Source: Vitrella brassicaformis CCMP3155
Lineage: Eukaryota > Protista > Chromerida
Reading direction: 5' to 3'
DNA: 64,000 bases
Assembly: GCA_001179505.1 (NCBI GenBank)
Contig: CDMY01000117.1
Location: 1 to 64,000 of the forward strand
The notes under the pieces were generated by a model, which worked only from the letters and a program-made list of their open reading frames with translations, made no database searches and had not been told where the DNA came from. The position numbers and the translations under genes are program-made. This document shows, piece after piece, positions 1 through 64,000 of this stretch; positions within the stretch are counted from its first letter, which is position 1, and every line of letters starts with the position of its first letter.

Positions 1-277
1 GGGAGAGAGTCGGGGAGAATGGTGAAGAGAGGATCTGCCGGGCGGTCAGTCCCGGATAAAGGATTAAGTCAATGCAACGTAAGGTCTGTGGATTTTGTGG
101 AGAGTCCACGTAGGACATGTAGTATGCGTCAGTCCATCCTGTCTGACGTCCTGTCCGCCATGGCCTGTCTCATGGAACGGACAAAGACTCAACAGCCGTC
201 CTGTCTCACAGATCAGTGGATCGTCGGTCTATGAACCCTAGGCCCTAAACCCTGGACCGACTTGCACTTCTGACAAG

Positions 278-854
278 TCCCATCTCCCGTGTCGACTACG
301 CCAACACGCAGCAGCTGCATCTCCACTATGACACCCAGGCGGTCGTCAGCACGTAAGCAGACGGAGAGGGGGGGCGCTTCACTGCAGATGGGCCGTGCAC
401 GGGAAGAAGTGTGTCGCGCATGGATGTGTGTGTGTGTGTGTTGTCTTGCAGGTGCGTTGACTGCCACAACCAGGACTCCTTCACACTCAAGTTCGTCGAC
501 AACAACCGCTCCATCTTCCAGGGCACGCCGACCGCCACCCCGACCGACGTGACGGTGCACTTCCGCGGCTTCAAGATAGCTACCAACGGCTACGTCGGCA
601 TCGACCTCAACAACCTCACCCTCTCTGGTGAGATGACCGGCGAGCAGACCGGCTGGACGACGCTGTACGTGCAGCTCAACGCGAGCACTGCCGCCAACGC
701 CAGCATCACCTTCGAGAGGCGCATCATCCCTGACCGTCCCTACGTGCCGCCCCCGCGCCCACTCGCCGCCGACGGGAACATCTACATCCCCATGCCGCGG
801 CCTCCCAGTGGCATGCCCGGCGACAAGGCCCCGGCCTCCTCTTTCATACCGTGA
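278..854 (+). CDS. 3' exons of an uncharacterised protein (beta-rich domain, Pro-rich tail); the 5' part is unresolved or lies outside the window
   Basis: An exon ending at 352 (donor gtaagc at 353) joins the acceptor ttgcag|452 in frame: ...YANTQQLHLHYDTQAVVST|CVDCHNQDSFTLKFVDNNRSIFQG...SSFIP*. Third positions are strongly C/G. The upstream exon boundary is uncertain. Confidence 0.6.
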
Positions 855-1358
855 GTGACTGACACCCGCAACTCGGCGACTGGTGGATGGATGGATGGAT
901 GATGGGGAGCCTGCTGTGGTTGTTGCCTGCGTGTGGATGGCGGCAAGGAGTGCGTGTTGGTGTGGTGGGTCGGGTGGTTGAGGCCCCCCTGCCGTGTTTT
1001 CCGTTTTTGCACGTGTTGCCTGGACGCCAGGCATGGCCGCATCTATATGAATTGCACGCGTGTGTATTTCTCTGTGTGTGTGTGTGTGTGTGCATACTTA
1101 CAGATGGATTGCATGAATGGCTTTGTACACTGACGTGTCGACGGATGCCTGTGTGCGCGTGCGTGTGCGTGTCGGTGACGGTGTGGTTGGGTGTGTTGTG
1201 TGGTCGGGGGATGGGTGCGCATTGTTCAAAAAACGGTTTTGCGGCCGCCACAAACGTCGTCATGTCGGCGGGTGCGTGTGTGGGGTGCTGGTGTGTTTTG
1301 TTTCCTCATACTGACGTGACACCGGGTACACCTCTAAGACGCACAGGAGGGACCCCTG

Positions 1359-1393
<35 letters not shown>

Positions 1394-2940
1394 ACATACA
1401 TAACACATGCGTGGGTGCGGTGCTGAACGGTGGTGGTGTGACGTGATGTGATCTGGTGCGTGGAGGATGGGTGCATGGGCGGGTCGGTGCGTGGGGTGGA
1501 TACCAGCCAGTCGGGCGGGGGCGAGTGGGTCAGTGAGTCAGTGCTGCTCCGATGGCCTGCCTTGTCACGGTGTGTGTATGTGTGTATGGTATGCATTGCC
1601 GTCACACACCACCCGATGAGTCTGCCTTTCACTTGTCTTTCTCTCTTCTATCTGTGTGCATGGGCATTGTTGTGTTTTGTTATCCCAATGCTGCAGTGGG
1701 GGTCTCTTCTCTACGCCTTTTTCCGCGTCATTGCGTGTATCTATATGTGTTTGTCGGCCACTCACCAGCCGTCTGCCTACCTCAGACCGAGCTGCCGCGA
1801 CATTTTGGAGCAGAGAAACAGACAGAGAGGCAGGTGTGTGTGTGTACATACATAACACAATGGGAGGGGGAGCTATCTATGCGTTAGGACAAATACATGT
1901 GATGCCTGCCTAGGTTGTCATCAAACCAGTGAGTGAATGAACGGCTTTCTGCCCTTGTAAACTGACACAGAGTGAGCGGACGGATGGAGGGGGGGATGAT
2001 GCGTGTGTGGGGGCGGAGGGCAGACGAGGGGAGGGGTTCTGCACGGCTGGTCATTCATTGGGGGGCGCTGATGTGCACATACATGAGACAGACAAGTGAT
2101 GGCGCATCGCATCAAATATCATTGATGGTGGGTGTGGTGGTGTGTTGCGTATGATGGTGGCGACAATCACTGATGCATACGTACAGACTGGTGGATCGAA
2201 TGACATGGCTGAAGGAATGGCTTCGCTCAGGGAATGTCAGTCGGTCATTCAAGCGAAAGAGAACCAGTAGCTCATGTGTGTCACTGCTCCTCGTGGCCGG
2301 GCCACCCACATTCATCGACACACGACACAACGTACCACTCTCCTGCCCTCACCAAAGTCTATGCAACAGACATGTGTGCCATCTAAGGCACACATGTCTG
2401 TTGCCGCAGGCTTTGGTCAGCATAGCAGAGGATGGCACACAAATGTCGCCCGCACACAACCACACACCCGACACACAGCGTCTCATCCATCCGTCCAGGC
2501 ATGGCACTCACACCATTCTGTTCGCCACGCCATTCCCTGTGTTGACTGCTGTGGCTGTCTCGTCACGGCTAGTCATCACCCTCGCCGCCCTGTGTCCATC
2601 ACAAGCACCGTTGAATGGACACATGACGACACCGGCGACGTCCAACCATTCCGAGACCACCACATACACATCACGCAGGGCTTGCTAAATGTCTTTCTGC
2701 CACCCCTCCTCAAGCACCCACTCATCGCGCCGACCAAACGGCACTCATCGGCAGGCACCCCTCCATTCACAAGCAGCAGCCAGAAAGTAAGTAGGCAAGT
2801 GGACTAATTACATGCGATCGATAGACGGACACGCGCTGCGCCTCGTCGTGTCGTCGCAGCGAGAAGGCACGTGGGCGGTGAGAAGAAAGAGATGGGCTTT
2901 AGAGAGAGCGACCGGCACCATTGGATCGTGTGCAGGTCTA

Positions 2941-3388
2941 TCATCCGAGGAAGTTGATGACGGTGAGGAAGAGCACCAGGTTGCACACGAGGTAGTCGGC
3001 GAACGCCCTCTCGGCCGTGATCTTGAACTCCTCAGGATCCATCAGCTGCACTCGCAAACCAACTGACACACACACAACAAACAAAACACACGTGTGCCTT
3101 CCGTCTGTCGTCTTGTCTTTCTTGTGTGCAGCCAACATCCCCCTGGCTGGCTGACTGACTTGTGAGCGTCATGGAGCCGACGCAGCAGATGAAGCCCGAG
3201 AGGAATGAGTTGAAGGGGAAGCTGCCGACGATGAAGCAGTACAGCAGCTGCACCACCGCCGTGTAGCCCAGGAAGATCACCAGCAGGTCCAGCAGCTTCA
3301 CACGGTCCGGCGTCACCTTCTTGTACTGCTGAAACCCGCTCTTCGCTATGTCTGTCAAAGTGCTTACGAACCCACTCAGCGCCTTCAT
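2941..3388 (-). CDS. DAD1: Oligosaccharyltransferase subunit OST2/DAD1; join(3388..3160, 3062..2941)
   Basis: The spliced product contains KLLDLLVIFLGYTAVVQLLYCFIVGSFPFNSFLSGFICCVGSMTLTIGLRVQ...AERAFADYLVCNLVLFLTVINFLG*, with the hallmark GTFPFNSFLSGF-type and ERAFAD motifs. Intron 3159..3063 is GT-AG. Confidence 0.95.
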
Positions 3389-3675
3389 GATGGGAAGAGA
3401 TCCGCTCTCCCGGCCGCTCTCGTCGCTCGAAAAAGTGCGAGCTTTTCAACGGTCCGTACACGGTGTACAGAAGCAGCGCTTTCTTTTCTGATGATTTCAA
3501 GACCACACGGCCTGCGTGCAGCACCCTACTGAATGAACGACACCATCCGGCGGCCTCTGCGCTCCTGAAAGCGGGGCTGCTCACCTCACAGAATACTGAC
3601 TGACCTGGGCTATGCACCCGCTGCAATGAAGATGTCCCCACAAGGCTGGTAGTGCGGTCTCTGCCCCTGCCGTCC

Positions 3676-6129
3676 ATGCCGCGAGAAGCGTCGGCGTCGC
3701 CCTCCCGCCCTCCGGCCGTCACTCCCTCCTGCTCAGGCCACCTTTCGTCCGGCGACATTCAGCTGGAGATCAAGACAGAAGCCGGCCAGCCGTCACCACC
3801 CGCCATGCAGGTGGGCGCTGGCTCTCCCCTTTCTACTGATGATGCCCAAAGCGGCAGCGTTACGAGAGAGGAGGTGGACCGAATGATCGGCAGGAGGCGG
3901 CCGCGGGAGGAAGAGCTCGACGCCCACTCCACACCGACAAACAGGGCCAAGAAGGCGCGGCTCGTGGCCGTCAAGCAGGAGCCGGGGGTAGGGGGGGATG
4001 GTGGGAAGGAGTATGAGCCCTATGAGGCTCCCCCCGCCCTCGCCGTGACCCCCATGGCCAAGCCCCATGACGGCGGCTCGCCCCACCACACATACCCCCT
4101 GTCAAACCAGCTGAGCTTCCCCCTGGACGAGAGGCAAGGAGGTGGGTCGGAGGGGAGCCTGACGAGCCGTGTTGATGTGGATGCTGAGGGCGACAAGGAG
4201 GTGGCGATGGGTCTTGAGGGTCAGGGAGAGGAGGAGGTGTTCGGGAAGGAGCTGGGAGAGAACGTCAACCAGACGACGTTCGGCCGCGTGCAGAGGAAGA
4301 GCCTCGAGGGGGAGCCCTTCAAGAGCGGCTTCAAAGGCGTCAGCTGGAACAGGCGCATGAACGTGAGAAACACTCATTGAGATGAGGCCACACACACGTA
4401 GTGTCTTTTGTTCCTGTGTGGGTATGTCTGATTGATCAGGCTTGGTTGGCATTCTGGAATGAGGACAAAGCTCGGCGATCCAAGTCCTTCCCAACCAAGA
4501 ACCTCGGCATCGAGGTGAGATAGGGAGGAACGGAGGGACGGAGGGACCAACACACAGAAAAGGCCTTCCTCAACACACACACACACATATTTGTGTTTGC
4601 TGTTGCTCACTCAGGGTGCGAGGCAGGCGGCCATCTCGTTCCTGACCCTCAAGCGTCACGAGGAGGACATCCGCCAGGCCACCAAGGCGTGTCTCATCAG
4701 CAGCAGCAGCAGCCACCCCCCACCCCCTCACGAGCCACACCAGGCGCCCGAGAATCTGCTGCAGCTGGCGTCCTCCATCTGGAGCATGCCCACCAGCCCC
4801 TCCATCGTCCCACCCACACCACTCGCCGTCAAGGTCAAGGAGGAGCCTGTCGAGAGAGACGAGGTGCCCGTGACCGTCAAGACAGAGAAGGGCGCCGATG
4901 TGGTCATCAAGCGGGAGGAGAAGGAGGAGGAGGAGGAGGAGGGCAGCGCAGAGGGCAGCGCAGAGGGCAGCGCGAGGCAGCCGGCTGTCATCCAGCCGTC
5001 TTTGACGATCAACGATGACGCGCTCATGGCCCCTGCTGCCGAGTCGGCCATCTGTGCAGCCGCCAGTGATGCAGCAGCCCCACCACCATCACCACCACCT
5101 CCCCCACCATTGGCAGCGGAGAAGGCCAGCGGCGGCACAATGCCGCCGCCTATTCTGTCGATCAGCGGATCTCCCGTGTCGCCCTTCACCCACCCCTCGC
5201 CCCTGCAGCCCTCCCCTGCCCCATCGTTCACGCCCACCGCCAGCATCTACCATCCCGGTACCGTCATTCTGCCTCACAGGCTGACGCTGCCGTCCTTGGC
5301 CTCGCCTGAGGTCAAGCAGGAGGACATCAGGGCTGCCGTTGACCACCATCCGCCATTGCGTCAGCTGCCGGTGCCGGGCGCCCATGCGGGTGGTCTCCTG
5401 CGCTTCCTGACGCAGCACCAACCGATCTCCAGAAGGCATGACGTGGTCCTGTCGACGCCTGCACCGCCCGTGTGCGTGTCCGTCCCCCCGCCCCCCACAC
5501 CCGTCACGACCACCAGCACCAGTCGGCTTCTCTCACAGGTGGTGCAGCAGCACATCCATCTGCAGAGGATGCAGCAGCAGCAGCAGCAGCCGAGGACGCC
5601 TTCCCCCATGCCCCCCCTCTCGTCGGCTGCATCGTCCGGCCGATCGTCAGGCCGCCCTTCGCTTCTGGGATCGCTGGGCCAGCTGCTGCGGCTGGCGAAT
5701 CAGCATAAGGACGAGGGAGGGCCGGGTGGCGGGACGCACCACCACAATGACGGAGACACGACGACCGGTGGCACCCCCGGCAATCAGTCGACGGACAACG
5801 ACGATGCCGAAGAGTTCGACCCCGACACCCTCTTCAAGGACCCCTCCCCTGCACCCGCTGCATCTGCCTCCCCTGGCCGTGACTCTATGGCCTCACTCTC
5901 GCGGCCGCTGGACGCCCTGACGCTCGATGCCACTAGGAGGAACGATCATCAGGCCGGTGGTCACAGCAGCATGTGGAGCGAGGGAGTTGGCGGTCTGCTG
6001 GGCGGTGCCGACATGCATGATGCACCCATGGATTTGGCCGATGGGAGGAGTGGCGAAGGTGCGATGGGGGCGGCGGGCGGTGGCGGTGGGGGGAGTGGGA
6101 GCGGCTGGTGCGACTCGTGGATATATTGA
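3676..6129 (+). CDS. ApiAP2-type transcription factor with a single AP2 domain; join(3676..4362, 4440..4514, 4615..6129)
   Basis: Splicing two GT-AG introns rebuilds the AP2 domain FKGVSWNRRMN|AWLAFWNEDKARRSKSFPTKNLGIE|GARQAAISFLTLKR. The rest is low-complexity P/S/Q-rich sequence. The start ATG at 3676 is inferred. Confidence 0.85.
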
Positions 6130-6790
6130 TGGGCTGTGATTTGACGGTTCGAGAGATCGATGACCGCCTGCCTGCCTGCCGATTTGAGTCATTGTCACCC
6201 ACAGCTTGTGAGTGAGTGAGTGTCATCTATGCTATGCTTGATGCTTCCTACGTTCATACAATACACACGAATGGCTGAGTAAATCGATGCGTGTGCGCGT
6301 GGTGCGTGGTGGGTGGCTGGTGGAAGTGCGCATCAATGAGTGTCGCCCCGCCTCAGAATTGAATGGGTTCAACTAGACAAAGAGAGAGAGGCGGCTGTTT
6401 CGACGCGAAAGTTTGCTGCACGGCCACTGAGTGGAGTGGATTTGTGCTGGTTCGTTGGTTGGTGTGCGTGTTGTGTTGCCTTGCCTTCATGTCGTGTCCG
6501 TCTGTCTGTCTGTCTGTCTGTGGCTGCATTGCATACACTGTTTTTTCCCCATCCCATCAATGCAATGCATTCATTGCCCGTGTACATGGCATGTGTCATG
6601 TATGTGCATGTGTGCGCGGTGCTGTTTTTGATTGATACGATTTTTCCCATTTTCAGTTCAAATCATGTTGGTTGCGTATTCTTTTTCCCCTGTCTTGTCT
6701 GTCTGGGCGATTGATTGGTTTGGGTGGTTGATTGATTGATACGGCGCGGCCTGGCGCGTGGTGTCGGCGGTGGGATGAATGCAGTCAGTG

Positions 6791-6815
6791 CGATGCGATG
6801 CGATGCGATGCGATG
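6791..6815. repeat. (CGATG)5 pentanucleotide microsatellite within a repeat-rich intergenic region (about 6130-8250)
   Basis: cgatgcgatgcgatgcgatgcgatg read directly. The surrounding region has many (CTGT)n, (GT)n and (TGGA)n tracts and no coherent coding signal. Confidence 0.9.
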
Positions 6816-8249
6816 CGTGGGTTGTGGAAGGGAGTGGGTGGTGTGATGCTTTGCTTCCGGTGCAGCTAAGGACTGCTGCCGGTGTGCATGCAAACAAACG
6901 GTGCGTATAGATATTATACATGCCTGTGCAGTGCATACCATACGTCGGTCATAGGAGAGCAGATTGATTGAACCACCTGGATCGGATTGGATAACCAAAA
7001 GCTTTGATGGATGGGATGTAGGTAGGGTTTCTGGCTTGCTTTGGCGCTGGCTGGGCTGCGGGGCTCGAGGAGGCCGGGGAGGGGGGAGGTTGATGGATGG
7101 GTGGGATGATGATGATATATGCGGCGGCCGTGTGCATGGTGTATGGTATGGTGTGTGTGTGTATGGATGGCTCATCTCACCTGTGTCTCACCTACCTCTG
7201 TCTGTCTCTCTAATCTGGTCTGGCTGGCAATTTTCCTGTCCTTTGCTTGCTTGCTGCTGCCCCTCTGCCTGCCTGGTCTGCCTGGTCTGCCTGTCTGTCT
7301 GCTCTCTGTACAGCTGCGTGCCATATTTTCACACAGAACCCCACTGCCTACCTCTTACTCGTCCCCTTCTCTCTCTCTGCGATGCGTGTCTTACCTGCCT
7401 GTCGGTCTGTCTGTCTGTCGACGCGTCGTCAATGCAATGCTTCGCCTTTTGGTATACCTGTCTGTCTAAGATTCGTACACGTCCACCATGCATCACTCGT
7501 CATCGACTCTCCCACCGTCCCGTCAGTATGTGCGCGCGGGCGCGGCGCGGTGGCTGGCTGAGACACATGGAATGTACACTCACACACACACACACATCGA
7601 TATCCATCCATCGCAGGTAGCTAGGTACAGTCAGTACACCCACACCACCATGTGCTTAATTGCTGGAAGTTTGAAATGTATGGATGGCCCCCACAGTTGT
7701 TATGAATGAATGGACACATCACGATGTGCATTGCATTGACACTCGCTGTACAGTCGATCGACACACGCTGGGTAAGGTAACTCTGTGTAGGTGATGTTGG
7801 TTGTATGTGTGCAGTTTGTGTGTGCTGCATGCCAGTGCATGGCTGCCCTTGAGCTAAGCTTGTGTGTGTGTGATTTGATGAAACATGTGTAATAGCTACG
7901 TGCGTGCCCTGTTGATAGCGGTGGGCAAACATAACATGTACAGACTGCCTCGTCTCGCGTGTTAGTTATGTGATGGATTGTCAAGTCAGTCAAGGCGGGA
8001 TGGCGTTTGAAGGATCGAGGCAACGAACACGGAAATGTGTCAGTCAGATGAACATACACACACACATAAAATGCAGGCAGCAGCCACGTGCCCCTCACCC
8101 AGTCAGTCCGCCCCCATCGACAGCATGGCCTGCCTCAAGTTTCTCTTCGTCGGTCTGACGACACACAAAGAGACAGACTGCCTCGCGTGCTATGTGATCG
8201 ATTGTGAGGTCCTTTAAGAGAGAAAGAGCATTCACGCACAAAGATCCAC

Positions 8250-9800
8250 AAACATCTCTCCGGATATAAAATGTAGGCAACGATGTGGCGTCTCCCGCCA
8301 CAGCCACCCATCCACCATCATGAAGCCCCACCTCCAGCACCAACAATGCCCGGGCTGGTTTTGGATGTCAGGACAAGAACACGTCTGCAACTCGAGAATG
8401 GAAGCTACAGTGCTCTCCCTCAATCAATGGCACCGAAGCGCCCGACAACTTATGCTCCCCTCAGACACGCACATACACTAGGTCCGCCTCTATCTCACCC
8501 ACCCTCAACCAAACAAACAACACCCCCCTCTCGTCTCCCCCAACCACAGCCACCCTTGCACCGTCATGAAGCCATGCAGCCTTGCAAGCCCCTCCGGCAC
8601 ATACAACCATTTGCCCCGCACCCATTCCCCTCCCGGCTGGAACTGCGTCTCACACTCCTGCAGCAGTCCGCCCCGCAACTCGATGATGAATGTCGCATCG
8701 GTCCACTCGACCTTGCCGACACACTGGGGCGGTAGTGTGACGCATGGTGAAGTGCGCAGAGTGTGGAGTGTGTGGGGCAGCGATGGGAGGGGGAGGGACG
8801 TCGTCGGTGTCTCTTCGGAACAGCTGCTGGGTCCCTTGTCCTCTCGCGACGCCTTGGCCTTCCTGCTGGTCGCCGTGGCGACCGACTGCTGACACCGGCA
8901 GGTTGCGTCATCGGGTACACAGACTGGTTCTTCATCCGGTGATCAACAAGCCTCTTCGCGTCCTGCACGTTACGCCACGTCACGGCTGGGGTGCGTGATG
9001 GGGTACGATGTGATGCATGTGCTCTTGTCGAAGGATAATGGCAGCTCCTGTGGAGACAAAGAGACGACACCAGTCAATGAGATGCGGTGCTATTGACCCC
9101 GATGGAGGGCTCACCTGGAGTCGCTGCTGGAGTGGGCCGATGATGTCTTCGGTTTTCTTGATGTACTTGAGAGTCTCCTGTTTTCTCGTGGGAATGATTT
9201 CCCATCCGTCGTTTGATATTGTGTGCTGAGGGATAGAGGGAGACACGAGCGGCTGCAACAAAGTGAATGAGAAGAGAATGGTATCGACATACCTGGCCGA
9301 CCCACCCATCCGCCCGTGATTGACGTGGCGCACTGAGGGGTGCCAACACGACAAATACAGCTGAAAAGGAGCCAACACACCGCACAACAAACACAATGTC
9401 AGACGTCTCAGTGCCTGCCTGTGAAGCTGTCTTCCCATGCCTGCCCGTGAGCGTTACGGGTCGCCATTTCCTCACATTCCCATGGTGAGCTCCTCGCGTG
9501 TCATGTCGGGGGCGGGGAGCGGGGTGGGCCATGCTGTCGCATCCTGCCACATACGCACAGAAATACACATAGCGATGCAATCAGCATACCACTCGACATC
9601 AACCTTCCACCGTACGTGTCGGTCGGTCCCCGTATTCTTATCTTGCGCGGCTGAGTGTTCAAAAAGCATAGTGATGCTTATCTCATGTTTGTTTAGTCAA
9701 ACTTGCTCACCGTGGCTCTTGGTTTGCGGCTGTTTTGGCTTCATTTGTGCGTTTCCCCTCGCACCTTAGCTGCATCCCTATGTGTCGCCGAGTCCACACA
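8250..9800 (-). pseudogene. Degenerate exon fragments downstream of the kinase-like pseudogene, including two diverged copies of a GFMxVxGWLW-containing segment
   Basis: Exon-like pieces with GT-AG ends, for example HTISNDGWEIIPTRKQETLKYIKKTEDIIGPLQQRLQ (about 9115-9225) and CVGKVEWTDATFIIELRGGLLQECETQFQPGGEWVRGKWLYVPEGLARLHGFMTVQGWLW (about 8545-8725). A decayed repeat reads ILELQTCS...GFMMVDGWLWRE (about 8295-8405). No continuous reading frame could be built. Confidence 0.45.
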
Positions 9801-9885
9801 TTCTCCACACAGGCAGAGGTGTGCGGGAGAAGGAGGAAGCCAAGATACGGACAGATATAAAATGTAGGCAACAATGCCGCGTCTC

Positions 9886-11328
9886 TCACCGCCTCCCTCC
9901 CTTTCTTGTCAGGGCGTCGAAGAGCTGGCCCTCGAATGTGCAGATTGCGTCCATGATGCCGGCAAGGGGCGGGCGATCACAGGGGAGGGAAGAGAGGCAC
10001 TCGACGGCCAGCTCCTCGATGTCCTTGAAGATGGGGCGGAAGCAGGCCAGCTCGGGGTCGTCTCTCTTGTGCAGGGGCGTGTGGCCTCCCGGCAGGCTGA
10101 TGAAGGAGCCGTCCTCCGCCCTCATCGCCGCCAGCCGCTCAGCCCATCTCAGCGCCCATTTGATGTCTCGCCGGAAGGCGCTCTTCGAAAGGCGCGCCGC
10201 TGAAAGGCTGCTGGCCGCTGGGTCCTCTTGCTCGTCAGCGGCTGCCTCCTGCTGGTCGATGTGTTTGGACAGCTCCTCGTAGCTGTTCCCCGCCACAATG
10301 TTGAGCAGCACGAGCCCCACACCAAACGCAGCCGCCCCCTCGCCCACACGCAGGTACTCCCTGCCGTCGCCGCCGACGTACACGAGCCCCTTCTGCTCCA
10401 GCTGCTGCTTGTAGGCCTCGTAAGCCTGGCGGATCTCGGCAGCCTTGGGGTCGGTGGAGGGGATGCCGAAGCTTTTGTCCCACTTGGCCGACCCTCCTCG
10501 AGACAGGAGCCGAGAAAGAAGGCCAGCTCCGGCGGGGTGGCGAAAGGGGTGTGCTGCGGCTCTTGGCCCCGGGCCTCCCTCTCCTTCTCGTTGAGCACCA
10601 CATGTGCGTCATGGCCATGTTGCCGGCGCTCCTCGTCGCTCTCGGGGCCGCCCTGGGTGTTAGCGATGTCGATGGTGATGACGCATTCATCGAGCGATGG
10701 TTACGTGTATACCCACCTGCGAAGCTCACATCGATCTTGTTGTCATAGCTGCCGCGCTGTTGGCAGTCCTCCCACCTCACTCGATAATCGTCGGCCATCT
10801 TGCCAATCAGGTTAGTAAAGGAGTGGCTCCAACTGTCTTCCACATGCGCCGCAATTGGGGTGAGGGAGGAGCGGCAGGTGGTGCTGGTGCTGCTGTGCGA
10901 CGGACGAGGAGGGGGGAACACCAAGCTGAATGTGGCCGCCTCAGGGCTTCCCAGTTGAGCAACACGTCCTTATTGAGGTTGTCGATGGCGTAGGTGTGGG
11001 CCGACGCGCAGGACATGTGTCCGAGCGTGAAGAGCCCTGCGCTGCGGACGGCCATCGACACCTCGTAGATGGCGTCGGCGGCCTGTTGTCAGGGAAGTTG
11101 TACACGTCGCAATGCGTGCCGCCCTCCCGCGGCACACCAACTGTGGACAAAACACACAGAGAGGACAAATTCCACCACGAATAGGGCCTTCTTCTTATGA
11201 TTCTTTCTGCACACTTACTCTTCAGCCACGGCATGGCAATGAAGGTACACTGCTTTTCAAACTGCACCTCCTCGCCCCTCATCTTCCTGAAGACGGCCGG
11301 CGCTCCGAGGCCCATGACGGTGGCGCAG
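9886..11328 (-). pseudogene. Divergent protein-kinase-fold pseudogene with at least 3 frameshifts
   Basis: Kinase subdomains appear in the correct order across frames: hinge FIAMPWL, helix-E/catalytic loop LIGKMADDYRVRWEDCQQRGSYDNKIDV (DxK), DFG-like VITIDIA, APE-like TPFATPPEL, subdomain IX AAAFGVGLVLLNIVAG and subdomain XI ELAVECLSSLPCDRP. There is a 4-nt deletion at about 10940 relative to the copy at 27635. Confidence 0.7.
10903..11328 (-). repeat. Repeat B (kinase N-lobe/helix exons plus intron), inverted copy of 27240..27670
   Basis: ORFs 10941..11342(-) and 27067..27735(+) are near-identical, from CATVMGLGAPAVFRKMRGEEVQFEK through PTPTPSTTSIRTCC. The shared boundary is ctgcgccaccgtcatggg. 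Confidence 0.95.
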
Positions 11329-11803
11329 CAGGTCCATTGCATATCAAGCAGCGATCTTAAGAGACATCATGATATAAAGTGGAGGCACCGATGGCTGGTG
11401 TGCCTGCCTGTCCACCGGCCAAACCAAAGTCGTCGACGTAGTCAGTGTCATCTGCATCAACGAGACACGCCAAACGACAGGAGCCACGTGTATCCTCTCG
11501 TCTGTAGCAGAGACACACGTACCCATGCGGTGGGTGGGGTGCCTCCTCACAGCCAGTCGCAGCTACCAAGAAGCAGGCCGTCTGGTCCGCTGCCAGTGGA
11601 CTTCCACCATCCCGCCTCCCCTTCCACCCCTCTTGCTCTCTTGCCCCATTCACCATACTGTCGGGGGTGCTGAGGAGGGAGATGGTGAATGCGTGTGAGT
11701 GCAGATGAGTGGCATACTCCCTTCCTGTCTTGTGTGGGCACCCCACCTCGATCCCACAGATCTTGGCGAGTCCCACGAGGTGGCCACATCGGTCCTCGGG
11801 GTC

Positions 11804-11918
11804 GCCTCGTCGGTCGTTGAGCTGCTGGGGCTGCGATGGCAAGCCGTCCGCTCTCCCACCGCACTCACATCCCCAGCAGTCGCCAAGACGTTGGTCGACC
11901 CGCTCACCTGAAGGCGCA
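11804..11918 (-). repeat. Repeat C, inverted copy of 28221..28335
   Basis: tgcgccttcaggtgagcgggtcgaccaacgtc...tcaacgaccgacgaggc is shared. Looser similarity continues to 11759 and 28361. Confidence 0.9.
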
Positions 11919-12049
11919 CAGCAAACACCTTACGCGTATTGCAACAGTGCCATGAATGTTTGTGCATTCATTCACTGGCTGTGTTAACCGTGCAGAGGGG
12001 GCTGCTGGCTGGTCTTTGTGCCAGGAAGGGCAGCTCAGCTTCCTCCGAC

Positions 12050-13950
12050 GGCATACGACTAGACAGCAAGTCGGGGTGGGGAGGTGGGGGGGGAGGTGGG
12101 GTGGGTGTTGGCCTATGTGTGGGGCTGACTGACCTCGAGTTTGATGTTGTATATGCTCTGATAGTACTCGCCCACCTTGCACTCTCGGCTGTTTTTGTCA
12201 CGGATTTTCGGTGGCGCGAGTGTTGAAGGGGCTTCTGCTCCTCCACCTGCAGACAGACAGATGTGGACATACAGACATTTGGGGAAACATTGCATTCCTC
12301 TGATACATGCTGGCTCCGTTGCACAGGCTCCGTTGTTCGTGTGTGTGTGTGTTGGTTCTTACGTCGTCGTAATGTGATATCGGACGTAGAGCATGGCCTC
12401 GTGTTTGAACACATTGAGCGTCTCCTTCATCTTGTAGTGGTCCAGAAAGGACGCCAGCAGGTCGCACACAAGCAAACCTGACACACACACGGAGACACAC
12501 ACACATAGGTCCTCTGTCTGTCTGTCTGTCTGTCTCTCTGTGTGTGGGGTTGCCTGTCTGACCATGTGCCGACTCTTTGAGCCGTTTGATGCCCTCATCC
12601 AGCTCCTCTGCCCGCTCGTCGTCGACAGTCGGCGGAATGCGACTCATCATCTGAAAGACTTGATACCGGCCCTCAAGTCTGGAGGAGGAGCTGACGGTGG
12701 GCCTCAGGAAGCCCTCGCTGCCCGTCACCCAACGCAGACGACGGAGACGGTCTGGAGCGACGGGCTGGGGCGCCGGGGCTAGGCCGCTGCGGACAGCCGC
12801 TCTCGCCTCCGCTCTCGCCTGACAGTGGTACGGTTCGCCCCTCACTCGCCCAGCTGCCAATGGGCTCCCCCCCACGGCAGCGGCGGCCGAAAGCTGCATG
12901 GGCGCAACAGGGGCTGCGGGGTCGTGGAGAGGGGCTGACTTGATCGGGAACTGTCGCTGCCGAATCTCACGGGCGGGGCGGGGACCTGAAGGGTGAGTGT
13001 GGGTGGTTGGTCTGCCCTCTGAGGCCTCCCACGATCCGTTCTGCAACCGCCCCTCGAGTGTGTAGTTGATGATGTCCAGCAGCAGGGGGCCGTCCGTGGG
13101 TGCCGACGAGACTGGGGGCGGGAGGGGCAGGGACCCGCACAGCTGCTCCTTGGACAGCACGATGTAGCGACGGGACACTATCTCCTCCGGCAAGCGGCCC
13201 TGATTGACCACATGGGAGGGGGGAGGTGTTCGTGTGTGTGTGTGTGTGTGTGTGTGGGTCCTTACGTCGTCGTATTGCTCGTGTTTGAAAACATTTAGCG
13301 TCTCCTTTATTCCGTAGTAGTCCAAAAGCGATGCCACTAGGTCGCACACAAGCGAACCTGACACACACAGGAAGACACACACACATAGGTCCCCTGTCTG
13401 TCTGTCTGTCTGTGGGGTTGCCTGTCTGACCATGCGGCGAGTCTTTGAGCCGCTTGATGCCCTCCACGAGCTCATCTGCCCGCTCGTCGTGGGCAGTCGG
13501 CGGCCTACCACTCATGAGCTGAAACACTTGACTCTTCAACTCCGCCTGTGCACACAGCAATCAGCCCGACACACACATACACACACAGAGCAATGAATGA
13601 ATCCCAACCCCACAAAGCAGCTCACCTTGATCCTCGGCAGGATGCCCTGCTGCACCATGGCCCCTATCACATGCTCCTTCAACACCGCCACCTTCTCCCG
13701 ACCAGCAGGCCCCCCGTAGTACCTCCCCTCTCGTGGCGCTCTTCGTCCCCCAGCACCCTGCTCTTCAGCCCGGGCTCCCGGGCGATGGTCGACGGGCGCC
13801 TGTCGCGGCCCTCGTCGCGCAGAATGCGCTCGATGCGCGCTTCCTCCTCTGGGTCTTCATGAGGTTCGCCCCGCCAAGCTGCCAGTGGCCTCCCCCCGAC
13901 GGCAGCGGCGGCCGACAACTCGGGAGACGGACTGGGCGGTGAGAGCTGGG
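12050..13950 (-). pseudogene. FOP/CEP43 (FGFR1OP)-like N-terminal domain with LisH, one full and one partial copy, frameshifted
   Basis: Spliced exons give EKVAVLKEHVIGAMVQQGILPRIK|AELKSQVFQLM...|GSLVCDLVASLLDYYGIKETLNVFKHE|...GPLLLDII. This matches the FOP pattern as recalled (GVLNRIKAELRAAVF / LVASLVAEFLQFFNLDFTLAVFQPE / GPLLLEVI). A second AELR-QVF plus LisH copy lies at about 12360-12665. Frameshifts occur at about 13725 and through an insertion in the second LisH exon at about 12370-12395. Confidence 0.75.
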
Positions 13951-14096
13951 AAGCACCATCTGGTTCATCAGCACACCACAACACAGCCACAACACAGCCA
14001 CAACCAAACCTTCGTCAGTTGGCTGAGAGAAAGAGGGATGGGCCGTCTTTGACCAGTGCGCCGCGCTTTGTCGTCCGATAGAAACCCCAAACTTAC

Positions 14097-14776
14097 CCAT
14101 GGTGATCATTGCCGGCTTTCTTCGGCTCGATACTTGAATGGTGCCGTCCACTAGAAGGACGCTGTCCATCCTTTCAAACTGCACCCCCTTCTTGATGTCG
14201 TTTTCAACTGTGCCGAAAAGTGGCCGGTATACATGCGGCGCAAACAGGCGGACTCCATGGACACTTTGAGATGTAGTTGGTTGGAGGGCAAGTTCTTTTT
14301 CTTCCATGCGTCGCGGACGTAGACCTGGGGGTCCTGCACCATATATAGGGATGAAGTTGGCTGGACACCACCCAAAGAATGGTCCACAGCCAGGTTTTCG
14401 TTATCGGCTGCCGCGAAGAGCGTCTTGAAGCTTTTTTTCACCAATGCTTCACGAACGGTACCGCTATGCCGTCCCATTTTTTGTCCTCTTTTGCCGTGGG
14501 TAGCGTCATGAGGCCCTCTTTCACCTTCTTTACGACCTCAGGCGTCGTCTTATAGATAGGGTCGGCCTGCATCGTTGTCTGCAGCCAGCACGAACCATGT
14601 GCGTGTCTGTTCGGGGCGATGGTTGCTCGCGAACTTGTCGGATGGAGGCGGAAGCCGATCGTGGGCACTATCAGAGCAAGAACGTAACGTTCTGCAACAG
14701 TGAGGACGGCCTGAAACAACAAAACCACTTTATGATGTGTATGAGGCTGCACAACCACCTGTTTGCCCCTGACCAT
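14097..14776 (-). pseudogene. Older, frameshifted paralog of the kinase-family N-terminal exons, lower in GC
   Basis: VHGVRLFAPHVYRPLFGTVENDIKKGVQFERMD...MG|gtaag parallels VMGLGAPAVFRKMRGEEVQFEK...|gtaag of repeat B. Three overlapping ORFs are needed to cover it. Confidence 0.45.
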
Positions 14777-15281
14777 GCCTAACATGTCGGCCGTCACCAG
14801 TGGCAGCCGCCACTCGTCATCCTCCGCCAGATGTTTTAAGAGCGATGCTGCGGCGGAGGTCGGTGGGCTCGAGTGGGCTCTAGGCCATTCTGCGGCGGGC
14901 GAGCTGGTAGTAGGTGACGGTGCAATGAGTGAGGGGGAAGGAGAGCGGGCTGCAGGGAGCGGCAACAAAGGACGAACATCAAGAAATGACGCACGCTTAA
15001 GAAGTAATCTAAAATTAGGCGTCTCGCCGTCTCGTTACGTCGAGAATCTCAATTCTCGCCGCCACCTGGCGTCGCGGCATCGCTCCATACTGTCTGTCTG
15101 TCTGCCTGTACATGACCCATGCATCTAGCTATACACACAAGCGGACACATGTACGTTCACGTCAGCCAGCCAACCCCCCTACAAAAAGCTGGAGCGCTGT
15201 ACGTGCGTATCAAATGAATGTACATACGAAAAGGAAACCAACACATATATCGATCGCCAGTCACCCGACGCTCTTGCCCCG
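14777..15281 (-). repeat. Repeat A (about 500 bp), inverted copy of 26410..26912
   Basis: Near-identical from cggggcaagagcgtcgggtga to gacatgttaggc. The copies differ by a few substitutions, GACA copy number and a short indel near ctcgacgt. Confidence 0.95.
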
Positions 15282-15782
15282 GTATAGAATGACTATTCCT
15301 GTGTTGTCGCCGTGTGGACCAATACGAGTGTGGATTCCGCGGACAAAGGCCACCCGGAAGAGATTGATGGAACATAGCACGCCTGTCGACAGGTCGGTCC
15401 AGCACGAACAACCGCACGAATCAAAAACACCGTGTGTGCAAGGAGGGTCCAGACAAACAAATAGTCAGTCCCAGACAGACAGACAGTCCACTGTGATCGA
15501 CGCGATATATGTCTGTCCACCACCAACTCAACACACATCCATCCATCCAGCTGCCGAGGGCCCACAGGCACCACCCTCACCTCACACGAGACGGATTTCG
15601 TCTCAGCGACTCACTCAAACACCATCCCATCCACACACCACACACCCAACCAACACTCACAAAATAAAACTCAACCATCCAGTGGGCTGCATGGTGTGGC
15701 ACGGAAAACACTTGCCCCACCCACCCACGCCACTACACACAATCTCATCTCTCGTTTGTTTCCCCGCTCTGTCTTCAATCAC

Positions 15783-17412
15783 TCACGGGCTGGGCATGTT
15801 GGGCAAGTCGTCGCCGAATGAGCTGGACGAGCTGCCCTCCGGCACAGGCGGCAGCGCATCCCCCCTGTGCGACAAAACCGGCATTCCTCTGCCCATCCCA
15901 ACGGCCTGCGTGTGCGCGGCGCTCGTGTAGGCGTAGCAGGGCTGGTAGACGGTGTGGGAGTAGGGTGGGGCCATGGGCGGCTGGGGCGGGGCGGGCAGGG
16001 CACTGAGGTTGGGGGGGTGGGAGCCGGGGGGAACGAAGATGTTGTAGTTGTAGTGGTGCTGGTGGATCAGACCCACATTGTGGGCTGCAGTGCATCCAAC
16101 GGCACAGACACAAACACACACATACACATACACATACACGTGGCCTCGGTCTGTGTGCATCGCATCGATGCCTTTTCCTCCTCTCCTTACTTACCAGTGG
16201 TTTTGGACGCCATCATGACGTTGGCATTGTTGGCCGCGACACCCACGCCCCTCCCTGTGGCCATGCCCATGCCCATGCCCATGCCCTCCCCCTCACTCAC
16301 CGCCGTCGTATCGGTCGTCCGCGGCCGCATCATGCCCGGAGAACCGCCCCCGGCACCTACCACGTCCCTCCTCACCACATGGTGGGCCGCCTCAGCCGCA
16401 CGAACATGAGCCGCCGTTGTCGGCATGACGTGTGGAGGTCCATGTGCCGTCATCAATCCAGATGGGTCGGGCGAGGTGCCACCGCCCAGAGAAGGCACCA
16501 CTGGCGAGGGATGAGTGCGGGGGGCAAACGGATGGGGATATGACGCTGCAGGGACCGGGGAGGGGTAGGTGGTGGAGTAGTTGGCAGGGGCCATGGGGCT
16601 GGTCCCAGGCGGGTGCAGCAGACCTGCGGCCGGGGACCCGCCGCGAGATGCGATGGATGGTGCGACAGACGGCGCAGCCGACAGGGGCGTGTAATGGTAG
16701 GGGCTGTGCAGAGATCCCATGCGGCTGTGTGGAGACGGGTAGGAGGGCGTGGCTGGGCCGGTCTTCTTCTTGGGCCCATAGCCCGGTTCGTAGACCGCGG
16801 CCCTCACCCGCCGGTGCCGCTTCACCTGGCTCATGCTCGACACCGTCTGCCCCGCCCTCAGGTGTGTGCCGGACTGCTTGCCCAGGCTGCGTGAGGTGGT
16901 GGGAGGGGAGAGGGGGTGCTGCGGGCGCGGCGTGAGCCACGAGATGGAGGGGTGGTCCAGGTACTGTTGGGCGGCGTCTGCGAAGCCGCCGAAGGGGTTG
17001 AGAGTCGCCTGGACGTTCTCGGCCCTGACGCCGATGGCGCCTGACCACGACGGCTGCACACAAACGTGGCAGGATCACTTCATTTGGACGCTATGATGAT
17101 CATCTGGCGTCTTGTCATCTGGCGTCTTGTCTTCTGACCGTGAAGGTGAATCGTCCGATAGTTGCGTCAGCGACCCTCATAGGGATGCCCTCCATCTCCA
17201 GAGAAGCGTTGATGTCGTCTGTCCGCAGCCGCACATTCTCAAGGACAACGCCTTCGCGAAACGACACCTGCACATCGCGCCGGGCGTCAAAGTCCTCGAG
17301 GAACTCTGCAGAGAACCCCAGGCCAGCCGTTTGCAGAGCACGGAAGCACGGAGCCTTCTGTCTGCTTACCTGAGCCGTGGAAGGCCAGAAACTCGCGAAA
17401 CATGTTCTCCAT
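15783..17412 (-). CDS. Small Chorein_N (VPS13/ATG2 N-terminal) domain protein, 456 aa; join(17412..17370, 17305..17139, 17053..16195, 16084..15783)
   Basis: The spliced N-terminus MENMFREFLAFHGSEFLEDFDARRDVQVSFREGVVLENVRLRTDDINASLEMEGIPMRVADATIGRFTFTPSWSGAIGVRAENVQATLNP fits the Chorein_N pattern (VxLENLxL...PxxVxxGxIGxxxxxxPW...xENV). Three GT-AG introns keep the frame (1371 nt). The remainder is P/S/H-rich and low complexity. Confidence 0.8.
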
Positions 17413-17547
17413 CTCGAAAGACTGGAACGAAAGAGGTCAGCAAGGGGCGACGGGCTTGATGGCGTTGTCTGGGCTCTACCTTTCAGCTCGCAAGGCTCGC
17501 ATCGCTCCGCGCTGCCCTGCTCCCCGGCCGCCCCTTGTGTGTGAGAA

Positions 17548-20500
17548 ATGAGCGGCTCGTTAGACCAATTCGACGAGGATGACGACACCGAGCGTAGAAA
17601 AGCAGTTGAGATGCTCGGTGAGCCGCCGGGGGATGACTCTGAGAGGATTGACCCATCGCCACGCACTCTATCGTCCAGCCAGAATGCCACCAACCAGTAC
17701 AACCGCACTCAGGAGGACGACGCGGCGAGTTCTCTCGTGGTGCCGCCAGATCTCACTGCACAGCCCGATGACAGTGCATGCTGGTCGCCAGAGGGACGGT
17801 GGAGGCAGCAATGGGCCAGAAACGGCGAGATTGAGGACTTCAGCCCTCATCAGAGAGCGAGTGCGGCAGCGGCCTCTGCTGCTGTCGGTGGTGGTGTTGG
17901 TCGTATAGTTTCATCCCCTGGGCCACCAGGTGCTTTCCGTGGGCAGCAGGGCATAGCATCGGTAGGAGGGGGAGGTGTTGGGGTCGGGTGGGAGGGGACG
18001 GCTAGTGCGAGGAGAGAGGAGAGCCCCCCGCCCATCCGTCAGCCATCCGGCAACAACCTGTAAGCCAACCACCGCACCCGCCCATCTTCGTTCGATGCAC
18101 ACAACAAACACAACACAAGCCGCTTTCTCTTTCGCATGTGTGTGTGTGTGTGTGTGTGTGTCAGTTCGTTAGTCCCCCGTGGTGAGCCCCCCCATCGGTC
18201 GGTGTCGTTTCTCGGTGGCGTGACGTCCAACATAGTAGAGGACCATGCCAGAATGAATGCGGACCTCTCTCGGCTGCGGGCTGCCTTCGAAGCCACCAAG
18301 ACCAGCGAGGCCGCGGTGAGTCAGTAACAGGCAAACACACACACACACGGACCATCGGCCCGTTCATTGCCCCGCACTGCTTGTGATGTCTGTGTGTGTT
18401 GGTGTGGTCAGTTGAGTGTGCAGGTGGGCGATTTGATGGCGGCCAAGACCAGGGCTGAGAATGACGCCCACAACGCCGAGAGAAGGCTGGAGCAGCTCAT
18501 CAAAGCGCAAGGTGGCTGCGCATTCACACGAGCACCTCCCAGTCCCACAATCCATTTGTGTGTGTGTGTGTGTGTGTGTCAGGTCGTGGTTTTTCGTACA
18601 ACAGTTGGCTGGAGAAGGAGAACAGCGGGCTGCAGGGGGAGGTCACCAACCTCCGCATACAAGTCGAAGAGCTTCTCGAGCAACTCTCGCGACAGGTACT
18701 TCCACACACAACCACACCACACCCCCTGCTCCACAAACACACGCACAGCACACCCTCGATGTGTGTGCGTGATTGTGTGGATCAGAACACTTGGCACGAG
18801 GAGCATGCCGCCGTGTTGGCCAAGGAGGTGGCCGACCACACCACCAGAATCGCAGTGGTATGCTATGCGCAGGCGGGCAGCCGTGGGGGGATGAATGAAT
18901 GGGTCAACCCGTCCCCCATCCCCCCATCCATGTGTGTGTGATCTGCATGCCGCTCCTTCATTGCTTCTATCAGTCTCAGGAGTTGCACAACAACAAGGAC
19001 GGCGAGATCGCCGTCCTGCGGAGGGATATCGAGGAACTCAACCAGCGACACAGACAGCAACTGCAGCAGGTAGGTATCTCATCACACCGCCCGTCCATCC
19101 ATCCATCCATCCCCTCCCGCCCCTCTATCTCTCTCTGATGATCGATCCATCAGGTTGAGGGCCATGCATCAGATCTCGACTCGCACAACCAGCAGCTGCA
19201 GCGCACTCTGGCCGACACCAAGCGGCAGCTCGACGACACCTCCCTCCAGCTCACCACCCTGCGTCAGCGGCACGACGACAACGCCGCTCTCGTGCAGGAG
19301 AACGATCGTCTCAAGAAGTGCAACAATGGCCTGCAGGAGGAGCTGCTGTCGCTGCGCAAGATCCAGACGCGCAACAAGGGCGGTATGCTGCGGCCCGTCG
19401 GCGACATTGTCGATAGGAATGGGGGCGAGTGGGTGTCCACTGCTGAGGTCGACGTCATCGTCGAGCTCGAGAGGGAGAAAATGCACCAGAGAGTCGCCGA
19501 CCTTCGAGTATGCCAACTGCACCCACACCACACCACACCACACCACACCCTCTCTCTCCTCCTCTCTTTCACACACACACAGGCTGAGCTTGACACGACC
19601 AAGGCAGCCCTGATGCAGCTGCAGTACCCGGTGCACCCCCCCACCCCTCCCGCCAGCACACACCGCCCCACGGCCCTCACCGTGGACAGCTGGACCCTCA
19701 CCGACGTCACCGGCGACATTCGCTCGCTGGCCGAGCGCAACAGTGATGTCGGCGAGGCCGTCGAGGGCGTCCGACACCTCATGGCCACCGAGATTACAGA
19801 CCTCCGAAAGCAGCTCGAGGAAAAGACGACCGCCCTGCAGGAAATGGACCAGCTCAAGAGGCAGGCCGAGTACGATTCGCACACACACACACGCTCAAGA
19901 CACGGGAGGATGCAGAGGCCACGTGCTCTGCCTGTCTGGTGTGCGTTCAGGTCGACGGTGGACGAGTTGCTGCAGAACAGCCGGCTGGACCAGGAGGCCT
20001 ACGCCCAGCAGGCCCTCAAGCTGCAGCAAGACGCCGAGGAGCGCATCCAGCACGAGAGGCAGCTCCTGCGCCTCAAAGAGTCCGAGCTCGTCGCCGCACA
20101 CGAGGAGGTGCAGGTCCTCAAACGACACGTGGCCGTCAAAACGCCCCCCTCCCCACTCCCAGCCAGGGATCGCCACGACACACCCTGTCAGACAATGCCC
20201 TTGCCACAGCCACAGCAGCAGCAGCAGCACCACACGGCCAGCCAGACGGAGGCGCCCGCCCCCCTGTGCGACTCGACGGTGCAGACGGAGGGGTGGTCGG
20301 GTGCCTCGCTGCACCCCATGTTGAGCAAGGTGGTCGAGAGGGGGGATGTGGCTATGGGCATCGGTATGGGCAGCCAGAGCGGCGATGTGACACGGACATC
20401 GAGCTCAACACAGACGGAGGGCGAAGAGAGGGAGAGGAAGAGGGAGGAGACGGCTGGCAGCCACTCGCAGGACCTCGAGGACAGAAACAAACAGCTCGAG

Positions 20501-23345
20501 GCTGAGGTAAGCTGAGCTAGCGGGGGGGGGAGAGGGAGGGGGAGAGCATGACAGTCAGTGATCGGCCGGCCCTCTCTCTGTGTGCCTTGTGTTAGGCTCG
20601 TGAGCTGCGTCATTTCCTGGAGGAGGTGCAGTCCAACTTCCTCTCCCTCTCAAAGCCCTCCCTGGCCGACTCCGCCACACAGACGCCCCCACCCACCCTC
20701 GCCTCCCACACCCCCCCGCCCATATCCATCGCCCCACAGCCACGCGCCCCCACACACTCATCGTCCGCACAGACGGCCTCTCACCGACCGCCACTCAGGT
20801 CCGCTTCGGTGCAGGCGGCCCCCGATCCGCCCCACCTGTCCATCTGTGTCGAAACCTCGCTGCACCACCCGCCATCACGCCCCCACTCGACGGCAGTCCA
20901 GACAGAGGGGCGGCCGGTGCGCCATCACCCCCTGCAGACGGAGCGGCTCGACATGGTGGAGAGGTGGCCGCGGGGGGTTGCCTCCAAGGGCGTGGCTGCG
21001 TGTCCCGATGTCACACACGCGGCGGCCCAGTGCCACCGAGACGACCGCCGGCGTTGTCTGTCGGTGGTGCGGTGTGTGGCCACCCTGGCCATACGCGGCG
21101 GCAATGGCAGTGGTGGTGGTGGTGGTGGTGATGGCCAGGACAGCAGCCCGAGCAGCCGTGAGGTGCAGACGGACGAGAGGGGGGATGAGGTGGGGAGGCT
21201 TGGCGAGAGGTGGGCCAGGAAGTACCAGGCCAAGAAGAGGGAGCTCGAGAGAGCGCTACTCGGACAGAGAGACCGCGAACGCGCCGTAAGCGACAACCAC
21301 AGCCACAGCCACAGAAAGGCCAAGCCGCACTGCACCCTCTTCGTGTTTCATGTGTTGCCTGCCATGGCAGGTTCAGTCAATCGAGGCGGTGCGTGACTCG
21401 TACAGCAGCCTTGTGTCGCGCTCGGTGACCAACTCCACCCCCCGGTCCCACCTCTCGCTCTCAGACGCCCCGCCCCTCCCCCTCCCCCTCCCCCCCGCAT
21501 CCGCCCGCAGCCGTCACTCAAACAAGGCCAACACCGAGGACGATGAGGTCGAGTCCTTCGTCGACCTGCTCAAGGACATCAAGGGCATCGGCTCCACCAA
21601 GAAGCACGCCGCCACACGGCGAGGGGCGAGTGTCGGTGCGGGTGTTGTGGCGCCCCTGCCTCTCGAGAGAGAGCCGATGATGGCTGTGGCTGCGGGTGCG
21701 CTGCACGTCCGGATGAGGCACGTGTGGCGTGAGGTGAGGGAGGTCCGGCGGGAGGTGACCGAGGCCAAGAAAGAGGTGGCCGCCATCCTCGGCAGCAGCA
21801 GCAGCCGGGGGGAGGGCGGCGTGTTGCAGTGGGTGTGGGCCAAGATCAACGACCTGGCTTCCATCGGCCGGGAGTACGAGCGGCTGTGGCGCAGCGAGCA
21901 GCAGGAGAACACCCAGCTCAGAGACATGCTCGCGTCACTCCAGGCGATGCTCGCCGCCCCAGCCCCTCACACTCACACAGACCGCCCATTGCCGGCACTG
22001 CCAGACCCCTCCTCGCCCATGCTGCCTTTGTCCATGGCCACCGTGTCGCCCGATCGTGTGTCGACGAGCCGGACGGCTGGGCGCAGTGCGTTCAGCCAGA
22101 CACTGTGGACGGGGCAGGTGGAGGAGTGGGTGGAGGCCGAGGCGGGCAGGAGGGCCAACAAGCGCATGACCAAGATGCAGCAGGAGCTGGCGGGTCTGCA
22201 GGAGGGTGTGCGTGGGCGTGTGAGTGAGGTGGAGAGGGCGGCAGCCAGGGACAAGGCGGCGCTTGCCTACAAGCACAAGGAGGCCGCACTGCAGATGCGC
22301 AACCGATGCCACATGAAGGTAACTGACCCCCAATCATCCCCCCAACCCCCCAACCTCCCAAACACACCCGTTCTCATGTGTGGGTGCAGCTGGAGGACAT
22401 GCAATCATGGCTACGTCGCGAGCTGGACCGGTCGGAGTCGCGTGCTGGGGTGCTGCAAGGTCAGCTTGAGGACCAGGTGGCCGAGCGGGAGCAGTCGCTG
22501 CGCCGCCTGAGGGAGGCGCTCGAGGTCTCCAACACACACATCCAACAGACATTCGACCAACACACCAGGGACAACCGCACACTCAAACTGGTATGCTCCC
22601 CTCCCCTCCCCCTCCTCCCTCCGCCCCCACACACGCATGGCACATCGACAAGGATGGGCCCATGATGGTTCGTTCATGCATTGCACTGCAGGAGTATGAG
22701 GAGAGGTTGGCTAAGGTGGAGGCGGAGAGGCGAGTGGAGGTGGGCCGTGCGGAGGCGGCTCGTCGCGACCTCGAGGGGACGTGTGACGCGCTGCGTCGTG
22801 AGGTCGACGAGCTGCAGCGGCAGCACACACAGATACAGGCCGTCTACCACAGACAGCTGCAGGAGGTAGGTATGGCAGAGAGGGAGGGGGGAGGGAAGGA
22901 GGGCATCAGTGGAGTGGATGGCATTGATTTCATGGTGCGGGTGGGTTTGTTGTGGTGCGGTGGGTGCGGTGTGTCAAGGTGAGAGATGAGGCCAAGGGTG
23001 ACTGTGAGCGTCAGATGGCCGCCGACAAGGCGAACCTGGAAGCCACCCTGCAGCAGCAGCTCAAGGACACCAAAGCACACTATGAGCAGCTGGTACCAGC
23101 CAGCCACAGCCAACCAACACACATGGCCCCCACATAGGCAGGCACTTATGCGCGTGTGTGTTGTGTTGTCTGCCTCCTCGTTGTCTGCCTCCTCCTCACG
23201 TCAGCTGCGCGCCAAGGGGCAGGAGGCCGAGGTGATAGAAGAGAAAGTCGCCGAGATACAGACAGAGCTCCTACGCCAAGAGCACCAACACAAAGTACAC
23301 CTTCCTCCCTCTCTCCCCACAGCACACACACACCTACACCTACAC

Positions 23346-23393
<48 letters not shown>

Positions 23394-26300
23394 GGAGAGT
23401 GCCCTGATTGTATTGTGCCTATTAGATTGACCTAGAGGGTCTGACCGAGACTCTCGAGAAGGACCGCCTGGCGTCGGTGAGGGAGCTGGAGCGACGCCTG
23501 CAGGAGGCAACCGACGCACACACACGGACGCGCGACAGACTACAGGCTGACTTGGACAAAGCCACCGCCGACACAGAGGTATGCCGCGTCACTGTGGAGG
23601 TCATCCATCCATCCATATGTGCATGGCAGAGCCTGGAGAGCCGAGTGACGAGTCTGCAGGATGAGCTGGCGACAGTGCGGGGCGTCCGGGGCTCGCTCGA
23701 AGACAAGATCCACCGGCTCGAAGCCGACCTCGCCGCAGCACAACACGCACTCGCACAGAAGGACATCGAACGAAGCCGGTACGTGACACAGACAGCAGAC
23801 AGCCGCATCGACACTCTGGAGTGTCTGCGTGGGTGTCTGTGTGTTGCCTGTGTGTCAGTGACGACGAGAGGGAGGGCCGGTTGGCGCATGAGGAGGTGCA
23901 GGCGCTGAGGAGACAGCTCACGCAGCGGGAGGAGGACAAGAGACAGTGTGATCAGGTGAGGTGAACGATACGGAGGGACTGCACTGCATGGCTGAAGCGA
24001 ACAATACACACACACACACACATGGCTTCTCCCTAAATTGCCTGCAGGCGTGGCTGGCTAAGTATGAGTCGATGGTCCGCAGCCAGACCGACCTGGACTC
24101 GCGAAATCGGCAGATAGCACAGGAACTCCAAGTACACAAACACACAACACCTCCCGCACAGCCACACACATAGAGACACACACACTCTCTCTCCCCTCTG
24201 TCCGTCTCCCAGGAAGCCCGGTCCCGCCTTGAGGCCGCCGTCGACGCCCAGCAGTCCATCGAGGTCACGCTGCACGGCACGGAGACCGATCTGCAGGCTG
24301 CCCGTCGTGAGTGCGAGTCGCTGCGTGCCCTCAACGGTCGGCAGGATGAGGTGATCGGGGCGCTTGAGAGGCGGCTGCGTGGCTATGAGGCGACTGACGA
24401 GGTGCTGGCCAGTGAGCTGCACACAGCCATGGAGACCAGGCTCAAGAAGGAACTCGATGACAACGTTTGTCAGGTGCAACACACACGGGACACACTGATG
24501 TCTGTGTCATGATAAAGTAGGTGCTCATCTGTGTGTGGTGTGTAGGTCCGTCGCGACTACGAGAAGCGTCTCGCATCGACGCAGTCTCAGCGAGACGGCC
24601 TGCAGCAGCAGCTCAAGACTCTCCAGGAAGCTGTGCAGATGCTCAAGCACCAGACGCAGACTCTCACACCTCCCCGGTCCACCTCTCCCCAGCCCCAGCC
24701 ACAGGCGGCCCCTCCCAACCCCCAACAACGCGCCGCATCTCTCCCACCCACAGCAAATATTCGCGCAGACCAGCCGCCCTCCAGCTACGGAGCATCATTC
24801 CATCGGAGCAGGGGTGTTGACGAGAGGAGGGAGAGGGAGAGGGAGATGGAGAGGGAGAAAGCGGCCGTCATCAAGGAGAAGGAGCGCGAGATAGACAGGC
24901 TCGGCAAGGAGCTGCGTGTGGCAGAGGCGCGCGTCAAGGAGATCGAGGGCGAGAAGGCGCAGAGGGACAAGGAGGGCAAGGACCGCCACACCCAGCTCAG
25001 GAGCAAGCTCGCCGCCCTCCAAAACGAGCTGGACCGCTTCATTTCAGCCGGTGAGACCGACATCCGGCAGAGGAAGATCCGCGATGAAGCCGACCGTGCG
25101 CTCAAGAGCCGAGAGGCCGAGTTTGCGGAGCGGCTCAAGTCCGAGAAGCAGCAGCTGGTTCGGGAGCACCAGCAGCGCATCAAGAAGGCCAAACAGGAGG
25201 CGGAGGAGACCGTCAGGGCCATGCAGAGGGACAAGGAGAAGGCCGAGGCCGACCGGATGGCGCTCTTCGAGCGGACCGTCGACGGCCTTGTGGACGTCTT
25301 CGACACAGCACGCGACCACCTGACGGCCATCACAGCCGCCGACTCATCCGCAGCAGGGACGTCCGATGACAGTGTCCCATCCTCCTCCTCTCCCCGTCTG
25401 CTGCTCTCCCGCCGCCCATCCCCTCTCCGGTCATCGATCGGTGCCCGGGCCCCCGCGCCATTCCATCGGCTGCTGCCCGCAGACGGCTCACCCAAGATGC
25501 TCCGATGGTCACTCGTCCACCTTACCTCCGCACATCGAGACAGGAAGGCTCGCAGCAGCGGCAACAGCAGCAGCAGTGGGAGGGCCGAGAGTCCCTTCAG
25601 TAGCATGACGGACGACGAGCTGCGGCGCGTGCGGCCGGTGCTGGAGCTGGTGCGCCAGCTGGTGCTGGTGGCGATGGGTGAGGGAATGCGCTGGGCGATG
25701 CCGCTGTGGCGGGGGAGGGTCGCGGCCTACCGGGCCATGCTGAGGTTCCACCGGAACGTCGCACACAGGAGACTTAGGAGGGAACGGCAGAAGGTGCGTA
25801 CACACGGGGTGGGAAGGTGGACAGATGTCTTCTGCTATGTGTGTGGTGTGTTGATTGATGCAGCACGGCCCGCCCCTTTCCTCCGGTGGCCGTGTGGGCG
25901 TCCTGGACACCTCCCCGCCCTCACACAGCCCCTTCCGTGGCCTCTCCCCATCCCGTGGTCTCTCCCCCCCTGCCATCATCACGGAACAGCCGCGCCAGCC
26001 CCCCCAGCCAACCACCCCCCCACACGCCACCCCACCACCCCTTCTCTCGGTCAAGCGGCGAGAGCCCGATCAGACCTTCACCTTTGCCCGGTCCAAGACT
26101 CCCCCCGTCAGCCGGTCACCGAAGCGGGTACACACGAGCGGCCGCACGAGCGACCCTGGGTCAAGATCGCCTATTCGTCGTGACGGCGCACACACAGTGA
26201 CAGTGGCATCGCTGGGACCGAGCGTGTTGCAGAGGGTGGTGGGGCTGCAGGCCGAGAGGGTGGTGCGGGAGGTGCAGAGAGGGAGGGAGGAGGCCATACG

Positions 26301-26430
26301 GAGATGTGTGAGGGCCGATGTTCGGTCGCTGCCGCGGTCCCGGACCCCCCCGTTGCGTGAGAGGGAATCCGTGCCGATGCACATGGTGTCCAAGAGCCGC
26401 CTGGCGCCACGGGGCAAGAGCGTCGGGTGA
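17548..26430 (+). CDS. Giant multi-exon coiled-coil protein, on the order of 2,000 aa; possibly centrosomal or cytoskeletal
   Basis: About 20 GT-AG-bounded exons with continuous E/Q/R/L heptad-rich translation, for example ENDRLKKCNNGLQEELLSLRKIQ and ESLRALNGRQDEVIGALERRL. There is a central S/T/P-rich QT-motif region. The stop is at 26428-26430 (RGKSVG*). No family could be assigned. Confidence 0.75.
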
Positions 26431-26912
26431 CTGGCGATCGATATATGTGTTGGTTCCTTTTCGTATGTACATTCATTTGATACGCACGTACAGCGCTCCA
26501 GCTTTTTGTAGGGGGGTTGGCTGGCTGACGTGAACGTACATGTGTCCGCTTGTGTGTATAGCTAGATGCATGGGTCATGTACAGGCAGACAGACAGACAG
26601 ACAGACAGACATGGAGCGATGGCGCGACGCCAGATGGCGGCGAGAATTGAGATTCTCGACGTCGAGACGCCTAATTTTACATTACTTCTTAAGCGTGCGT
26701 CATTTCTTGATGTTCGTCCTTTGTTGCCGCTCCCTGCAGCCCGCTCTCCTTCCCCCTCACCCATTGCACCGTCACCTACTACCAGCTCACCCGCCGCAGA
26801 ATGGCCTAGAGCCCACTCGAGCCCACCGACCTCCGCCGCAGCATCGCTCTTAAAACATCTGGCGGAGGATGACGAGTGGCGGCTGCTACTGGTGACGGCC
26901 GACATGTTAGGC
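26410..26912 (+). repeat. Repeat A, second copy; overlaps the last codons and 3' flank of the coiled-coil gene
   Basis: Reverse complement of 14777..15281. Confidence 0.95.
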
Positions 26913-28870
26913 GACGGGATAGACTTCCGTCGTGTGCTCTCGTTCGTCAGGCGAACGCGCCAGTGAGAGAGATGTCAGCAGCGAGCAACACTGCATCAGC
27001 AGCGGCCTCAGAGCCACACGAGGGAGGCGGATCAGCCGCGGCTCCCACTGGTGACGGCGGACATGTTTGGCATGGCCCATCGCCCAAGTGGCCAAGCAGA
27101 GCGGCAACAGCTTTGTTTCAGGAGGGAGTTCGAGGGGAAGGAGGCCGCACTTCATTGAAGATGGTCGCCATCACGCGCAACAGCAAACGGCAGCATCAAG
27201 AAGGCCTGCCACACGCAGGTGCGGTCCCTGCAGGCCGAGCTGCGCCACCGTCATGGGCCTCGGAGCGCCGGCCGTCTTCAGGAAGATGAGGGGCGAGGAG
27301 GTGCAGTTTGAAAAGCAGTGTACCTTCATTGCCATGCCGTGGCTGAAGAGTAAGTGTGCAGAAAGAATCATGAGAAGAAGGCCTTATTCGTGGTGGAATT
27401 TGTCCTCTCTGTGTGTTTTGTCCACAGTTGGTGTGCCGCGGGAGGGCGGCACGCATTGCGACGTGTACAACTTCCCTGACAACAGGCCGCCGACGCCATC
27501 TACGAGGTGTCGATGGCCGTCCGCAGCGCAGGGCTCTTCACGCTCGGACACATGTCCTGCGCGTCGGCCCACACCTACGCCATCGACAACCTCAATAAGG
27601 ACGTGTTGCTCAGCTGGGAAGCCCTGCAAGAGGCGGCCACGTTCCGCTCGGTGTTCCCCCCTCCCCGTCCCTGAAGAGGTGGGTGGGTACATCTGCGCCT
27701 TGCCACGCCACACGCGTTTATTTGTCTTTGTCTAACAGCAGTTGCGGCACCTGAGCCACAGTCAGGTGCTGCAGCTCGTGAACCAACTCGACGAGAGCGG
27801 CCGCAACATGCTCATGCAGATACGGTGGCCCTGAGCCACAATCAGCTGCTGGAGCTCGTGAACCAGCTCAGCGAGGAAGGCCGCGAGATGCTCATGAACC
27901 GCATCTTAGAGGAAGGGTTGGGTGGTGAGGACCGACGCGAGCATGAGGAGCCTCACGCACACAGTCGGCGACACGGAGGTCAGAATGGAGGAATGCTGAC
28001 TGACGTCACAATGCGTCAACGAATTTTTCGCTGTCTGTTTCCGTCACATGTCTGTATGCAGCCGCCGACTCTCCCCACAGCGAGGCCGGCTGAGGCGGAC
28101 ACACCCGTCAGACGTGTCGAGCTCTCCATCGACACCGGACGACCAGGTACCTCAACCAACACATGGCACTCTCGTGCTGCCAATACATACGCTGCTCTAT
28201 GTGTGTCCGTGTATATATGGTGCGCCTTCAGGTGAGCGGGTCGACCAACGTCCTGGCCACTGCTGGGGATGTGAGCGCGGTGGGAGAGCGGACGGCTTAC
28301 CATCGCAGCCCCGGCAGCTCAACGACCGACGAGGCTGTGCCTTCGTGGGGATCGCCAAGATTTGGCCAGTGTATGGGCGGGCCCACAAGCCATCGCTGCC
28401 TCCATTTTATATCACGATGTCTCTTTGGCTCTTGTGCATGGCAACCGACCGACCTCTGTCTGTGTGTGTGTGAATGTGTGTGTGTTGCGTCTCCACTCTT
28501 GAGCAAAAAGCAAGACTCCGACTTCTTTGTGTATGCGTGTGTGTGAGCAAATCGATCAACCAACCAGCTGTACACGGGACGGATAAAGTGCATCCAAACG
28601 CAGTGGTCTGCAATACAGTGAGCCACGGCCATACACACACACACACACACGAAGCGTTTCAGTCCACACTAGCTGATCCACCTCCACAGACTCTCGATGC
28701 AGATCGCATCTCCAGAGGTCCACATCTCGTGCATGTCCGACAACAATCGCACCAATGTGGCCATCGATTCCACCGATGGCCAAAGGGATGCGATCGCTGA
28801 GGGACACGTCCGAAATGTAACCACCGAGGGGCGCTCCAACCAATACCAGCTGTCAGCTGCATAATACGGT
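26860..28870 (+). pseudogene. Chimeric pseudogene: kinase N-lobe fragments (repeat B), a tandem 27-aa helical repeat, repeat C and a possible terminal exon
   Basis: GEGGRTSLKMVAIT (Gly-loop/VAIK-like) is followed by repeat B, which stops at 27672 (FPPPRP*). Direct repeats LSHSQVLQLVNQLDESGRNMLMQI and LSHNQLLELVNQLSEEGREMLMNRI lie at about 27751 and 27831, 80 nt apart and so out of frame. Multiple stops are present. Confidence 0.6.
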
Positions 28871-28929
28871 GTCTACCTTGGCACATACACACTCAACACA
28901 CACCCTTTTCTCCCGTCCGCTGGCCTGGC

Positions 28930-31900
28930 CTACCCCCGCCCCCCTCCACCTCCGCCACCGCCCCCTCCATATCCGCTGCCCTGCGGAAACCCCCTTGGCA
29001 CCTGCTGTAGCGCCCTCTGCGCAGCCATCATCCTGGACAGATCCTGCTGCTGCTGCTGGTACTGCTGCTGGTGCTGCTGCTGGTGCGGCATGGCCATCTT
29101 GGCCATCTGCTGCTGGAGCTGCTGCATGTGGTATGCTGCAAAAGGGGCGCTCATCGGCTGCCGGGAGAGCTGCCCGGATACCGGCATTGTGGGGGGCATC
29201 GGGACCATCTGGGGGTACACCCGGCCGTGGCCGCCCATGACGGCGGGGGCATAGGGGATTGGGGGTGGTGCCCCCGAGCGGCGGGCGCCTGCGAGATCAT
29301 GCATCAGAGAGGGCATGGCAGGCGGTGATGGCCTGAAGGGCTGCTCGACTTTCTTCTTCTTGGCCCGCAGCTGGTCGGCCTCCTCGCCGGGTGGGCTTGG
29401 GGTGCCTGACGGCGGGGGGCTCCGCTTCTTGGTTGGCTTGCGGGGTGCCGGCATGGGCCGCTGGAACTGCATGGCGTCCATCAGGGGGCGCCTCAGCATC
29501 TCTGCACGAAGCTGCTGAGCGTGGCTGGGGGGGCGGACGTTGATCTGAAAGAGAATCTTCTGCCTGTGGATGGACGGAGAAGGGGAGAATGGAGTTGCCT
29601 GTCAGTCTGTCAGTCAGTCTGTCTGTCTGTCGTTCCTCCCATTCTCACTTGATGACTGGTGGGAGCTTTTTGCCTTTGCCGATGTCGATGAAGGCCCGCA
29701 GGTCGGCCAGCTGCCACGACATCCACTCCCTGTCCAGCAACCGGTTCGTGCGGGACACCTGTCCACATGAAGCACAGACACACAGCCATGCACATCACAT
29801 CACATCACATTCACACAGCCGCCACCCCCACTCCACTCCACTCTTTTCGCTCACATTCGACTCGGTCTTCTCGAGTTTTTCCGCCGTAGTGAGCTTGCGC
29901 CCAGCGCCCTCGCCCTCCCCCTGTCGCCTCTCAGCTGAGGTGGGCGACTCCCCCTCACCCGATGGGCCGCCCTCCGCACCCTTGTCGGCCTTGTCGGGCT
30001 GACCAGAAGGAGACGAGCGCGGCCATGAGGAAAAGTGCTGGGTGGCTCTTTGCCTTTGTCAGGTCATTTCGCTCACCCCGAACAGGTCGTCGTCCGATCC
30101 GATGCCGAGTGCTTTCCGCAGGGCCTCGTTGGCCGTGTCACTCGACGCCTTTGCCTTCTCAAGCACCTCAGTAGCCTTGGCCTACACCAGAACACACGCG
30201 CACACACAGAAGAGATAGATGGTCTGAGACAATGTATGTCCTCATGTGACGATGTGTCCGACAGCACCGTTTCAGCGATTCTCGGGGATGGCTCCTGCTC
30301 GTTTTCCTTTGGCTTTGGGGGCTCCTCCGGTGGCGGCTCGTCGCCGCCGCCCTCCTTCTTTTTCTTCTTGGACGCCTTGGCCTTGGCTTTGGCCTCAGCC
30401 TGCTCCTGCAGCATCACACGGCGCCGCTCATCGTCCTCGCGCATCCTCTGAACACACACACACACACACACTCCGGGGTGGCGGGTGGCGGTGGGCGTGC
30501 TCACCTTGACGTGTGCGTCCCTCCGCTTGGTGTCGAGCAGCTCCAGCTTCTTGAGCTCGCCATACGGGCCATACATCTGATGGACGACACACAACGCCAC
30601 TCACTCACCGGCTGGCCTTCCATTGGCTTCATGTACACACACAGTCAGCTCACCATCTTGACAGGCCAGCTGTTCTGCTGCAGTGCCCCAACGTCATCCT
30701 GGATGCGCACGTCGCCGTCGGGCAGCCGCCCCCTGACTTTGCTGAGCTCCTTAGGGCCGGCGCGTGTGCCGGTGCGGGCGCGCTTGAAGAACTCCAGATC
30801 CTCCGACACCACCCTGGTGATTTGATTGACACACACACACACACACACACACACACGGGGTAAGTCGGCTGCGTGCGTGTGCGTGTGTGGATGGAGGTGC
30901 GTGCCTGAGGAAGTCGAGTGTGGTCTCCATGGCTGTGGTTACGGCGTCGGGCTTGATGTCCCTGACCCCATATTTGCTCCCGATGACCTTCATCTTGACC
31001 CCCAGGTCCTCCTTCAGGCTCGCATACGCATCGCGCCTCTGCCGGGGAGCACCCGGCGCACCGGGTAGAGGGAACATGCGATCCCCCGCCGCCACAGCGC
31101 TGACGGCACTGAGAGCGTCGCCCAGGTCGCCGATGGGCTTGTTCTTCATGAGCCCCCCGGTCTGCTGCTGCAGGAGGGAGGAAGGTGCCTCTCGCTTGAT
31201 GGCCTGGGCGGCGAGCTGTGCTGAGGTCGGGGGAGGGGACGGCGAGGGGGAGGGGCGGGGTGGGTCGGTGCGCGGCAGAGGGGGGCCGGCTGGGGCGCCT
31301 GCACCGCTGCCTGAGGCAAACCTCTCCTTCACCTGCACAGAGACCAATTCAGAGTGCACCGTTCATGTGCGGAGCTGCGACGCTCCTTGCTGTCTGTCCT
31401 CTTGGCGACCTTCCAGACAAACTGCTCGTACTCTCCGGGTCGGTTCCTGAGCAGCTCAATGATGAGAAGCCCCAAGTAGCGCCCAACGGTTTGCATCTGA
31501 ACACATACACACATACGTACAGAATATGAACCTCCCAACGACACGACGTCCTCCCTCCCTCCCTCCCTCCGTCCTCCCTCCCTCCCTCTGTTCTCTTGTT
31601 CATTCAGCGCCCCCACCCACCTCACCTGTCCCGGGTCGGCCCTCCATTGGTCGTACTTGCGCAGGACAGGGGCGAGGCGCGTTTCGTACTGCTGCCGCAG
31701 CTCCGGCCACCTCTCCTTGTTCCACTCCTCCATCACACTCATGCACAGCTCAGGCCGCTGGACAAACACACTCGAGACCCTCACCTGTGGTGGACCATCA
31801 CCCTGCTGCTGCTGTGGCGGTCCTTGTGGCTGTGGCTGTGGCGCCTGCTGCTGCTGCTGCTGCCTCTGCGGGACGGGCGAGGGTCGCCGCATCACGTCTG

Positions 31901-32093
31901 CCGCAGCCATGCTGGACGGTCCTGGCTGCTGCTTGCCGCGCGCATCGAACGGCATGGCGCCTGGCCTGCTGGGTGCGCCCGTCTGCATCATCGGCTGTCG
32001 CTGTGTGGGCTGCTGGGAGGGCGGGCGGCCGCTGAGGCCCTGGGAGTGGCCCGTGTGGTACGGGTAATAGGGAGGGCGAGGTTGGGACGACAT
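28930..32093 (-). CDS. TAF4: TAF4-like TFIID subunit (histone-fold and C-terminal motifs), multi-exon
   Basis: KMKVIGSKYGVRDIKPDAV, ELKKLELLDTKRR...REDDERRRVML, TANEALRKALG and WQLADLRAFID occur in the same order as recalled TAF4 motifs RILEIGKKHGITELHPDVV, QLKFFEQLD...EQEREIL, ANLTALAAIG and VNLRDLIFCLE. The N- and C-termini are Q/P-rich. Confidence 0.6.
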
Positions 32094-32431
32094 CGTGTGC
32101 GTTGGTCAAGAGGGAGATCCGCTGGCGTTCGTGACGTCCGCTCTAGCGGTGCCTCAGCTTCGGGTCGTTTTTCATCTCCAGCTCCATGCCGCCAGCTGCT
32201 TCGAGATTATTCGAGATTCGGCAGATCTCTGCGGTCGAAGTCTTCCGATGGACGAGTGTGGCTTCCCTCAAGCCAAAGATGAACAGGATTTTTTGCGAGC
32301 CCATATGCATGGAATGTGTTTATACCCTACCCTACCCCCATTCAGCTCGCAGGAAATTTTTGGCTGTTGATTCGTTCGCTCGTTACCGGACACCGTAGTC
32401 CCGGCCCCTGAGGGCTGGAGAGGCGTTGAAG

Positions 32432-33157
32432 ATGCCGAGCAAGCGTCGTAACAACGGCCGTTCCAAGCATGGCCGCGGTCACACCTCCTTCATCCGCTGC
32501 TCCAACTGCGGGAGGGCCACACCCAAGGTGACTGAGGGGGGGGACACACACGACACACAGGGACGCAGGAGGGGGGAAGGGAGGAGGGAGGAAGGCCAGC
32601 GTGGCAACAGAGGGCGAGGTCAGCGAGTGAGGCCGGTTGAGGGCAGGGTGGCGACATGTCGACGAGTCAGGAGGGCGGCTGTGGATCAGGGGAGGGCAGG
32701 GAAGAGATCTGTCGGTCATCTGTCGGTGCACTTGGACCGCTCTGTTGTCTGTGCGCGTGTGTCTGTATGGTCATGTCTGCAGGACAAGGCTGTGAAGCGT
32801 TTCAACGTGCGCAACATCGTCGACGTGTCGTCCCAGCGTGACATCAAGGAGGCCTCCGTCTACGCAAGTAACACCACGAGACACACACACACGGAGAGAC
32901 CCAGACGCAGATATCTAGATCCACACACACATCCACTTCACTCCTCTTCCCCTGTGTGTGTGTGCGTCCTTCTCTGTGGCCATCGGTTGATTGCAGCGTA
33001 CAGCCTTCCGAAGCTGTACATCAAGCAGATGTATTGCATCAGCTGCGCCATCCACGCCCGTATCGTCCGTGTGCGCAGCTCCGAGCAGCGCAAGAACCGC
33101 GAGCCGCCCCCCAGGTTCGGGCAGCGGCCGCAGCAGGGCGGAGGAGGGCCCAGGTAG
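32432..33157 (+). CDS. RPS26: 40S ribosomal protein S26 (eS26); join(32432..32527, 32783..32867, 32997..33157)
   Basis: [17 protein letters not shown]...[25 protein letters not shown]...[27 protein letters not shown]...R...PPPRF. Two GT-AG introns. Confidence 0.98.
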   Translation: [241 protein letters not shown]

Positions 33158-34974
33158 ACGTAGACCTGACGTGTTGTGAGGCTCGCTCGGCTCGGCTGGG
33201 AGATGTGTGGGCGGTTTGCCCTCTCTCTGTGTCGAGTGCGTGGCGTGGAGTGGCGTGGGGTGATTTTCTTGCAATGATGCGTGAGAGGTGTGTGGGTGGG
33301 TGAGTGGATGGATGGATGGATGTGAGGATTCGGTCGAGCAGTGGGCCCATATGTGTGTGGACCCGACGTGTGTGAGGTGGTGTTTCAAGCAGCAAGTGTT
33401 CTTAATTGCGATGCTTGCCGTTCGTTCGTGTCCGAACACACAACAAGCAGCTTTACAGTCAGTCAGCCAGTCGCACGCACACGTCACCTGAGATGGAACC
33501 ACAGCCAGCTGAGATGCGCTCGAACCACACACTGCCTTGCGAGGAGCATCGGTATCGCCCGTCAGGTCTGAACATTTTGCGCTTGACGGTTGACGCAGAC
33601 GCCACAGGCAACGGTGGGTGCAGCCAAGCAACATCGATGACTGCCGGCAGTAAGTACTGAGGATAACACGCATTCGCAGACACGATCAGTGGTCCATCCA
33701 CCCACTCGCAATCCGCAACCCATGATGCACTCTCACCTCAAAACGCAGTCAGTCGGTCAGCCCGTCAGCCAGACAGACAGAGGGGTCGTTGGATATCCAG
33801 GTCATTGTTATTGTGAGAGAGAGATAGCGATAGAGAGGGAGACAGTGAGAGCATCTGCTGTCCTGCAGATCAGCCCTACACCACCCAGCCAACACCACAC
33901 CACACCACACCACACGAGCACACCACCCCCTTTGGTCGTGGGAAGCTGTCTTCTCGCGTCGGTGGAGTGTCTGTCTGTCTGTCAGTCTTGGTGCGCGGTG
34001 GGCGGCCTCGTATGTCACCATTCATTCTATCATACAATTAAAGCATTCATTCAGGCGTGCAGACAACACATACACACACACACACACAGGCAGAGGCAGG
34101 CAGGCAGGCAGGCAGACAGGCTAGGGGTGGTGACACGTCGAGAGGAAAGACCGATCGCTCCTCGATCAAAAATGGGCAGAGATGGATCGATAAAGAAGGC
34201 AGACAGGCAGGCACGCGACCACCTGGTTGTTGTCTGGACGTATTCACATGTCTGTCATGAATTCCACCATAGTATGTCGTCGCTGTCTCCACCCCTTGTG
34301 TTTTCAGATGTGTGTGGCTCCTGTGCCTGTCACCTGCCTTTCATAGCAGCATCCGTCACTGTTTGTGGGCAGTGAAGTGCTGCTAGGCCAAGACAGAAGA
34401 CAGGAGCAGATACCACACGCAATCGAAACACACTTATCGATCCCGTACAGGTAGGTGTGCTGCATTGCCCCGGCTCTCTACTCAGACGCCCCCGACGACC
34501 TTTCTCGCCCCTCATGCGTCGAAACAGAGAGACGAGGGAGGTCATCGAGCACCTCACAGTAGAGACGCCCGAGCTGTGCCCACACACCCAAGCCCAATAT
34601 CGACACCCACAGCGATGGTCCATCCTCACGGCTAGCCTGGCCCCTCACGCCACGCAGAGACGGATCTGATCGGAATGGATAGATGTATACGGTCAGCCAA
34701 AACGGTCAGATAGCGAGCGGGCCAGAAGGAAAAAGTAGGCAGACAGACAGATGACTTCTGTGCGGGCGGCGCGCGGACAAAAATCTGTCCCGGCTATCTG
34801 ACGCCCCCGCCCCCAGGGCGGCACACACGGAGTCAGCGAGAATGAAAGCAAAACAGACGGACGGACGGACGGAGGGACAGGCGTGATGGCAGTCGGTAAG
34901 CCGCACGTGGGGGGGACATTTGTATGCATGCATGTGAATGGTCGTCACTCAGTAAGTAGCCAGTAGTAGGTAAG

Positions 34975-36144
34975 TTAGTAGAAGGGGTCGTCGTCGTACG
35001 GGGGAGGGGGAGCGGGGGGCACGCCACCGCCCGCTGCGCCAGGGCCACCCGGGGGGGCACCACCGCCACCGCCCATACCTGACAGACACGTATCAACACC
35101 CATACACACATCACAATTCATGCACACCATGATCATGATGTGTCTGTGTGGGTATCCTATCCTCGTCTCGTCTGTGTGTGTGTGTGTGGGTACCGAGCAG
35201 CCCTCCCAAAAAGTAGTTGGCGCCAAACATGTTGCCGTATCCGTAGCCGTCCAGAAACCCCTGCGCCAGTCCCACCGGTCCGTCCTGCTGCGGCGGGGGC
35301 GGGGGCGCCTGGTCGCGGTCAGCCACCTGCACCGAAAACGAACGCGCCGGCCTGCACACACACACACACGATGATGCAGCGTACGAAGATATTCCCTTGC
35401 TCTCGTCCGTTGTCACCGTTTCTTGGCCTTGGCTTTGCCCCGGCCCTTCCTGGGCGGTGGCTTGTACTGCGGGTTGGGCGACGCGCGGATGTTGTTGACC
35501 TTGACGCGACACACGGCTGATGAACCAACCAACCACACGCATACACGTGGATCCGTGCGTGTGTTGTGGTGTGGTGTGCTGTGTGTGTCGGGATGTGTGC
35601 GTACGGCATGAGTTCTCCTTGGCGTGAGTCCACTCCCGCACGCAGCTGTAGCAGAAGGTGTGCTCACAATGGAGGTGAGCCTGCACACACACACACACAC
35701 ATATCAGGACAGGGGAGAGCAACAACACGGCTTGCAATGGTGCGTACACCTGCCCTCCCTGTCTCTGTTAGAAGTGTCGCAGTGTCTCTCTGCCGATGTG
35801 TGTGTGACCAAGAGCCTCGCTGCCGTGCCCTTTTCCCCTCCTACCGTGTACTGGTTGGTCTCGCGATAGATGTCCTCTAGGCAGATGGAACACTCGAGCT
35901 GTGGCAGAGAAACCTCCTCCTCCTTGTCCACACCCTCCCCGCCCTCAGCTGCAGCTGCTGCACCCGCCGCCTTGCTGCGACCCTTCGCCTTGGCCTTGGC
36001 GCCTCCACGCTTCCTCGGCTTGGTTATCTCCTTCTTGGGCACATCATCGGCCGTTGCGGCAGCCGCAGCCGCCTCCCTGGCTTGCCTACGCTTCCCTGCC
36101 GCTGCCGCAGGGCCATCGCCGCGAGTGTTGTCACCCACAACCAT
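34975..36144 (-). CDS. C3HC4 RING-finger E3 ligase-like protein, multi-exon
   Basis: LECSICLEDIY ... LHCEHTFCYSCVREW ... SC|PVCR gives the C-x2-C...C-x-H-x2-C-x2-C...C-x2-C pattern after splicing. The N-terminus is K/A-rich and the C-terminus G/P-rich. Confidence 0.85.
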
Positions 36145-36475
36145 CAGCGACACAGCGGCAAGGGAAGGGGACGGGAGGGGTCGAAGGAGTGAACGGAACA
36201 ACTCTTTGCAGTGCACAATCACGCCCTGCGGCAAGGGGGAGAGCCGTGCAGGGCGGAGAATGCGATTTTCGACTGGGGAATGGGAAAGGGTTTAGATCGC
36301 ACAAACCCTGTAACCCTACGCAGGGGGACGAATCCTTCTTGGGGCACTAGAATTGCGATCGGTTTTCCTCTATTTCACTCTTACCCTTTGAGCTCCGCTC
36401 TGAGCTCCGCTCCGAGCACTGCTCATCCAACCCGTCGAGTTGTGGGGCCACCCCATTCGCTGCTGGGAAACCTCA

Positions 36476-39400
36476 ATGGAAGCGAAGGCTCCCCCAATGG
36501 ACGCGCTCGGCGTCAGCCTGAGGCCTTCGGCTATCTTTCCCGAGCGACAGGCCAGCGTCCATAGCAGCCGGATCAGCGCTTCCAGAGAGCCGACTCGGAG
36601 GGCGGCATCGGGAGCCTACAAGCTCATGACGGCCGCCGTGAGGTGAGGCAAAAGGCAGATCCATGTCGGTGTGGTCCTTGTGCGGCATTCACTGTTCTGT
36701 GTTTGTTTGTTTGTTTGTTTGTTTTGCATGCAGACGCTTCTCTGTCCTTCGGTCTTACACGCCTGCCGCCCTCAGCCCCGTCTACTCAAGAGCCAGAAGT
36801 TTTTTCTCGAGCCTTCGGCCTTCGTTCTTCTCGCCCGGCGCCACGGCTGAGAGAGAATCGGCGCGACAGACGCCCACAGACGGCACGCCTGGCCTGAGCA
36901 AGGGAGGGGTGGACCTGTTCCCGAGCTGGGAGAAGGAGAATGAGGGCGCCATTGATAGAGAGCAGGTCCAGTCCTTTCTCGCGGCAGCAAGAATTGCCCC
37001 CCTCGCGCCACCACCGCATCCACTTGGCAGGCGGCTGTTCATTCCTGGCAGTGCGAAAGCCGTGTCGCTCTCGCGCAACGGCAGATGGCTTGTCCTGGCA
37101 ATGATTGATGGCCACGTGTTCGTCTACGACGCTCTCGAGCGAGAGAAGCTATTCGAAGACAGGATCCATATCGATCAGCGGCGCAATAAGGGAGGCGGCC
37201 TTGCGATCTCGGATGACGGGAGTCGCGTGTGTGCGCTGGACGGCCAGGGGGGGCTCCACATGTGGGACGTCAAGACGAGCAAGAAGGTCGCGGGGGTGAA
37301 TGAAGGCGGTGGCTGGATGTCTCGCATTCTGTCGGACGTTCAGATGGACTCAAGAGGGAAGATCATCCTCACGGGTACATGACATTCAATAATTGCTCAT
37401 TGATCAAATGTATGTTTTGTCGGCTCCTCTTGCCCTCAGGAGGAGACGATCTGGCTGTATTTGCTTTCGCGGACGGGAACTTACTCCACCGACACGACTG
37501 CGGCTCTCCTGTGCGGTGTCTCGACCTTTGCGGGGAGAGCGAAAGAGTCATTTATCCGCGATCGGCCCTGTCTCCATCCTCGTCCACAACCCCCTCGCCA
37601 ATCTTGCAAGCGATAGCCGCGCCCAGCCCGGCGCCAAGTCCGTCGTTGTCCATCATTCGCATGGCCACGCAGGAACTCCGACGAGACCTGCGACCCGTGT
37701 CCTCGGTGCCATTCTCCGCTGTGTGTGGTGTGGATGATGGGAGCATCCGGCTTTTTGACCTGATTGACCTGAACGAGTACCGTGTCATCAGGGGGCACGC
37801 GGGGCCTATCAGGGCCATCGCGGCGTCGAAGAATGGTCGATTCATCGCCACTGTGGCGCAACGGACAGGCGTACTCAAGTAGGCTCAGGACCTTGTGTGG
37901 TCACTCCTTTTGATGTCGCCTTTTCTTTCAATTCTGTTGCAGGCTATGGCAAGGTGTGAGTGGATGTGAGGACAAGGCTTTGCAGCCCCACACAACAGAC
38001 AAGGAGCCAAACGACTCGCCAACCTTTTTCACCTCGGTGGCCATCAACGACGACGGCGAGACAGTTTATGCCGGGGACCGCACCGGTGGGGCTCACCTCT
38101 TCTCGACCGAGACAGGCAGCGAGGAAAGGGACCTCCGACTGCACGAGGGAGAGGTGAGAGCGGTTGCGATGAGTGGCGACGGCGGTATCCTTTGCACACT
38201 CGGCAGTGACGGTTGCATGTGTTCTGCTCGCATTCCGAGCGAGGAAGTGCAGCTACCTGGGCATACGAATAAAGTGCGGCACCTCGTCATAAGCGAGAAC
38301 GGCCAAGTGGTGGCATCTGTGAGTGATGACAATGACCTCAAGTGAGAGGGAGACGGGTTCTCTTCGTCAGCACACACTAGGGATGCCTATGCTTATACAC
38401 GTCAGGGTGTGGTGCGTCAATCCCTTAACGTCATCCGGCGGATCTGCTCACCCGCTGACGGCGCTGGACAATGCCGATGACGCCGTCGAGAGCTGGTGCC
38501 AGTTTCCGACTTCAATCACAGCCCTTGCAATGAGCGTAAAGGGGGACTTCCTCGCCCTTGGTGACACTGATGGCTACGTTTGTCTTCATTCGACGGCATC
38601 CCTTATGGCTGCTACCCAGAGCTCGCCCACGAGCAACAGCTGCAGCCCAACAGCCGACCGCATGACCTTCTCAGTCCACTCATCTTCGCCACACCAAGAC
38701 GACTCACCCCCAAGCCTCAACAGCAACTTTGCAGCCCGCACACCCCCAAGCGAGCAGCCTTCGGTGCCGCCGATGCCATCGCCTGGCAGCGAGATTTCGG
38801 GGGGGATGCGGAAGAGCCTGCGGTTCACCGTCACTTCCCCAGACGAGACCGACGGGGACAAAGACAAGAACAAAGAGACAGCACCGGCGCCAAGTCGTGG
38901 CAAAGGTGACGACGCACCGGCTTTAAGGCGAGCGCCGTCGTTGCGGTTGCCGCTTGGAGGCCGAGATGGGAAGAGAGAGAGCGAAGTGGATGCAGCAAAG
39001 CCGCCCCAGCCATTGGTCAAGTGGGAGGCACACGATGACTGTATTAGTGCTCTCGCCATGCAGGTACGCGTATTCACGCCAAGAGGGCGGTGAGGGAGGG
39101 CCATCGTCCCATTGCGTGTGTTGAATGCGCTGGTAGACGAACAAGCGGATCGTGAGCGGTTCGCCGGATGACACCTCCGCTGTGTTTGTGTGGGACGGCC
39201 TGAGTGGCGAGGTGGTGGCACGCTGCGAGGGCGAGATGGGCCAGGTCAACGGTGTGGCTATCAACATGGAGGCGATGATTGTCTTAGCCGTTGGCGACCA
39301 AGGAGACCTCAGAATCTGGGCAGCGGAGACCGGCGAGCCTTTGTGTGTGATCCTCTCTGCACATGTCGGTGAGGCCAATTGCCTGTGTCTTTCCCGCGAC

Positions 39401-42400
39401 GCCCTCACCGTCGCAACAGGAGGGGACGATGCCCTCATCCGTCTGTGGAGGGTCGAGCATCAGCCACAAACACCCAAGGGTGCCAAGTCACCGAGACACC
39501 ACGAACATCCCCCTTCTATCGACCTGACGACACGCGAGAGGCGGTCCTCGATCATGCTTCCGCCAGTCGGAGGAGGGGGACGGCGTCGATCGTCCGTCGC
39601 CGTCCCTCCCCCCGTCCAGCGGCCGCATCGACTATCCAAGACCCGCAGCCCAAAAAGCGGGGGTCAGAGGAGCCCTAAGTCGGCAAGCAGGCGGATGCAG
39701 CAGGCGTCCACTCACACTCTGTTCACGCCGACATCCAAGGGGGACAGGCGGCCGTCCCTTGGGTCCAGGGGCTCGAAAGACCGGCGCCAGTCGATTGGAG
39801 TGGCAATGCGTGAGAGACGGCACACACGAGGACGACCTGTCGTGGCTGATGTGTCCTTACCTTTTGACGTGTCTGCAGTGGCTGGAACGGTCATTGATAA
39901 GCCTCGGCCCTTCCGTGTGCTCCGCGGGCACGTTGGTCCTATCGCCTGCATCTCCTGCGACGACACATGCCACCTGCTGGCGTCGGTGGCCCACGAGGAC
40001 GACGGCATGGTATTCATGATGCGAATTCCATCCCATCGCCTCCGAGTCTCCTATTTCTTTTGTGTCGTGTCTTATGGACAAGGTCTTCCTGTGGGAGTCT
40101 ACACAAGAGACACCCATACAGGTCGTTGATAGGCACTACCAGTCAAGCACGCTGCAAGTGGCCCTGACCAGTGGGCGTCTCGTGGCGACTGCCGACAGAC
40201 GAGGCCGCCTGCTCCTGTGGAGGGTCAGCTCCAGACATTGTTCATTGATTTGCACTGGTGGACTCACTGATTTGCCTGTGCAGGTGAATGACAGCCTTCT
40301 GTTCCACTGGCAGACCATCATCATCAGATTAGAACAGCTCTGGTCCAAGGCCATACAGACGAGATATGACGTGCAGTTTCACATGGACTCCCACCTGAAC
40401 TTGCGTGCCGTTGAGGGCATTCGCAGTGCGGAGGCGATGCTGGCATTGGAACGAGATAACATCATCTCGATGCTCCGCGCGAACAAGTCCCTGGCCTGTC
40501 AACGCCTGTGGCCCGTCAACCACTCCCTGGTCACTTACCTCGTCCAGATGGGCAATCTCCCGGGCCTACAACTGTTGTTCGAAGCCGTTGGAGCGACACC
40601 GACTGGCTTTCTGCCGACGGTCATGAAAGAGACGGCCTTGGACATCGCTTTGAGGCTCCGACAGTACGAGGCGCTTGACGTGATGCTCAACGCTGCCAGG
40701 CAGTGGCGCACCAATACCATGAGTGAACGTGTCTCCGCCGCGATTGGTACGATCGATGCGCAAGGTCTGCTCACCCTTCTCTTCTTTCTATGATGCAGTG
40801 CGTCTGCTGCCCGTGGAGCTGAAGCATCTGCCTGCATTTCTCGATTCTCGTCTGCGGTCGCCGTCTCGGGTTGCTGGCGAGAATCCGCCTCAGGTGACAG
40901 ACAGAGTGTAATATGCAAAGGAGACATGCAAGCGGAATTTCTTTCAATTGTTCTTGACGCCTCAGGTGACAGTGCTCCCCGGCAGCGCCCTGAAGAGCAT
41001 CCACGCACACCACCGGGCCAGCAAGTCGCTGCGTGTCGATGGGGCTGACGCCCCAGGCATGACGCCTGAGGAGTACTCAGCTCATCTCGCTCCGCAGTTC
41101 AGTGATGTGGACCGCAGGCGGCCGCCAAGGCAGCCTCTCCACAAGGAGCCCTCCACGTTTCCTCCGAGCCAGAGTCGCTTTTTGGGCCGCATCAGTCTTG
41201 TGATGGCGCAACGTGCGGCTGAAGATGAGGAGGAAGAGGACGACTCTCCGTCCCACAGGGGAAGCTGGAGGGCCAAAGCCGACACGGGATATCAACACAT
41301 TGACATAAGACATTTCGGTGAGAGATACATGCGAACCGTCGTCGATAGGTGCGCCAGTGATGGGTGTCGTTTCGCTGGATTACTGCAGATCTTCCAAACA
41401 TCATGAACCCAACGGTGAGCGGTGGCTTCCTGCGGCATCTGAACCAAGCTAGTACACAGGACCTCTTCCGCACCCTCACTGTACGCGCCATCCTCTCATT
41501 CAAGTGGCAGGTGCGCTTCCCTCGCTTCTGCACAGATCGTCCGCGCAAAACCTACGTGTCTCCGCGTGCTGAACTGCAGAAATACGGCGGCCCTATGTAT
41601 CGCCGGCGGCTGCTGCTGCAGCTGCTCTTTTTGTTGGTGTTCTTCATCCACTCATGCGTCATCGTCAAATATATGGGAGACGACTGGCGAGAGACAGTCA
41701 GGGTATGACGGCAAAGCACAGCGCAGCACAGCCACATTGTATCTCGTCTGTTTGCTCTGTGTGTCGCACATTAGAGTTGGAATCCGATGTGGGGGTGGAT
41801 CACCGCCGCCGCGCGACTGCTGCTCATCATTTTGTCGCTCTTCCTCGGACTCAAGATACTTTTGCTCGTCAGAAAACGGGTGAGTGAGCGAGAGCCATAA
41901 AGTGATGACAACATGACGACATTCGTATCGTTTCCTGTGTTGGGCCGACAGCACTTTAGGGCGTTCTTTTCCGTGTGGACTTGGTTGGACATATCTGCCT
42001 GTGTCTTTGTCATGGCCTTCATTATATGTGAATACCTCGATTGCGACAGGAGGTGGGCGATGTAGTTAATGGCACATCATTCGGTCCGTCTCTCATTTCC
42101 CTCGTGGCTCTGCAGCGTCGAAGCCATGCTGTCGTCTATCACGGCGGTGCTCCTGTGGTCGAAGATGATATATTTTTGCAGGGGATTTGAGGGCACTGGT
42201 CACCAGATCAGAATGATACAGGTAACTGAATCATGGTATAGGGCTGACGGACAGGACAGTCAAGTGCATGGATGTGTCACGTGTCGTGCAGGAAGTCGTT
42301 TACGACATGAGACATTTCATAGCAGTGATGCTTATCATGATTGTGGGCTTTGGTCACGCTTTTCATGTTCTTTATTTACACCCAGGTGCCGCTTACAAGA

Positions 42401-43853
42401 GACACATTTACGCGCACTGTATAAAGATGACTTCACTTTTTTTGCAGGCTACTCGCGTCCCTCCCAGTGGGTTGAGGCCACGGCCGTCTCGTCAACGCTC
42501 ATTTTTCTGACCAGTATTGGCGAGTTCTACGAAGACGTTGTTTCCCCGGAGATTCAGGTACGACAGGACACACACTGCAACGGCCGCTTGAGTTTTGTGT
42601 CTCCATAACTGCTCACAGGATCCGTCCCCGCACTTCTTGAGAGGCTTCCTCATCTGCGTTCTGTTCGTGCTGGCGACCTTCTTTGTGACGATCGTCATGT
42701 TCAACCTGCTCATTTCCATCATGGGTGACACCCACGACAGAGTCAAGCTGCAGGAGATCGTGGCGCAGAACCGAGAGAGGGCCGAACTGCTGCTGGAATA
42801 CGAACAACAAGTGGTACTCCAAACAGAGAAGGAGAGAGACTCCCACGTGACCCATTGATGCATCTGTGTACAGCCGCGTGGAGCATCTTCTCTGTTCCCA
42901 CGTTATCTGTTTGTCGGCCTGGTTGGCAGCAGGGGGCTGCATGAGCTGGACGAGCAAGACGAATGGGAAGGTGAGCCGCCAGTCGAGGCGAGAATGAACA
43001 GCGTGATAGGCTATGTCCGGCGGCGGTTGGTGTGTTTCTACAGGTCGGCTTTCTCAGATGAAGAAGGCCGTTCGGGCTGAGCTCGCCGAGCATCAGCAGA
43101 ACGTCGACAAGAGACTTGAAGTGGTCAGCAAGCCTAAGCCGAGAGAAGGAGATGTCTTGATTGAAAGATATGTGCATGTCGTTTTGTGCAGTTGCGTATG
43201 AGCAACCGTGATGCGGTTCGCCGGTCGATCCAAGAGGCACTAGCTGAGGACATGGCAAGTCGGCTCGAGGTAAGCCCACATGAGACACAGACTAATCAAA
43301 AGAGACCAAAGAGACATGAAGAGATTCGTGTTTGCAGCCGGTGCAGCAGACGGTGCTGGCTCTCCAAGTGCAGCAGGAGGACATCCAGGCCTCTTTGGGC
43401 CAAATGACTGACGCGTACAACCAAATACACAGCCACCTGTCGATCATCACCCACGGCCTGAACCAGCTCGGCCTCTCCTTGCCACCGCCGCCCACACAAG
43501 TCGACAGCGACCACACTCTCAGCGACGAAGACACACTGGGATCTGATGACCACGTGCGGCCCGCCAGCGTGTTCTCGCCCACGTCTGCCGAGGGCGTCCC
43601 GCGTATTCTCGTCACCCAGTTCGGCACCACCCGCTTCGGCACGCAACAGACACCTGATGGAACTGGTGGCAACAGGGGCCCGGACACCGAGGAGACGACG
43701 CGAAGATGGCGGATATTCGACGTCTTCAGGACATCACAGCAACACGAGCAGTCGCCCAAACACAGTGCAGAGCCTGCAGACAGCCGCAGGCCGTCGAGAT
43801 CGCTTCACTACGAGCCCGCGGGTATGATGCGTAGGAGCCTGACTGAGAAGTGA
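36476..43853 (+). CDS. WD40-repeat, ankyrin-like and six-TM TRP-type cation channel with a C-terminal coiled coil
   Basis: About 14 WD40 repeats (37040-40230; for example RGHAGPIRAIA, AHVGEANCLCLSRDALTVATGGDDALIRLWR). An ankyrin-like ETALDIALRLRQYEALDVML follows. Then pre-S1 LFRTLTVRAILSFKWQKYG, S3 FSVWTWLDI, S4-S5 LLWSKMIYFCRGFEGTGHQIRMIQEVVYDMRHF, pore TSIGEF, and S6/TRP-box FNLLISIMGDTHDRV...RAELLLEYE. All exons have GT-AG ends. Confidence 0.85.
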
Positions 43854-43949
43854 TTGAGTGATAGCATTGTATCAGTCAGTCCGTAGGGGAGATGGCGATC
43901 TGTGTCCGTGTGCAGTGGGAGTTATTAGTTAGGTCGTGTGTGTGTTTAA

Positions 43950-44572
43950 TTAGCAGCTGTATGTAGCAGCTGTGTGACTGGCGATCGATTACGACCGACG
44001 TACAGTGTGTGTATGGCTTCACTTGATATGCCCTGAACCAAGTGTCTTTCCACCTGTCTAGTACATTGAGTCTCATTCGAGGCCTCGAAGCCATGCTAAG
44101 ACACCATGTGCAGTGCATCCACACACATGAAGCTAAAACACAGAAATACACGATTGTGGCCGCGGGGGCACGAAGCGAATCTGAAGCGAGAGCGAAGAGT
44201 CAGTGCAGGGAAGGCACTCAAATGCGTGTGACACTGTGTCCCTTACCAGACGAATGACGATGGGTTCAGCCTCCACTGCACAACGCAGGCTACGATCGCC
44301 AGACGGATCTTTTCGGTCTCCTTGAGGAAGCGCGGGATCTTCAGCAATATTTCTCGTCTGCATGGAGGAACACACGGCACAACAACAGTTCGTCTGAACG
44401 GACAGCTGCATCGTGATGACGAGCAGCGATGCGGCGGCATCAGGCTGCACGTGGAGGAGATCTCCTCACCTTCGCTATGAGCCGCTGTTGAATATGATCC
44501 GCTGCACTCCGATGGACCACTCTGTAACATAGCTCACGGGCGTGGCCACAAACACACACACCTCAGCATCAT
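43950..44572 (-). CDS. Candidate small multi-exon gene of unknown function, divergent from the phosphorylase
   Basis: ATG ATG CTG AG|gt at 44572 and GT-AG-bounded segments. One strongly C/G-ending frame reads REILLKIPRFLKETEKIRLAIVACVVQWRLNPSSFVW (about 44250-44360). Exon phases could not be fully reconciled. Confidence 0.3.
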
Positions 44573-44824
44573 GGAGGAGATGGGTTTCAGGAGCAGGGTT
44601 CGGGTTGGCGCGTCCAGGGTTCGCGACCACAAGACCCACAGTCCCTTCGGTGAGCGGAATTAAGCACTTCACACAGGCATCAACTCATCCCTTGTTGTCT
44701 GGCTGCTTCTGTCTCTCAGCCCCCACCCTCTACCACCTATATATCCCTTGCTTGGTCCCGTTAATATTTGTTTGTCTGTGAATGAAGCCCTCTGAGGAGT
44801 GAGTGTGTTGTCTGCCTGCCGACA

Positions 44825-46388
44825 ATGCCCAAGGAGGAGTACGTGACCAACCCCAACTCGGTGCTCTTCAAGCCCGATGGACGCGTCTACCACCTCGAGC
44901 TCAAAGAGGTCAGTCAGCTGCACGGCGAGGGAGGGGGCAGGGTGAGATGGATGCATGGCTTAGGGCTTGTGGATTGTGTGTGTCTGTCATGGTGCATGTA
45001 GGGCGATGTGGCGAAGCGTCTGATCACCGTGGGCAGCCCCAACCGCGCCGACCTGATCTCCCAGCTGCTCGACAAGGACTCTGTCAAGAGCTTCGTGTCG
45101 TCCCGCCAATTCACCACATTCACTGGTAGCCAGCCCGTACACGCATCCATCTATCCATCCATCCATCCATCCATCCATCCATCGAGCGGGCCGGTGTGTT
45201 GTGTCCTGTGGTGCGGTGATGCAGGCACCTTCAAGGGCACGCCTGTCACCATTGTGAGCATCGGTTCGCCGTGCAGGCAGACGGGCAGCCACAGTGTCAC
45301 CAGCGCACCTCTGGGTCTCTGTGTGTGCAGGTATGGGTTCCATCATGATGGACTTCATGGTTCGTGAGTACCTCGCCATCACAAACGGGCCGCTCGCCAT
45401 CATCCGGTCGGTCGACGCGCATCACATCGATCGCACTACAAGGAGAACAGATGATGTCTCATCCATCTCATCTACCACTGTGTGTGGATGGGTATGTGTG
45501 TGTGGGTATGTCTGTTCATTCAGCATCGGGACGTGTGGTTCGTTCAACAAGGACATCCCGCCCGGCAATGTCATCACTGCCAAGGAGGGCTCCATCTACA
45601 TCTACCGCAACTATATGCACTGGGACGGCACATACAACAACGTAACACACCCACTGCCCCCCTCCCCTCCCCCCCAGCACATCCACACGGACCCCCAATG
45701 TGTGTGTGTGTCTGTCAGGTGGACGATGCTACGGCCAAGACGCTCTGTGCGGAGCCGTACTTCTTCACCAAGCCCGGCAAGGGCAGCGACCAGCTGCAGG
45801 ACCTCATGGCCAGCCACTTCAAGTCGACGAACGTGCCCGTCTCCGAGGGCCTCAACGCCTGTGGCGAGACATTCTTCGCCTGTCAGAGACGCGAGGACCC
45901 CTCATACGATGTACGTCTGGGTGTGTCGATCGACGCACCGACACACAGACACAGGCAGGGCAGACAGACAGACGGCAAGGGAGGGACACACCTCTTGTTT
46001 CTTGTGTTTGGGTGCAGGACGAGAATAAGGGAGTGATCCCCAACCTCACGAACCTCGCTGGCACCGGCAAAAGCATCGACTTCTGTGAAATGGAGGTCAG
46101 TCACTCCGGCACCCCCCGCACCCAATACTCACAGCCCCCCTGCACATGGGTGCGTCTGTCTGTCTGTCTGTGTGGTGGGTTCATTCACTCGTTCAGACTC
46201 ACGAGTTGTTCCACCTTGCCAAGCTGAGCAAGACGCCCATTGCCGCCGGTGCGTGCGCCATCGCGCTCGTCAACCGGCACACGTCGGGCGTCGTCGGCCC
46301 CGACCAGCTGCACCAGCGAGAGGAGGAGTGCGGCAAGGCCTGCCTTAGCGCACTCGTCGATCTTGACGTCAGCAACCTGAAGAAATGA
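44825..46388 (+). CDS. Nucleoside phosphorylase of the PNP/UDP_1 family, most like uridine phosphorylase
   Basis: DGRVYHLELKEGDVAKRLITVGSPNRA, RQFTTFTGTFKGTPVTIVSIGMG, IIR|IGTCG, ETFFACQRR and DFCEME|THELFHLA are canonical NP-I family motifs. Confidence 0.88.
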
Positions 46389-47186
46389 ACCGCTGGCAGT
46401 GATTGCAATGGAACACATAGATGAATGGATGGGCAGCAAGAGATACAGAGAGGGAGGGAGGGAGGGAGGGAAGGTCATAGTACAGCATACACACAGAGAG
46501 AATGAGTGCATCCATCGTACAAACCATGCAGTGGCATACATCGCACCCACACGTTCTCACATACACATACGTACATGTGTAGATAGCTAGGCCATGACGG
46601 ACTGATCGCTTCACGGCTGTCTGTCTCTCTGCCCGCCTCTTTGCCTGCCTGCCTGTCCTTGATGTAGTAGAGCTGCCGCCACCATTCATTCATTCATTCA
46701 TTGATTTCTCGTGTCCTCCTCCTCTGTGTCCGTCCGTCCATGTCTGTGTGTCTGGATGACACTATCTATTGTACGTCGCGATTTTTCTGATCTGATCTGA
46801 TCGGATCGGTCGGTTCCCTTTTTCCCGCCCGTTGTTTGTTTCTTTCCGCCACACACACAGTGGGCTGGCTGGGCATTCATTATGATAGGGCTGTGGACAC
46901 ATCACAGGCATGATAAGGCTGCTGGAGAAAAGGGAGGAGAAAAGGGAGTGAGAGACTATTCTATTAGGTGCTGACGATAATCAAGCAAGCTCGGCACTAC
47001 ACTGACGCCCATATCCGCCATATCCTCCCCAGTTCACTAGTCCTTCCCATCACACAGACGTCACGTCAGCTCGCCCCATCCACCCACACAATGCACTTTT
47101 TTTACACACACCCAACAGAGAGAGACGGATAAGGGAAGGGACAGCCAAAAGTGGGAAGCACCTACCCTCACCCACCTTCGTAGCAA

Positions 47187-48618
47187 CTAAGTCAGCTCTT
47201 TCTGGTACATGAGCATGTCTGCGACGGCCTGCCGCAGCGGGACGCGCATGAGCCGGGCGGTAGAGGGCCGGCGGTCCATGAAGGCATCCGATGGATCACC
47301 CACTGGCGGCTCGGTCGTCAACACACAAACAGCCACTGCACGCAGCGAAACAGCACACGCCGAAAAGATGGCTCAACCAGCACAGAGGTTCTGCCACCCG
47401 TCCCTCACCTATGTTCGAGTCGGGACGGCTGCCGAGAGTGATGTATCCATGAAAGGGGCCGTCGAATGGCGTCAGCAGCAGAAGCCGAGTCTCTATATGG
47501 GGGTCGGTGTCGTCGATGGAGGCCATGACGGCGGTGCATCCGTTGGGCGGCTGGTGGGGCGACTGGTTCATGAGGCCGTCCAGCACACCGCCATGAGCAT
47601 GCCTGAGGAGACCAACATAGAGCAGAGGGAAGAGGCGGTCGTGGATGGATGGATGGATGTCTTGTCTGTCTGAGTGTGGTGTGTGGTGTGCCCTGCGTAC
47701 CGGTCCACGTCAGCCATTGCAGACGACCCTATGCACATGTTTGCGACTAGGGGAGTCAGGATGACGACCATGATGAATGACGACACGGATGCATCAGTGG
47801 ACGGCTCGTTATCGGCCGCCCAGCCGTCCCCCTCCCGGGTGATTGTGGATCTGACGGGCGGGTCGTCATCGATGATGTGCAGGTGGTATGGGTGGGTGGG
47901 GGGGAGGGGGGGGTTGACATCCAGCTCGAAGCCCGGCTCGTCACGGAGGGCACGCACACCGCCGCCCGGCTGGTCGAACAGCTCGAAACGGCCGTAGCTG
48001 CCGCCGAAGTCGACGTGTCTGCCGACCATCTTCCACAATGCGATCACACGCACATCGGCCAAATACGCCTACGTGGACGACACACACAGACCCAGACAGA
48101 CAGACAGCCAGATGAGTGCCACCCACCCCACCCCACGCTCATCATGCCCACCTGTTTGCTGTCGTGCCTCTGCATATCGTCGACCGACAGGTAGATGGGC
48201 AGCTGACAGAAGCCCCTCTGCGCCGCCAACTTCAGCGCCTTGGCCACCTCGGTCCACTGCTGTGTGTCCACCAGCCAGATGGCCTTGAGCAGCAGAGGGC
48301 GGTCCAGCTGAGCGTCGAATGCGACGATGCCGCCCAGCCCCTTGGCTGCCAGGCAGCGACCGAGTCGGGTGCGGAGGACGTACGGCGAGAAGTCGACTTC
48401 CCAGAGGAAGTGCGCGGTGACTCTGAGGCTGCCCACCTCCGACCGGCTGCACACACACCCAAGCACACACACACTGTCAGTTACCCCTCCACTTCCTCGT
48501 TCATTCATGTGCGTTTTGCATACGTGTGGAAGGCATCTCGGTTGTCTTTGTGGAGGAAGCTCAGCGTGTGGTCATCGATGGCGGCACTGTGGCGGTTCGC
48601 ACTGTGGTGATTACCCAT
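47187..48618 (-). CDS. Uncharacterised multi-exon protein, probably from a lineage-specific expanded family
   Basis: GT-AG-bounded exons join into MGNHHSANRH...|SEVGSLRVTAHFLWEVDFSPY...WTEVAKALKLAAQRGFCQLPIYL...|VRVIALWKMVGRHV...DEPGFELDVNPPLPPTHPY...|...YQKELT*. Codon bias is good. No known domain was recognised. Confidence 0.65.
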
Positions 48619-48884
48619 CTTCCCCCCCCTCACGCTTCTGGAGAATGGACGGCCATCATGCGACCACGCTCATGCCGCCTCCTGCTCTCCGTATCCGCCA
48701 CTTTCTCCTCCTCCTTCGAGATCGCTTTGCGAGCTCGCAAAGTTTTCTGTGATCATCACAGGGTGCTCCCTGAAACCGCTGCTCCTGTGTTCATCTGTGG
48801 CTTGAGGGAGCCACACTCGTCCATCTTGACGTAGTCACTGCTGCAAAATCACCGCTGTGCAGTGTCCGATAGGTGTTTGTGTGA

Positions 48885-49636
48885 ATGGCGATAGTGGTGA
48901 GGCGCGAGGGCTGCCCGGATGAGTGGTGCCTGGTGGAGGCCCAGGGCTACATGTCCGCCACGCCATGGGACGGAGATCTGCACGAACAGCCGCCCCATCT
49001 GTTCGACGCACTCGACGTCGGCACGCTCACATGGGTGGTAAGCAGAACGTTGAGTGGATGGATGGTTAAATCCGATGGAATTTCAGTCATCCATCTGTTG
49101 TGCTGTGTGGTGTGTGTTGTGTTGTGCTGCAGAACGACACGACGGCCAAGTTGACGATAGGCAGCCACACGCTTACCGGCACCCTCACCCCGATCCCCAA
49201 GCCCCTGGCCATCGCAGGCACACGGCACGTGACCGAGGCCACCCACCCGCCAGACGACCGCCCGTCGCTGCGCTACGACGTCTACGGCATCGTCAGGAGC
49301 AAGATCGTCTTCAAGACCCGCCCCACCACGCTCATCGACCCGAAGCACCTGCACCCGTCGGAGGGCATCACAGTTAAGGGCGGCCGCAGCGGTGGGTCGG
49401 CCAAGGGTGCCCAGCTGCGCGGCAAGTCCAGCGCCAAGCCGGGTGGGAGGTGTGTGGAGGTGGAGCGCAAGGAGGGCCCGCTCAAGATGCACCCCTTCTT
49501 CGCTAATGTGGGTAAGGGCAGCAGTGAGCCACCGCCACGACAAGGGGAGGGGCAGGGGCGAGGGAAAGACCAGGGTGGGGAGAGGGGCAAGGAGGCGAAG
49601 AGAGCAAAAGTAGCCGACAACAAGGAGGCGAAATGA
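48885..49636 (+). CDS. CTF8: Chromosome transmission fidelity protein 8 (CTF18-RFC subunit); join(48885..49037, 49133..49636)
   Basis: EWCLVEAQG...LDVGTL...KLTIGSHTLTGTLTPIPKPLAI...YDVYGIVRSKIVFKTRP matches the Ctf8 pattern EWxLIELQG...IGxHxLxG...KPL...YxVxGIIRxKIxFKTRP. Confidence 0.88.
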
Positions 49637-51922
49637 CCAGCAACCAACCAACCTACCACACGAAAGGACCGACCGAAGCTAGCGAGCGGATTGGGGAAGC
49701 CGTGTGGTGAATGGATGGATGGATGGATGACCGATTTGTGTATATAACTACGGGCTTTGAGTGGTTGCGTGATAGCGTGTGAGGGTGGGATCGAGGGGTA
49801 CTGTATGGTGCGGTAGCTGCATGGTGCATTCACTTGTGGATGGACGGACGGGTACATGTCGATGCATCGACGGACACTTTTACGTCATGTGTGTGGTCTC
49901 ATCGATTCGGTGAGTTGAGTGACCCCCCAGTGCGGTGGGCATGTCAATGAACCAACCGATGGACGGTTGTGTGTTAGATTGTGAAGGTGTGTGAACCAAT
50001 CGTCACTCACACACAGTGGAGGGAATGAGGATTGTGTGGAGGGAGCATGGTACGAAGCATTGTCGTGATGTCCAGACGTAAACAGCACTCACGCACTCAC
50101 ACACACCACACCACACACATCACACGCACAAAGTTTAGCTTAGACGGGCACCAACAGACAGGCAGACAGGCAGGTATCGATCGTATCAATCACGCTCGTG
50201 GCTGCTCACTCACAGCGGCGTCCTTGATGACGCAGACACACACATACACATACACATACACACCTCTACGCAAAGGCAGGTAGGCAGGCAGACAGGCGGG
50301 GCCAGCGATCGATCGATGCACGGAGCCACACGCCAGCCATGCCACACCAACCACACCAGACCACGCACAGACACACGAAACACGCACGAACAGACAGACA
50401 GACACGGATCAAAACGCCATGCCAATCATCATCTCATCCATCGCATATATCTCCCCGCTGATCTATCTCATATCAGCATGACGATTATTCATTCAACCAA
50501 TCAGCCAATCGACCCCAACCAGCCAACAAGCCAACCAACGAAAGAATGCGGCAAGGCAAACAGCCACCCCACCCCACCCCCACCCCATGAGAGTGTGCAT
50601 TGCAGTGCATATCGTGCACCACACGTGCACTGCACTGAAGCATGGCCATGCCGTGTGTGCATCCACCCACCCCATCCACCTACCTAGGTACCTAGGTAGC
50701 TAGCTATGTACACGAGACCGACCCTTTGTGTGAGTGAGTGCGTGAATGTGTGTGTATGGTATGCAAAGCAAAAAATGCTCTGGATGGATGGATGGAAAGT
50801 CCTCCCTCACCCCGACCCCCACCCGCCCTCTCTCTGTGTGCTGTCGGCATGTACGCTTATTTCGCATCCGGCCGACCCACACACACGAGAGAGGGAGGGA
50901 GGGAGACGTGTGAACACAGCAAGGTGAGCAAGCAAGAAACAGGCAGCAAGGCAGCAGTGGCGGGGGGGGGGAGGTGGGGTGGGGTGGGGTAGGGAGAATC
51001 GATGTGATGTGTGTGGCACAAATATGGCGGCATATCTGTCTTGCCTGCCTGCCTGCCTGCCCACCCGACAAACAGGTGACTGACGTGATGTGACGTGTGT
51101 GAATCCGAAAAAGCACACCGCAGGCAGACAGACAGACAGACAGACGTGGTGCCTGTAGGCAGGCCGAGTCTTACATGGAGGAGGACATTAAGGCAAGATT
51201 GGAGGCTCGGCTTTGAACTGATCTGATCTGCTGTGTCCCGCTGTCTGCTCCGCTGTCTGGAGCCATGAGGCATGGAGGCTTCGCTCTCGCAGATGTGCTG
51301 TTTCTGTCCCGACCGCCCCGGAGCTACGGGCACCTTCATTCTCGCACAATGAAAGCGCCGCAGCTTAGGAGGGGCCGAGCTAGAGCCAGCGCATTGTCCG
51401 CCCCGCGAGCCCATGCTCATCAACCGCAACGATCAATAGGCTAGTCAGTAAGTGAATCAGGCAGGCAGACCGAAAAGCCTATAGGATCTTCCTTCGTTCG
51501 TTGCTTCCTATCCTTCCCAAAACTCAAAGGCCCTCACTCCTCACTGAACTGAAAACTTCAGCTGCCGCAACGAACTGACTGATTGACCTGACCAACCGCC
51601 CAACCGCCCCGACCGGCCGACCAGTAAGTCCCACCGCACAGCCAACTAAGTGAAGGAAGTGAGTCCACCAAAAGCAACGCGACAACACCACACCCACACC
51701 CACAAGCCCACACTCACACCTACAGCCACACGTCGGGCCAGGCCGACTGCTGTGCCTGACCGACCGAACCGACCGACCGACTGCCAGACAAGGAGGGGAG
51801 AGGGGGGCGGGAGGGGGAGGGGCGCTGGCAAGCCGGCTGGCAGGCGCGCAGACAGGGAGACAGACAGGGAGACAGCCAGCCGTGGTGCGACCGGGGCGGG
51901 GTGGGGAGGAGGGCAGGGGAGA

Positions 51923-53724
51923 TCAGAGCGAGAGAGAGGGAGAGAGGCAAGATGTGTGGGTTGGGGCGGGGTCAGCATGCCGCTGCGCTGGGGTGCTCTG
52001 GGAGCACCTCGGCCGCTTGCGCCTCCAACTCAGCCTGCAGGTGGCCAGATCAGATGGATACAGACCAGATGAGGGCAGGGGCGTGAGCACGATGCGATGC
52101 ATCGACCGACGTGCGTGTCGGTCTTGGTTCCCTACCGGGATGGGCAAGGTTTCGAGTGTCCTGAGGAACTCCATAAACCGCTCGTAAAAGGGGCCGCGAG
52201 CCTGACAGACAGAAAGACAGACAGACAGACACAACACACACCACACAAAGTCGGGTCGCCACATTGTTCCTGTCCATGTGTGGAAGGCTGCTGCTGTCTG
52301 ACCATGATTTCCAGGTTGTTGTGTCCGCCACCGTCCACCCAGAAGGGCTCCACCGGGTGCCGACTCTGCTTGTACAAATCCTGTACACACACACACACAA
52401 GAGATAAGGTGAAGGGGCGTGTGTGCATGTCTGTCTGTTTCCTTGCTTCCTTCCAGTGTGCACTGACTGCACTGACTGACCTTGCCGTGCCAGTAGGGCA
52501 CGATCTCGTCTTTGGTGCCGTGGATGATGTACACGGGACACCGCAGCTTGCCGATCTGATGCATGTCATGTCAGCAGCAGCAGCAGTGTGTGTGGTGTGG
52601 TGGGGTGGGTGGGGTCGGCTGTTCCTCCTGTGTGTGTCTATGGTCGTATGTGCGATGCGATGAGATGGGTGACCTTATCGATGTTTGCGAACATGTCCCC
52701 GGGCAGTGTGAACCGAAAGTTAAACGCCACACGATACGCAGACAACACGGGACTCTGAACACACACACACACACACACAGAGTCGGCAAGGTCATGGCAA
52801 TCATCACTTGCCCAAGCAAATCGAACCGCTCTGTCTGTCTGTGTGTGTGTGTGTGAGAGAATACCTGCAAGACGACAGCTCTGACGGGATATTTGGTGGC
52901 GAGATGGACCGACGGTCCGCTGCCCAGCGACCGCCCGTAGAGGATGATCTGGCTCCAAGACACACCGATGATGTTAGTCAGGTACCTACACCACGAACGA
53001 AAGTTGCAATCGAGCAACCACCCAACCGAAGCAGCACCAACACACAGCATCCCATGACCGCCTCTTGTTTGTCCCCCCGTGTGTGTCGTGTCGTGTCGGT
53101 CGGGTCGTTTCTATCTTGGTTTCTTTCTTACGTGTATGCCGCTTCGATGTCGGCATAGAGCCCCTTCTCGTTGGGCACCCCCGTGCTCATCCCATAGCCT
53201 GCACAGCACATACACACCACACGCAGCCCGCCCACCCAACCAACCCATTGATTTCTGTCTGACATCTGCTTGTGCAGGTGACTCAGACACGTTCGTTCAG
53301 CCAGCCACATGAATGGCAGTCAGGCCAGGCCCCTAGCAGCCCTACCGTACGTACCAGTGTACTCGTATGCGAATACGTTGACGTCGAGTATCTGCGACAC
53401 CTCCCTGAAGTAGCCAATGATCATGCCCAGATCCTCCGCATTGCCGTGGCTGAACAGCAGAGTGAACGGCTTCGCACTGAGGATGATCAGTAAACACACA
53501 CACACACACACACGTGGCAACCAAACCATCACCTGTTGCAGTGCCGTTTCTGTCTGCCTGCCTGCCTGCCTGCCTGTCCATCTCATCTCAGACCTCACTC
53601 ACTTGTCGATGAAGAATGCTGGAATGACTTCGTTCTGCTGCGTCCTCAGCCAGACGAGGTTGGGGTCTTTGGTGTAGGTGGGCTCGGGAGGCTGAAACAC
53701 CAGCTTGCTGATGTTTGTACCCAT
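51923..53724 (-). CDS. ABHD17: ABHD17-like alpha/beta hydrolase (depalmitoylase family), multi-exon
   Basis: LVFQPPEPTY, TLLFSHGNAEDLG, FAYEYTGYGMSTG, LYADIEAAY, IILYGRSLGSGP (Ser), YIIHGTKDEIVP (Asp) and GGGHNNLE (His). Confidence 0.9.
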
Positions 53725-53999
53725 CTTCCTCGGTGGTCGCACTCAACCCAACCACACCAGGCCGCCCAACCGCAGCCAAACAGCCTGCCAACAACCGCTG
53801 TTCACAAAGGAAGGCAGCGCCACGCCTCGTTCGCTACGCTACGACAGCCTTGAAAATCGACGGACGTCGCGATGCGCCTGGCCCACTGCGGTGCCTCAGA
53901 AACAGCTCTCAAAAAATGCGAGCTGGAAGAGGCAGATCTCCGTCAGCTCGCACAGAGAGGAAGGCGCCTTGGACACCCCCGGTGCAGGCAGGCACAGGA

Positions 54000-54687
54000 A
54001 TGTCGAAGGCGGCGCAGACCAAGACAGCCGAGCTGCTGTCGCAGCGGCGGCTGCCTGGCTCCCCTCCGACGATATCATCCAGCGGTCGGGGCCTGATGGA
54101 CCTGCTCAGGGGCTGGCACGGCTGGTTCGGGCCAATCACCAACAACAACGCCCACACGCTCAACTTCTTCTTCGGCCTGGTCCAGGGCACGTTTGCCAAC
54201 ACGTTTGAGCTGCTCGGCGGACTGAGGTACGAGAAGCTGCCGCGGCAGCTGGTCGACTACGTCATCCGAGGGGGCGTCCTTTGCCGCTCCATGTGGGTGG
54301 TCTTCCCGCCACTCATCCTCTACAAGTTCATCAGAGGGGTAAGGAAGGCATGACAGCACAGCTGGCCATGCAGACAGACAGACAGACAGACAGACACACC
54401 CACACACGCACACGCGACGACGGACACGCAGGATGGGATATATGCGATCAACACGGCGTGTGTTGTGTTGTGTTATGTGTGTGCAGACGGACCGTGCGAT
54501 GTGGTCAGTGGAGAGTTTCTACCTGGGGACGAGGGGCGGTGAGGCGCAGGCCTACTGGGACATGACGCGGCCTGGGTGGGGCGGCCACTGGAAGGCCCAG
54601 GCGGACCTCGAGCAAATCTACCGGACGTCACACGGGGTGACCGAGCCGCTCAAGCAGGAGGCCGCAGAGGAGGAGGACGACGAGTGA
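54000..54687 (+). CDS. Small (179 aa) W/G-rich protein with one hydrophobic segment, function unknown; join(54000..54338, 54487..54687)
   Basis: The phase-0 GT-AG intron is in frame and codon bias is strong. Hydrophobic segment: GGVLCRSMWVVFPPLILYKFI. Confidence 0.75.
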
Positions 54688-56276
54688 TTACTCTCACCGA
54701 CTCTCTGACTCGCTCACTGACTGGGATTGGGTGTTGTGGTGTGGGTGCTTAATTTTAATGTACTACTGGCTGAGGAGGTGGATGTGTCGGCGGCTTGTTC
54801 TGCCCAGCGACCTTTTCCGGCATTGACCGAGCTCCCTCGAGTGCTCGGAGAGTGCGGGAGAAGGTGGGAGGGCGAACGAACATGCCGCCGACACACACTC
54901 ACCACATGGTTGACGGGGCTGAGAGGGTCGGGATAATACCCATCAGGATGACAGATGGATGGATGGATGCTGCTGTGGGGATTTTTCCTTGTCCCTCCCG
55001 CAATGCAATCGAATCGATGGGTTTGGGGACCTGTGGTGCTGTTGTGGTCCCTCTCGCTCACTGGTTGTGGTTGGTTGGTTGGTTGGTTGGTTGAGCCGTG
55101 TGTATAAAAACAGTTGCCGTCGCCAAGTGCCGTGACGGCCCCACAGTCATGGCGGCTGGCGGCGGCATCTGCTTCAGCACACACAGCTCAAGTGATCACA
55201 CCCGCATCACTCGAGCGGGGAGGGATCGGGGACGGCCTACACACGCCATGTGGCTGCAACGAGGCGCTACTGAACATTGAATGCGATAGAGTATCAGGAC
55301 TGCTTTCGCCACATGTTGGTTTTTTCCGCGCGTGTGTGTTGTACCGTGTAGTGTGGTATTGTGTGGTGCGACAAGCCAAGCCCCCGCCGTACTCGTGTTA
55401 TGGCAGGCAAGGAGGGGCGACTTCTTCTGTATGAAAGAGTGTATGGCCGGACCTCTCCATGGGATGGGCGTGTGACTGACTGACTGACTCGCCCAAGCCA
55501 CAATTCATTCAACATTGTCGATCAGATCACCACAGGGCGTTCTTTGCGCCTTCAGAGAGAGATACGAAATATGCCTTAGTGATGTGAATGTTCGTCACTG
55601 TCCGCAATTACGCAGAGGAAGACACACACACATACGGAGAGACCGAACCGAACCAATACAGGGGCCATCCATCCATCCATTTACACACATCTCAATCAAT
55701 CGCTCGATACGCAGCAAACACTGTCGTCTCTTTGCCACAATGGGCTATGCCGTCTGTCTGTCTGTCTAGTGCTGCACAGGACACTGTGGGCATTCGTACG
55801 ACACGAACGAGCCTCCGAAAGCACTTCTCTGTCTGGACAGAGATTGAGAGAAGAGACAGGCTGCTGACCACTGAGGGATGGAGGGAGGGAGGACAGTGCA
55901 GCAGCATCGCCTCGTCTGGCTGTCGGCTAATTACACAAAGGTGACATGATAGACAGACAGACAGATAGATGGCAGGGCTGCTGCTCCTCTCCCTTCCCGT
56001 TGGCTGACTAATTACAAGGGAAAGGAAGGCCCTGCCTGCCTGCCTGCCTGCATTGGAGGAGCAAACCAACATATACAACGCCTCCCCATCCCTCCCCCCC
56101 AGCGATGGATGCTATCTATACACGCCCCTCCCTCTCCCACACAGCCTGTTGCGCTTACAAAACTGGCAAGGCAAGGCAAGGCAAGGCAAGGCTCAGATAG
56201 ATGTAGAAAGATCCCTCGTCTCTCTCCCTCAGTGTGTCCCTCCCTCCCTCCCTCCCTCCAGACCCTCCTCCCTCGT

Positions 56277-58087
56277 TCAGACGTTCATGGCTGGCCCCCC
56301 CCTGTGCCTCAATCTGCCATCTGCCAGCATGGGTGGCGCCAGCAGCAGCACACTCACCACCGCCATGACGCACAGCACACCGAAGAGGCTGTCCCACCCC
56401 AGCGCCTCCGAGATGCTGGCCGTCAGGTACCCCTGCACCACCGCACCGCTCGACCCCATCCCGTTGACCACCCCGGCCGCAGTCGACAGAGCCCCCAGGC
56501 CCAGCCCCGATTTCTCGCAGAGGTCCTGCGCGGCTGCTGCACCCAACACAGAGTCGGGGCCGGCCACCGTGAAGCCCACCACTAGCATCGCGAAACATAT
56601 GGCGCTAAAACCTGATGGATGGATGGATGGAGCAGAACTACAGTGTTTCCCCCCAGTGTTTCGTTTGCTGGCTGTCGTGTCCGTTCCGTTATGTTCTGTG
56701 CGTTGGGTACCGATGTGTGTGGAGTATGCGAAGAAGAGGATGGCTGTTGCCGTGGCGAGGCACATGGTGGCGGCCGCCTGCAGCCTCTTCCCCTGCATTA
56801 TGTGGTCCGACAGGTAGCCGGTGAATATGGCCCCGCCGATGCCCCCGATGTCAAACATCATGGAGGAATAGCCCGCGATGGAGGCCTCGTACTCGAGGTG
56901 TTGTGTGAGGAAGTAGGGCAGCCAGAAGAGCAGCGTGTAGCGGATCAGCTTGACGAAGAAGTAGGCCCCCGCTACGTGCAGCAGGTAGGGCATCCTCACA
57001 ATGTCCCAGAACGTGAAGGTCCGCCGCACGGGCGCCCCAGTCGTCACCACATGAGTGCCGCCATTGGCTCCTTCCCCTGACCCCGATGTCGACTTGGCGT
57101 CGGTGGGTGCGGACCCCGGCCCCTCGCCGGTCCCCGCTGCGCCGCCCCCGCCCGGGCTGCCGCCTCCCACCACTTTGGGCGACTCGGTCCTCTCTTCCCC
57201 TGCTGTCTTGACATTGACACCATTTCCCTCTCCGTTGCCCTTGCCCGCCGCGGCATCCATCTTGGCCTTGGGCCCTCGGTGCCCCACTGACGATGCCACA
57301 ACGTGGTCGTCACTCGCTTCGCTCCCGCCAGATGTGGACGCCATCGATGAGACCGTCATGCGTCGGGGACTGGTGCGGCTGTCGCCATTGGCCGTGTCAT
57401 CGGCGGCCTTCGGCGAGCCTTTGTCGTTGGCAGACGGCGCCGGGGCCACCTTTTCGGCTCCCGTGGCGATGACGGCTGCGAGGGCGGGGGAGGGGGCTTC
57501 AAGTAGGAGGGAGTAGAGGGCGAAGCCACATGCCGCCACCACTAACGCGGGCATGTAGAAGGCCATGCGCCACCCAAAGTGCTGCGCCACGAAGGCAGCG
57601 AGGGCCGTGGCCACCATCGCACCGATCTGCTGACTGGCAGGTACGCAAAAACACCAACAAACGCGCGCAGAGGGGAGGGAGGGAGGGAGGAATGAATACA
57701 ATGCGGCTCGGCCCGCACACACGTGTTGTCAACCCCGTTCAGCTCACCTGGTTGTCCACACTCCCAGGACAGAGCCCCTCGTCGTGGGGCTGTACCAGGG
57801 CGACAGCGCCTTGACGAACAGGGGGAATGCAGCCGCATGGAGCAGCCCGTTTCCCAGCCAGGCGTACGCCAAGACCTTCTCGTTGTGCGTCCCGGCAAAG
57901 ATGAAGCAGCACACCGCCGACCCCGCGTAGGCCAGGAACAGGACGTTCCTGAGGCCCCACCTGTCGGCCAGCGACGGGATGAACATCTGGCCCAATGCAT
58001 AGGCCGTCAGGAAGGCCGTGTCGATGGTCCCCAGCTGAAACCGACTCACGCCAAGCTCATTCTGACACCAGACCCCCCATCACACAT

Positions 58088-58118
<31 letters not shown>

Positions 58119-58533
58119 AAATGAGGGCCATAGACAATATGCGCGTCTATTTATCTGTCCATCGCTCTCTGCGCACCTGTATGTGTGTCTTGACGACTGA
58201 GAAGGGTTTCCTGGTGCTGTAGAGCACTGCATAGGAGGTGTAGGTCAGCGTGAAGAGCAGCAGCTGGCTGTGCCGGACGATGGCCCGGGGGTCAAAGGCC
58301 TTGACCGCTGCTGGCTGCTGTGGCTGCGGCTGACTGTTGCTGGTGGCCTCCTTTGCGGCACCCTCCTTGCCGCCCTCCATATCGTCACCGCCGTCAGTGG
58401 TCGGGAGGGCGGCAAATCCCCGCGGCGCCCGCTGCAGCACCAGGGAGAGGGGGTTCTGGGCCATCTCTTGCAGCCAGTTGAGGGAGGACTGGAGGGCAGA
58501 CGGCGGTTTGGTCATCTTTGGCGACTTCACCAT
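56277..58533 (-). CDS. MFS organophosphate:Pi antiporter family (SLC37/GlpT-like sugar-phosphate exchanger)
   Basis: TYTSYAVLYSTRKPFSVVK, LGTIDTAFLTAYALGQ, RGSVLGVWTT|SQQIG, FFVKLIRYTLLFWLP, FDIGGIGGAIFTGYLSD, GPDSVLG and AAGVVNGMGSSG are OPA-family motifs. There is a long central cytoplasmic loop. Confidence 0.9.
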
Positions 58534-58730
58534 TCAACCGAGAGACCACATTTAAGTTGCTAAGACTGGGAACCGAGCACGCAGAGGCACTCAATGCCCC
58601 TCTCTGCACAGAACAAACAACGCAGAGAAGCCAAAACCTCGTCGCACATTGGGTTTTGACTTGGTCCAGCAACTTCAAGCTCGCAATCGCCAGCGGCCTT
58701 CTTCCCCTCCCTTTCCGTCAAACACGTCGA

Positions 58731-60006
58731 ATGATGGAGCATGCTGAGGGTGAGCTCGACAACAATGCACTTACTGCCGAGGCAAGGAAGCTGCTCGAGG
58801 AACTGGCATCAACGACGCTCCCCGACGGCCGCCCCGGCAACGTGGGCATCTCGTGGGACAAGAGCCGCAACAAGATGGGCTACTGCGTGCGGCTCAAGTT
58901 CCTGCAGCAGAACATCATGGGCAAGGGCTGCCACAGACCCGCTGAGAGGTCCGTCGCTGGGCTAAGGCTGGCGCTCCAGAGTGCAAAGGATGTGCGCGAC
59001 AAGCTGGTGAGTGACTTGAGCGGTGCCCGGGCCGAGCTGAACGAGATGAACGCCATGCACCAGCAGATGCTTCTGGACCAAGTCAAGGAACGACCAGGTG
59101 AGGAGGAAGTCAAAACAGGGGGAGGGGACAAAACGACGTGCATTCAGCATCTACGGCTCTGTTTCTACCTTGTGTGTGCGGTTGCTGGCAGATGCCTTGA
59201 CGGATGCCCAAGTCCGCACAGCCGCCCAGCTTCTGATGAACCGACACCGCGCCAACACGCCTGCCACTCGTCCTGCCCTCAACAGTCGCGAGGACGGCGA
59301 GCGGCGGCTCAAGCAGGGCTGCGGAATCGCATGGCGCAACGACAAGCTGGCCTTCGAAGTGAAAATCTGGCGCGACGGCGGCTACCTCCCCAGGCGAGCC
59401 TTTGCGGTCAAGCGCAACACCGTCGCGGACCTAAGGGAGGCCTTTGCCATGGCCAAGGCGGCGGCTGAGCACATGATGGAGGAGCACATGGAGAGGGAGG
59501 TCGTCGTGCAGCCCACCCTCCTGCAGGCGGCCATGGGGCAGCAGCAGCAGGCTGTGCCAGCGATCGTGGACCACCCCCCACTTGCCATCACCGATGCCCA
59601 GCCCTCGCCCGCCGCCATCAAGGCCGTCAAGGACGAGAAGATTGACGGCTCATCTGACCCACAGGACGGCAGCGTGGCCCTCGACAAGTGCGCAGAGGCG
59701 GCGCGGAAGCGCCTGAGCGATCGGAGCGTGGGTGACTTCATGGTGGCGGAGCAATTGCGGTGGAACTGTGACTCTCGTGAGTACGAGGTGGTAGAGTGTG
59801 TGTACCGCAGGCACAACTGGCGTTCGACGCCCTTCTCCGCCAAGTGGGCCAGTGTGGGTGCGAGGGTGCCGGAGGGGGAGGGGGGGCTGATGCTGATGGA
59901 GGGAGTGGTGGATGAGGCCCTGAACAAGGCTGCCAAGGCCGTGCTGCTGAGAGCGCTGAGGCGGAGGAATAAAGACAGGGCCAAGCGGAAGGACAAGGCA
60001 GTGTAG
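58731..60006 (+). CDS. ApiAP2-like protein with two clear and one possible degenerate AP2 domains; join(58731..59097, 59192..60006)
   Basis: VGISWDKSRNKMGYCVRL...LRLALQSAKDVRD and CGIAWRNDKLAFEVKIWRDG...RRAFAVKRNTVADLREAFAMA fit the three-strand-plus-helix AP2 layout. A third candidate is QLRWNCDSREYEVV...PFSAKW...VVDEALNKAAKAVL. Confidence 0.65.
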
Positions 60007-60107
60007 GTGGGGGGATGGACTAGGCCGAAGCTGCCTGATAGCTAATGTCACTGGTATTTCATTATACACTATGTGTTTGTTGGGGGGGGGGGGGGGGGGG
60101 GGGGGGG

Positions 60108-60407
60108 NNNNNNNNNNNNNNNNNNNNNNNNNNNNNNNNNNNNNNNNNNNNNNNNNNNNNNNNNNNNNNNNNNNNNNNNNNNNNNNNNNNNNNNNNNNNN
60201 NNNNNNNNNNNNNNNNNNNNNNNNNNNNNNNNNNNNNNNNNNNNNNNNNNNNNNNNNNNNNNNNNNNNNNNNNNNNNNNNNNNNNNNNNNNNNNNNNNNN
60301 NNNNNNNNNNNNNNNNNNNNNNNNNNNNNNNNNNNNNNNNNNNNNNNNNNNNNNNNNNNNNNNNNNNNNNNNNNNNNNNNNNNNNNNNNNNNNNNNNNNN
60401 NNNNNNN
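60108..60407. other. Assembly gap of 300 N, preceded by a 26-nt G homopolymer (60082-60107)
   Basis: Read directly from the sequence. Confidence 0.98.
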
Positions 60408-60677
60408 GTGGTCTGTGGTGTCCCCCGGCAAACGGGCGTTTTTTCCTATGGGTGACTGACATTTGTCGTGGCCTGTGAGGACGATTGGGGTGGCGTTCAT
60501 GTAGTTAGTCATCCCATGGATGTATGTGTGAATGCATTCAATCAGTCAATCAAATCCATTGCTGTCTGTCATGCTATCAGAGCACTAGAAGCAAAACCAT
60601 CAAATCCCTCCCAAATCCGACTAATCGTTCCGCCCGCTAAATCAAAAGCCCTCACCACAAACCACAGTCATGACCTC

Positions 60678-63600
60678 TCAGCCGCGGTGGACTTCCTTCA
60701 GTCTTGAGCTGACGGTTGACCTCAGGAAGCCCTCGCTGCCCGTCACCTCGCGGACACGACGAGGACGCGCTGGAGCGACGGGCTGGGGCGCCTGGGGTCT
60801 GCCGCTGCGGACAGGCGCTCTCCTGTCCGCTCTCGCCTCACAGTGACGCGGTTCGCCCCTCACCCGCCCAGCTGCCAATGGGCTCCCCCCCACGGCAGCG
60901 GCGGGCGACAGCTGCATGGGCAACAGGGGCTGCTGGTGGGTCAAGGAGAGGCGCTGACTTGATTGGGGACTGTTGCTGCCGAATGCCACGGCGGGGCGGG
61001 GACCTGAAGGCTGAGTGTGGGTTGGTGGTCTGCCCTCTGAGGCCTCGGGCGGCTCCTCCACCTGCAGACAGACAGATGTGGACACACAGACATGGGGGGG
61101 AAACATTACATACCTCTGATACATACCCGTCCCGTTCTTCTCTACCTGTTGTGGTGGTGGTGCCTGTGTTTGCTGCCTCTGCCTCTGCCGTCGTTGGTCT
61201 CGCTTTCTGATGATGTCTTGGCGGTCGATGGTGTCGAGCTGTGTCTGGAGGATCTCGCGGCGGGGCTCGTCGGGCAGATCCGTCAGCGACTGGAAGTCCA
61301 CACCGGCGCACGACAGAAGAAACCTCTCCGATACCTCCGGCGATCGAGCAATGGCGCTGAGCAGGTCAGAATAGAAGGGCAGGGGCTCGTCCAGGTGGGC
61401 ATCCTCCTCACCCTCTCCCCCAGCCGGACTCTCCTCGGCAGCTTCCTGACTCTCGGCGGGGCGCTGTGACTGCTCGTCTCCCTGCTGTGGTGCTTCTTGT
61501 GGCGGCTGGTCGCGCTGCTCTGACGCCGGTGGCGGCGGCTGAGATGCAGGCGCTGCTGGTGCTGGTACTGGTGCTGGTCGTGGGTGCGGTGCCGTCACGT
61601 CGGGTGGCCCAAAGGTGGAGGCACCGCAGGAGCGTCCTGTTGGGCCTGGGCTTCGCCCGTTGACCTCCCTGTCTGGCCGTCAGCAGTGGGGTTGTGCTGT
61701 CGCACCCGGGCCAACGCCTGTTGGACAAAGTTGAGGTCCAGCCGCACGTGCGGGGAAGGGGCTGACTGCACCGAAGGGGCTGCCAACTGCACCAAAGGGG
61801 CTGCCGACTGCACCGCCGGGGCGGGCGGGGGAGGGGCTGCCGACTGCATCGACCGTGTGAGAGAACATACGAGGCCGTCGATGGACATGCTCATCTCAGG
61901 CTGCTCAGCACCAGCACCGGCACCACCAGCAGCAGCAGCTGCCGCTGCAGCGGGAGCTTGGGGTTGCTTCGATGCGGCAGCAGTGGGCTGCGGCTGAGCA
62001 CCAGGGTGCTCCTGTTGTTGCTGCTCTTGCGGGAGTTCCGGTGGCTCGCCGACCTCTGCCCGCTCGTTGTCGACTGTCGGCGGAATGCGACCCATCATCT
62101 GAAAGACTTGAAACCGCAGCTCCGCCTGTGCACACAGCAATCAGCCCGACACACACATACACACACAGAGCAGTGAATGAATTCCAACCCCACAAAGCAG
62201 CTCACCTTGATCCTCGGCAGGATGCCCCGCTGCATGGCCCGTATCACGTGCTCCTTCAACACCGCCACCTTCTCCCGACCAGCAGGCCCCCCGTAGTACC
62301 TCAGCGCCCTCTCGTGGCGCTCTTCGTCACCCATCACCCTGCTCTTCAGCCCGTGCTCCCGGGCGATGGTCGACGAGCGCCTGTCGCAGCCCTCGTCGCG
62401 CAGAAAACGCTCGATGCGCGCCTCCTCCTCAGCTGACCCGTCCGCGCCATCGTCATCGCCCTCCTGGCCGCCGCTGTCGTCATCCTCCCTGTCCATGCCT
62501 GAGGATGGCCCGGCGGCACCCTCAGGCTGCGTGAGGCTCAGAATCACGTCCATGTCCAAAGGCGGCAGACGAGTGTGACGCGGGTGGGGGAAATCTGATC
62601 CACACACACACACACACACACAATCGAGATGGCTGCGTGGCCATGCGTGTGGCTCGTTGCGTACCATTGACATCTCTGGCTCCCATAGATCCCACTACAG
62701 TGCTCTCCTCAATGCCCTGCCCGCCCCCAGCCGCAGCCGCTGGAGCGATCTCGCGCATGTTGCCCGCGATGGTGTCGTTAAACGACGCACTCAGCTCCAG
62801 CTCCAGGCTATCGCCCACATGATCCGCGCAAGCCAGCTCGCTCAGCCGTATGTCCCTCTTCGGCAGCGAGTTCGATGGCGGCACTGGTGAGAGAACGGGC
62901 CGGTTGTCGTCCGAGTGCTGCAGTGGGGAGGGCAGCTGCGAATTGGTCATGGCCGCTGGCTGGCCCAAAGGTGGAGGCACCGCAGGAGCGTCCTGTTGGG
63001 CCTGGGCTTCGCCCGTTGACCTCCCTGTCTGGCCGTCAGCAGTGGGGTTGTGCTGTCGCACCCGGGCCAACGCCTGTTGGACAAAGTTGAGGTCCAGCCG
63101 CACGTGCGGGGAAGGGGCTGACTGCACCGAAGGGGCTGCCAACTGCACCAAAGGGGCTGCCGACTGCACCGCCGGGGCGGGCGGGGGAGGGGCTGCCGAC
63201 TGCATCGACCGTGTGGGAGAACATACGAGGCCGTCGATGGACATGCTCATCTCAGGCTGCTCAGCACCAGCACCGGCACCACCAGCAGCAGCAGCTGCCG
63301 CTGCAGCGGGAGCTTGGGGTTGCTTCGATGCGGCAGCAGTGGGCTGCGGCTGAGCACCAGGGTGCTCCTGTTGTTGCTGCTCTTGCGGGAGTTCCGGTGG
63401 CTCGCCGACCTCTGCCCGCTCGTTGTCGACTGTCGGCGGAATGCGACTCATCATCTGAAAGACTTGAAACCGCAGCTCCGCCTGTGCACACAGCAATCAG
63501 CCCGACACACACATACACACACAGAGCAGTGAATGAATCCCAACCCCACAAAGCAGCTCACCTTGATCCTCGGCAGGATGCCCCGCTGCACCATCGCCCC

Positions 63601-64000
63601 TATCAGATTCTCCTTTAACAGGGCCACCTTCTCCCGACCAGCGACGGCCGCTTGAGGGTCAGGCTCCTCCATATCCCACATTTCCCAACACAACTCGGTA
63701 ACCAGGTACTGACACACATGTCAAATGGATTCATGCATTGGTGTCAGTCAGAGAGTGAGAGTGAAGTGACTGACTTACATTCCATATTTCGTTGGCAACG
63801 GCATCTTTCAGTGCGGTGGCCTCGATGTCGCGATACTCGTACCACACGTCCTTGTCTGACACACGGAAGGAGGATACACCAACAGAGAGACAGAGACAGC
63901 GGAGCCATGGTGTGTGTGTTGTGGATTGGATGGGTGCATGGTCGATATGACTGACTTACAGTCGCTGGTCTGATCCTCTCTGAACGGCCGCATCTCCAGG
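60678..64000 (-). CDS. Chimeric gene beginning beyond the window: DUF4378-like helix, two FOP N-terminal fragments without LisH, and an out-of-frame UBM plus Pro-rich tail (partly pseudogenised)
   Basis: Exons >64000..63960, 63855..63779 and 63708..63562 splice in phase to LEMRPFREDQTSDYKDVWYEYRDIEATALKDAVANEIWNYLVTELCWEMWDMEEP...EKVALLKENLIGAMVQRGILPRIK|AELRFQVF. The second unit stops at 61595. The UBM-containing ORF 60678..61598 is in another frame. Confidence 0.6.
61605..63642. repeat. Recent direct duplication of about 680 bp (61605..62283 and 62961..63642)
   Basis: The copies are near-identical from tggcccaaaggtggaggcacc to tctcccgaccagc, including the intron. Their translations (ORFs 61595..62140 and 62522..63496) differ at only a few residues. 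Confidence 0.95.

What the first reader, a model, noticed from the sequence alone, without database searches (positions are those of the whole stretch)
8250..64000. Exon-shuffling family: kinase, FOP/LisH, UBM and DUF4378 modules recombined in different orders at three loci
Seen in the sequence, reading the sense strand. Locus 1 (15281->8250) runs A, kinase-N paralog, FOP+LisH x2, C, B, kinase C-lobe. Locus 2 (26410->28870) runs A, B, helical repeat, C. Locus 3 (64000->60678) runs DUF4378-like, FOP-N x2, UBM, Pro-rich. B and C swap order between loci 1 and 2. The Pro-rich segment (13020->12660 vs 61045->60700) and the VEE acceptor (about 12240-12310 vs 61055-61125) swap order between loci 1 and 3. 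The intron at about 12240-12360 shares only its 3' half with the intron at about 61065-61150, and the upstream exons differ (LisH vs UBM), which is a chimeric intron. Inference: a birth-and-death hotspot, possibly a gene-capturing mobile element, is building new proteins from centrosomal and ubiquitin-pathway parts.
Basis: partly seen in the sequence, partly recalled or inferred. Interest (0 to 1): 0.8.

Follow-up and report, generated by a model that had tools for sequence, protein, structure and literature searches.

The report
Mosaic of partial gene duplicates in Vitrella
Three nearby stretches of a Vitrella brassicaformis scaffold really do share pieces in different orders. They look like ordinary tandem and segmental DNA duplications of a species-specific FOP/LisH-like gene and of orphan DNA, partly decayed, and not like exon shuffling by a gene-capturing mobile element.

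Summary
The window is Vitrella brassicaformis CCMP3155 scaffold CDMY01000117.1, positions 1-64000. The B/C swap, the Pro/VEE swap and the half-shared intron are also real.

Of the four domain names, only FOP/LisH holds up, and only below Pfam's own cut-off. Kinase, UBM and DUF4378 get no Pfam or PDB support.

The shared pieces are genomic DNA that still carries introns. About 13 of 16 breakpoints lie inside exons or open reading frames. One FOP-N exon has a 4-bp frameshift. Block A and the supposed kinase-N region show no coding signal. No terminal inverted repeats and no transposon proteins were found.

The swapped orders fit different windows on tandem arrays. The locus 1 unit (Pro, exon 2', LisH', VEE) begins and ends exactly where VEE and Pro abut in locus 3.

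An intact-looking paralogue lies on another scaffold. One further block (M) also sits in poly(A)-polymerase-like genes on two more scaffolds and evolves neutrally (dN/dS about 1).

This short-read assembly has proven duplication artefacts at its gaps, so the long-range order around A, B and the locus 3 tandem repeat needs long reads.

Verdict: an ordinary duplication-and-decay mosaic, of low to moderate interest.

The parts
14777..15281 (-). Block A, locus 1 copy. It is non-coding-like DNA between the 456-aa gene and model P0001.
   Evidence: 94.7% identical to 26410-26912, inverted. The copies differ by 9- and 10-nt indels and a (CAGA)n length change. It has stops in nearly every frame and no codon periodicity.
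13961..14776 (-).
   Evidence: GC at the three codon positions is 0.53/0.52/0.54, with 5-11 stops in every frame. No Pfam hit. No similarity elsewhere in the window.
13047..13860 (-). FOP-like copy a. FOP-N exon 13849-13626, exon 2 13545-13429, LisH exon 13355-13266, following exon 13199-13047. The introns are retained.
   Evidence: 80% DNA identity to L001 1022-1890, the P0002 gene. dN/dS against P0002 is 0.10-0.29.
13724..13727 (-). 4-bp deletion (frameshift) inside the FOP-N exon of copy a.
   Evidence: In alignment A1, copy a lacks 4 nt that are present in the P0002 gene and in locus 3 copy b. Model P0001 gets round it with an extra intron, 13702-13650.
12688..13028 (-). Pro-rich block, locus 1 copy. 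It links copy a to copy b. Part of it resembles the region upstream of FOP-N in copy a.
   Evidence: 87.2% identical to 60706-61046. 12832-12890 matches 13863-13915 at 83%.
12339..12668 (-). FOP-like copy b, truncated. Exon 2' (12665-12561) is cut at its 5' end. LisH' exon is 12475-12362. There is no FOP-N exon.
   Evidence: 77.8% identical to copy a and 80% to the P0002 gene. Its exon 2 is 94-95% identical to the locus 3 exon 2. Pfam FOP_dimer scores 26.7 bits on this copy.
12237..12308 (-). VEE block, locus 1 copy: the 3' part of the intron after LisH' plus 10 nt of exon.
   Evidence: 91.8% identical to 61052-61124. Sequence read.
11359..11919 (-). Block C-D, locus 1 copy (C 11804-11919, D 11359-11423). 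The roughly 380 nt between C and D are missing from locus 2.
   Evidence: C is 95.7% and D 84.6% identical to locus 2. The shared part of C starts 12 nt upstream of a splice acceptor.
10902..11329 (-). Block B, locus 1 copy. It forms the C-terminal exons of model P0001.
   Evidence: 97.5% identical to 27239-27670. The longest exact runs are 228 and 133 nt. Its coding frame is unclear.
9886..10798 (-). It is not repeated elsewhere.
   Evidence: Gene coordinates. GC3 is 0.84, the clearest coding signal in the region. No Pfam or PDB match.
26410..26912 (+). Block A, locus 2 copy. It begins 20 nt before the annotated end (26430) of the 2338-aa coiled-coil gene.
27239..27670 (+). Block B, locus 2 copy, inside a 146-aa gene model (27253-27834).
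27867..28214 (+). An 80-nt tandem repeat at 27750-27896 overlaps its start.
   Evidence: 88.7% identical to scaffold positions 66066-65715, which lie in the 5' part of the locus 3 gene beyond the window. Homology runs up to the splice acceptor.
28220..28425 (+). Blocks C (28220-28335) and D (28361-28425), locus 2 copies, inside a 139-aa gene model (27943-28864).
60108..60407 (.). Assembly gap of 300 N, about 270 nt from the 3' end of locus 3.
60678..64000 (-). Locus 3: the 3' 3.3 kb of an annotated 1430-aa gene model. The model spans scaffold positions 60678-66306, so it extends past the window end.
   Evidence: No Pfam family is recorded for it.
60706..61124 (-). VEE (61052-61124) directly followed, 5 nt later, by Pro-rich (60706-61046).
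61125..61601 (-).
   Evidence: No Pfam hit at E up to 5. No other protein in 5.8 billion matched it.
61602..62283 (-). Second copy of the 1356-nt tandem unit: FOP-N 3' half, intron, truncated exon 2, Q/A-rich stretch.
   Evidence: 97.8% identical to 62958-63642. Nine of the 13 differences fall in the first 50 nt, and the rest is 99.4% identical.
62284..62430 (-). 5' half of the FOP-N exon of locus 3 copy b. It is joined mid-exon to the acidic tail of the preceding unit.
62459..62971 (-). Block M plus the acidic segment.
   Evidence: 88% identical to L001 2120-2617 (P0002), 82% to L003 10517-10774 (P0004) and 77% to L004 8410-8694 (P0005). dN/dS is 0.74-2.5.
62958..63642 (-). First copy of the tandem unit. 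Its left end is a breakpoint in the middle of the FOP-N exon.
63643..64000 (-).
   Evidence: No DUF4378 hit at E up to 5.

Best explanation
The three loci are a species-specific mosaic made by repeated DNA-level partial duplications. Some duplications were tandem with periods of about 0.9-1.4 kb, one was inverted over 11-16 kb, and some pieces were dispersed to other scaffolds. Deletions and further breaks followed.

One ingredient is a fast-evolving orphan gene family whose N-terminus resembles the FOP/TOF-LisH dimerisation module. Its most intact member is P0002 on scaffold CDMY01000853.1. The other ingredients (A, B, C-D, H, Pro, VEE, the Q-rich stretch, M) are orphan or non-coding DNA.

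The swapped orders are what different windows on a tandem array look like. They do not need blocks to have been moved one at a time.

The copies are not maintained as a set of working domains. Some are truncated mid-exon, one is frameshifted, and M drifts neutrally. The chimeric 'proteins' on record (P0001 of 658 aa, the 146- and 139-aa models, the 1430-aa model) are gene-predictor paths threaded through the fragments.

Shown here: the repeats, their boundaries, the retained introns, the frameshift, the dN/dS values, the absence of transposon hallmarks and the paralogues elsewhere. Inferred: the tandem-array origin of the permutations and the lack of function.
For: 1. The window is Vitrella scaffold CDMY01000117.1. 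Locus L002 is 100% identical to window 941-24169, and L005 matches window 48731-64000 exactly.

2. The shared blocks include introns. Examples are the FOP-N-to-exon-2 intron, which is almost identical between locus 1 copy a and locus 3, the (CAGA)n intron inside M in three scaffolds, and the intron at the end of H. The copying was therefore of genomic DNA, not cDNA.

3. Breakpoints are abrupt and mostly mid-exon. These include FOP-N left, exon 2 to Q-rich, the left end of the first tandem copy, both ends of Pro, the right end of C, the left end of B, and position 61602. Only VEE-left, C-left and H-right lie in or at introns.

4. The locus 1 segment 13028->12237 (Pro, exon 2', LisH', intron, VEE) starts and ends at the exact point where VEE and Pro abut, 5 nt apart, in locus 3. 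That is one full period of a tandem unit. Locus 3 is itself a 1356-nt tandem repeat. The unrelated loci L003 and L004 show the same kind of short-period partial duplication.

5. Signs of decay:
- a 4-bp deletion in the FOP-N exon of copy a;
- copy b lacks FOP-N;
- both locus 3 copies have exon 2 cut and lack LisH;
- block A and the 13961-14776 spacer have no coding periodicity;
- GC3 is 0.72 for P0001, against 0.80-0.82 for the transcript-confirmed neighbours P0008, P0009 and P0012.

6. Selection. The parent P0002 against the window copies gives dN/dS 0.10-0.47, which reflects past constraint on the FOP/LisH part. Window copies against each other give 0.43-0.77 on 3-19 substitutions per comparison, which cannot be told from neutral. 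Block M gives 0.74-2.5, the same as its out-of-frame controls.

7. There is no family outside Vitrella. An exhaustive HMMER search of 1.84 billion representatives with P0002 found 7 proteins. Four are annotated Vitrella proteins. Two (an MMETSP transcript ORF and an unnamed ENA contig ORF) are near-identical to the P0002 tail. One is a 106-aa FOP/LisH-like metagenome protein at E 1e-4. Composite searches with all other blocks returned only P0001 and P0002.

8. No transposon hallmarks were found.

9. For the blocks linking locus 1 and locus 3, and for C, the longest exact run is 54 nt or less. That is below the assembler's k of 75, so repeat-induced mis-joins cannot explain those arrangements (assembly method from PMC4501334).
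Against: - Long open reading frames run across several junctions. Examples are the 324-aa ORF 63496-62522 through exon 2, Q-rich and M, and the 192-aa ORF through the acidic segment into FOP-N. Random breaks would not always stay in frame, although long spurious ORFs are common at 60% GC.
- Three breakpoints sit within 2-12 nt of splice sites. That is more than a purely random scatter might give.
- Block B has clear 3-nt periodicity in GC content, so it derives from, or still is, coding sequence.
- Expression could not be tested for the window loci. The negative evidence is weak, because it rests on exact-protein look-ups only.
- The tandem-array history is a parsimony argument, not a reconstruction. 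The B versus C-D permutation needs extra breaks under any model.
- The frameshift could be a base-calling or polishing error in a short-read assembly.
Confidence: 0.6

Rival explanations
1. Assembly artefact. The diverged copies exist in the genome, but their order and copy number on this scaffold were produced by the short-read pipeline (Velvet k=75, SSPACE, GapFiller, IMAGE, REAPR), which can swap flanks at long exact repeats or duplicate sequence at gaps.
For: - The same assembly has proven artefacts in this family. L001 1834-2938 equals 3239-4343 at 100% across a 300-N gap. That creates the internal 'repeat' of P0002.
- L001 6135-6816 matches 7117-7798 at 99.6% across another gap. L003 8563-8901 equals 9464-9802, and 9202-9464 equals 10641-10903, both at 100% around a gap.
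- Blocks A, B and the locus 3 tandem unit contain exact runs of 147, 228 and 255 nt, all longer than k=75.
- Locus 3 ends about 270 nt from a 300-N gap.
- The B copies are inverted repeats. A flank swap at B would equal an inversion of the 16 kb between them and would turn the 'B/C swap' into a plain C-D-B-H-C-D tandem array.
Against: - The window copies differ by 2-22%, unlike the 99.6-100% identical gap artefacts.
- Every local junction must be spanned by real 75-mers from reads.
- For FOP-N, Pro, VEE, exon 2 and C the longest exact run is 54 nt or less, so the locus 1 versus locus 3 permutation and the half-shared intron cannot come from graph mis-joins.
- The assembly was checked with mate pairs using REAPR (PMC4501334).
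Confidence: 0.17
2. Productive module shuffling. The loci are working, recently assembled chimeric genes, and Vitrella recombines exon-sized pieces, including M, between FOP-like and poly(A)-polymerase-like genes to make new proteins.
For: - M, with its intron, occurs in four different gene contexts on four scaffolds.
- H links locus 2 and locus 3.
- Several junctions stay in frame.
- Three breakpoints are at splice sites.
- The FOP/LisH exons show past purifying selection.
- A transcript ORF (P0003) shows that at least the tail-only paralogue on L001 is expressed.
Against: - M has dN/dS of about 1.
- Most breaks are mid-exon.
- Copy a is frameshifted.
- The locus 3 copies lack LisH, and copy b lacks FOP-N, so the dimerisation module is incomplete in three of four window copies.
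- No domain other than FOP_dimer is detectable.
- Logan transcript contigs reproduce neighbours P0008 and P0012 exactly, but none reproduces P0001, P0002, P0004 or P0005.
Confidence: 0.13
3. Gene capture by a mobile element (Pack-MULE-, Helitron- or similar). The blocks travel as cargo of a transposon.
For: - Blocks are dispersed to at least four scaffolds.
- A 23-nt motif, CATCGNTGCCTNCAYTTTATATC, recurs only in these mosaic loci: four times in the window and three times in L003 (two of those lie in the gap-flanking duplicates), within about 126 kb of Vitrella DNA examined. It could be a remnant of an element end.
Against: - No terminal inverted repeats flank any block or group of blocks; only (CA)n pairs were found.
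- No common termini: each block pair has its own boundaries.
- The motif's flanks are unrelated, and in L003 it lies inside predicted exons.
- The annotated genes within about 10 kb of the three loci have no transposase, reverse transcriptase or Rep/helicase family among their precomputed Pfam hits.
- Only 2-4 copies of any block were seen.
- Vitrella's transposable element content is low.
Confidence: 0.05

Closest known systems
FOP / FOR20 / OFD1-type TOF-LisH N-terminal dimerisation module (Pfam PF09398 FOP_dimer; PDB 2D68, human FGFR1OP)
   Same: A profile of the Vitrella copies plus P0007 hits PDB 2D68 (FOP) at E 6.4e-6, and the next hit is at E 1.1. Pfam FOP_dimer matches P0001 at E 6.8e-6. 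The upstream helix (LKEHV..AM.Q.GILPRIKAELR) aligns with the same region of the FOP/LisH-like protein P0007.
   Different: All scores are below Pfam's gathering cut-off (26.7 and 12.6 bits against 29.4). The rest of P0002 has no homologue outside Vitrella. Nothing shows a centrosomal role. Three of the four window copies carry only part of the module.
Lineage-specific tandem and segmental duplication with pseudogenisation (birth-and-death gene families; circular permutation by duplication followed by deletion)
   Same: Intron-containing DNA copies at 78-98% identity. Short-period tandem units. An inverted duplicate 11-16 kb away. Truncated and frameshifted copies. Permuted orders that are cyclic shifts of one another.
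   Different: The density of breakpoints is high: at least 16 in about 12 kb. The pieces are small (70-500 nt). One piece, M, sits in an unrelated gene family on other scaffolds.
Exon shuffling by intronic recombination
   Same: Three junctions (VEE-left, C-left, H-right) lie in introns or at splice sites, and one intron is a hybrid of two sources.
   Different: Most junctions are inside exons. There is no evidence of phase-compatible, domain-sized exons, and the pieces are not recognisable domains.
Gene-fragment capture by Pack-MULEs or Helitrons
   Same: Fragments of several genes lie side by side and are annotated as chimeric genes.
   Different: There are no terminal inverted repeats, no target-site duplications, no shared termini and no autonomous element nearby. 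Copy numbers are 2-4.

Membership tests
FOP/TOF-LisH (PF09398 FOP_dimer) | Score at or above Pfam's gathering cut-off (29.4 bits) | tested here: not met
   P0001 scores 26.7 bits (E 6.8e-6) on copy b. P0002 scores 12.6 bits (E 0.17). The spliced copy-a piece gave no hit.
FOP/TOF-LisH (PF09398 FOP_dimer) | Significant sequence similarity to a solved FOP dimerisation domain that includes the LisH helices | tested here: met
   Profile A7 against PDB: 2D68 (FOP) at E 6.4e-6 and 29.1 bits, covering profile positions 60-99. The next hit is at E 1.1. The single sequence alone gave only E 1.1.
FOP/TOF-LisH (PF09398 FOP_dimer) | Dimerisation and centrosome or basal-body localisation | not testable with these tools
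   This needs experiments.
Protein kinase (Pkinase / PK_Tyr_Ser-Thr) | Detectable kinase catalytic domain, N-lobe or C-lobe | tested here: not met
   No kinase family at E up to 1 in three whole frames of locus 1 or in the separate ORF pieces. No kinase chain in PDB at E up to 10. The 'N-lobe' region is non-coding-like.
UBM (PF14377) | Match to the UBM repeat profile | tested here: not met
   No hit at E up to 5 for 61125-61601, translated alone or within the 333-aa ORF.
DUF4378 (PF14309) | Match to the DUF4378 profile | tested here: not met
   No hit at E up to 5 for the 63734-63955 piece or for the upstream exons of the locus 3 gene.
Exon shuffling | Recombination breakpoints lie in introns, so that whole exons are exchanged | tested here: not met
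   About 13 of 16 breakpoints are inside exons or ORFs, and 3 are in or at introns.
Gene-capturing DNA transposon (Pack-MULE, Helitron) | Terminal inverted repeats or conserved termini bounding the captured block | tested here: not met
   Only microsatellite-derived inverted pairs were found. Block boundaries differ for every pair. Helitron-type ends (5' TC, 3' hairpin plus CTRR) were not specifically scanned.
Gene-capturing DNA transposon (Pack-MULE, Helitron) | Many genomic copies and an autonomous partner | not testable with these tools
   No Vitrella genome is searchable by DNA here. Only about 126 kb could be fetched. The annotated genes within about 10 kb of the three loci have no transposon-type Pfam family on record.
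Processed (retro-copied) pseudogenes | Loss of introns in the copies | tested here: not met
   Introns are retained and homologous between copies.
Tandem/segmental duplication mosaic | Intron-containing direct or inverted DNA repeats with abrupt ends; head-to-tail units | tested here: met
   The locus 1 unit 13028->12237 is one full period relative to the VEE|Pro junction of locus 3.

The most novel reading that the evidence does not exclude
Vitrella may have an active DNA-level process that copies intron-containing pieces of 0.1-0.5 kb between unrelated genes on different scaffolds. Candidate mechanisms are template switching during replication or re-insertion of small circular DNA, which would explain units that begin and end at the same phase. 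The genes involved are FOP-like and poly(A)-polymerase/TUTase-like. On this reading some products, such as the 1430-aa locus 3 gene, are expressed new proteins, and the recurring 23-nt motif CATCGNTGCCTNCAYTTTATATC marks the process.
Probability: 0.08. Interest if true: 0.6.

Novelty: new member of a known kind. Interest (0 to 1): 0.25.

Why it matters
If the main reading is right, the value is practical. Several Vitrella gene models are predictor artefacts threaded through duplicated fragments or across assembly gaps, and they should not be used as evidence of novel domain architectures. This applies to P0001, annotated 'LisH domain-containing protein', to the 1430-aa model, and to P0002 with its gap-spanning false repeat.

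The locus also gives a well-mapped small example of how tandem partial duplication produces permuted block orders in a chromerid, a group where genome dynamics are little studied.

Only the minority reading, an active piece-copying process that yields expressed chimeras, would interest specialists in gene origination.

Tried and rejected
Frames with X in place of stops were used instead.
- Two composite protein searches with all blocks returned only P0001 and P0002. Absence there is therefore weak evidence.
- tblastx of the window against L001, L003 and L004 produced mostly low-complexity noise and no new block. A 15-mer scan gave the same result.
- I tried to rebuild the 229-aa protein by enumerating introns. 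This gave 3201 possible models, and a spliced sequence is not accepted for look-up.
- Look-ups of two contiguous junction-spanning ORFs in public assemblies found nothing. This is uninformative because the start codons called there are unknown.
- Telomere repeat search: none. Rfam and tRNA scans of the window: none.
- A literature search for a long-read Vitrella assembly or for reports on these genes found nothing relevant.
- The idea that the 23-nt motif is a general Vitrella 3'-end signal was rejected. It occurs only in the mosaic loci among roughly 50 genes' worth of sequence.
- The idea that VEE is an 'introner' was rejected, because the shared block includes exon sequence and is contiguous with Pro in locus 3.
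- That 15281 is both the end of block A and the length of scaffold CDMY01000853.1 is a coincidence. The two places share no sequence.

Full report
**Source and assembly**

A protein search with translated pieces of locus 1 returned two proteins of Vitrella brassicaformis CCMP3155. The contig that encodes one of them, P0001, is scaffold CDMY01000117.1 (188,681 bp). Its positions 941-24169 are 100% identical to the window, and a second fetch matched window 48731-64000 exactly. The window is therefore positions 1-64000 of that scaffold.

The assembly is short-read only: Velvet with k=75, then SSPACE, GapFiller, IMAGE, ICORN and REAPR (PMC4501334). The window has 60% G+C and one 300-N gap at 60108-60407.

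**Checking the observation**

- A: 14777-15281 vs 26912-26410 (94.7%).
- B: 10902-11329 vs 27670-27239 (97.5%).
- C: 11804-11919 vs 28335-28220 (95.7%).
- FOP-N with its intron and the start of exon 2: 13475-13849 vs 62055-62430 (90.2%) and vs 63411-63642 (89.7%).
- Pro-rich: 12688-13028 vs 60706-61046 (87.2%).
- VEE: 12237-12308 vs 61052-61124 (91.8%).
- Second, partial FOP-like copy in locus 1: 12339-12663 vs 13242-13531 (77.8%).
- 1356-nt tandem unit in locus 3: 61602-62283 vs 62958-63642 (97.8%).

I add block D (11359-11423 vs 28425-28361, 84.6%). It shows that C and D form one block, with about 330-380 nt deleted in locus 2.

The order swaps and the half-shared intron are real.

**The domain names**

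Pfam finds nothing at E up to 1 in the three sense frames of locus 1. It also finds no kinase, UBM, DUF4378 or LisH family in 18 separate ORF or spliced pieces from the three loci.

The 'kinase C-lobe' belongs to a separate annotated 229-aa gene (10798..9886). That gene has a strong coding signature (GC3 0.84). It matches no kinase among all PDB sequences, even at E = 10.

The 'kinase-N paralog' (13961-14776) has stops in every frame, no codon periodicity and no relative in the window.

FOP/LisH is the exception:
- Pfam FOP_dimer scores 26.7 bits (E 6.8e-6) on P0001, just under the 29.4-bit cut-off.
- The only non-Vitrella relative found for P0002 is P0007, a 106-aa FOP/LisH-like protein (E 1e-4).
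- A profile of the copies hits the solved FOP dimerisation domain 2D68 at E 6.4e-6, with nothing else below E = 1.

**Annotation on these loci**

- Locus 1 is split into P0001 (658 aa, 14169..10941), the 229-aa gene and a 121-aa gene.
- Locus 2 carries two small models of 146 and 139 aa. Block A of locus 2 begins 20 nt before the end of a 2338-aa coiled-coil gene.
- Locus 3 is a 1430-aa model from 66306 to 60678, so it runs 2.3 kb past the window.

In the part beyond the window I found block H. Scaffold positions 66066-65715 match window 27867-28214 at 88.7%. All three loci are therefore pairwise linked.

**Relatives elsewhere**

P0002 (891 aa, scaffold CDMY01000853.1, locus L001) has the complete arrangement: FOP-N, exon 2, LisH, a following exon, block M, an acidic segment and a tail. 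It is 80-88% identical in DNA to the corresponding parts of locus 1 and locus 3.

An exhaustive HMMER search of 1.84 billion representative proteins with P0002 found only seven proteins. Two of them, P0004 and P0005, are poly(A)-polymerase/TUTase-like Vitrella genes on scaffolds 359 and 494. They share only block M, together with its internal (CAGA)n intron.

This is a small, species-specific network of shared pieces. It is not a widespread family.

**How the copies were made**

The copies keep their introns, so genomic DNA was copied, not cDNA.

The boundaries are abrupt. By my count about 13 of 16 fall inside exons or ORFs. Examples:
- Locus 3 joins the acidic segment to the middle of the FOP-N exon.
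- Locus 3 cuts exon 2 after ...NERAE and continues into a Q/A-rich stretch.
- Copy b of locus 1 starts in the middle of exon 2.

Three boundaries are in or at introns: VEE-left, C-left 12 nt before an acceptor, and H-right at an acceptor.

The locus 3 unit is itself a hybrid. Its FOP-N exon and intron resemble locus 1 copy a, and its exon 2 resembles copy b.

**The permuted orders**

In locus 3, VEE is followed after 5 nt by Pro. In locus 1, the segment 13028->12237 begins with the first base of Pro and ends with the last base of VEE. It is exactly one period of a unit [Pro, (FOP-N), exon 2', LisH', intron-VEE].

Part of Pro resembles the region upstream of FOP-N in copy a. Locus 1 can therefore be read as two tandem FOP-like copies, the second having lost FOP-N.

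Locus 3 is a tandem repeat, and L003 and L004 show the same kind of short-period partial duplication.

C-D-B in locus 1 and B-H-C-D in locus 2 are cyclic shifts of each other. I infer that the swapped orders are different windows on tandem arrays, trimmed by later deletions. This is a parsimony argument.

**Signs of decay or function**

- Copy a has a 4-bp deletion in the FOP-N exon relative to both P0002 and locus 3. P0001 avoids it with an extra intron that removes the core of the helix.
- dN/dS between P0002 and the window copies is 0.10-0.47, which reflects past constraint on FOP/LisH.
- dN/dS between window copies is 0.43-0.77 on very few changes.
- Block M gives 0.74-2.5 among its four contexts, no different from out-of-frame controls.
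- GC3 is 0.71-0.76 for the mosaic models and 0.80-0.82 for neighbours whose exact proteins are reproduced by transcript-assembly contigs.
- No such contig reproduces P0001, P0002, P0004 or P0005. This is weak evidence, because the look-up needs an exact product.
- An MMETSP transcript ORF (P0003) maps to a tail-only paralogue on L001, so part of the family is transcribed.

**The mobile-element idea**

The only inverted repeats around the blocks are (CA)n microsatellites. Block ends are different for every pair. The precomputed Pfam hits of the annotated genes within about 10 kb of the three loci include no transposon-type family. Vitrella has few transposable elements.

One oddity remains. A 23-nt motif, CATCGNTGCCTNCAYTTTATATC, occurs four times in loci 1 and 2 and three times in L003, where two of the three lie in the gap-flanking duplicates. 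It occurs nowhere else in the roughly 126 kb of Vitrella DNA I could read, and its flanks are unrelated.

**The assembly caveat**

In L001 and L003, 100%-identical (in one case 99.6%) duplicates flank 300-N gaps. One of them creates the internal 'repeat' of P0002, whose model splices across the gap. The pipeline therefore did create false duplications in this family.

The window copies are 2-22% diverged, so they are separate genomic sequences. Blocks A, B and the locus 3 tandem unit contain exact runs of 147-255 nt, longer than k=75. Their long-range connections rest on read pairs only. A flank swap at the inverted B copies would be equivalent to inverting the 16 kb between them.

For FOP-N, Pro, VEE, exon 2 and C the longest exact run is 54 nt or less. 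The locus 1 versus locus 3 relationships are therefore safe from that artefact.

**Verdict**

The repeats and permutations are real. The names kinase, UBM and DUF4378 are not supported, and FOP/LisH is supported below Pfam's cut-off.

The best explanation is a species-specific mosaic of tandem, inverted and dispersed partial DNA duplications, now decaying and over-interpreted by gene prediction (confidence about 0.6). The rivals are assembly error for the A/B order and tandem copy number (about 0.17), productive shuffling (about 0.13) and transposon capture (about 0.05).

This is a new example of a known kind of genome dynamics. Interest is low to moderate.

Noticed in passing
window 8263-8285(-), 9854-9876(-), 11371-11393(-), 28391-28413(+); L003 8683-8705, 9584-9606, 12230-12252: A conserved 23-nt motif, CATCGNTGCCTNCAYTTTATATC, with unrelated flanks. 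It is found only in the mosaic loci among about 126 kb of Vitrella DNA read, against 0.17 matches expected by chance in the window. One copy lies 10 nt after the stop codon of the 229-aa gene, and in L003 it lies inside predicted exons. Its function is unknown.
   Followed up: partly
L001 1834-2938 = 3239-4343 (100%), 6135-6816 vs 7117-7798 (99.6%); L003 8563-8901 = 9464-9802 and 9202-9464 = 10641-10903 (100%): Identical or near-identical duplicates flank 300-N gaps. These are gap-closing artefacts of the assembly. The internal repeat of protein P0002 (residues about 247-499 and 500-752) is one of them, and the gene model splices across the gap.
   Followed up: yes
scaffold CDMY01000117.1 65715-66066 (L005 16985-17336), beyond the window: Block H of locus 2 (window 27867-28214) recurs at 88.7% in the 5' part of the 1430-aa locus 3 gene. 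The homology ends at a splice acceptor.
   Followed up: yes
window 62459-62971; L001 1883-2402; L003 10308-10774; L004 8186-8694: Block M, about 500 nt with an internal (CAGA)n intron, is shared between FOP-like genes and poly(A)-polymerase/TUTase-like genes (P0004, P0005) on other scaffolds. It evolves with dN/dS of about 1.
   Followed up: yes
L003 5-14 kb and L004 7.7-13.6 kb: The poly(A)-polymerase-like loci are themselves mosaics of partial duplicates in permuted order. For example, a nucleotidyltransferase fragment lies both before and after the M-containing exon in L004.
   Followed up: partly
window 233-255: Three degenerate telomere-like units (AACCCTA GGCCCTA AACCCTG) lie near the start of the scaffold. 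There is no true telomere array.
   Followed up: partly
window 9886-10798 (-): The 229-aa annotated gene has the strongest coding periodicity in the region (GC3 0.84) but no Pfam, PDB or other homologue. It is an orphan gene.
   Followed up: partly
window 48760-48783 and L001 406-429 (-): An exact 24-nt match (AGGGTGCTCCCTGAAACCGCTGCT) between otherwise unrelated regions of two scaffolds.
   Followed up: no
window 2348-2420 and 54783-54895: Imperfect palindromes: self inverted matches at 81% over 74 nt and 72% over 116 nt.
   Followed up: no
window 27750-27896: A short tandem duplication (67 nt at 83.6%, period 80) lies at the start of block H in locus 2.
   Followed up: no
window 63593-63622 vs 62234-62263: Nine of the 13 differences between the two locus 3 tandem copies fall in the first 50 nt, in the FOP-N 3' half. 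The remaining 630 nt are 99.4% identical. This looks like a conversion patch or a composite origin.
   Followed up: partly

What the first reader, a model, noticed from the sequence alone, without database searches (positions are those of the whole stretch)
36476..43853. TRP-type channel with a probable double WD40 propeller N-terminus
Seen: about 14 WD40 repeats, a short ankyrin-like segment, a complete S1-S6 with pore TSIGEF, a TRPV/TRPA-like S6 and TRP helix (FNLLISIMGDTHDRV...RAELLLEYE), and a C-terminal coiled coil (43040-43470). Established: canonical TRPV/A/C/N channels carry ankyrin repeats, not WD40 propellers. Two long S/R/P-rich loops (about 38600-39000 and 39470-39830) interrupt the propellers and are packed with RRxS motifs (RRAPS, RRSSIM, RRSSV, RRPSL, RRQSI). 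Inference: a phospho-regulated, scaffold-gated sensory or Ca2+ channel. I cannot say whether this architecture has already been described in protists.
Basis: partly seen in the sequence, partly recalled or inferred. Interest (0 to 1): 0.75.

Follow-up and report, generated by a model that had tools for sequence, protein, structure and literature searches.

The report
WD40-propeller TRP channel (TRPW) gene

Summary
Window 36476-43853 (+) is one gene of 23 exons. All introns are GT-AG and 52-91 nt long. My spliced model reproduces the public protein CEL92871.1 (1961 aa) of Vitrella brassicaformis exactly.

The protein has these parts, N- to C-terminal:
- 14 WD40 blades, best read as two tandem 7-blade propellers
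- a helical linker with two degenerate ankyrin-like repeats
- S1-S6 with pore motif SIGEF
- a TRPV-like S6 followed by a TRP helix
- a roughly 100-residue C-terminal coiled coil

Two S/P/R-rich loops interrupt propeller 2. Only the second is enriched in R[RK]x[ST] (6 seen, 1.0 expected).

The architecture is not new. Two June 2026 preprints define "TRPW" channels in choanoflagellates and many protists, with a cryo-EM structure and physiology for TRPW1. Their Data S2 already counts one such protein in Vitrella.

The channel core groups with the 17 listed S. rosetta TRPW genes (NJ bootstrap 100%). That clade excludes the TRPV, TRPC, TRPA and TRPM representatives. The core scores 233 bits against a profile of WD40-bearing relatives, while TRPV5 scores 136.

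Verdict: a real, ordinary member of a newly described family. Phospho-regulation and the sensory role are inference. Interest is modest.

The parts
36476..43853 (+). Whole coding region of the TRPW-type channel gene. It has 23 exons: 36476-36642, 36734-37374, 37440-37878, 37943-38341, 38406-39063, 39137-39809, 39879-40009, 40083-40223, 40284-40746, 40799-40893, 40966-41317, 41389-41510, 41580-41702, 41775-41879, 41952-42052, 42116-42221, 42292-42385, 42448-42557, 42619-42813, 42874-42970, 43044-43123, 43192-43269, 43338-43853 (TGA). The product is 1961 aa.
   Evidence: The splice model translates exactly to P0001 = CEL92871.1. All introns are GT-AG and 52-91 nt. The public gene call has the same coordinates on CDMY01000117.1.
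36476..37043 (+). N-terminal low-complexity region (aa 1-159). No domain was detected.
   Evidence: No WD40 blade or other match lies in this stretch. The first 16 residues of the modelled construct are low-confidence.
37044..38234 (+). WD40 blades 1-7 (aa 160-513), read as the first beta-propeller.
   Evidence: Blade HMM hits at E of about 1e-9. PDB WD40 hits. AF2 strands at pLDDT 80-95. Foldseek matches to tandem-propeller proteins.
37547..37702 (+). S/P-rich insert of 52 aa inside blade 4 (aa 306-357). Its coding status is likely but not proven.
   Evidence: GC3 is 0.69, like the structured exons. The open frame is not significant on its own (0.32). pLDDT is low.
38253..40286 (+). WD40 blades 8-14 (aa 520-1084), read as the second beta-propeller. 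It is interrupted by the two long loops.
   Evidence: Blades 13-14 are modelled with low confidence (pLDDT about 50).
38593..39015 (+). Loop 1 (aa 612-752), S/P/D-rich and predicted disordered, between blades 9 and 10.
   Evidence: Composition S23 P21 A13 and no strict R[RK]x[ST]. pLDDT below 50. Open-frame chance 0.02 and GC3 0.67.
39455..39916 (+). Loop 2 (aa 875-1005), R/S/P-rich, between blades 12 and 13. It carries six R[RK]x[ST] sites (RRSSI, RRRSS, RRSSV, RRPSL, RRQSI, RRHTR in the intron-retained reading). It contains the 69-nt in-frame intron 39810-39878.
Evidence: The intron is placed as in the public annotation.
40302..40739 (+). Helical linker domain (aa 1090-1235). It holds two degenerate ankyrin-like repeats at 40503-40700 (aa 1157-1222).
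   Evidence: The linker profile A2 hits ankyrin repeats and DARPins at E = 3.9e-17. AF2 shows helix pairs at pLDDT 74-96. The domain is found directly upstream of the TM region in 25 of 150 relatives.
40828..40854 (+). Conserved motif LPAFLDSRL (aa 1248-1256) at the end of the linker domain.
   Evidence: F, L, D and S are invariant in the 7-sequence alignment. FLDS[RC] occurs in 8 relatives.
40864..41313 (+). Low-complexity, partly acidic segment (aa 1260-1385) before pre-S1, predicted disordered.
   Evidence: pLDDT below 50 over construct residues 167-282.
41317..42810 (+). TRP channel core from pre-S1 to the TRP helix. Segments: S1 41604-41672, S2 41790-41870, S3 41964-42038, S4 42123-42188, S5 42307-42381, pore helix and filter (…LTSIGEFYED) 42471-42536, S6 42634-42729, TRP helix 42730-42810.
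   Evidence: Hydropathy. TRPV5 alignment at E = 4.7e-16. Family profile against the PDB. AF2 pLDDT 85-95. Foldseek top hits are TRPV5/6/3, Nan-Iav and TRPA1. Coordinates.
42895..42918 (+). Post-TRP beta-strand motif FPRYLFVG (aa 1713-1720). The family consensus is FPxYLxVL.
   Evidence: Consensus in A1. Predicted strand E623-628.
42964..43472 (+). C-terminal coiled coil (aa 1736-1835), starting at the conserved W-E/Q-G motif.
   Evidence: A single predicted helix spans residues 645-740 of the construct. Heptad test. S. rosetta TRPW sequences continue into a similar WQG… helical tail.
43473..43853 (+). Low-complexity C-terminal tail (aa 1836-1961) and the stop codon.
   Evidence: Translation.

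Best explanation
WHAT IT IS. The region is a single nuclear gene of the chromerid alga Vitrella brassicaformis (contig CDMY01000117.1, protein CEL92871.1). It encodes a member of the TRPW family, which consists of type-I TRP channels whose cytoplasmic N-terminus is built from WD40 beta-propellers.

SHOWN HERE. The gene is one continuous reading frame across 23 exons. The protein has 14 WD40 blades, a conserved linker with two ankyrin-like repeats, and a six-helix channel core. The pore motif is SIGEF, with an acidic residue in the filter. S6 and the S4-S5 linker are conserved. A TRP helix, a post-TRP strand and a long C-terminal coiled coil follow.

INFERRED BY ANALOGY with the experimentally studied S. 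rosetta TRPW1 and with TRPV channels.
- Four subunits assemble around a central pore in a domain-swapped tetramer.
- The C-terminal coiled coils bundle under the pore.
- The channel conducts cations including Ca2+.
- The two propellers hang in the cytoplasm as docking platforms for partner proteins.
- The basic Ser-rich loop in propeller 2 is a plausible target for basophilic kinases (PKA, PKG or CDPK type), which could tune partner binding or gating.
- The likely role is sensory Ca2+ entry in the free-living, flagellated stage. This fits the published pattern that free-living flagellates keep TRPW and apicomplexan parasites have lost it.
For: ONE GENE.
- The model translates exactly to the public protein, and all splice sites are canonical.
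- The linker domain between WD40 and channel is conserved. It sits directly upstream of the channel domain in 25 of 150 relatives. These include WD40-bearing proteins and a transcript-derived Protocruzia sequence.

CHANNEL.
- PDB phmmer hits: TRPV5 4.7e-16, TRPV3/6 about 1e-12, Nanchung 2e-9, TRPA1 4e-5.
- AF2 model pLDDT is 75.5 overall and 85-95 in the TM region. Foldseek top hits are TRPV5/6/3, Nan-Iav and TRPA1.

TRPW MEMBERSHIP.
- All of the 150 best hits among 1.84 billion representatives score above TRPV5. Of the 51 long ones, 20 carry at least 4 WD40 blades N-terminal to the channel.
- One hit, P0040, is S. rosetta EGD76101 = PTSG_00807. This gene is listed among the 17 TRPW genes of Coyle et al..
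- A profile of 17 WD40-bearing relatives scores the Vitrella core at 233 bits against 136 for TRPV5.
- In an NJ tree with 200 bootstraps, the clade of S. rosetta TRPW, protist relatives and Vitrella has 100% support. It excludes rabbit TRPV5 and the S. rosetta TRPV-, TRPC-, TRPA- and TRPM-type domains. The outgroups were labelled.

PROPELLERS..

COILED COIL..

LITERATURE. The TRPW definition, the TRPW1 cryo-EM structure (7-blade propeller, TRP helix, coiled coil), its Ca2+-permeable non-selective conductance and its distribution come from doi 10.64898/2026.06.15.732144 and 10.64898/2026.06.15.732245. Data S2 lists Vitrella brassicaformis with one PF00520+PF00400 protein.
Against: - No transcript evidence was available here for Vitrella. 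The 90% cluster holds only the genome-derived protein.
- The tree is neighbour-joining on 221 columns with few outgroups. It has one vertebrate TRPV and no TRPN, TRPVL or TRPS. Relationships inside the clade are unresolved (supports 2-35%).
- In pairwise scores, rabbit TRPV5 (50.7 bits) falls in the middle of the S. rosetta TRPW range (23-61 bits).
- The TRP-box tryptophan of TRPV5 aligns with a glutamine in this protein.
- The WD40 region is no more similar to TRPW propellers than to generic bacterial WD40 proteins. Common descent of the propellers themselves is therefore not shown.
- The 7+7 split is read from blade count and Foldseek matches to tandem propellers. It is not read from a confident model (pTM 0.52, blades 13-14 pLDDT about 50).
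- Conductance, tetramerisation, phosphorylation and cellular location are all untested.
Confidence: 0.78

Rival explanations
1. Mis-merged annotation. A WD40 scaffold gene and a separate TRP channel gene lie head to tail, and both gene prediction and my model joined them.
For: A long, low-complexity, poorly modelled stretch (aa 1260-1385) separates the linker from pre-S1. Two introns in the middle of the gene are in-frame and stop-free, so exon choice there rests on splice signals alone.
Against: The frame stays open through 22 canonical short introns without a stop, from 36476 to 43853. No candidate start or stop divides the two halves. The ankyrin-like linker with the FLDSRL motif lies directly upstream of the channel domain in 25 relatives, including WD40-bearing proteins. 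Transcript-derived proteins of Hartaetosiga and Protocruzia carry WD40 blades and the channel on one ORF.
Confidence: 0.05
2. A true TRPV-lineage channel (or another non-TRPW type-I TRP) that acquired WD40 propellers independently. On this reading the resemblance to TRPW is convergent domain shuffling.
For: The best solved-structure matches are all TRPV. S6 (NLLISIMGDTH) is nearly identical to the TRPV5 motif. TRPV5 scores as well as many S. rosetta TRPWs in pairwise comparison. The WD40 blades cannot be shown to be orthologous to those of TRPW. The preprint reports high variability in the domains attached to TRPW cores.
Against: NJ bootstrap support is 100% for the clade with the S. rosetta TRPW genes, and TRPV5 and the S. 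rosetta TRPV-like domain fall outside it. The profile score is 233 bits against 136. The shared three-part order WD40, ankyrin-like linker, channel occurs in ciliate and environmental relatives.
Confidence: 0.1
3. A non-conducting relic. On this reading the channel core is retained as a membrane anchor for a WD40 scaffold and no longer gates ions.
For: The TRP-box tryptophan is replaced by glutamine. The protein is an orphan at the sequence level, with only one representative below E = 1e-30, namely itself. The second preprint cautions that channel function of TRPWs in general needs confirmation.
Against: All six helices, the pore helix, the acidic filter motif (G-E-F), the S4-S5 linker motif (RGF..TG..IRMI) and the S6 N-L-L-I gate region match the family consensus. 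The core scores 243 bits against a profile of relatives, rank 42 of 150. There are no frameshifts or stops. TRPW1 is a working channel.
Confidence: 0.07

Closest known systems
TRPW family: Salpingoeca rosetta TRPW1 and its 16 paralogues, with protist orthologues (Coyle et al. 2026, doi 10.64898/2026.06.15.732144; companion preprint 10.64898/2026.06.15.732245)
   Same: The shared layout is N-terminal WD40 propeller(s), an optional ankyrin repeat piece before the channel, a type-I TRP six-helix core, a TRP helix and a C-terminal coiled coil. The Vitrella core falls in a 100%-supported NJ clade with the listed S. rosetta TRPW domains. It directly hits TRPW gene PTSG_00807 = EGD76101. That protein also has about 14 blades.
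   Different: TRPW1 has one 7-blade propeller, while this protein has 14 blades. Its second propeller is interrupted by loops of 141 and 131 aa, one of them rich in RRxS. Identity to any S. rosetta TRPW core is only about 25-30%. This protein was counted in the preprint's architecture survey (Data S2) but is not in its trees. Ligand, conductance and location are known for TRPW1 and unknown here.
TRPV channels (TRPV5/6, TRPV1-4, insect Nanchung/Inactive)
   Same: These are the closest solved structures by sequence and by predicted fold. The S6 motif N-L-(L/F)-I-x-M-G-D-T-H is almost the same as in TRPV5. The pre-S1 and post-TRP strands are arranged as in TRPV.
   Different: TRPV channels carry a six-repeat ankyrin domain and no WD40. 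Here there are only two degenerate ankyrin-like repeats behind 14 WD40 blades. The TRP-box W is Q. TRPV5 and the S. rosetta TRPV-like domain fall outside the clade that holds this protein.
Chlamydomonas flagellar TRP channels (TRP11; crTRP1, PDB 6pw4)
   Same: These are protist TRP channels with sensory roles in flagella. Coyle et al. place TRP11 in the TRPW clade. crTRP1 is a weak hit of the Vitrella core (E = 2.7e-4).
   Different: I had no TRP11 sequence, so the relation was not tested. crTRP1 is far more distant from the Vitrella core than TRPV is.
Tandem double-propeller WD40 scaffolds (Aip1, CFAP52, Gemin5, UTP/WDR3-type proteins, the 14-repeat protein 2ymu)
   Same: These are the best structural matches of the N-terminal model over 750-870 aligned columns. 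They share 14 WD40 repeats in tandem.
   Different: They are soluble scaffolds with no membrane domain. TM-scores are low (0.22-0.30 of the query) because the model's loops are disordered and the relative position of the two halves is uncertain.

Membership tests
TRPW | Voltage-gated-like six-helix ion channel domain with a pore loop (PF00520 type) | tested here: met
   Six hydrophobic segments. S1-to-TRP alignment with TRPV5 at E = 4.7e-16. AF2 pLDDT of 85-95 in the TM region and TRP-channel Foldseek hits. UniRef names it 'Ion transport domain-containing protein'.
TRPW | N-terminal WD40 repeats forming beta-propeller(s) | tested here: met
   PDB WD40 hits at E = 1e-40. Fourteen blades. Beta-propeller Pfam families are on record for the product. 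Foldseek hits to tandem propellers.
TRPW | Channel domain groups phylogenetically with the S. rosetta TRPW genes rather than with TRPV/A/C/M | tested here: met
   The joint clade has 100% NJ bootstrap support (200 replicates), with TRPV5 and the S. rosetta TRPV-, TRPC-, TRPA- and TRPM-type domains outside. The profile score is 233 bits against 136. Caveat: this is a distance method with sparse outgroups and no resolution inside the clade.
TRPW | TRP helix after S6 | tested here: met
   A helix follows S6 in the model (H552-590/H592-608) and aligns with the TRPV5 TRP helix. The TRP-box tryptophan position holds Q in this protein.
TRPW | C-terminal coiled coil below the pore | tested here: met
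   A 96-residue continuous predicted helix. Heptad pattern with p = 0.036. The conserved W-(E/Q)-G lead-in is shared with S. rosetta TRPW tails. Bundling into a tetramer is not testable here.
TRPW | Ankyrin repeats between WD40 and channel (optional; reported for some members) | tested here: met
   The linker profile hits ankyrin repeats at E = 3.9e-17 over two repeats. The Vitrella sequence alone gives no hit, so its copies are degenerate.
TRPW | Tetrameric, Ca2+-permeable non-selective cation conductance blocked by ruthenium red; lipid or agonist binding in a vanilloid-like pocket | not testable with these tools
   Known for TRPW1 only. The TRPW1 sequence numbering could not be mapped because the preprint text does not say which accession is TRPW1.
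TRPV | N-terminal six-repeat ankyrin domain | tested here: not met
   There are only two degenerate ankyrin-like repeats. The bulk of the N-terminus is WD40.
TRPV | Channel domain inside the TRPV clade | tested here: not met
   Rabbit TRPV5 and the S. rosetta TRPV-like domain EGD76188 lie outside the 100%-supported clade that holds the Vitrella core. The limitation is that only two TRPV-type sequences were available.
TRPV | TRP box with conserved tryptophan | tested here: not met
   The W of the TRPV5 'LWRAQ' aligns with Q in 'VAQNRER'.

The most novel reading that the evidence does not exclude
The chromerid TRPW has turned its second propeller into a kinase-controlled switch. The RRxS-rich 131-aa loop, and perhaps the other two inserts, would be phosphorylated by cyclic-nucleotide- or Ca2+-dependent kinases. 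These are the same signalling axis that drives motility and egress in apicomplexans. Phosphorylation would couple or uncouple the channel from its cytoplasmic or flagellar partners. If so, this is a lineage-specific regulatory module not described for any TRPW. It would also be a free-living model of the Ca2+-entry step that apicomplexans lost or replaced.
Probability: 0.12. Interest if true: 0.55.

Novelty: new member of a known kind. Interest (0 to 1): 0.3.

Why it matters
The finding matters mainly as confirmation and bookkeeping. The 2026 TRPW papers argue that WD40-bearing TRP channels are ancient, kept by free-living flagellates and lost in animals, land plants and parasites such as apicomplexans.

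Vitrella is one of the closest free-living relatives of Apicomplexa. This work shows that its single candidate has several properties:
- It is an intact, canonically spliced gene.
- Its channel core really groups with the choanoflagellate TRPWs. The preprint counted it by domain architecture only and did not place it in a tree.
- It carries the full module order: WD40, ankyrin-like linker, channel, coiled coil.

This strengthens the inference that the alveolate ancestor had a TRPW and that the loss happened on the way to parasitism.

The tandem propeller with large inserted loops, one dense in basic Ser sites, is a variation that could be used to ask what the propellers do. None of this would surprise a TRP specialist who has read the preprints.

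Tried and rejected
- The search for homologous proteins with the channel half, and then with a 20-sequence channel alignment, returned nothing. In both runs 8000 word-sharing candidates were scored and none passed. The alignment contained a sequence that is itself in the collection. I treat this as saturation of the word pre-filter by transmembrane sequence, not as absence of relatives. The exhaustive search found 2398 relatives.
- Rfam on the whole window found no match.
- The linker alone against the PDB gave no hit at E <= 10. Only the family profile shows the ankyrin relation.
I used the contiguous region instead.
- The first, unlabelled NJ tree of 83 relatives plus TRPV5 is star-like. It shows only that WD40-bearing proteins are scattered through the family.
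- I looked for transcript-derived copies of the Vitrella protein in its 90% cluster and found none.
- I tried to identify which S. rosetta accession is TRPW1, in order to map its ligand-binding residues. This is not stated in the text or in the supplements I searched.
- I considered that the three inserts might be unannotated introns. I rejected this for the two long loops on open-frame odds, GC3 and size. It remains open for the 52-aa insert in blade 4.
- A short literature check for Vitrella zoospores gave no usable statement. That Vitrella forms flagellated zoospores rests on my own knowledge (Obornik et al. 2012, Protist 163:306).

Full report
WHAT IS THERE

The window is eukaryotic, with about 59% GC and short introns. 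Reading the + strand between 36300 and 44000 in three frames gives a chain of open segments that can be joined by short GT-AG introns.

My first hand-built model had 22 exons and 1990 aa. An exhaustive HMMER search with its channel part returned a 1961-aa protein (P0001) that is 100% identical over all 352 query residues. After I adopted two alternative splice choices, a 23-exon model translates exactly to P0001. The two choices were a 69-nt intron at 39810-39878 and the donor at 40747 instead of 40765. All introns are GT-AG and 52-91 nt long.

P0001 is CEL92871.1 / UniRef100_A0A0G4EBH6 ('Ion transport domain-containing protein') / EukProt EP00390_P001149 of Vitrella brassicaformis CCMP3155. 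It is encoded at 36476-43853 of contig CDMY01000117.1, so the window is the first 64 kb of that contig. CDMY01000000 is the Vitrella assembly of Woo et al. 2015.

ANATOMY

The N-terminal half is WD40. It hits WD40 proteins in the PDB at E = 1e-40. It also hits generic multi-WD40 proteins at up to 4e-40 with 80-99% coverage.
- I delineated 14 blades. Thirteen are recovered by an HMM built from the blades themselves, and blade 4 is split by a 52-aa S/P-rich insert.
- An AlphaFold2 model of aa 140-1092 has a mean pLDDT of 60 because of the loops, but 80-95 in most blades. It shows 14 four-strand groups.
- Its best Foldseek matches are tandem double propellers over 750-870 columns: 2ymu, Aip1 ('two seven-bladed propellers'), CFAP52, Gemin5 and UTP proteins.
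- The 7+7 reading is therefore likely. It is not proven, since pTM is 0.52 and blades 13-14 are weak.

Two long disordered loops sit in the second half, at aa 612-752 and aa 875-1005.
- They look coding. The odds of an open frame by composition are 0.02 and 0.048. GC3 is 0.67-0.69, like the structured exons, against 0.50 GC in introns.
- Only the second loop is enriched in R[RK]x[ST] (6 observed, 1.0 expected, 0 of 2000 shuffles reach it). The first loop has none in the strict sense.

Between the propellers and the channel lies a helical linker (aa about 1090-1260).
- On its own it finds nothing in the PDB.
- It is conserved in a subset of relatives.
- A 7-sequence profile of it hits ankyrin repeats and DARPins at E = 3.9e-17 over two repeats.
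- It ends in an invariant FLDS motif (LPAFLDSRL here).
- The same domain lies directly upstream of the channel in 25 of the 150 best relatives. These include WD40-bearing proteins and a ciliate (Protocruzia) sequence.

The channel core has six hydrophobic helices.
- It aligns from pre-S1 to the TRP helix with TRPV5 (E = 4.7e-16), TRPV3/6, Nanchung, a TRPM2-like protein and TRPA1.
- The pore motif is LTSIGEFYED.
- S6 reads FNLLISIMGDTHDRV, almost the TRPV5 motif.
- The tryptophan of the TRPV5 TRP box aligns with a glutamine.
- An AlphaFold2 model of aa 1095-1835, built with 43 relatives as alignment, has a pLDDT of 75.5 overall and 85-95 in the membrane part. It shows the post-TRP strand FPRYLFVG and one 96-residue C-terminal helix.
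- Foldseek returns TRPV5/6/3, Nan-Iav and TRPA1.
- The C-terminal helix has a heptad pattern.

IS IT ONE GENE?

The frame runs without a stop through 22 canonical introns. The conserved ankyrin-like linker bridges the two halves here and precedes the channel domain in WD40-bearing relatives. Transcript-derived ORFs of Hartaetosiga and Protocruzia carry WD40 blades and the channel together. I found no Vitrella transcript evidence, so a small doubt remains.

WHAT FAMILY?

A literature search found two bioRxiv preprints of 15 June 2026 that define 'TRPW'.
- TRPW channels are TRP channels distinguished by N-terminal WD40 domains, with 17-18 members in Salpingoeca rosetta.
- Coyle et al. report a 2.37 A cryo-EM structure of TRPW1. 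It has a 7-blade propeller, a TRP helix, a C-terminal coiled coil and a domain-swapped tetramer.
- They also report a Ca2+-permeable non-selective conductance blocked by ruthenium red, activation by bacterial lipids in a vanilloid-like pocket, and control of flagellar beating.
- They find the architecture across eukaryotes, often with ankyrin repeats between WD40 and channel. They note its loss in animals, land plants, apicomplexans and oomycetes.
- Their Data S2 is a EukProt search for PF00520 plus PF00400. It lists 'Vitrella brassicaformis 1' and 'Chromera velia 4'. Both are marked as taxa not shown in their tree, and 'Vitrella' does not occur in their sequence files.

The protein was therefore already counted by architecture but not placed or described.

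MEMBERSHIP TESTS RUN HERE

1. All of the 150 best hits among 1.84 billion representatives score 71-104 bits, which is above TRPV5 (62 bits). Of the 51 long ones, 20 carry at least 4 WD40 blades upstream of the channel, and some carry 11-29.
2. One hit, P0040, is S. rosetta EGD76101 = PTSG_00807. It is in the preprint's list of 17 TRPW genes, and it too has about 14 blades.
3. A profile of 17 WD40-bearing relatives, built without the Vitrella protein, scores the Vitrella core at 233 bits and TRPV5 at 136. A profile of 19 relatives gives 243 bits. A closely similar profile of those relatives plus the Vitrella core gives its best PDB hit to insect Iav at 164.5 bits.
4. I used the S. rosetta channel domains of Data S1. 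The best S. rosetta matches of the Vitrella core are TRPW-type (70, 61 and 56 bits). The non-TRPW TRPs score at most 31.5 bits. Rabbit TRPV5 (50.7 bits) sits within the TRPW range.
5. I built a neighbour-joining tree on 221 columns with Kimura distances, 200 bootstraps and a Kv root. The clade of S. rosetta TRPW, protist relatives and Vitrella has 100% support. It excludes rabbit TRPV5 and the S. rosetta domains that I labelled by PDB search as TRPV-like, TRPC-like, TRPA-like and TRPM. Inside the clade nothing is resolved.

Limits of these tests: the tree uses a distance method and few outgroups. The WD40 blades are no closer to TRPW blades than to bacterial WD40 proteins. The shared ankyrin-like linker argues for common descent of the whole architecture, at least among alveolate, ciliate and environmental relatives.

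HOW IT MOST LIKELY WORKS

The domain content and order are shown. The rest is inferred from TRPW1 and TRPV structures.
- Four subunits form a domain-swapped cation pore.
- The coiled coils bundle beneath it.
- The acidic G-E-F filter suggests Ca2+ permeability.
- The eight propellers of a tetramer offer protein-docking surfaces.
- The basic Ser-rich loop may be a kinase target.

A sensory role in the motile stage fits the published phylogenetic pattern but is untested.

VERDICT

The regulatory interpretation is speculative. The architecture is not novel as of mid-2026. This is a new, individually undescribed member of a known and very recently named family, from the sister lineage of Apicomplexa.

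Noticed in passing
window ~34975-36144, minus strand: The gene immediately upstream (245-aa product, no Pfam hit on record) shows a RING-finger-like cysteine/histidine pattern in the ORF translations: 'LECSICLEDIY…' and '…HLHCEHTFCYSCVREW…'.
   Followed up: no
window 39810-39878 and 40224-40283: Two introns of the channel gene are multiples of three (69 and 60 nt) and have no in-frame stop. Retaining them would insert 23 or 20 residues without breaking the frame. Splice variants in loop 2 and after blade 14 are therefore possible.
   Followed up: partly
window 37547-37702: A 52-aa S/P-rich insert splits WD40 blade 4. Its GC3 looks coding, but the open frame is not significant on its own (0.32). 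It is far longer than any intron of this gene.
   Followed up: partly
window ~32432-33157 (+) and ~44825-46388 (+): The flanking genes are ordinary housekeeping types. Ribosomal protein S26e lies upstream and a PNP_UDP_1 (nucleoside phosphorylase) family gene lies downstream. Nothing links them to the channel.
   Followed up: no
window 30452-30471, 30829-30856, 36700-36724, 45144-45183: Short microsatellites are present: (AC)10, (AC)14, (TGTT)6 inside intron 1 of the channel gene, and (CATC)10.
   Followed up: no
relatives P0004, P0137, P0040, P0069 (not in the window): Some channel relatives carry many more WD40 blades than one propeller needs: about 29, 17, 14 and 13 by an ad hoc HMM. Multi-propeller N-termini therefore look common in this family. 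P0040 is annotated 'serine/threonine protein kinase' in NCBI, which looks like a mis-annotation driven by its WD40 repeats.
   Followed up: partly
S. rosetta EGD81237 (Data S1 of Coyle et al.): This domain is the best S. rosetta match of the Vitrella core (69.6 bits) and sits inside the TRPW clade in my tree. It is not in the preprint's list of 17 TRPW genes. It may be the SLOG/NUDIX-bearing protein that the authors reassigned to TRPM on domain grounds.
   Followed up: no

What the first reader, a model, noticed from the sequence alone, without database searches (positions are those of the whole stretch)
63562..64000. DUF4378-like (CEP350/TRM C-terminal) helix fused in the same exon to the FOP/CEP43 N-terminus, a possible Rosetta-stone fusion of known binding partners
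Seen: three in-phase exons give DYKDVWYEYRDIEATALKDAVANEIWNYLVTELCWEM, and exon 63708..63562 continues without a stop into EKVALLKENLIGAMVQRGILPRIK|AELRFQVF. Established: the CEP350 C-terminal region (recalled as WVNYDEDELCVKMQLADGIFETLIKD) binds FOP, and the plant TRM M2 motif binds the FOP homologue TON1. Inference: both halves of this interaction are encoded in cis. This copy lacks the LisH dimerisation exon, so it could act as a self-capped or dominant-negative regulator of the centrosomal FOP complex.
Basis: partly seen in the sequence, partly recalled or inferred. Interest (0 to 1): 0.75.

Follow-up and report, generated by a model that had tools for sequence, protein, structure and literature searches.

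The report
LisH-less FOP-family paralogue with fused helix
The exons and the FOP-type "TOF" motif are real, but this is the edge of a rearranged, duplicated copy of a centrosomal FOP-family gene, and the claim that its front helix is the CEP350/TRM partner motif is not statistically supported.

Summary
On the minus strand, three canonical GT..AG exons (63999-63960, 63855-63779, 63708-63562) read in phase as the quoted peptide. Exon 3 runs without a stop into a TOF motif that the next intron splits (PRIK|AELR).

A TOF profile built only from real FOP/CEP20/OFD1/TON1 proteins scores the spliced peptide at 21.8 bits (E=1e-5 for the window; 0 of 20000 shuffles reach it).

- The locus (64000-60678) is a LisH-less paralogue of a canonical TOF-LisH-PLL gene at 13.7-12.2 kb in the same window.
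- It carries the TOF motif twice, through a 685-bp repeat with a 1356-bp period.
- Homology of the first copy to its paralogues starts abruptly at 63642, inside exon 3. The "fusion" is therefore a duplication breakpoint.

The window helix, however, gives no DUF4378 hit, an hhalign probability of 0.3%, and 7.4 bits (E=0.35) against a 167-sequence CEP350 C-terminal profile. It is the best hit in the window but not significant.

Sequence upstream of 64000 could not be obtained. In-frame ATGs at 63681 and 63672 allow a rival model without the helix. The Rosetta-stone reading is possible but unsupported (about 0.1).

The parts
63960..63999 (-). Exon 1 fragment, cut by the window edge: LEMRPFREDQTSD plus the first base of a Tyr codon. 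It contains an ATG at 63993-63991.
63856..63959 (-). Intron 1 (104 nt), GTAAGTCAGTC...GTGTGTCAG.
63779..63855 (-). Exon 2: (Y)KDVWYEYRDIEATALKDAVANEIWN, the main part of the amphipathic helix.
   Evidence: Coding-like GC3 periodicity. No other copy in the window.
63709..63778 (-). Intron 2 (70 nt), with the same 11-nt donor as intron 1. If retained, the frame stops after 16 more codons.
63643..63708 (-). Exon 3, 5' part, unique sequence: YLVTELCWEMWDMEEPDPQAAV (helix end plus a Pro-containing linker). In-frame ATGs at 63681-63679 and 63672-63670.
   Evidence: 63% mismatches to the paralogues, so unrelated.
63562..63642 (-). Exon 3, 3' part: AGREKVALLKENLIGAMVQRGILPRIK, the TOF-motif head of copy A. 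Homology to copy B and to locus 1 begins exactly at 63642.
63482..63561 (-). Intron 3 (80 nt), which splits the TOF motif at PRIK|AELR. Only 1-2 differences among all three paralogous copies.
62665..63481 (-). Exon 4: TOF tail AELRFQVFQMM, then a Q/A/P-rich low-complexity region where the canonical paralogue has LisH, then unique sequence.
62958..63642 (-). Direct repeat, copy A (685 bp).
61602..62283 (-). Direct repeat, copy B. The last 633 bp are 99.4% identical to copy A, intron included. The first 49 bp are 84% identical with a 3-nt indel.
62206..62594 (-). Exon 5: acidic N-terminal-type region (EEEARIERFLRDEG...) plus the TOF head of copy B (REKVAVLKEHVIRAMQRGILPRIK). Joined in frame to exon 4 by a 70-nt intron (62664-62595).
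   Evidence: 90% identical to 13475-13849.
61595..62125 (-). Exon 6: TOF tail of copy B plus low complexity, ending at TGA 61597-61595.
60678..61598 (-). C-terminal ORF in a different frame, with no ATG. Exons 61598-61146 and 61061-60678; the second is 87% identical to 12688-13028 of locus 1.
12198..13706 (-). Paralogous locus 1. TOF head 13706-13626, tail exon 13545-13431, LisH exon 13357-13266, PLL exon from 13199, then a second TOF tail (12668-12605) and a second LisH exon (12477-12363).
   Evidence: Pfam FOP_dimer 29.0 bits, E=1.3e-6.

Best explanation
The finding is the window-truncated 5' end of a minus-strand, multi-exon gene (beyond 64000 down to 60678). This gene is a rearranged, LisH-less paralogue of a canonical FOP-family (TOF-LisH-PLL) gene lying 50 kb away in the same window.

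Shown:
- The locus carries two TOF motifs because of a 685-bp internal repeat. Each motif is split by the same phase-0 intron, and each is followed by a Q/A/P-rich low-complexity stretch where the canonical copy has its LisH and PLL exons.
- The first TOF copy shares homology with its paralogues only from 63642 onward, 8 codons before the motif.
- Upstream of that point, the same exon and two more exons encode in frame an unrelated amphipathic helix. The 'fusion' is thus the breakpoint of a segmental duplication or non-allelic recombination inside an exon.

Inferred:
- If spliced as read, the product is helix, a linker of about 14 residues with two prolines, then TOF, then disordered region, then a second TOF, and probably the C-terminal tail it shares with the canonical paralogue.
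- Without LisH and PLL it cannot build the FOP-type dimer module alone.
- It therefore most likely either acts through its TOF helices and shared tail at the same microtubule-organising structures as its full-length paralogue (co-assembly or competition), or is a young chimeric duplicate on its way to decay.
- The helix's likeness to the CEP350/TRM M2 helix is at noise level and should not be treated as a partner motif.
For: - Exon structure and a 666-codon spliced ORF.
- TOF motif: copy A 21.8 bits, copy B 19.3-20.1 bits, against 4.4 bits for the next window segment. 0 of 20000 shuffles reach the real score.
- Repeat anatomy.
- Sharp homology breakpoint at 63642, with 63% mismatch upstream.
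- Canonical paralogue with LisH and PLL, and a Pfam FOP_dimer hit. No LisH or FOP_dimer in locus 2.
- Mosaic similarity typical of gene conversion. The intron is 97.5-98.8% identical in all three copies, while the next exon is 28% diverged from locus 1. The copy A head carries 7-8 private changes.
- Signs of low constraint or decay: a stop and frame change at 61597, a 4-nt frameshift upstream of the locus-1 TOF head, and a stretch of the shared C-terminal exon read in different frames in the two loci.
- Helix exons look coding.
- M2 tests are negative or non-significant.
Against: - There are no transcript data, so the splice pattern and start codon are unverified.
- The gene's true 5' end lies beyond 64000 and no public copy was found.
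- The helix is nevertheless the single best match in the whole window to the CEP350 C-terminal profile, and splicing exon 2 to exon 3 raises that score from 3.4 to 7.4 bits. A true but very divergent M2 therefore cannot be excluded.
- The locus-2 TOF motifs are closer to the eukaryote-wide consensus than the canonical paralogue's (21.8 and 20.1 against 14.4 bits). That argues for retained constraint rather than decay.
Confidence: 0.5

Rival explanations
1. The helix is a true M2-type (DUF4378 C-terminal, CEP350/TRM) recruiting helix, and the gene is a Rosetta-stone fusion of M2 with the TOF motif of its binding partner. It would give a self-capped or dominant-negative regulator of the FOP complex.
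For: - The helix is the top hit of the window to a 167-sequence CEP350 C-terminal profile (7.4 bits, per-sequence P about 2e-4).
- It matches W, Y, E, K, A, I, an aromatic residue, L, V/L and E at conserved positions.
- Only 0.2% of shuffles reach the score.
- The CEP350 tail is the end of DUF4378 and is sufficient to bind the FOP N-terminal region (PMC5469608). TRM M2 binds TON1 (PMC6300067).
- A linker of about 14 residues would allow a helix hairpin (inference).
Against:
- The alignment needs a one-residue insertion and misses the invariant D and T.
- No DUF4378 hit, even with an 8x concatemer that recovers DUF4378 for the real CEP350 tail.
- hhalign gives 0.3% probability.
- In real members the helix ends the protein; here at least 600 codons follow.
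- Binding has been shown for FOP(1-179), which includes LisH, not for TOF alone.
- The junction is a duplication breakpoint, with no sign of conservation elsewhere.
Confidence: 0.12
2. Gene-model artefact. The helix exons belong to a separate upstream gene or to a 5' UTR, and the TOF protein starts at the in-frame ATG at 63672 (or 63681) as MEEPDPQAAVAGREKVALLKEN... No helix-TOF fusion protein exists.
For: - Two in-frame ATGs lie inside exon 3, just after the helix.
- A start at 63672 would put TOF about 16 residues from the N-terminus, as in FOP, CEP20, OFD1 and TON1.
- If intron 2 is retained, the upstream frame stops after 16 codons, giving a helix-terminal upstream protein.
- Open frames of 13-25 codons are not rare at 58% GC.
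Against: - Both upstream introns have strong, identical donors and CAG acceptors.
- Phases are compatible across all three exons.
- The helix exons have coding-like periodicity in exactly the frame that continues into TOF.
Confidence: 0.22
3. Assembly artefact. Near-identical repeats or haplotypes were mis-joined, creating the tandem TOF copies and the helix|TOF junction.
For: - A 300-N gap flanked by a poly-C run lies at 60108-60407, next to the gene.
- 633 bp are 99.4% identical at 1.36-kb spacing.
- Both loci contain frame breaks.
Against: - The 49 bp immediately after the junction carry 7-8 substitutions private to copy A relative to both other copies. Copy A is therefore a distinct sequence, not a mis-placed read set.
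- All four junction types (X|R, R|U, U|R, R|Y) would need spurious support.
Confidence: 0.08

Closest known systems
FOP family (FGFR1OP/CEP43, FOPNL/CEP20/FOR20, OFD1, plant TONNEAU1): proteins with an N-terminal TOF-LisH(-PLL) module
   Same: The TOF motif is clearly present, twice (GILPRIKAELRFQVF; 21.8 and 20.1 bits). A full TOF-LisH-PLL paralogue lies in the same window, and part of the C-terminal tail is shared with it.
   Different: There is no LisH and no PLL/FOP_dimer region; low-complexity sequence stands in their place. The family is defined by coupled TOF-LisH motifs (PMC6070722). TOF is duplicated in tandem within one ORF, and the first TOF is preceded by a foreign helix.
M2 motif, the C-terminal helix of DUF4378 in CEP350/CAP350 and plant TRM proteins, which recruits FOP/TON1
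   Same: An amphipathic helix with W-x2-Y-x3-E ... K-x2-[VL]-A-[DN]-x-I-[FW]-x2-L-[LV]-x-E spacing, similar to the CEP350 consensus. It is the best match in the window.
   Different: The match is not significant (E=0.35). It needs a one-residue insertion, misses the invariant D and T, and lacks the acidic QELxEEE lead-in. No DUF4378 body is detectable in the 13 residues available upstream. The helix is not at the protein's C-terminus.
Trypanosomatid RP2, a lineage-specific fusion of TOF-LisH to a TBCC domain (PMC6070722)
   Same: It is a precedent that the FOP-family targeting module gets fused to other modules in protists.
   Different: There the complete TOF-LisH pair is kept and sits N-terminally. 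Here only TOF is kept.

Membership tests
FOP family (TOF-LisH-PLL) | TOF motif (L[KR]xxLxxxLxxxG[VI]Lxx[IL][KR]Ax[LI]RxxVF) | tested here: met
   Profile from 54 distinct database TOF segments, with no window sequence included. Copy A 21.8 bits (E=1e-5), copy B 19.3-20.1 bits, next window segment 4.4 bits. 0 of 20000 shuffles reach the real score.
FOP family (TOF-LisH-PLL) | LisH motif coupled downstream of TOF | tested here: not met
   No LisH, LisH_2 or FOP_dimer in any product of 64000-60678. The LisH-PLL profile hits only 12.4 and 13.3 kb. The feature is met by the paralogue at 13.7-12.2 kb (FOP_dimer 29.0 bits).
FOP family (TOF-LisH-PLL) | PLL / FOP_dimer C-terminal part (GPLLLxxI) | tested here: not met
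   Absent from locus 2. Present in locus 1 as GPLLLDIINYTL.
FOP family (TOF-LisH-PLL) | TOF within about 20 residues of the N-terminus | tested here: inconclusive
   In the spliced model TOF starts at least 65 residues in, and the gene is cut by the window edge. It would be met only if translation starts at ATG 63672.
DUF4378 / M2 (CEP350, TRM) | Pfam DUF4378 (PF14309) match | tested here: not met
   No hit at E<=10 for the spliced peptides or for an 8x concatemer of the helix. The same trick recovers DUF4378 positions 129-165 for the CEP350 tail. Caveat: only 13 residues upstream of the helix lie inside the window.
DUF4378 / M2 (CEP350, TRM) | Sequence match to the M2 helix itself | tested here: inconclusive
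   167-sequence CEP350 C-terminal profile: 7.4 bits, E=0.35, top hit of the window. 38 of 20000 shuffles reach it. The vertebrate-only profile gives nothing. hhalign gives 0.3%. Plant TRM sequences could not be obtained.
DUF4378 / M2 (CEP350, TRM) | Helix lies at the extreme C-terminus of the protein | tested here: not met
   In 150 representatives the motif ends within about 0-20 residues of the stop wherever the protein is complete. Here the ORF continues for more than 600 codons, unless intron 2 is retained.
DUF4378 / M2 (CEP350, TRM) | Upstream gene body of TRM type (DUF3741/VARLMGL, M3-M4) or CEP350 type (CAP-Gly) | not testable with these tools
   It would lie beyond 64000. No public copy of the locus was found.
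DUF4378 / M2 (CEP350, TRM) | Binds the N-terminal domain of a FOP/TON1 protein | not testable with these tools
   Needs an experiment.

The most novel reading that the evidence does not exclude
A natural single-chain fusion of a very divergent M2-type recruiting helix (the CEP350/TRM tail) to LisH-less TOF helices of the FOP family, in a GC-rich protist. It would act as a self-capped decoy that titrates either the CEP350-like recruiter or the full-length FOP paralogue at the microtubule-organising centre. It would also point to the TOF helix as the direct M2 contact.
Probability: 0.1. Interest if true: 0.6.

Novelty: new variant of a known kind. Interest (0 to 1): 0.3.

Why it matters
The FOP family is defined by a coupled TOF-LisH module that targets proteins to centrioles and other microtubule-organising centres. 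A copy that keeps TOF (twice), drops LisH/PLL and gains a foreign helix is an unusual natural dissection of that module.

If expressed, it could show what TOF does on its own. If the helix really were an M2, it would map the CEP350/TRM-FOP/TON1 contact onto TOF.

As the evidence stands, it is mainly an example of exon-level chimerism produced by segmental duplication and gene conversion in a local gene family. It also shows that a remembered motif likeness can be the best hit in a window and still not be significant.

Tried and rejected
- Word-indexed search of the 128-aa spliced peptide against 5.8 billion proteins: 5 candidates, none scored.
- PDB sequence search of the peptide: only noise. 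There is no solved structure of the TOF motif or the CEP350 tail.
- Pfam on all spliced products: nothing relevant. Pfam has no model of the TOF motif itself; FOP_dimer starts at residue 54 of FOP.
- Six-frame TOF search without splicing: the motif is split by the intron and scores only about 4 bits.
- A chimeric query meant to fetch plant TRMs through the VARLMGL motif returned only CEP350 tails, so no plant M2 profile could be built.
- The 8x concatemer trick to get past HMMER's filters produces many spurious families, also for a shuffled control and including an irrelevant toxin-domain name. These were disregarded.
- Metagenome scan for relatives: 600 pattern matches, none confirmed.
- Rfam on the whole window: nothing. 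The conserved intron has no stable fold (z=+1.39).
- The Drevensek 2012 and Yan 2006 papers are not held.
- AP2 domains suspected in neighbouring ORFs were not confirmed by Pfam, so the 'alveolate' origin remains unverified.
Full report
**1. What is in the sequence**

The window is eukaryotic DNA of about 58-60% GC. The feature lies on the minus strand. Reading down from 64000, I find:
- An exon fragment 63999-63960 (LEMRPFREDQTSD plus one base).
- A 104-nt intron (GTAAGTCAGTC...CAG).
- Exon 2, 63855-63779.
- A 70-nt intron with the same 11-nt donor.
- Exon 3, 63708-63562.
- An 80-nt intron.
- Exon 4, starting at 63481.

The helix-coding 183 nt have GC1/2/3 = 0.59/0.34/0.72. That is like bona fide coding ORFs of the window and unlike the flanking introns (0.52 and 0.44 GC). 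The exons are therefore probably coding in that frame.

**2. The FOP half is real**

Pfam has no model for the TOF motif: FOP_dimer covers residues 54-134 of human FOP. I therefore fetched real family members. An alignment-based search returned 1107 proteins, and the listed ones carry source names CEP43/FGFR1OP, CEP20/FOPNL, OFD1 and TONNEAU1. From these I built a 35-column TOF profile that contains no window sequence.

Unspliced six-frame segments score only about 4 bits because the intron cuts the motif. The spliced peptide scores 21.8 bits (E=1e-5 for 1644 window segments), and no shuffle out of 20000 reaches it. RIKAELR..VF is identical to human FOP.

**3.

*a. The motif occurs twice.* A 685-bp direct repeat (63642-62958 and 62283-61602, period 1356-1359 bp) repeats four elements: the TOF head, the intron, the TOF tail and a Q/A/P-rich low-complexity stretch. 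The last 633 bp are 99.4% identical, intron included. The first 49 bp are only 84% identical, with a 3-nt indel.

*b. One long ORF.* With five canonical introns, exons 1-6 form a single 666-codon ORF that contains both TOF motifs and stops at 61597-61595. A further ORF without an ATG follows in another frame (61598-61146 and 61061-60678).

*c. A canonical paralogue lies in the same window.* At 13706-12198, on the same strand, sits a gene that reads after splicing as TOF (LKEHVIGAMVQQGILPRIKAELKSQVF), linker, LisH (SLVCDLVASLLDYYGIKETLNVFKHE) and PLL (GPLLLDIINYTL). It hits Pfam FOP_dimer at 29.0 bits, E=1.3e-6. Locus 2 (64000-60678) has no LisH or FOP_dimer by Pfam or by my LisH-PLL profile.

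*d. The junction is a breakpoint.* A three-way alignment shows that copy B is collinear with locus 1 for 140 bp upstream of the motif (8 differences in 142). Copy A becomes homologous only at 63642 (GCTGGTCGGGAG). Upstream of that point it is 63% mismatched, so it is unrelated. The helix|TOF junction is therefore a duplication or recombination breakpoint inside exon 3, 8 codons before the motif.

*e. The family is a mosaic.* The 80-nt intron differs at 1-2 positions among all three copies, whereas the next exon differs at 23-24 of 82 positions from locus 1. The locus-2 tails are instead 94-95% identical to a second, partial TOF tail at 12668-12605. This pattern fits repeated gene conversion. 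The intron has no Rfam match and no stable fold.

**4. The CEP350/DUF4378 half**

A search retrieved 24 ORF fragments carrying ...QELHEEEAQWVNYDEDELCVKMQLADGIFETLIKDTIDVLNQISEKQGRMLLV*. An exhaustive profile search then found 372 representatives at E<=0.001. Many are proteins of about 3000 aa with the motif at the very C-terminus. One of these is named centrosome-associated protein 350.

Pfam places CAP_GLY and DUF4378 on these proteins, with the tail aligned to DUF4378 positions 129-165 of 166. So CEP350 tail = end of DUF4378 = M2 is sound. The literature shows that CEP350(3071-3117) binds FGFR1OP(1-179) (PMC5469608) and that TRM M2 binds TON1 (PMC6300067).

The window helix does not pass as a member:
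- No DUF4378 hit at E<=10.
- Nothing with a vertebrate profile.
- hhalign probability 0.3%, in another register.
- With a diversified 167-sequence profile, 7.4 bits and E=0.35. The alignment is WYEYRDIEaTALKDAVANEIWNYLVTE against WvnYdeDe.ltVKmqladsIfdsLlkd. It needs an insertion and misses the invariant D and T.
- 38 of 20000 shuffles do as well.

The helix is the best hit in the window, and splicing improves it from 3.4 to 7.4 bits. I therefore call this test inconclusive rather than negative. Two structural expectations of M2 fail or cannot be checked. First, M2 ends the protein in real members, whereas here more than 600 codons follow. Second, the DUF4378 body would lie beyond 64000, where I could get no sequence.

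**5. How it most likely works**

*Shown:* a chimeric ORF made of helix, linker, TOF, disordered region, TOF, disordered region, probably followed by a tail shared with the canonical paralogue.

*Inferred:*
- Without LisH/PLL the product cannot form the FOP-type dimer module by itself.
- Any activity would come from the TOF helices and the shared tail. Examples are co-assembly with, or competition against, the full-length paralogue at the organism's microtubule-organising structures.
- Signs of low constraint make a young or decaying duplicate equally plausible. These are the stop and frame change at 61597, a 4-nt frameshift before the locus-1 TOF head, and a stretch of the shared C-terminal exon read in different frames in the two loci.
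- Against decay, the locus-2 TOF motifs match the eukaryote-wide consensus better than the canonical copy does.

**6. Rivals**

- The Rosetta-stone reading stays possible at about 0.12.
- A gene-model rival is stronger, at about 0.22. In-frame ATGs at 63681 and 63672 would give MEEPDPQAAVAGREK..., with TOF about 16 residues from the N-terminus, the normal family layout. The helix would then be left in a UTR or in another gene.
- An assembly artefact (about 0.08) is disfavoured by the private substitutions of copy A directly at the junction.

**7. Verdict**

The thing itself is a LisH-less, internally duplicated, chimeric paralogue of a FOP-family gene, which makes it a new variant of a known kind. 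Interest is modest (0.3). It would rise to about 0.6 only if the helix proved to be a functional M2.

Noticed in passing
window 12198-13920 (minus strand): Canonical FOP-family paralogue (TOF-LisH-PLL) that is itself rearranged. After a C-terminal exon like that of locus 2, the ORF runs on into a second partial TOF tail (12668-12605) and a second LisH exon (12477-12363). A 4-nt deletion relative to copy B breaks the frame just upstream of its TOF head. A remnant of the C-terminal exon lies upstream at 13870-13920.
   Followed up: partly
window 63482-63561, 62126-62205, 13546-13625: The 80-nt intron that splits the TOF motif is 97.5-98.8% identical in all three paralogous copies, while the exon after it is 28% diverged between loci. 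This was taken as a gene-conversion tract. There is no Rfam hit and no stable fold.
   Followed up: yes
window about 60915-60985 versus about 12900-12970: The shared C-terminal exon is read in different frames over about 70 nt in the two loci (FGSNSPQSSQRLSLTHQQPLLP versus IRQRQFPIKSAPLHDPAAPVAP), and both frames stay open. This suggests weak protein-level constraint, or sequencing indels.
   Followed up: no
window 61595-61600: The 666-codon ORF ends at TGA. The following long ORF (61598-60678) has no ATG and is in another frame. The link is therefore an unrecognised intron, an assembly indel or a real truncation.
   Followed up: partly
window 61236-61304 (minus strand): GVDFQSLTDLPDEPRREILQTQL resembles, from memory, the HUWE1-type ubiquitin-binding UBM repeat. 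Pfam gave no hit, so this is unverified.
   Followed up: partly
window 60108-60407: A 300-N scaffold gap directly flanked by a run of about 27 C, 270 bp downstream of the gene's stop. It marks this neighbourhood as hard to assemble.
   Followed up: no
window 58482-60003 (+) and 3604-4377 (+): ORFs with AP2-like strings (GISWDKSRNKMGYCVRLKF, GIAWRNDKLAFEVKIW, KGVSWNRRMN) hint at an alveolate origin. Pfam did not confirm AP2 at E<=0.01, so the organism remains unidentified.
   Followed up: partly
window 56280-58533 (minus) and 36642-40790 (+): Neighbouring genes: an MFS_1 transporter (62.5 bits) in several exons, and a WD40 beta-propeller protein.
   Followed up: partly
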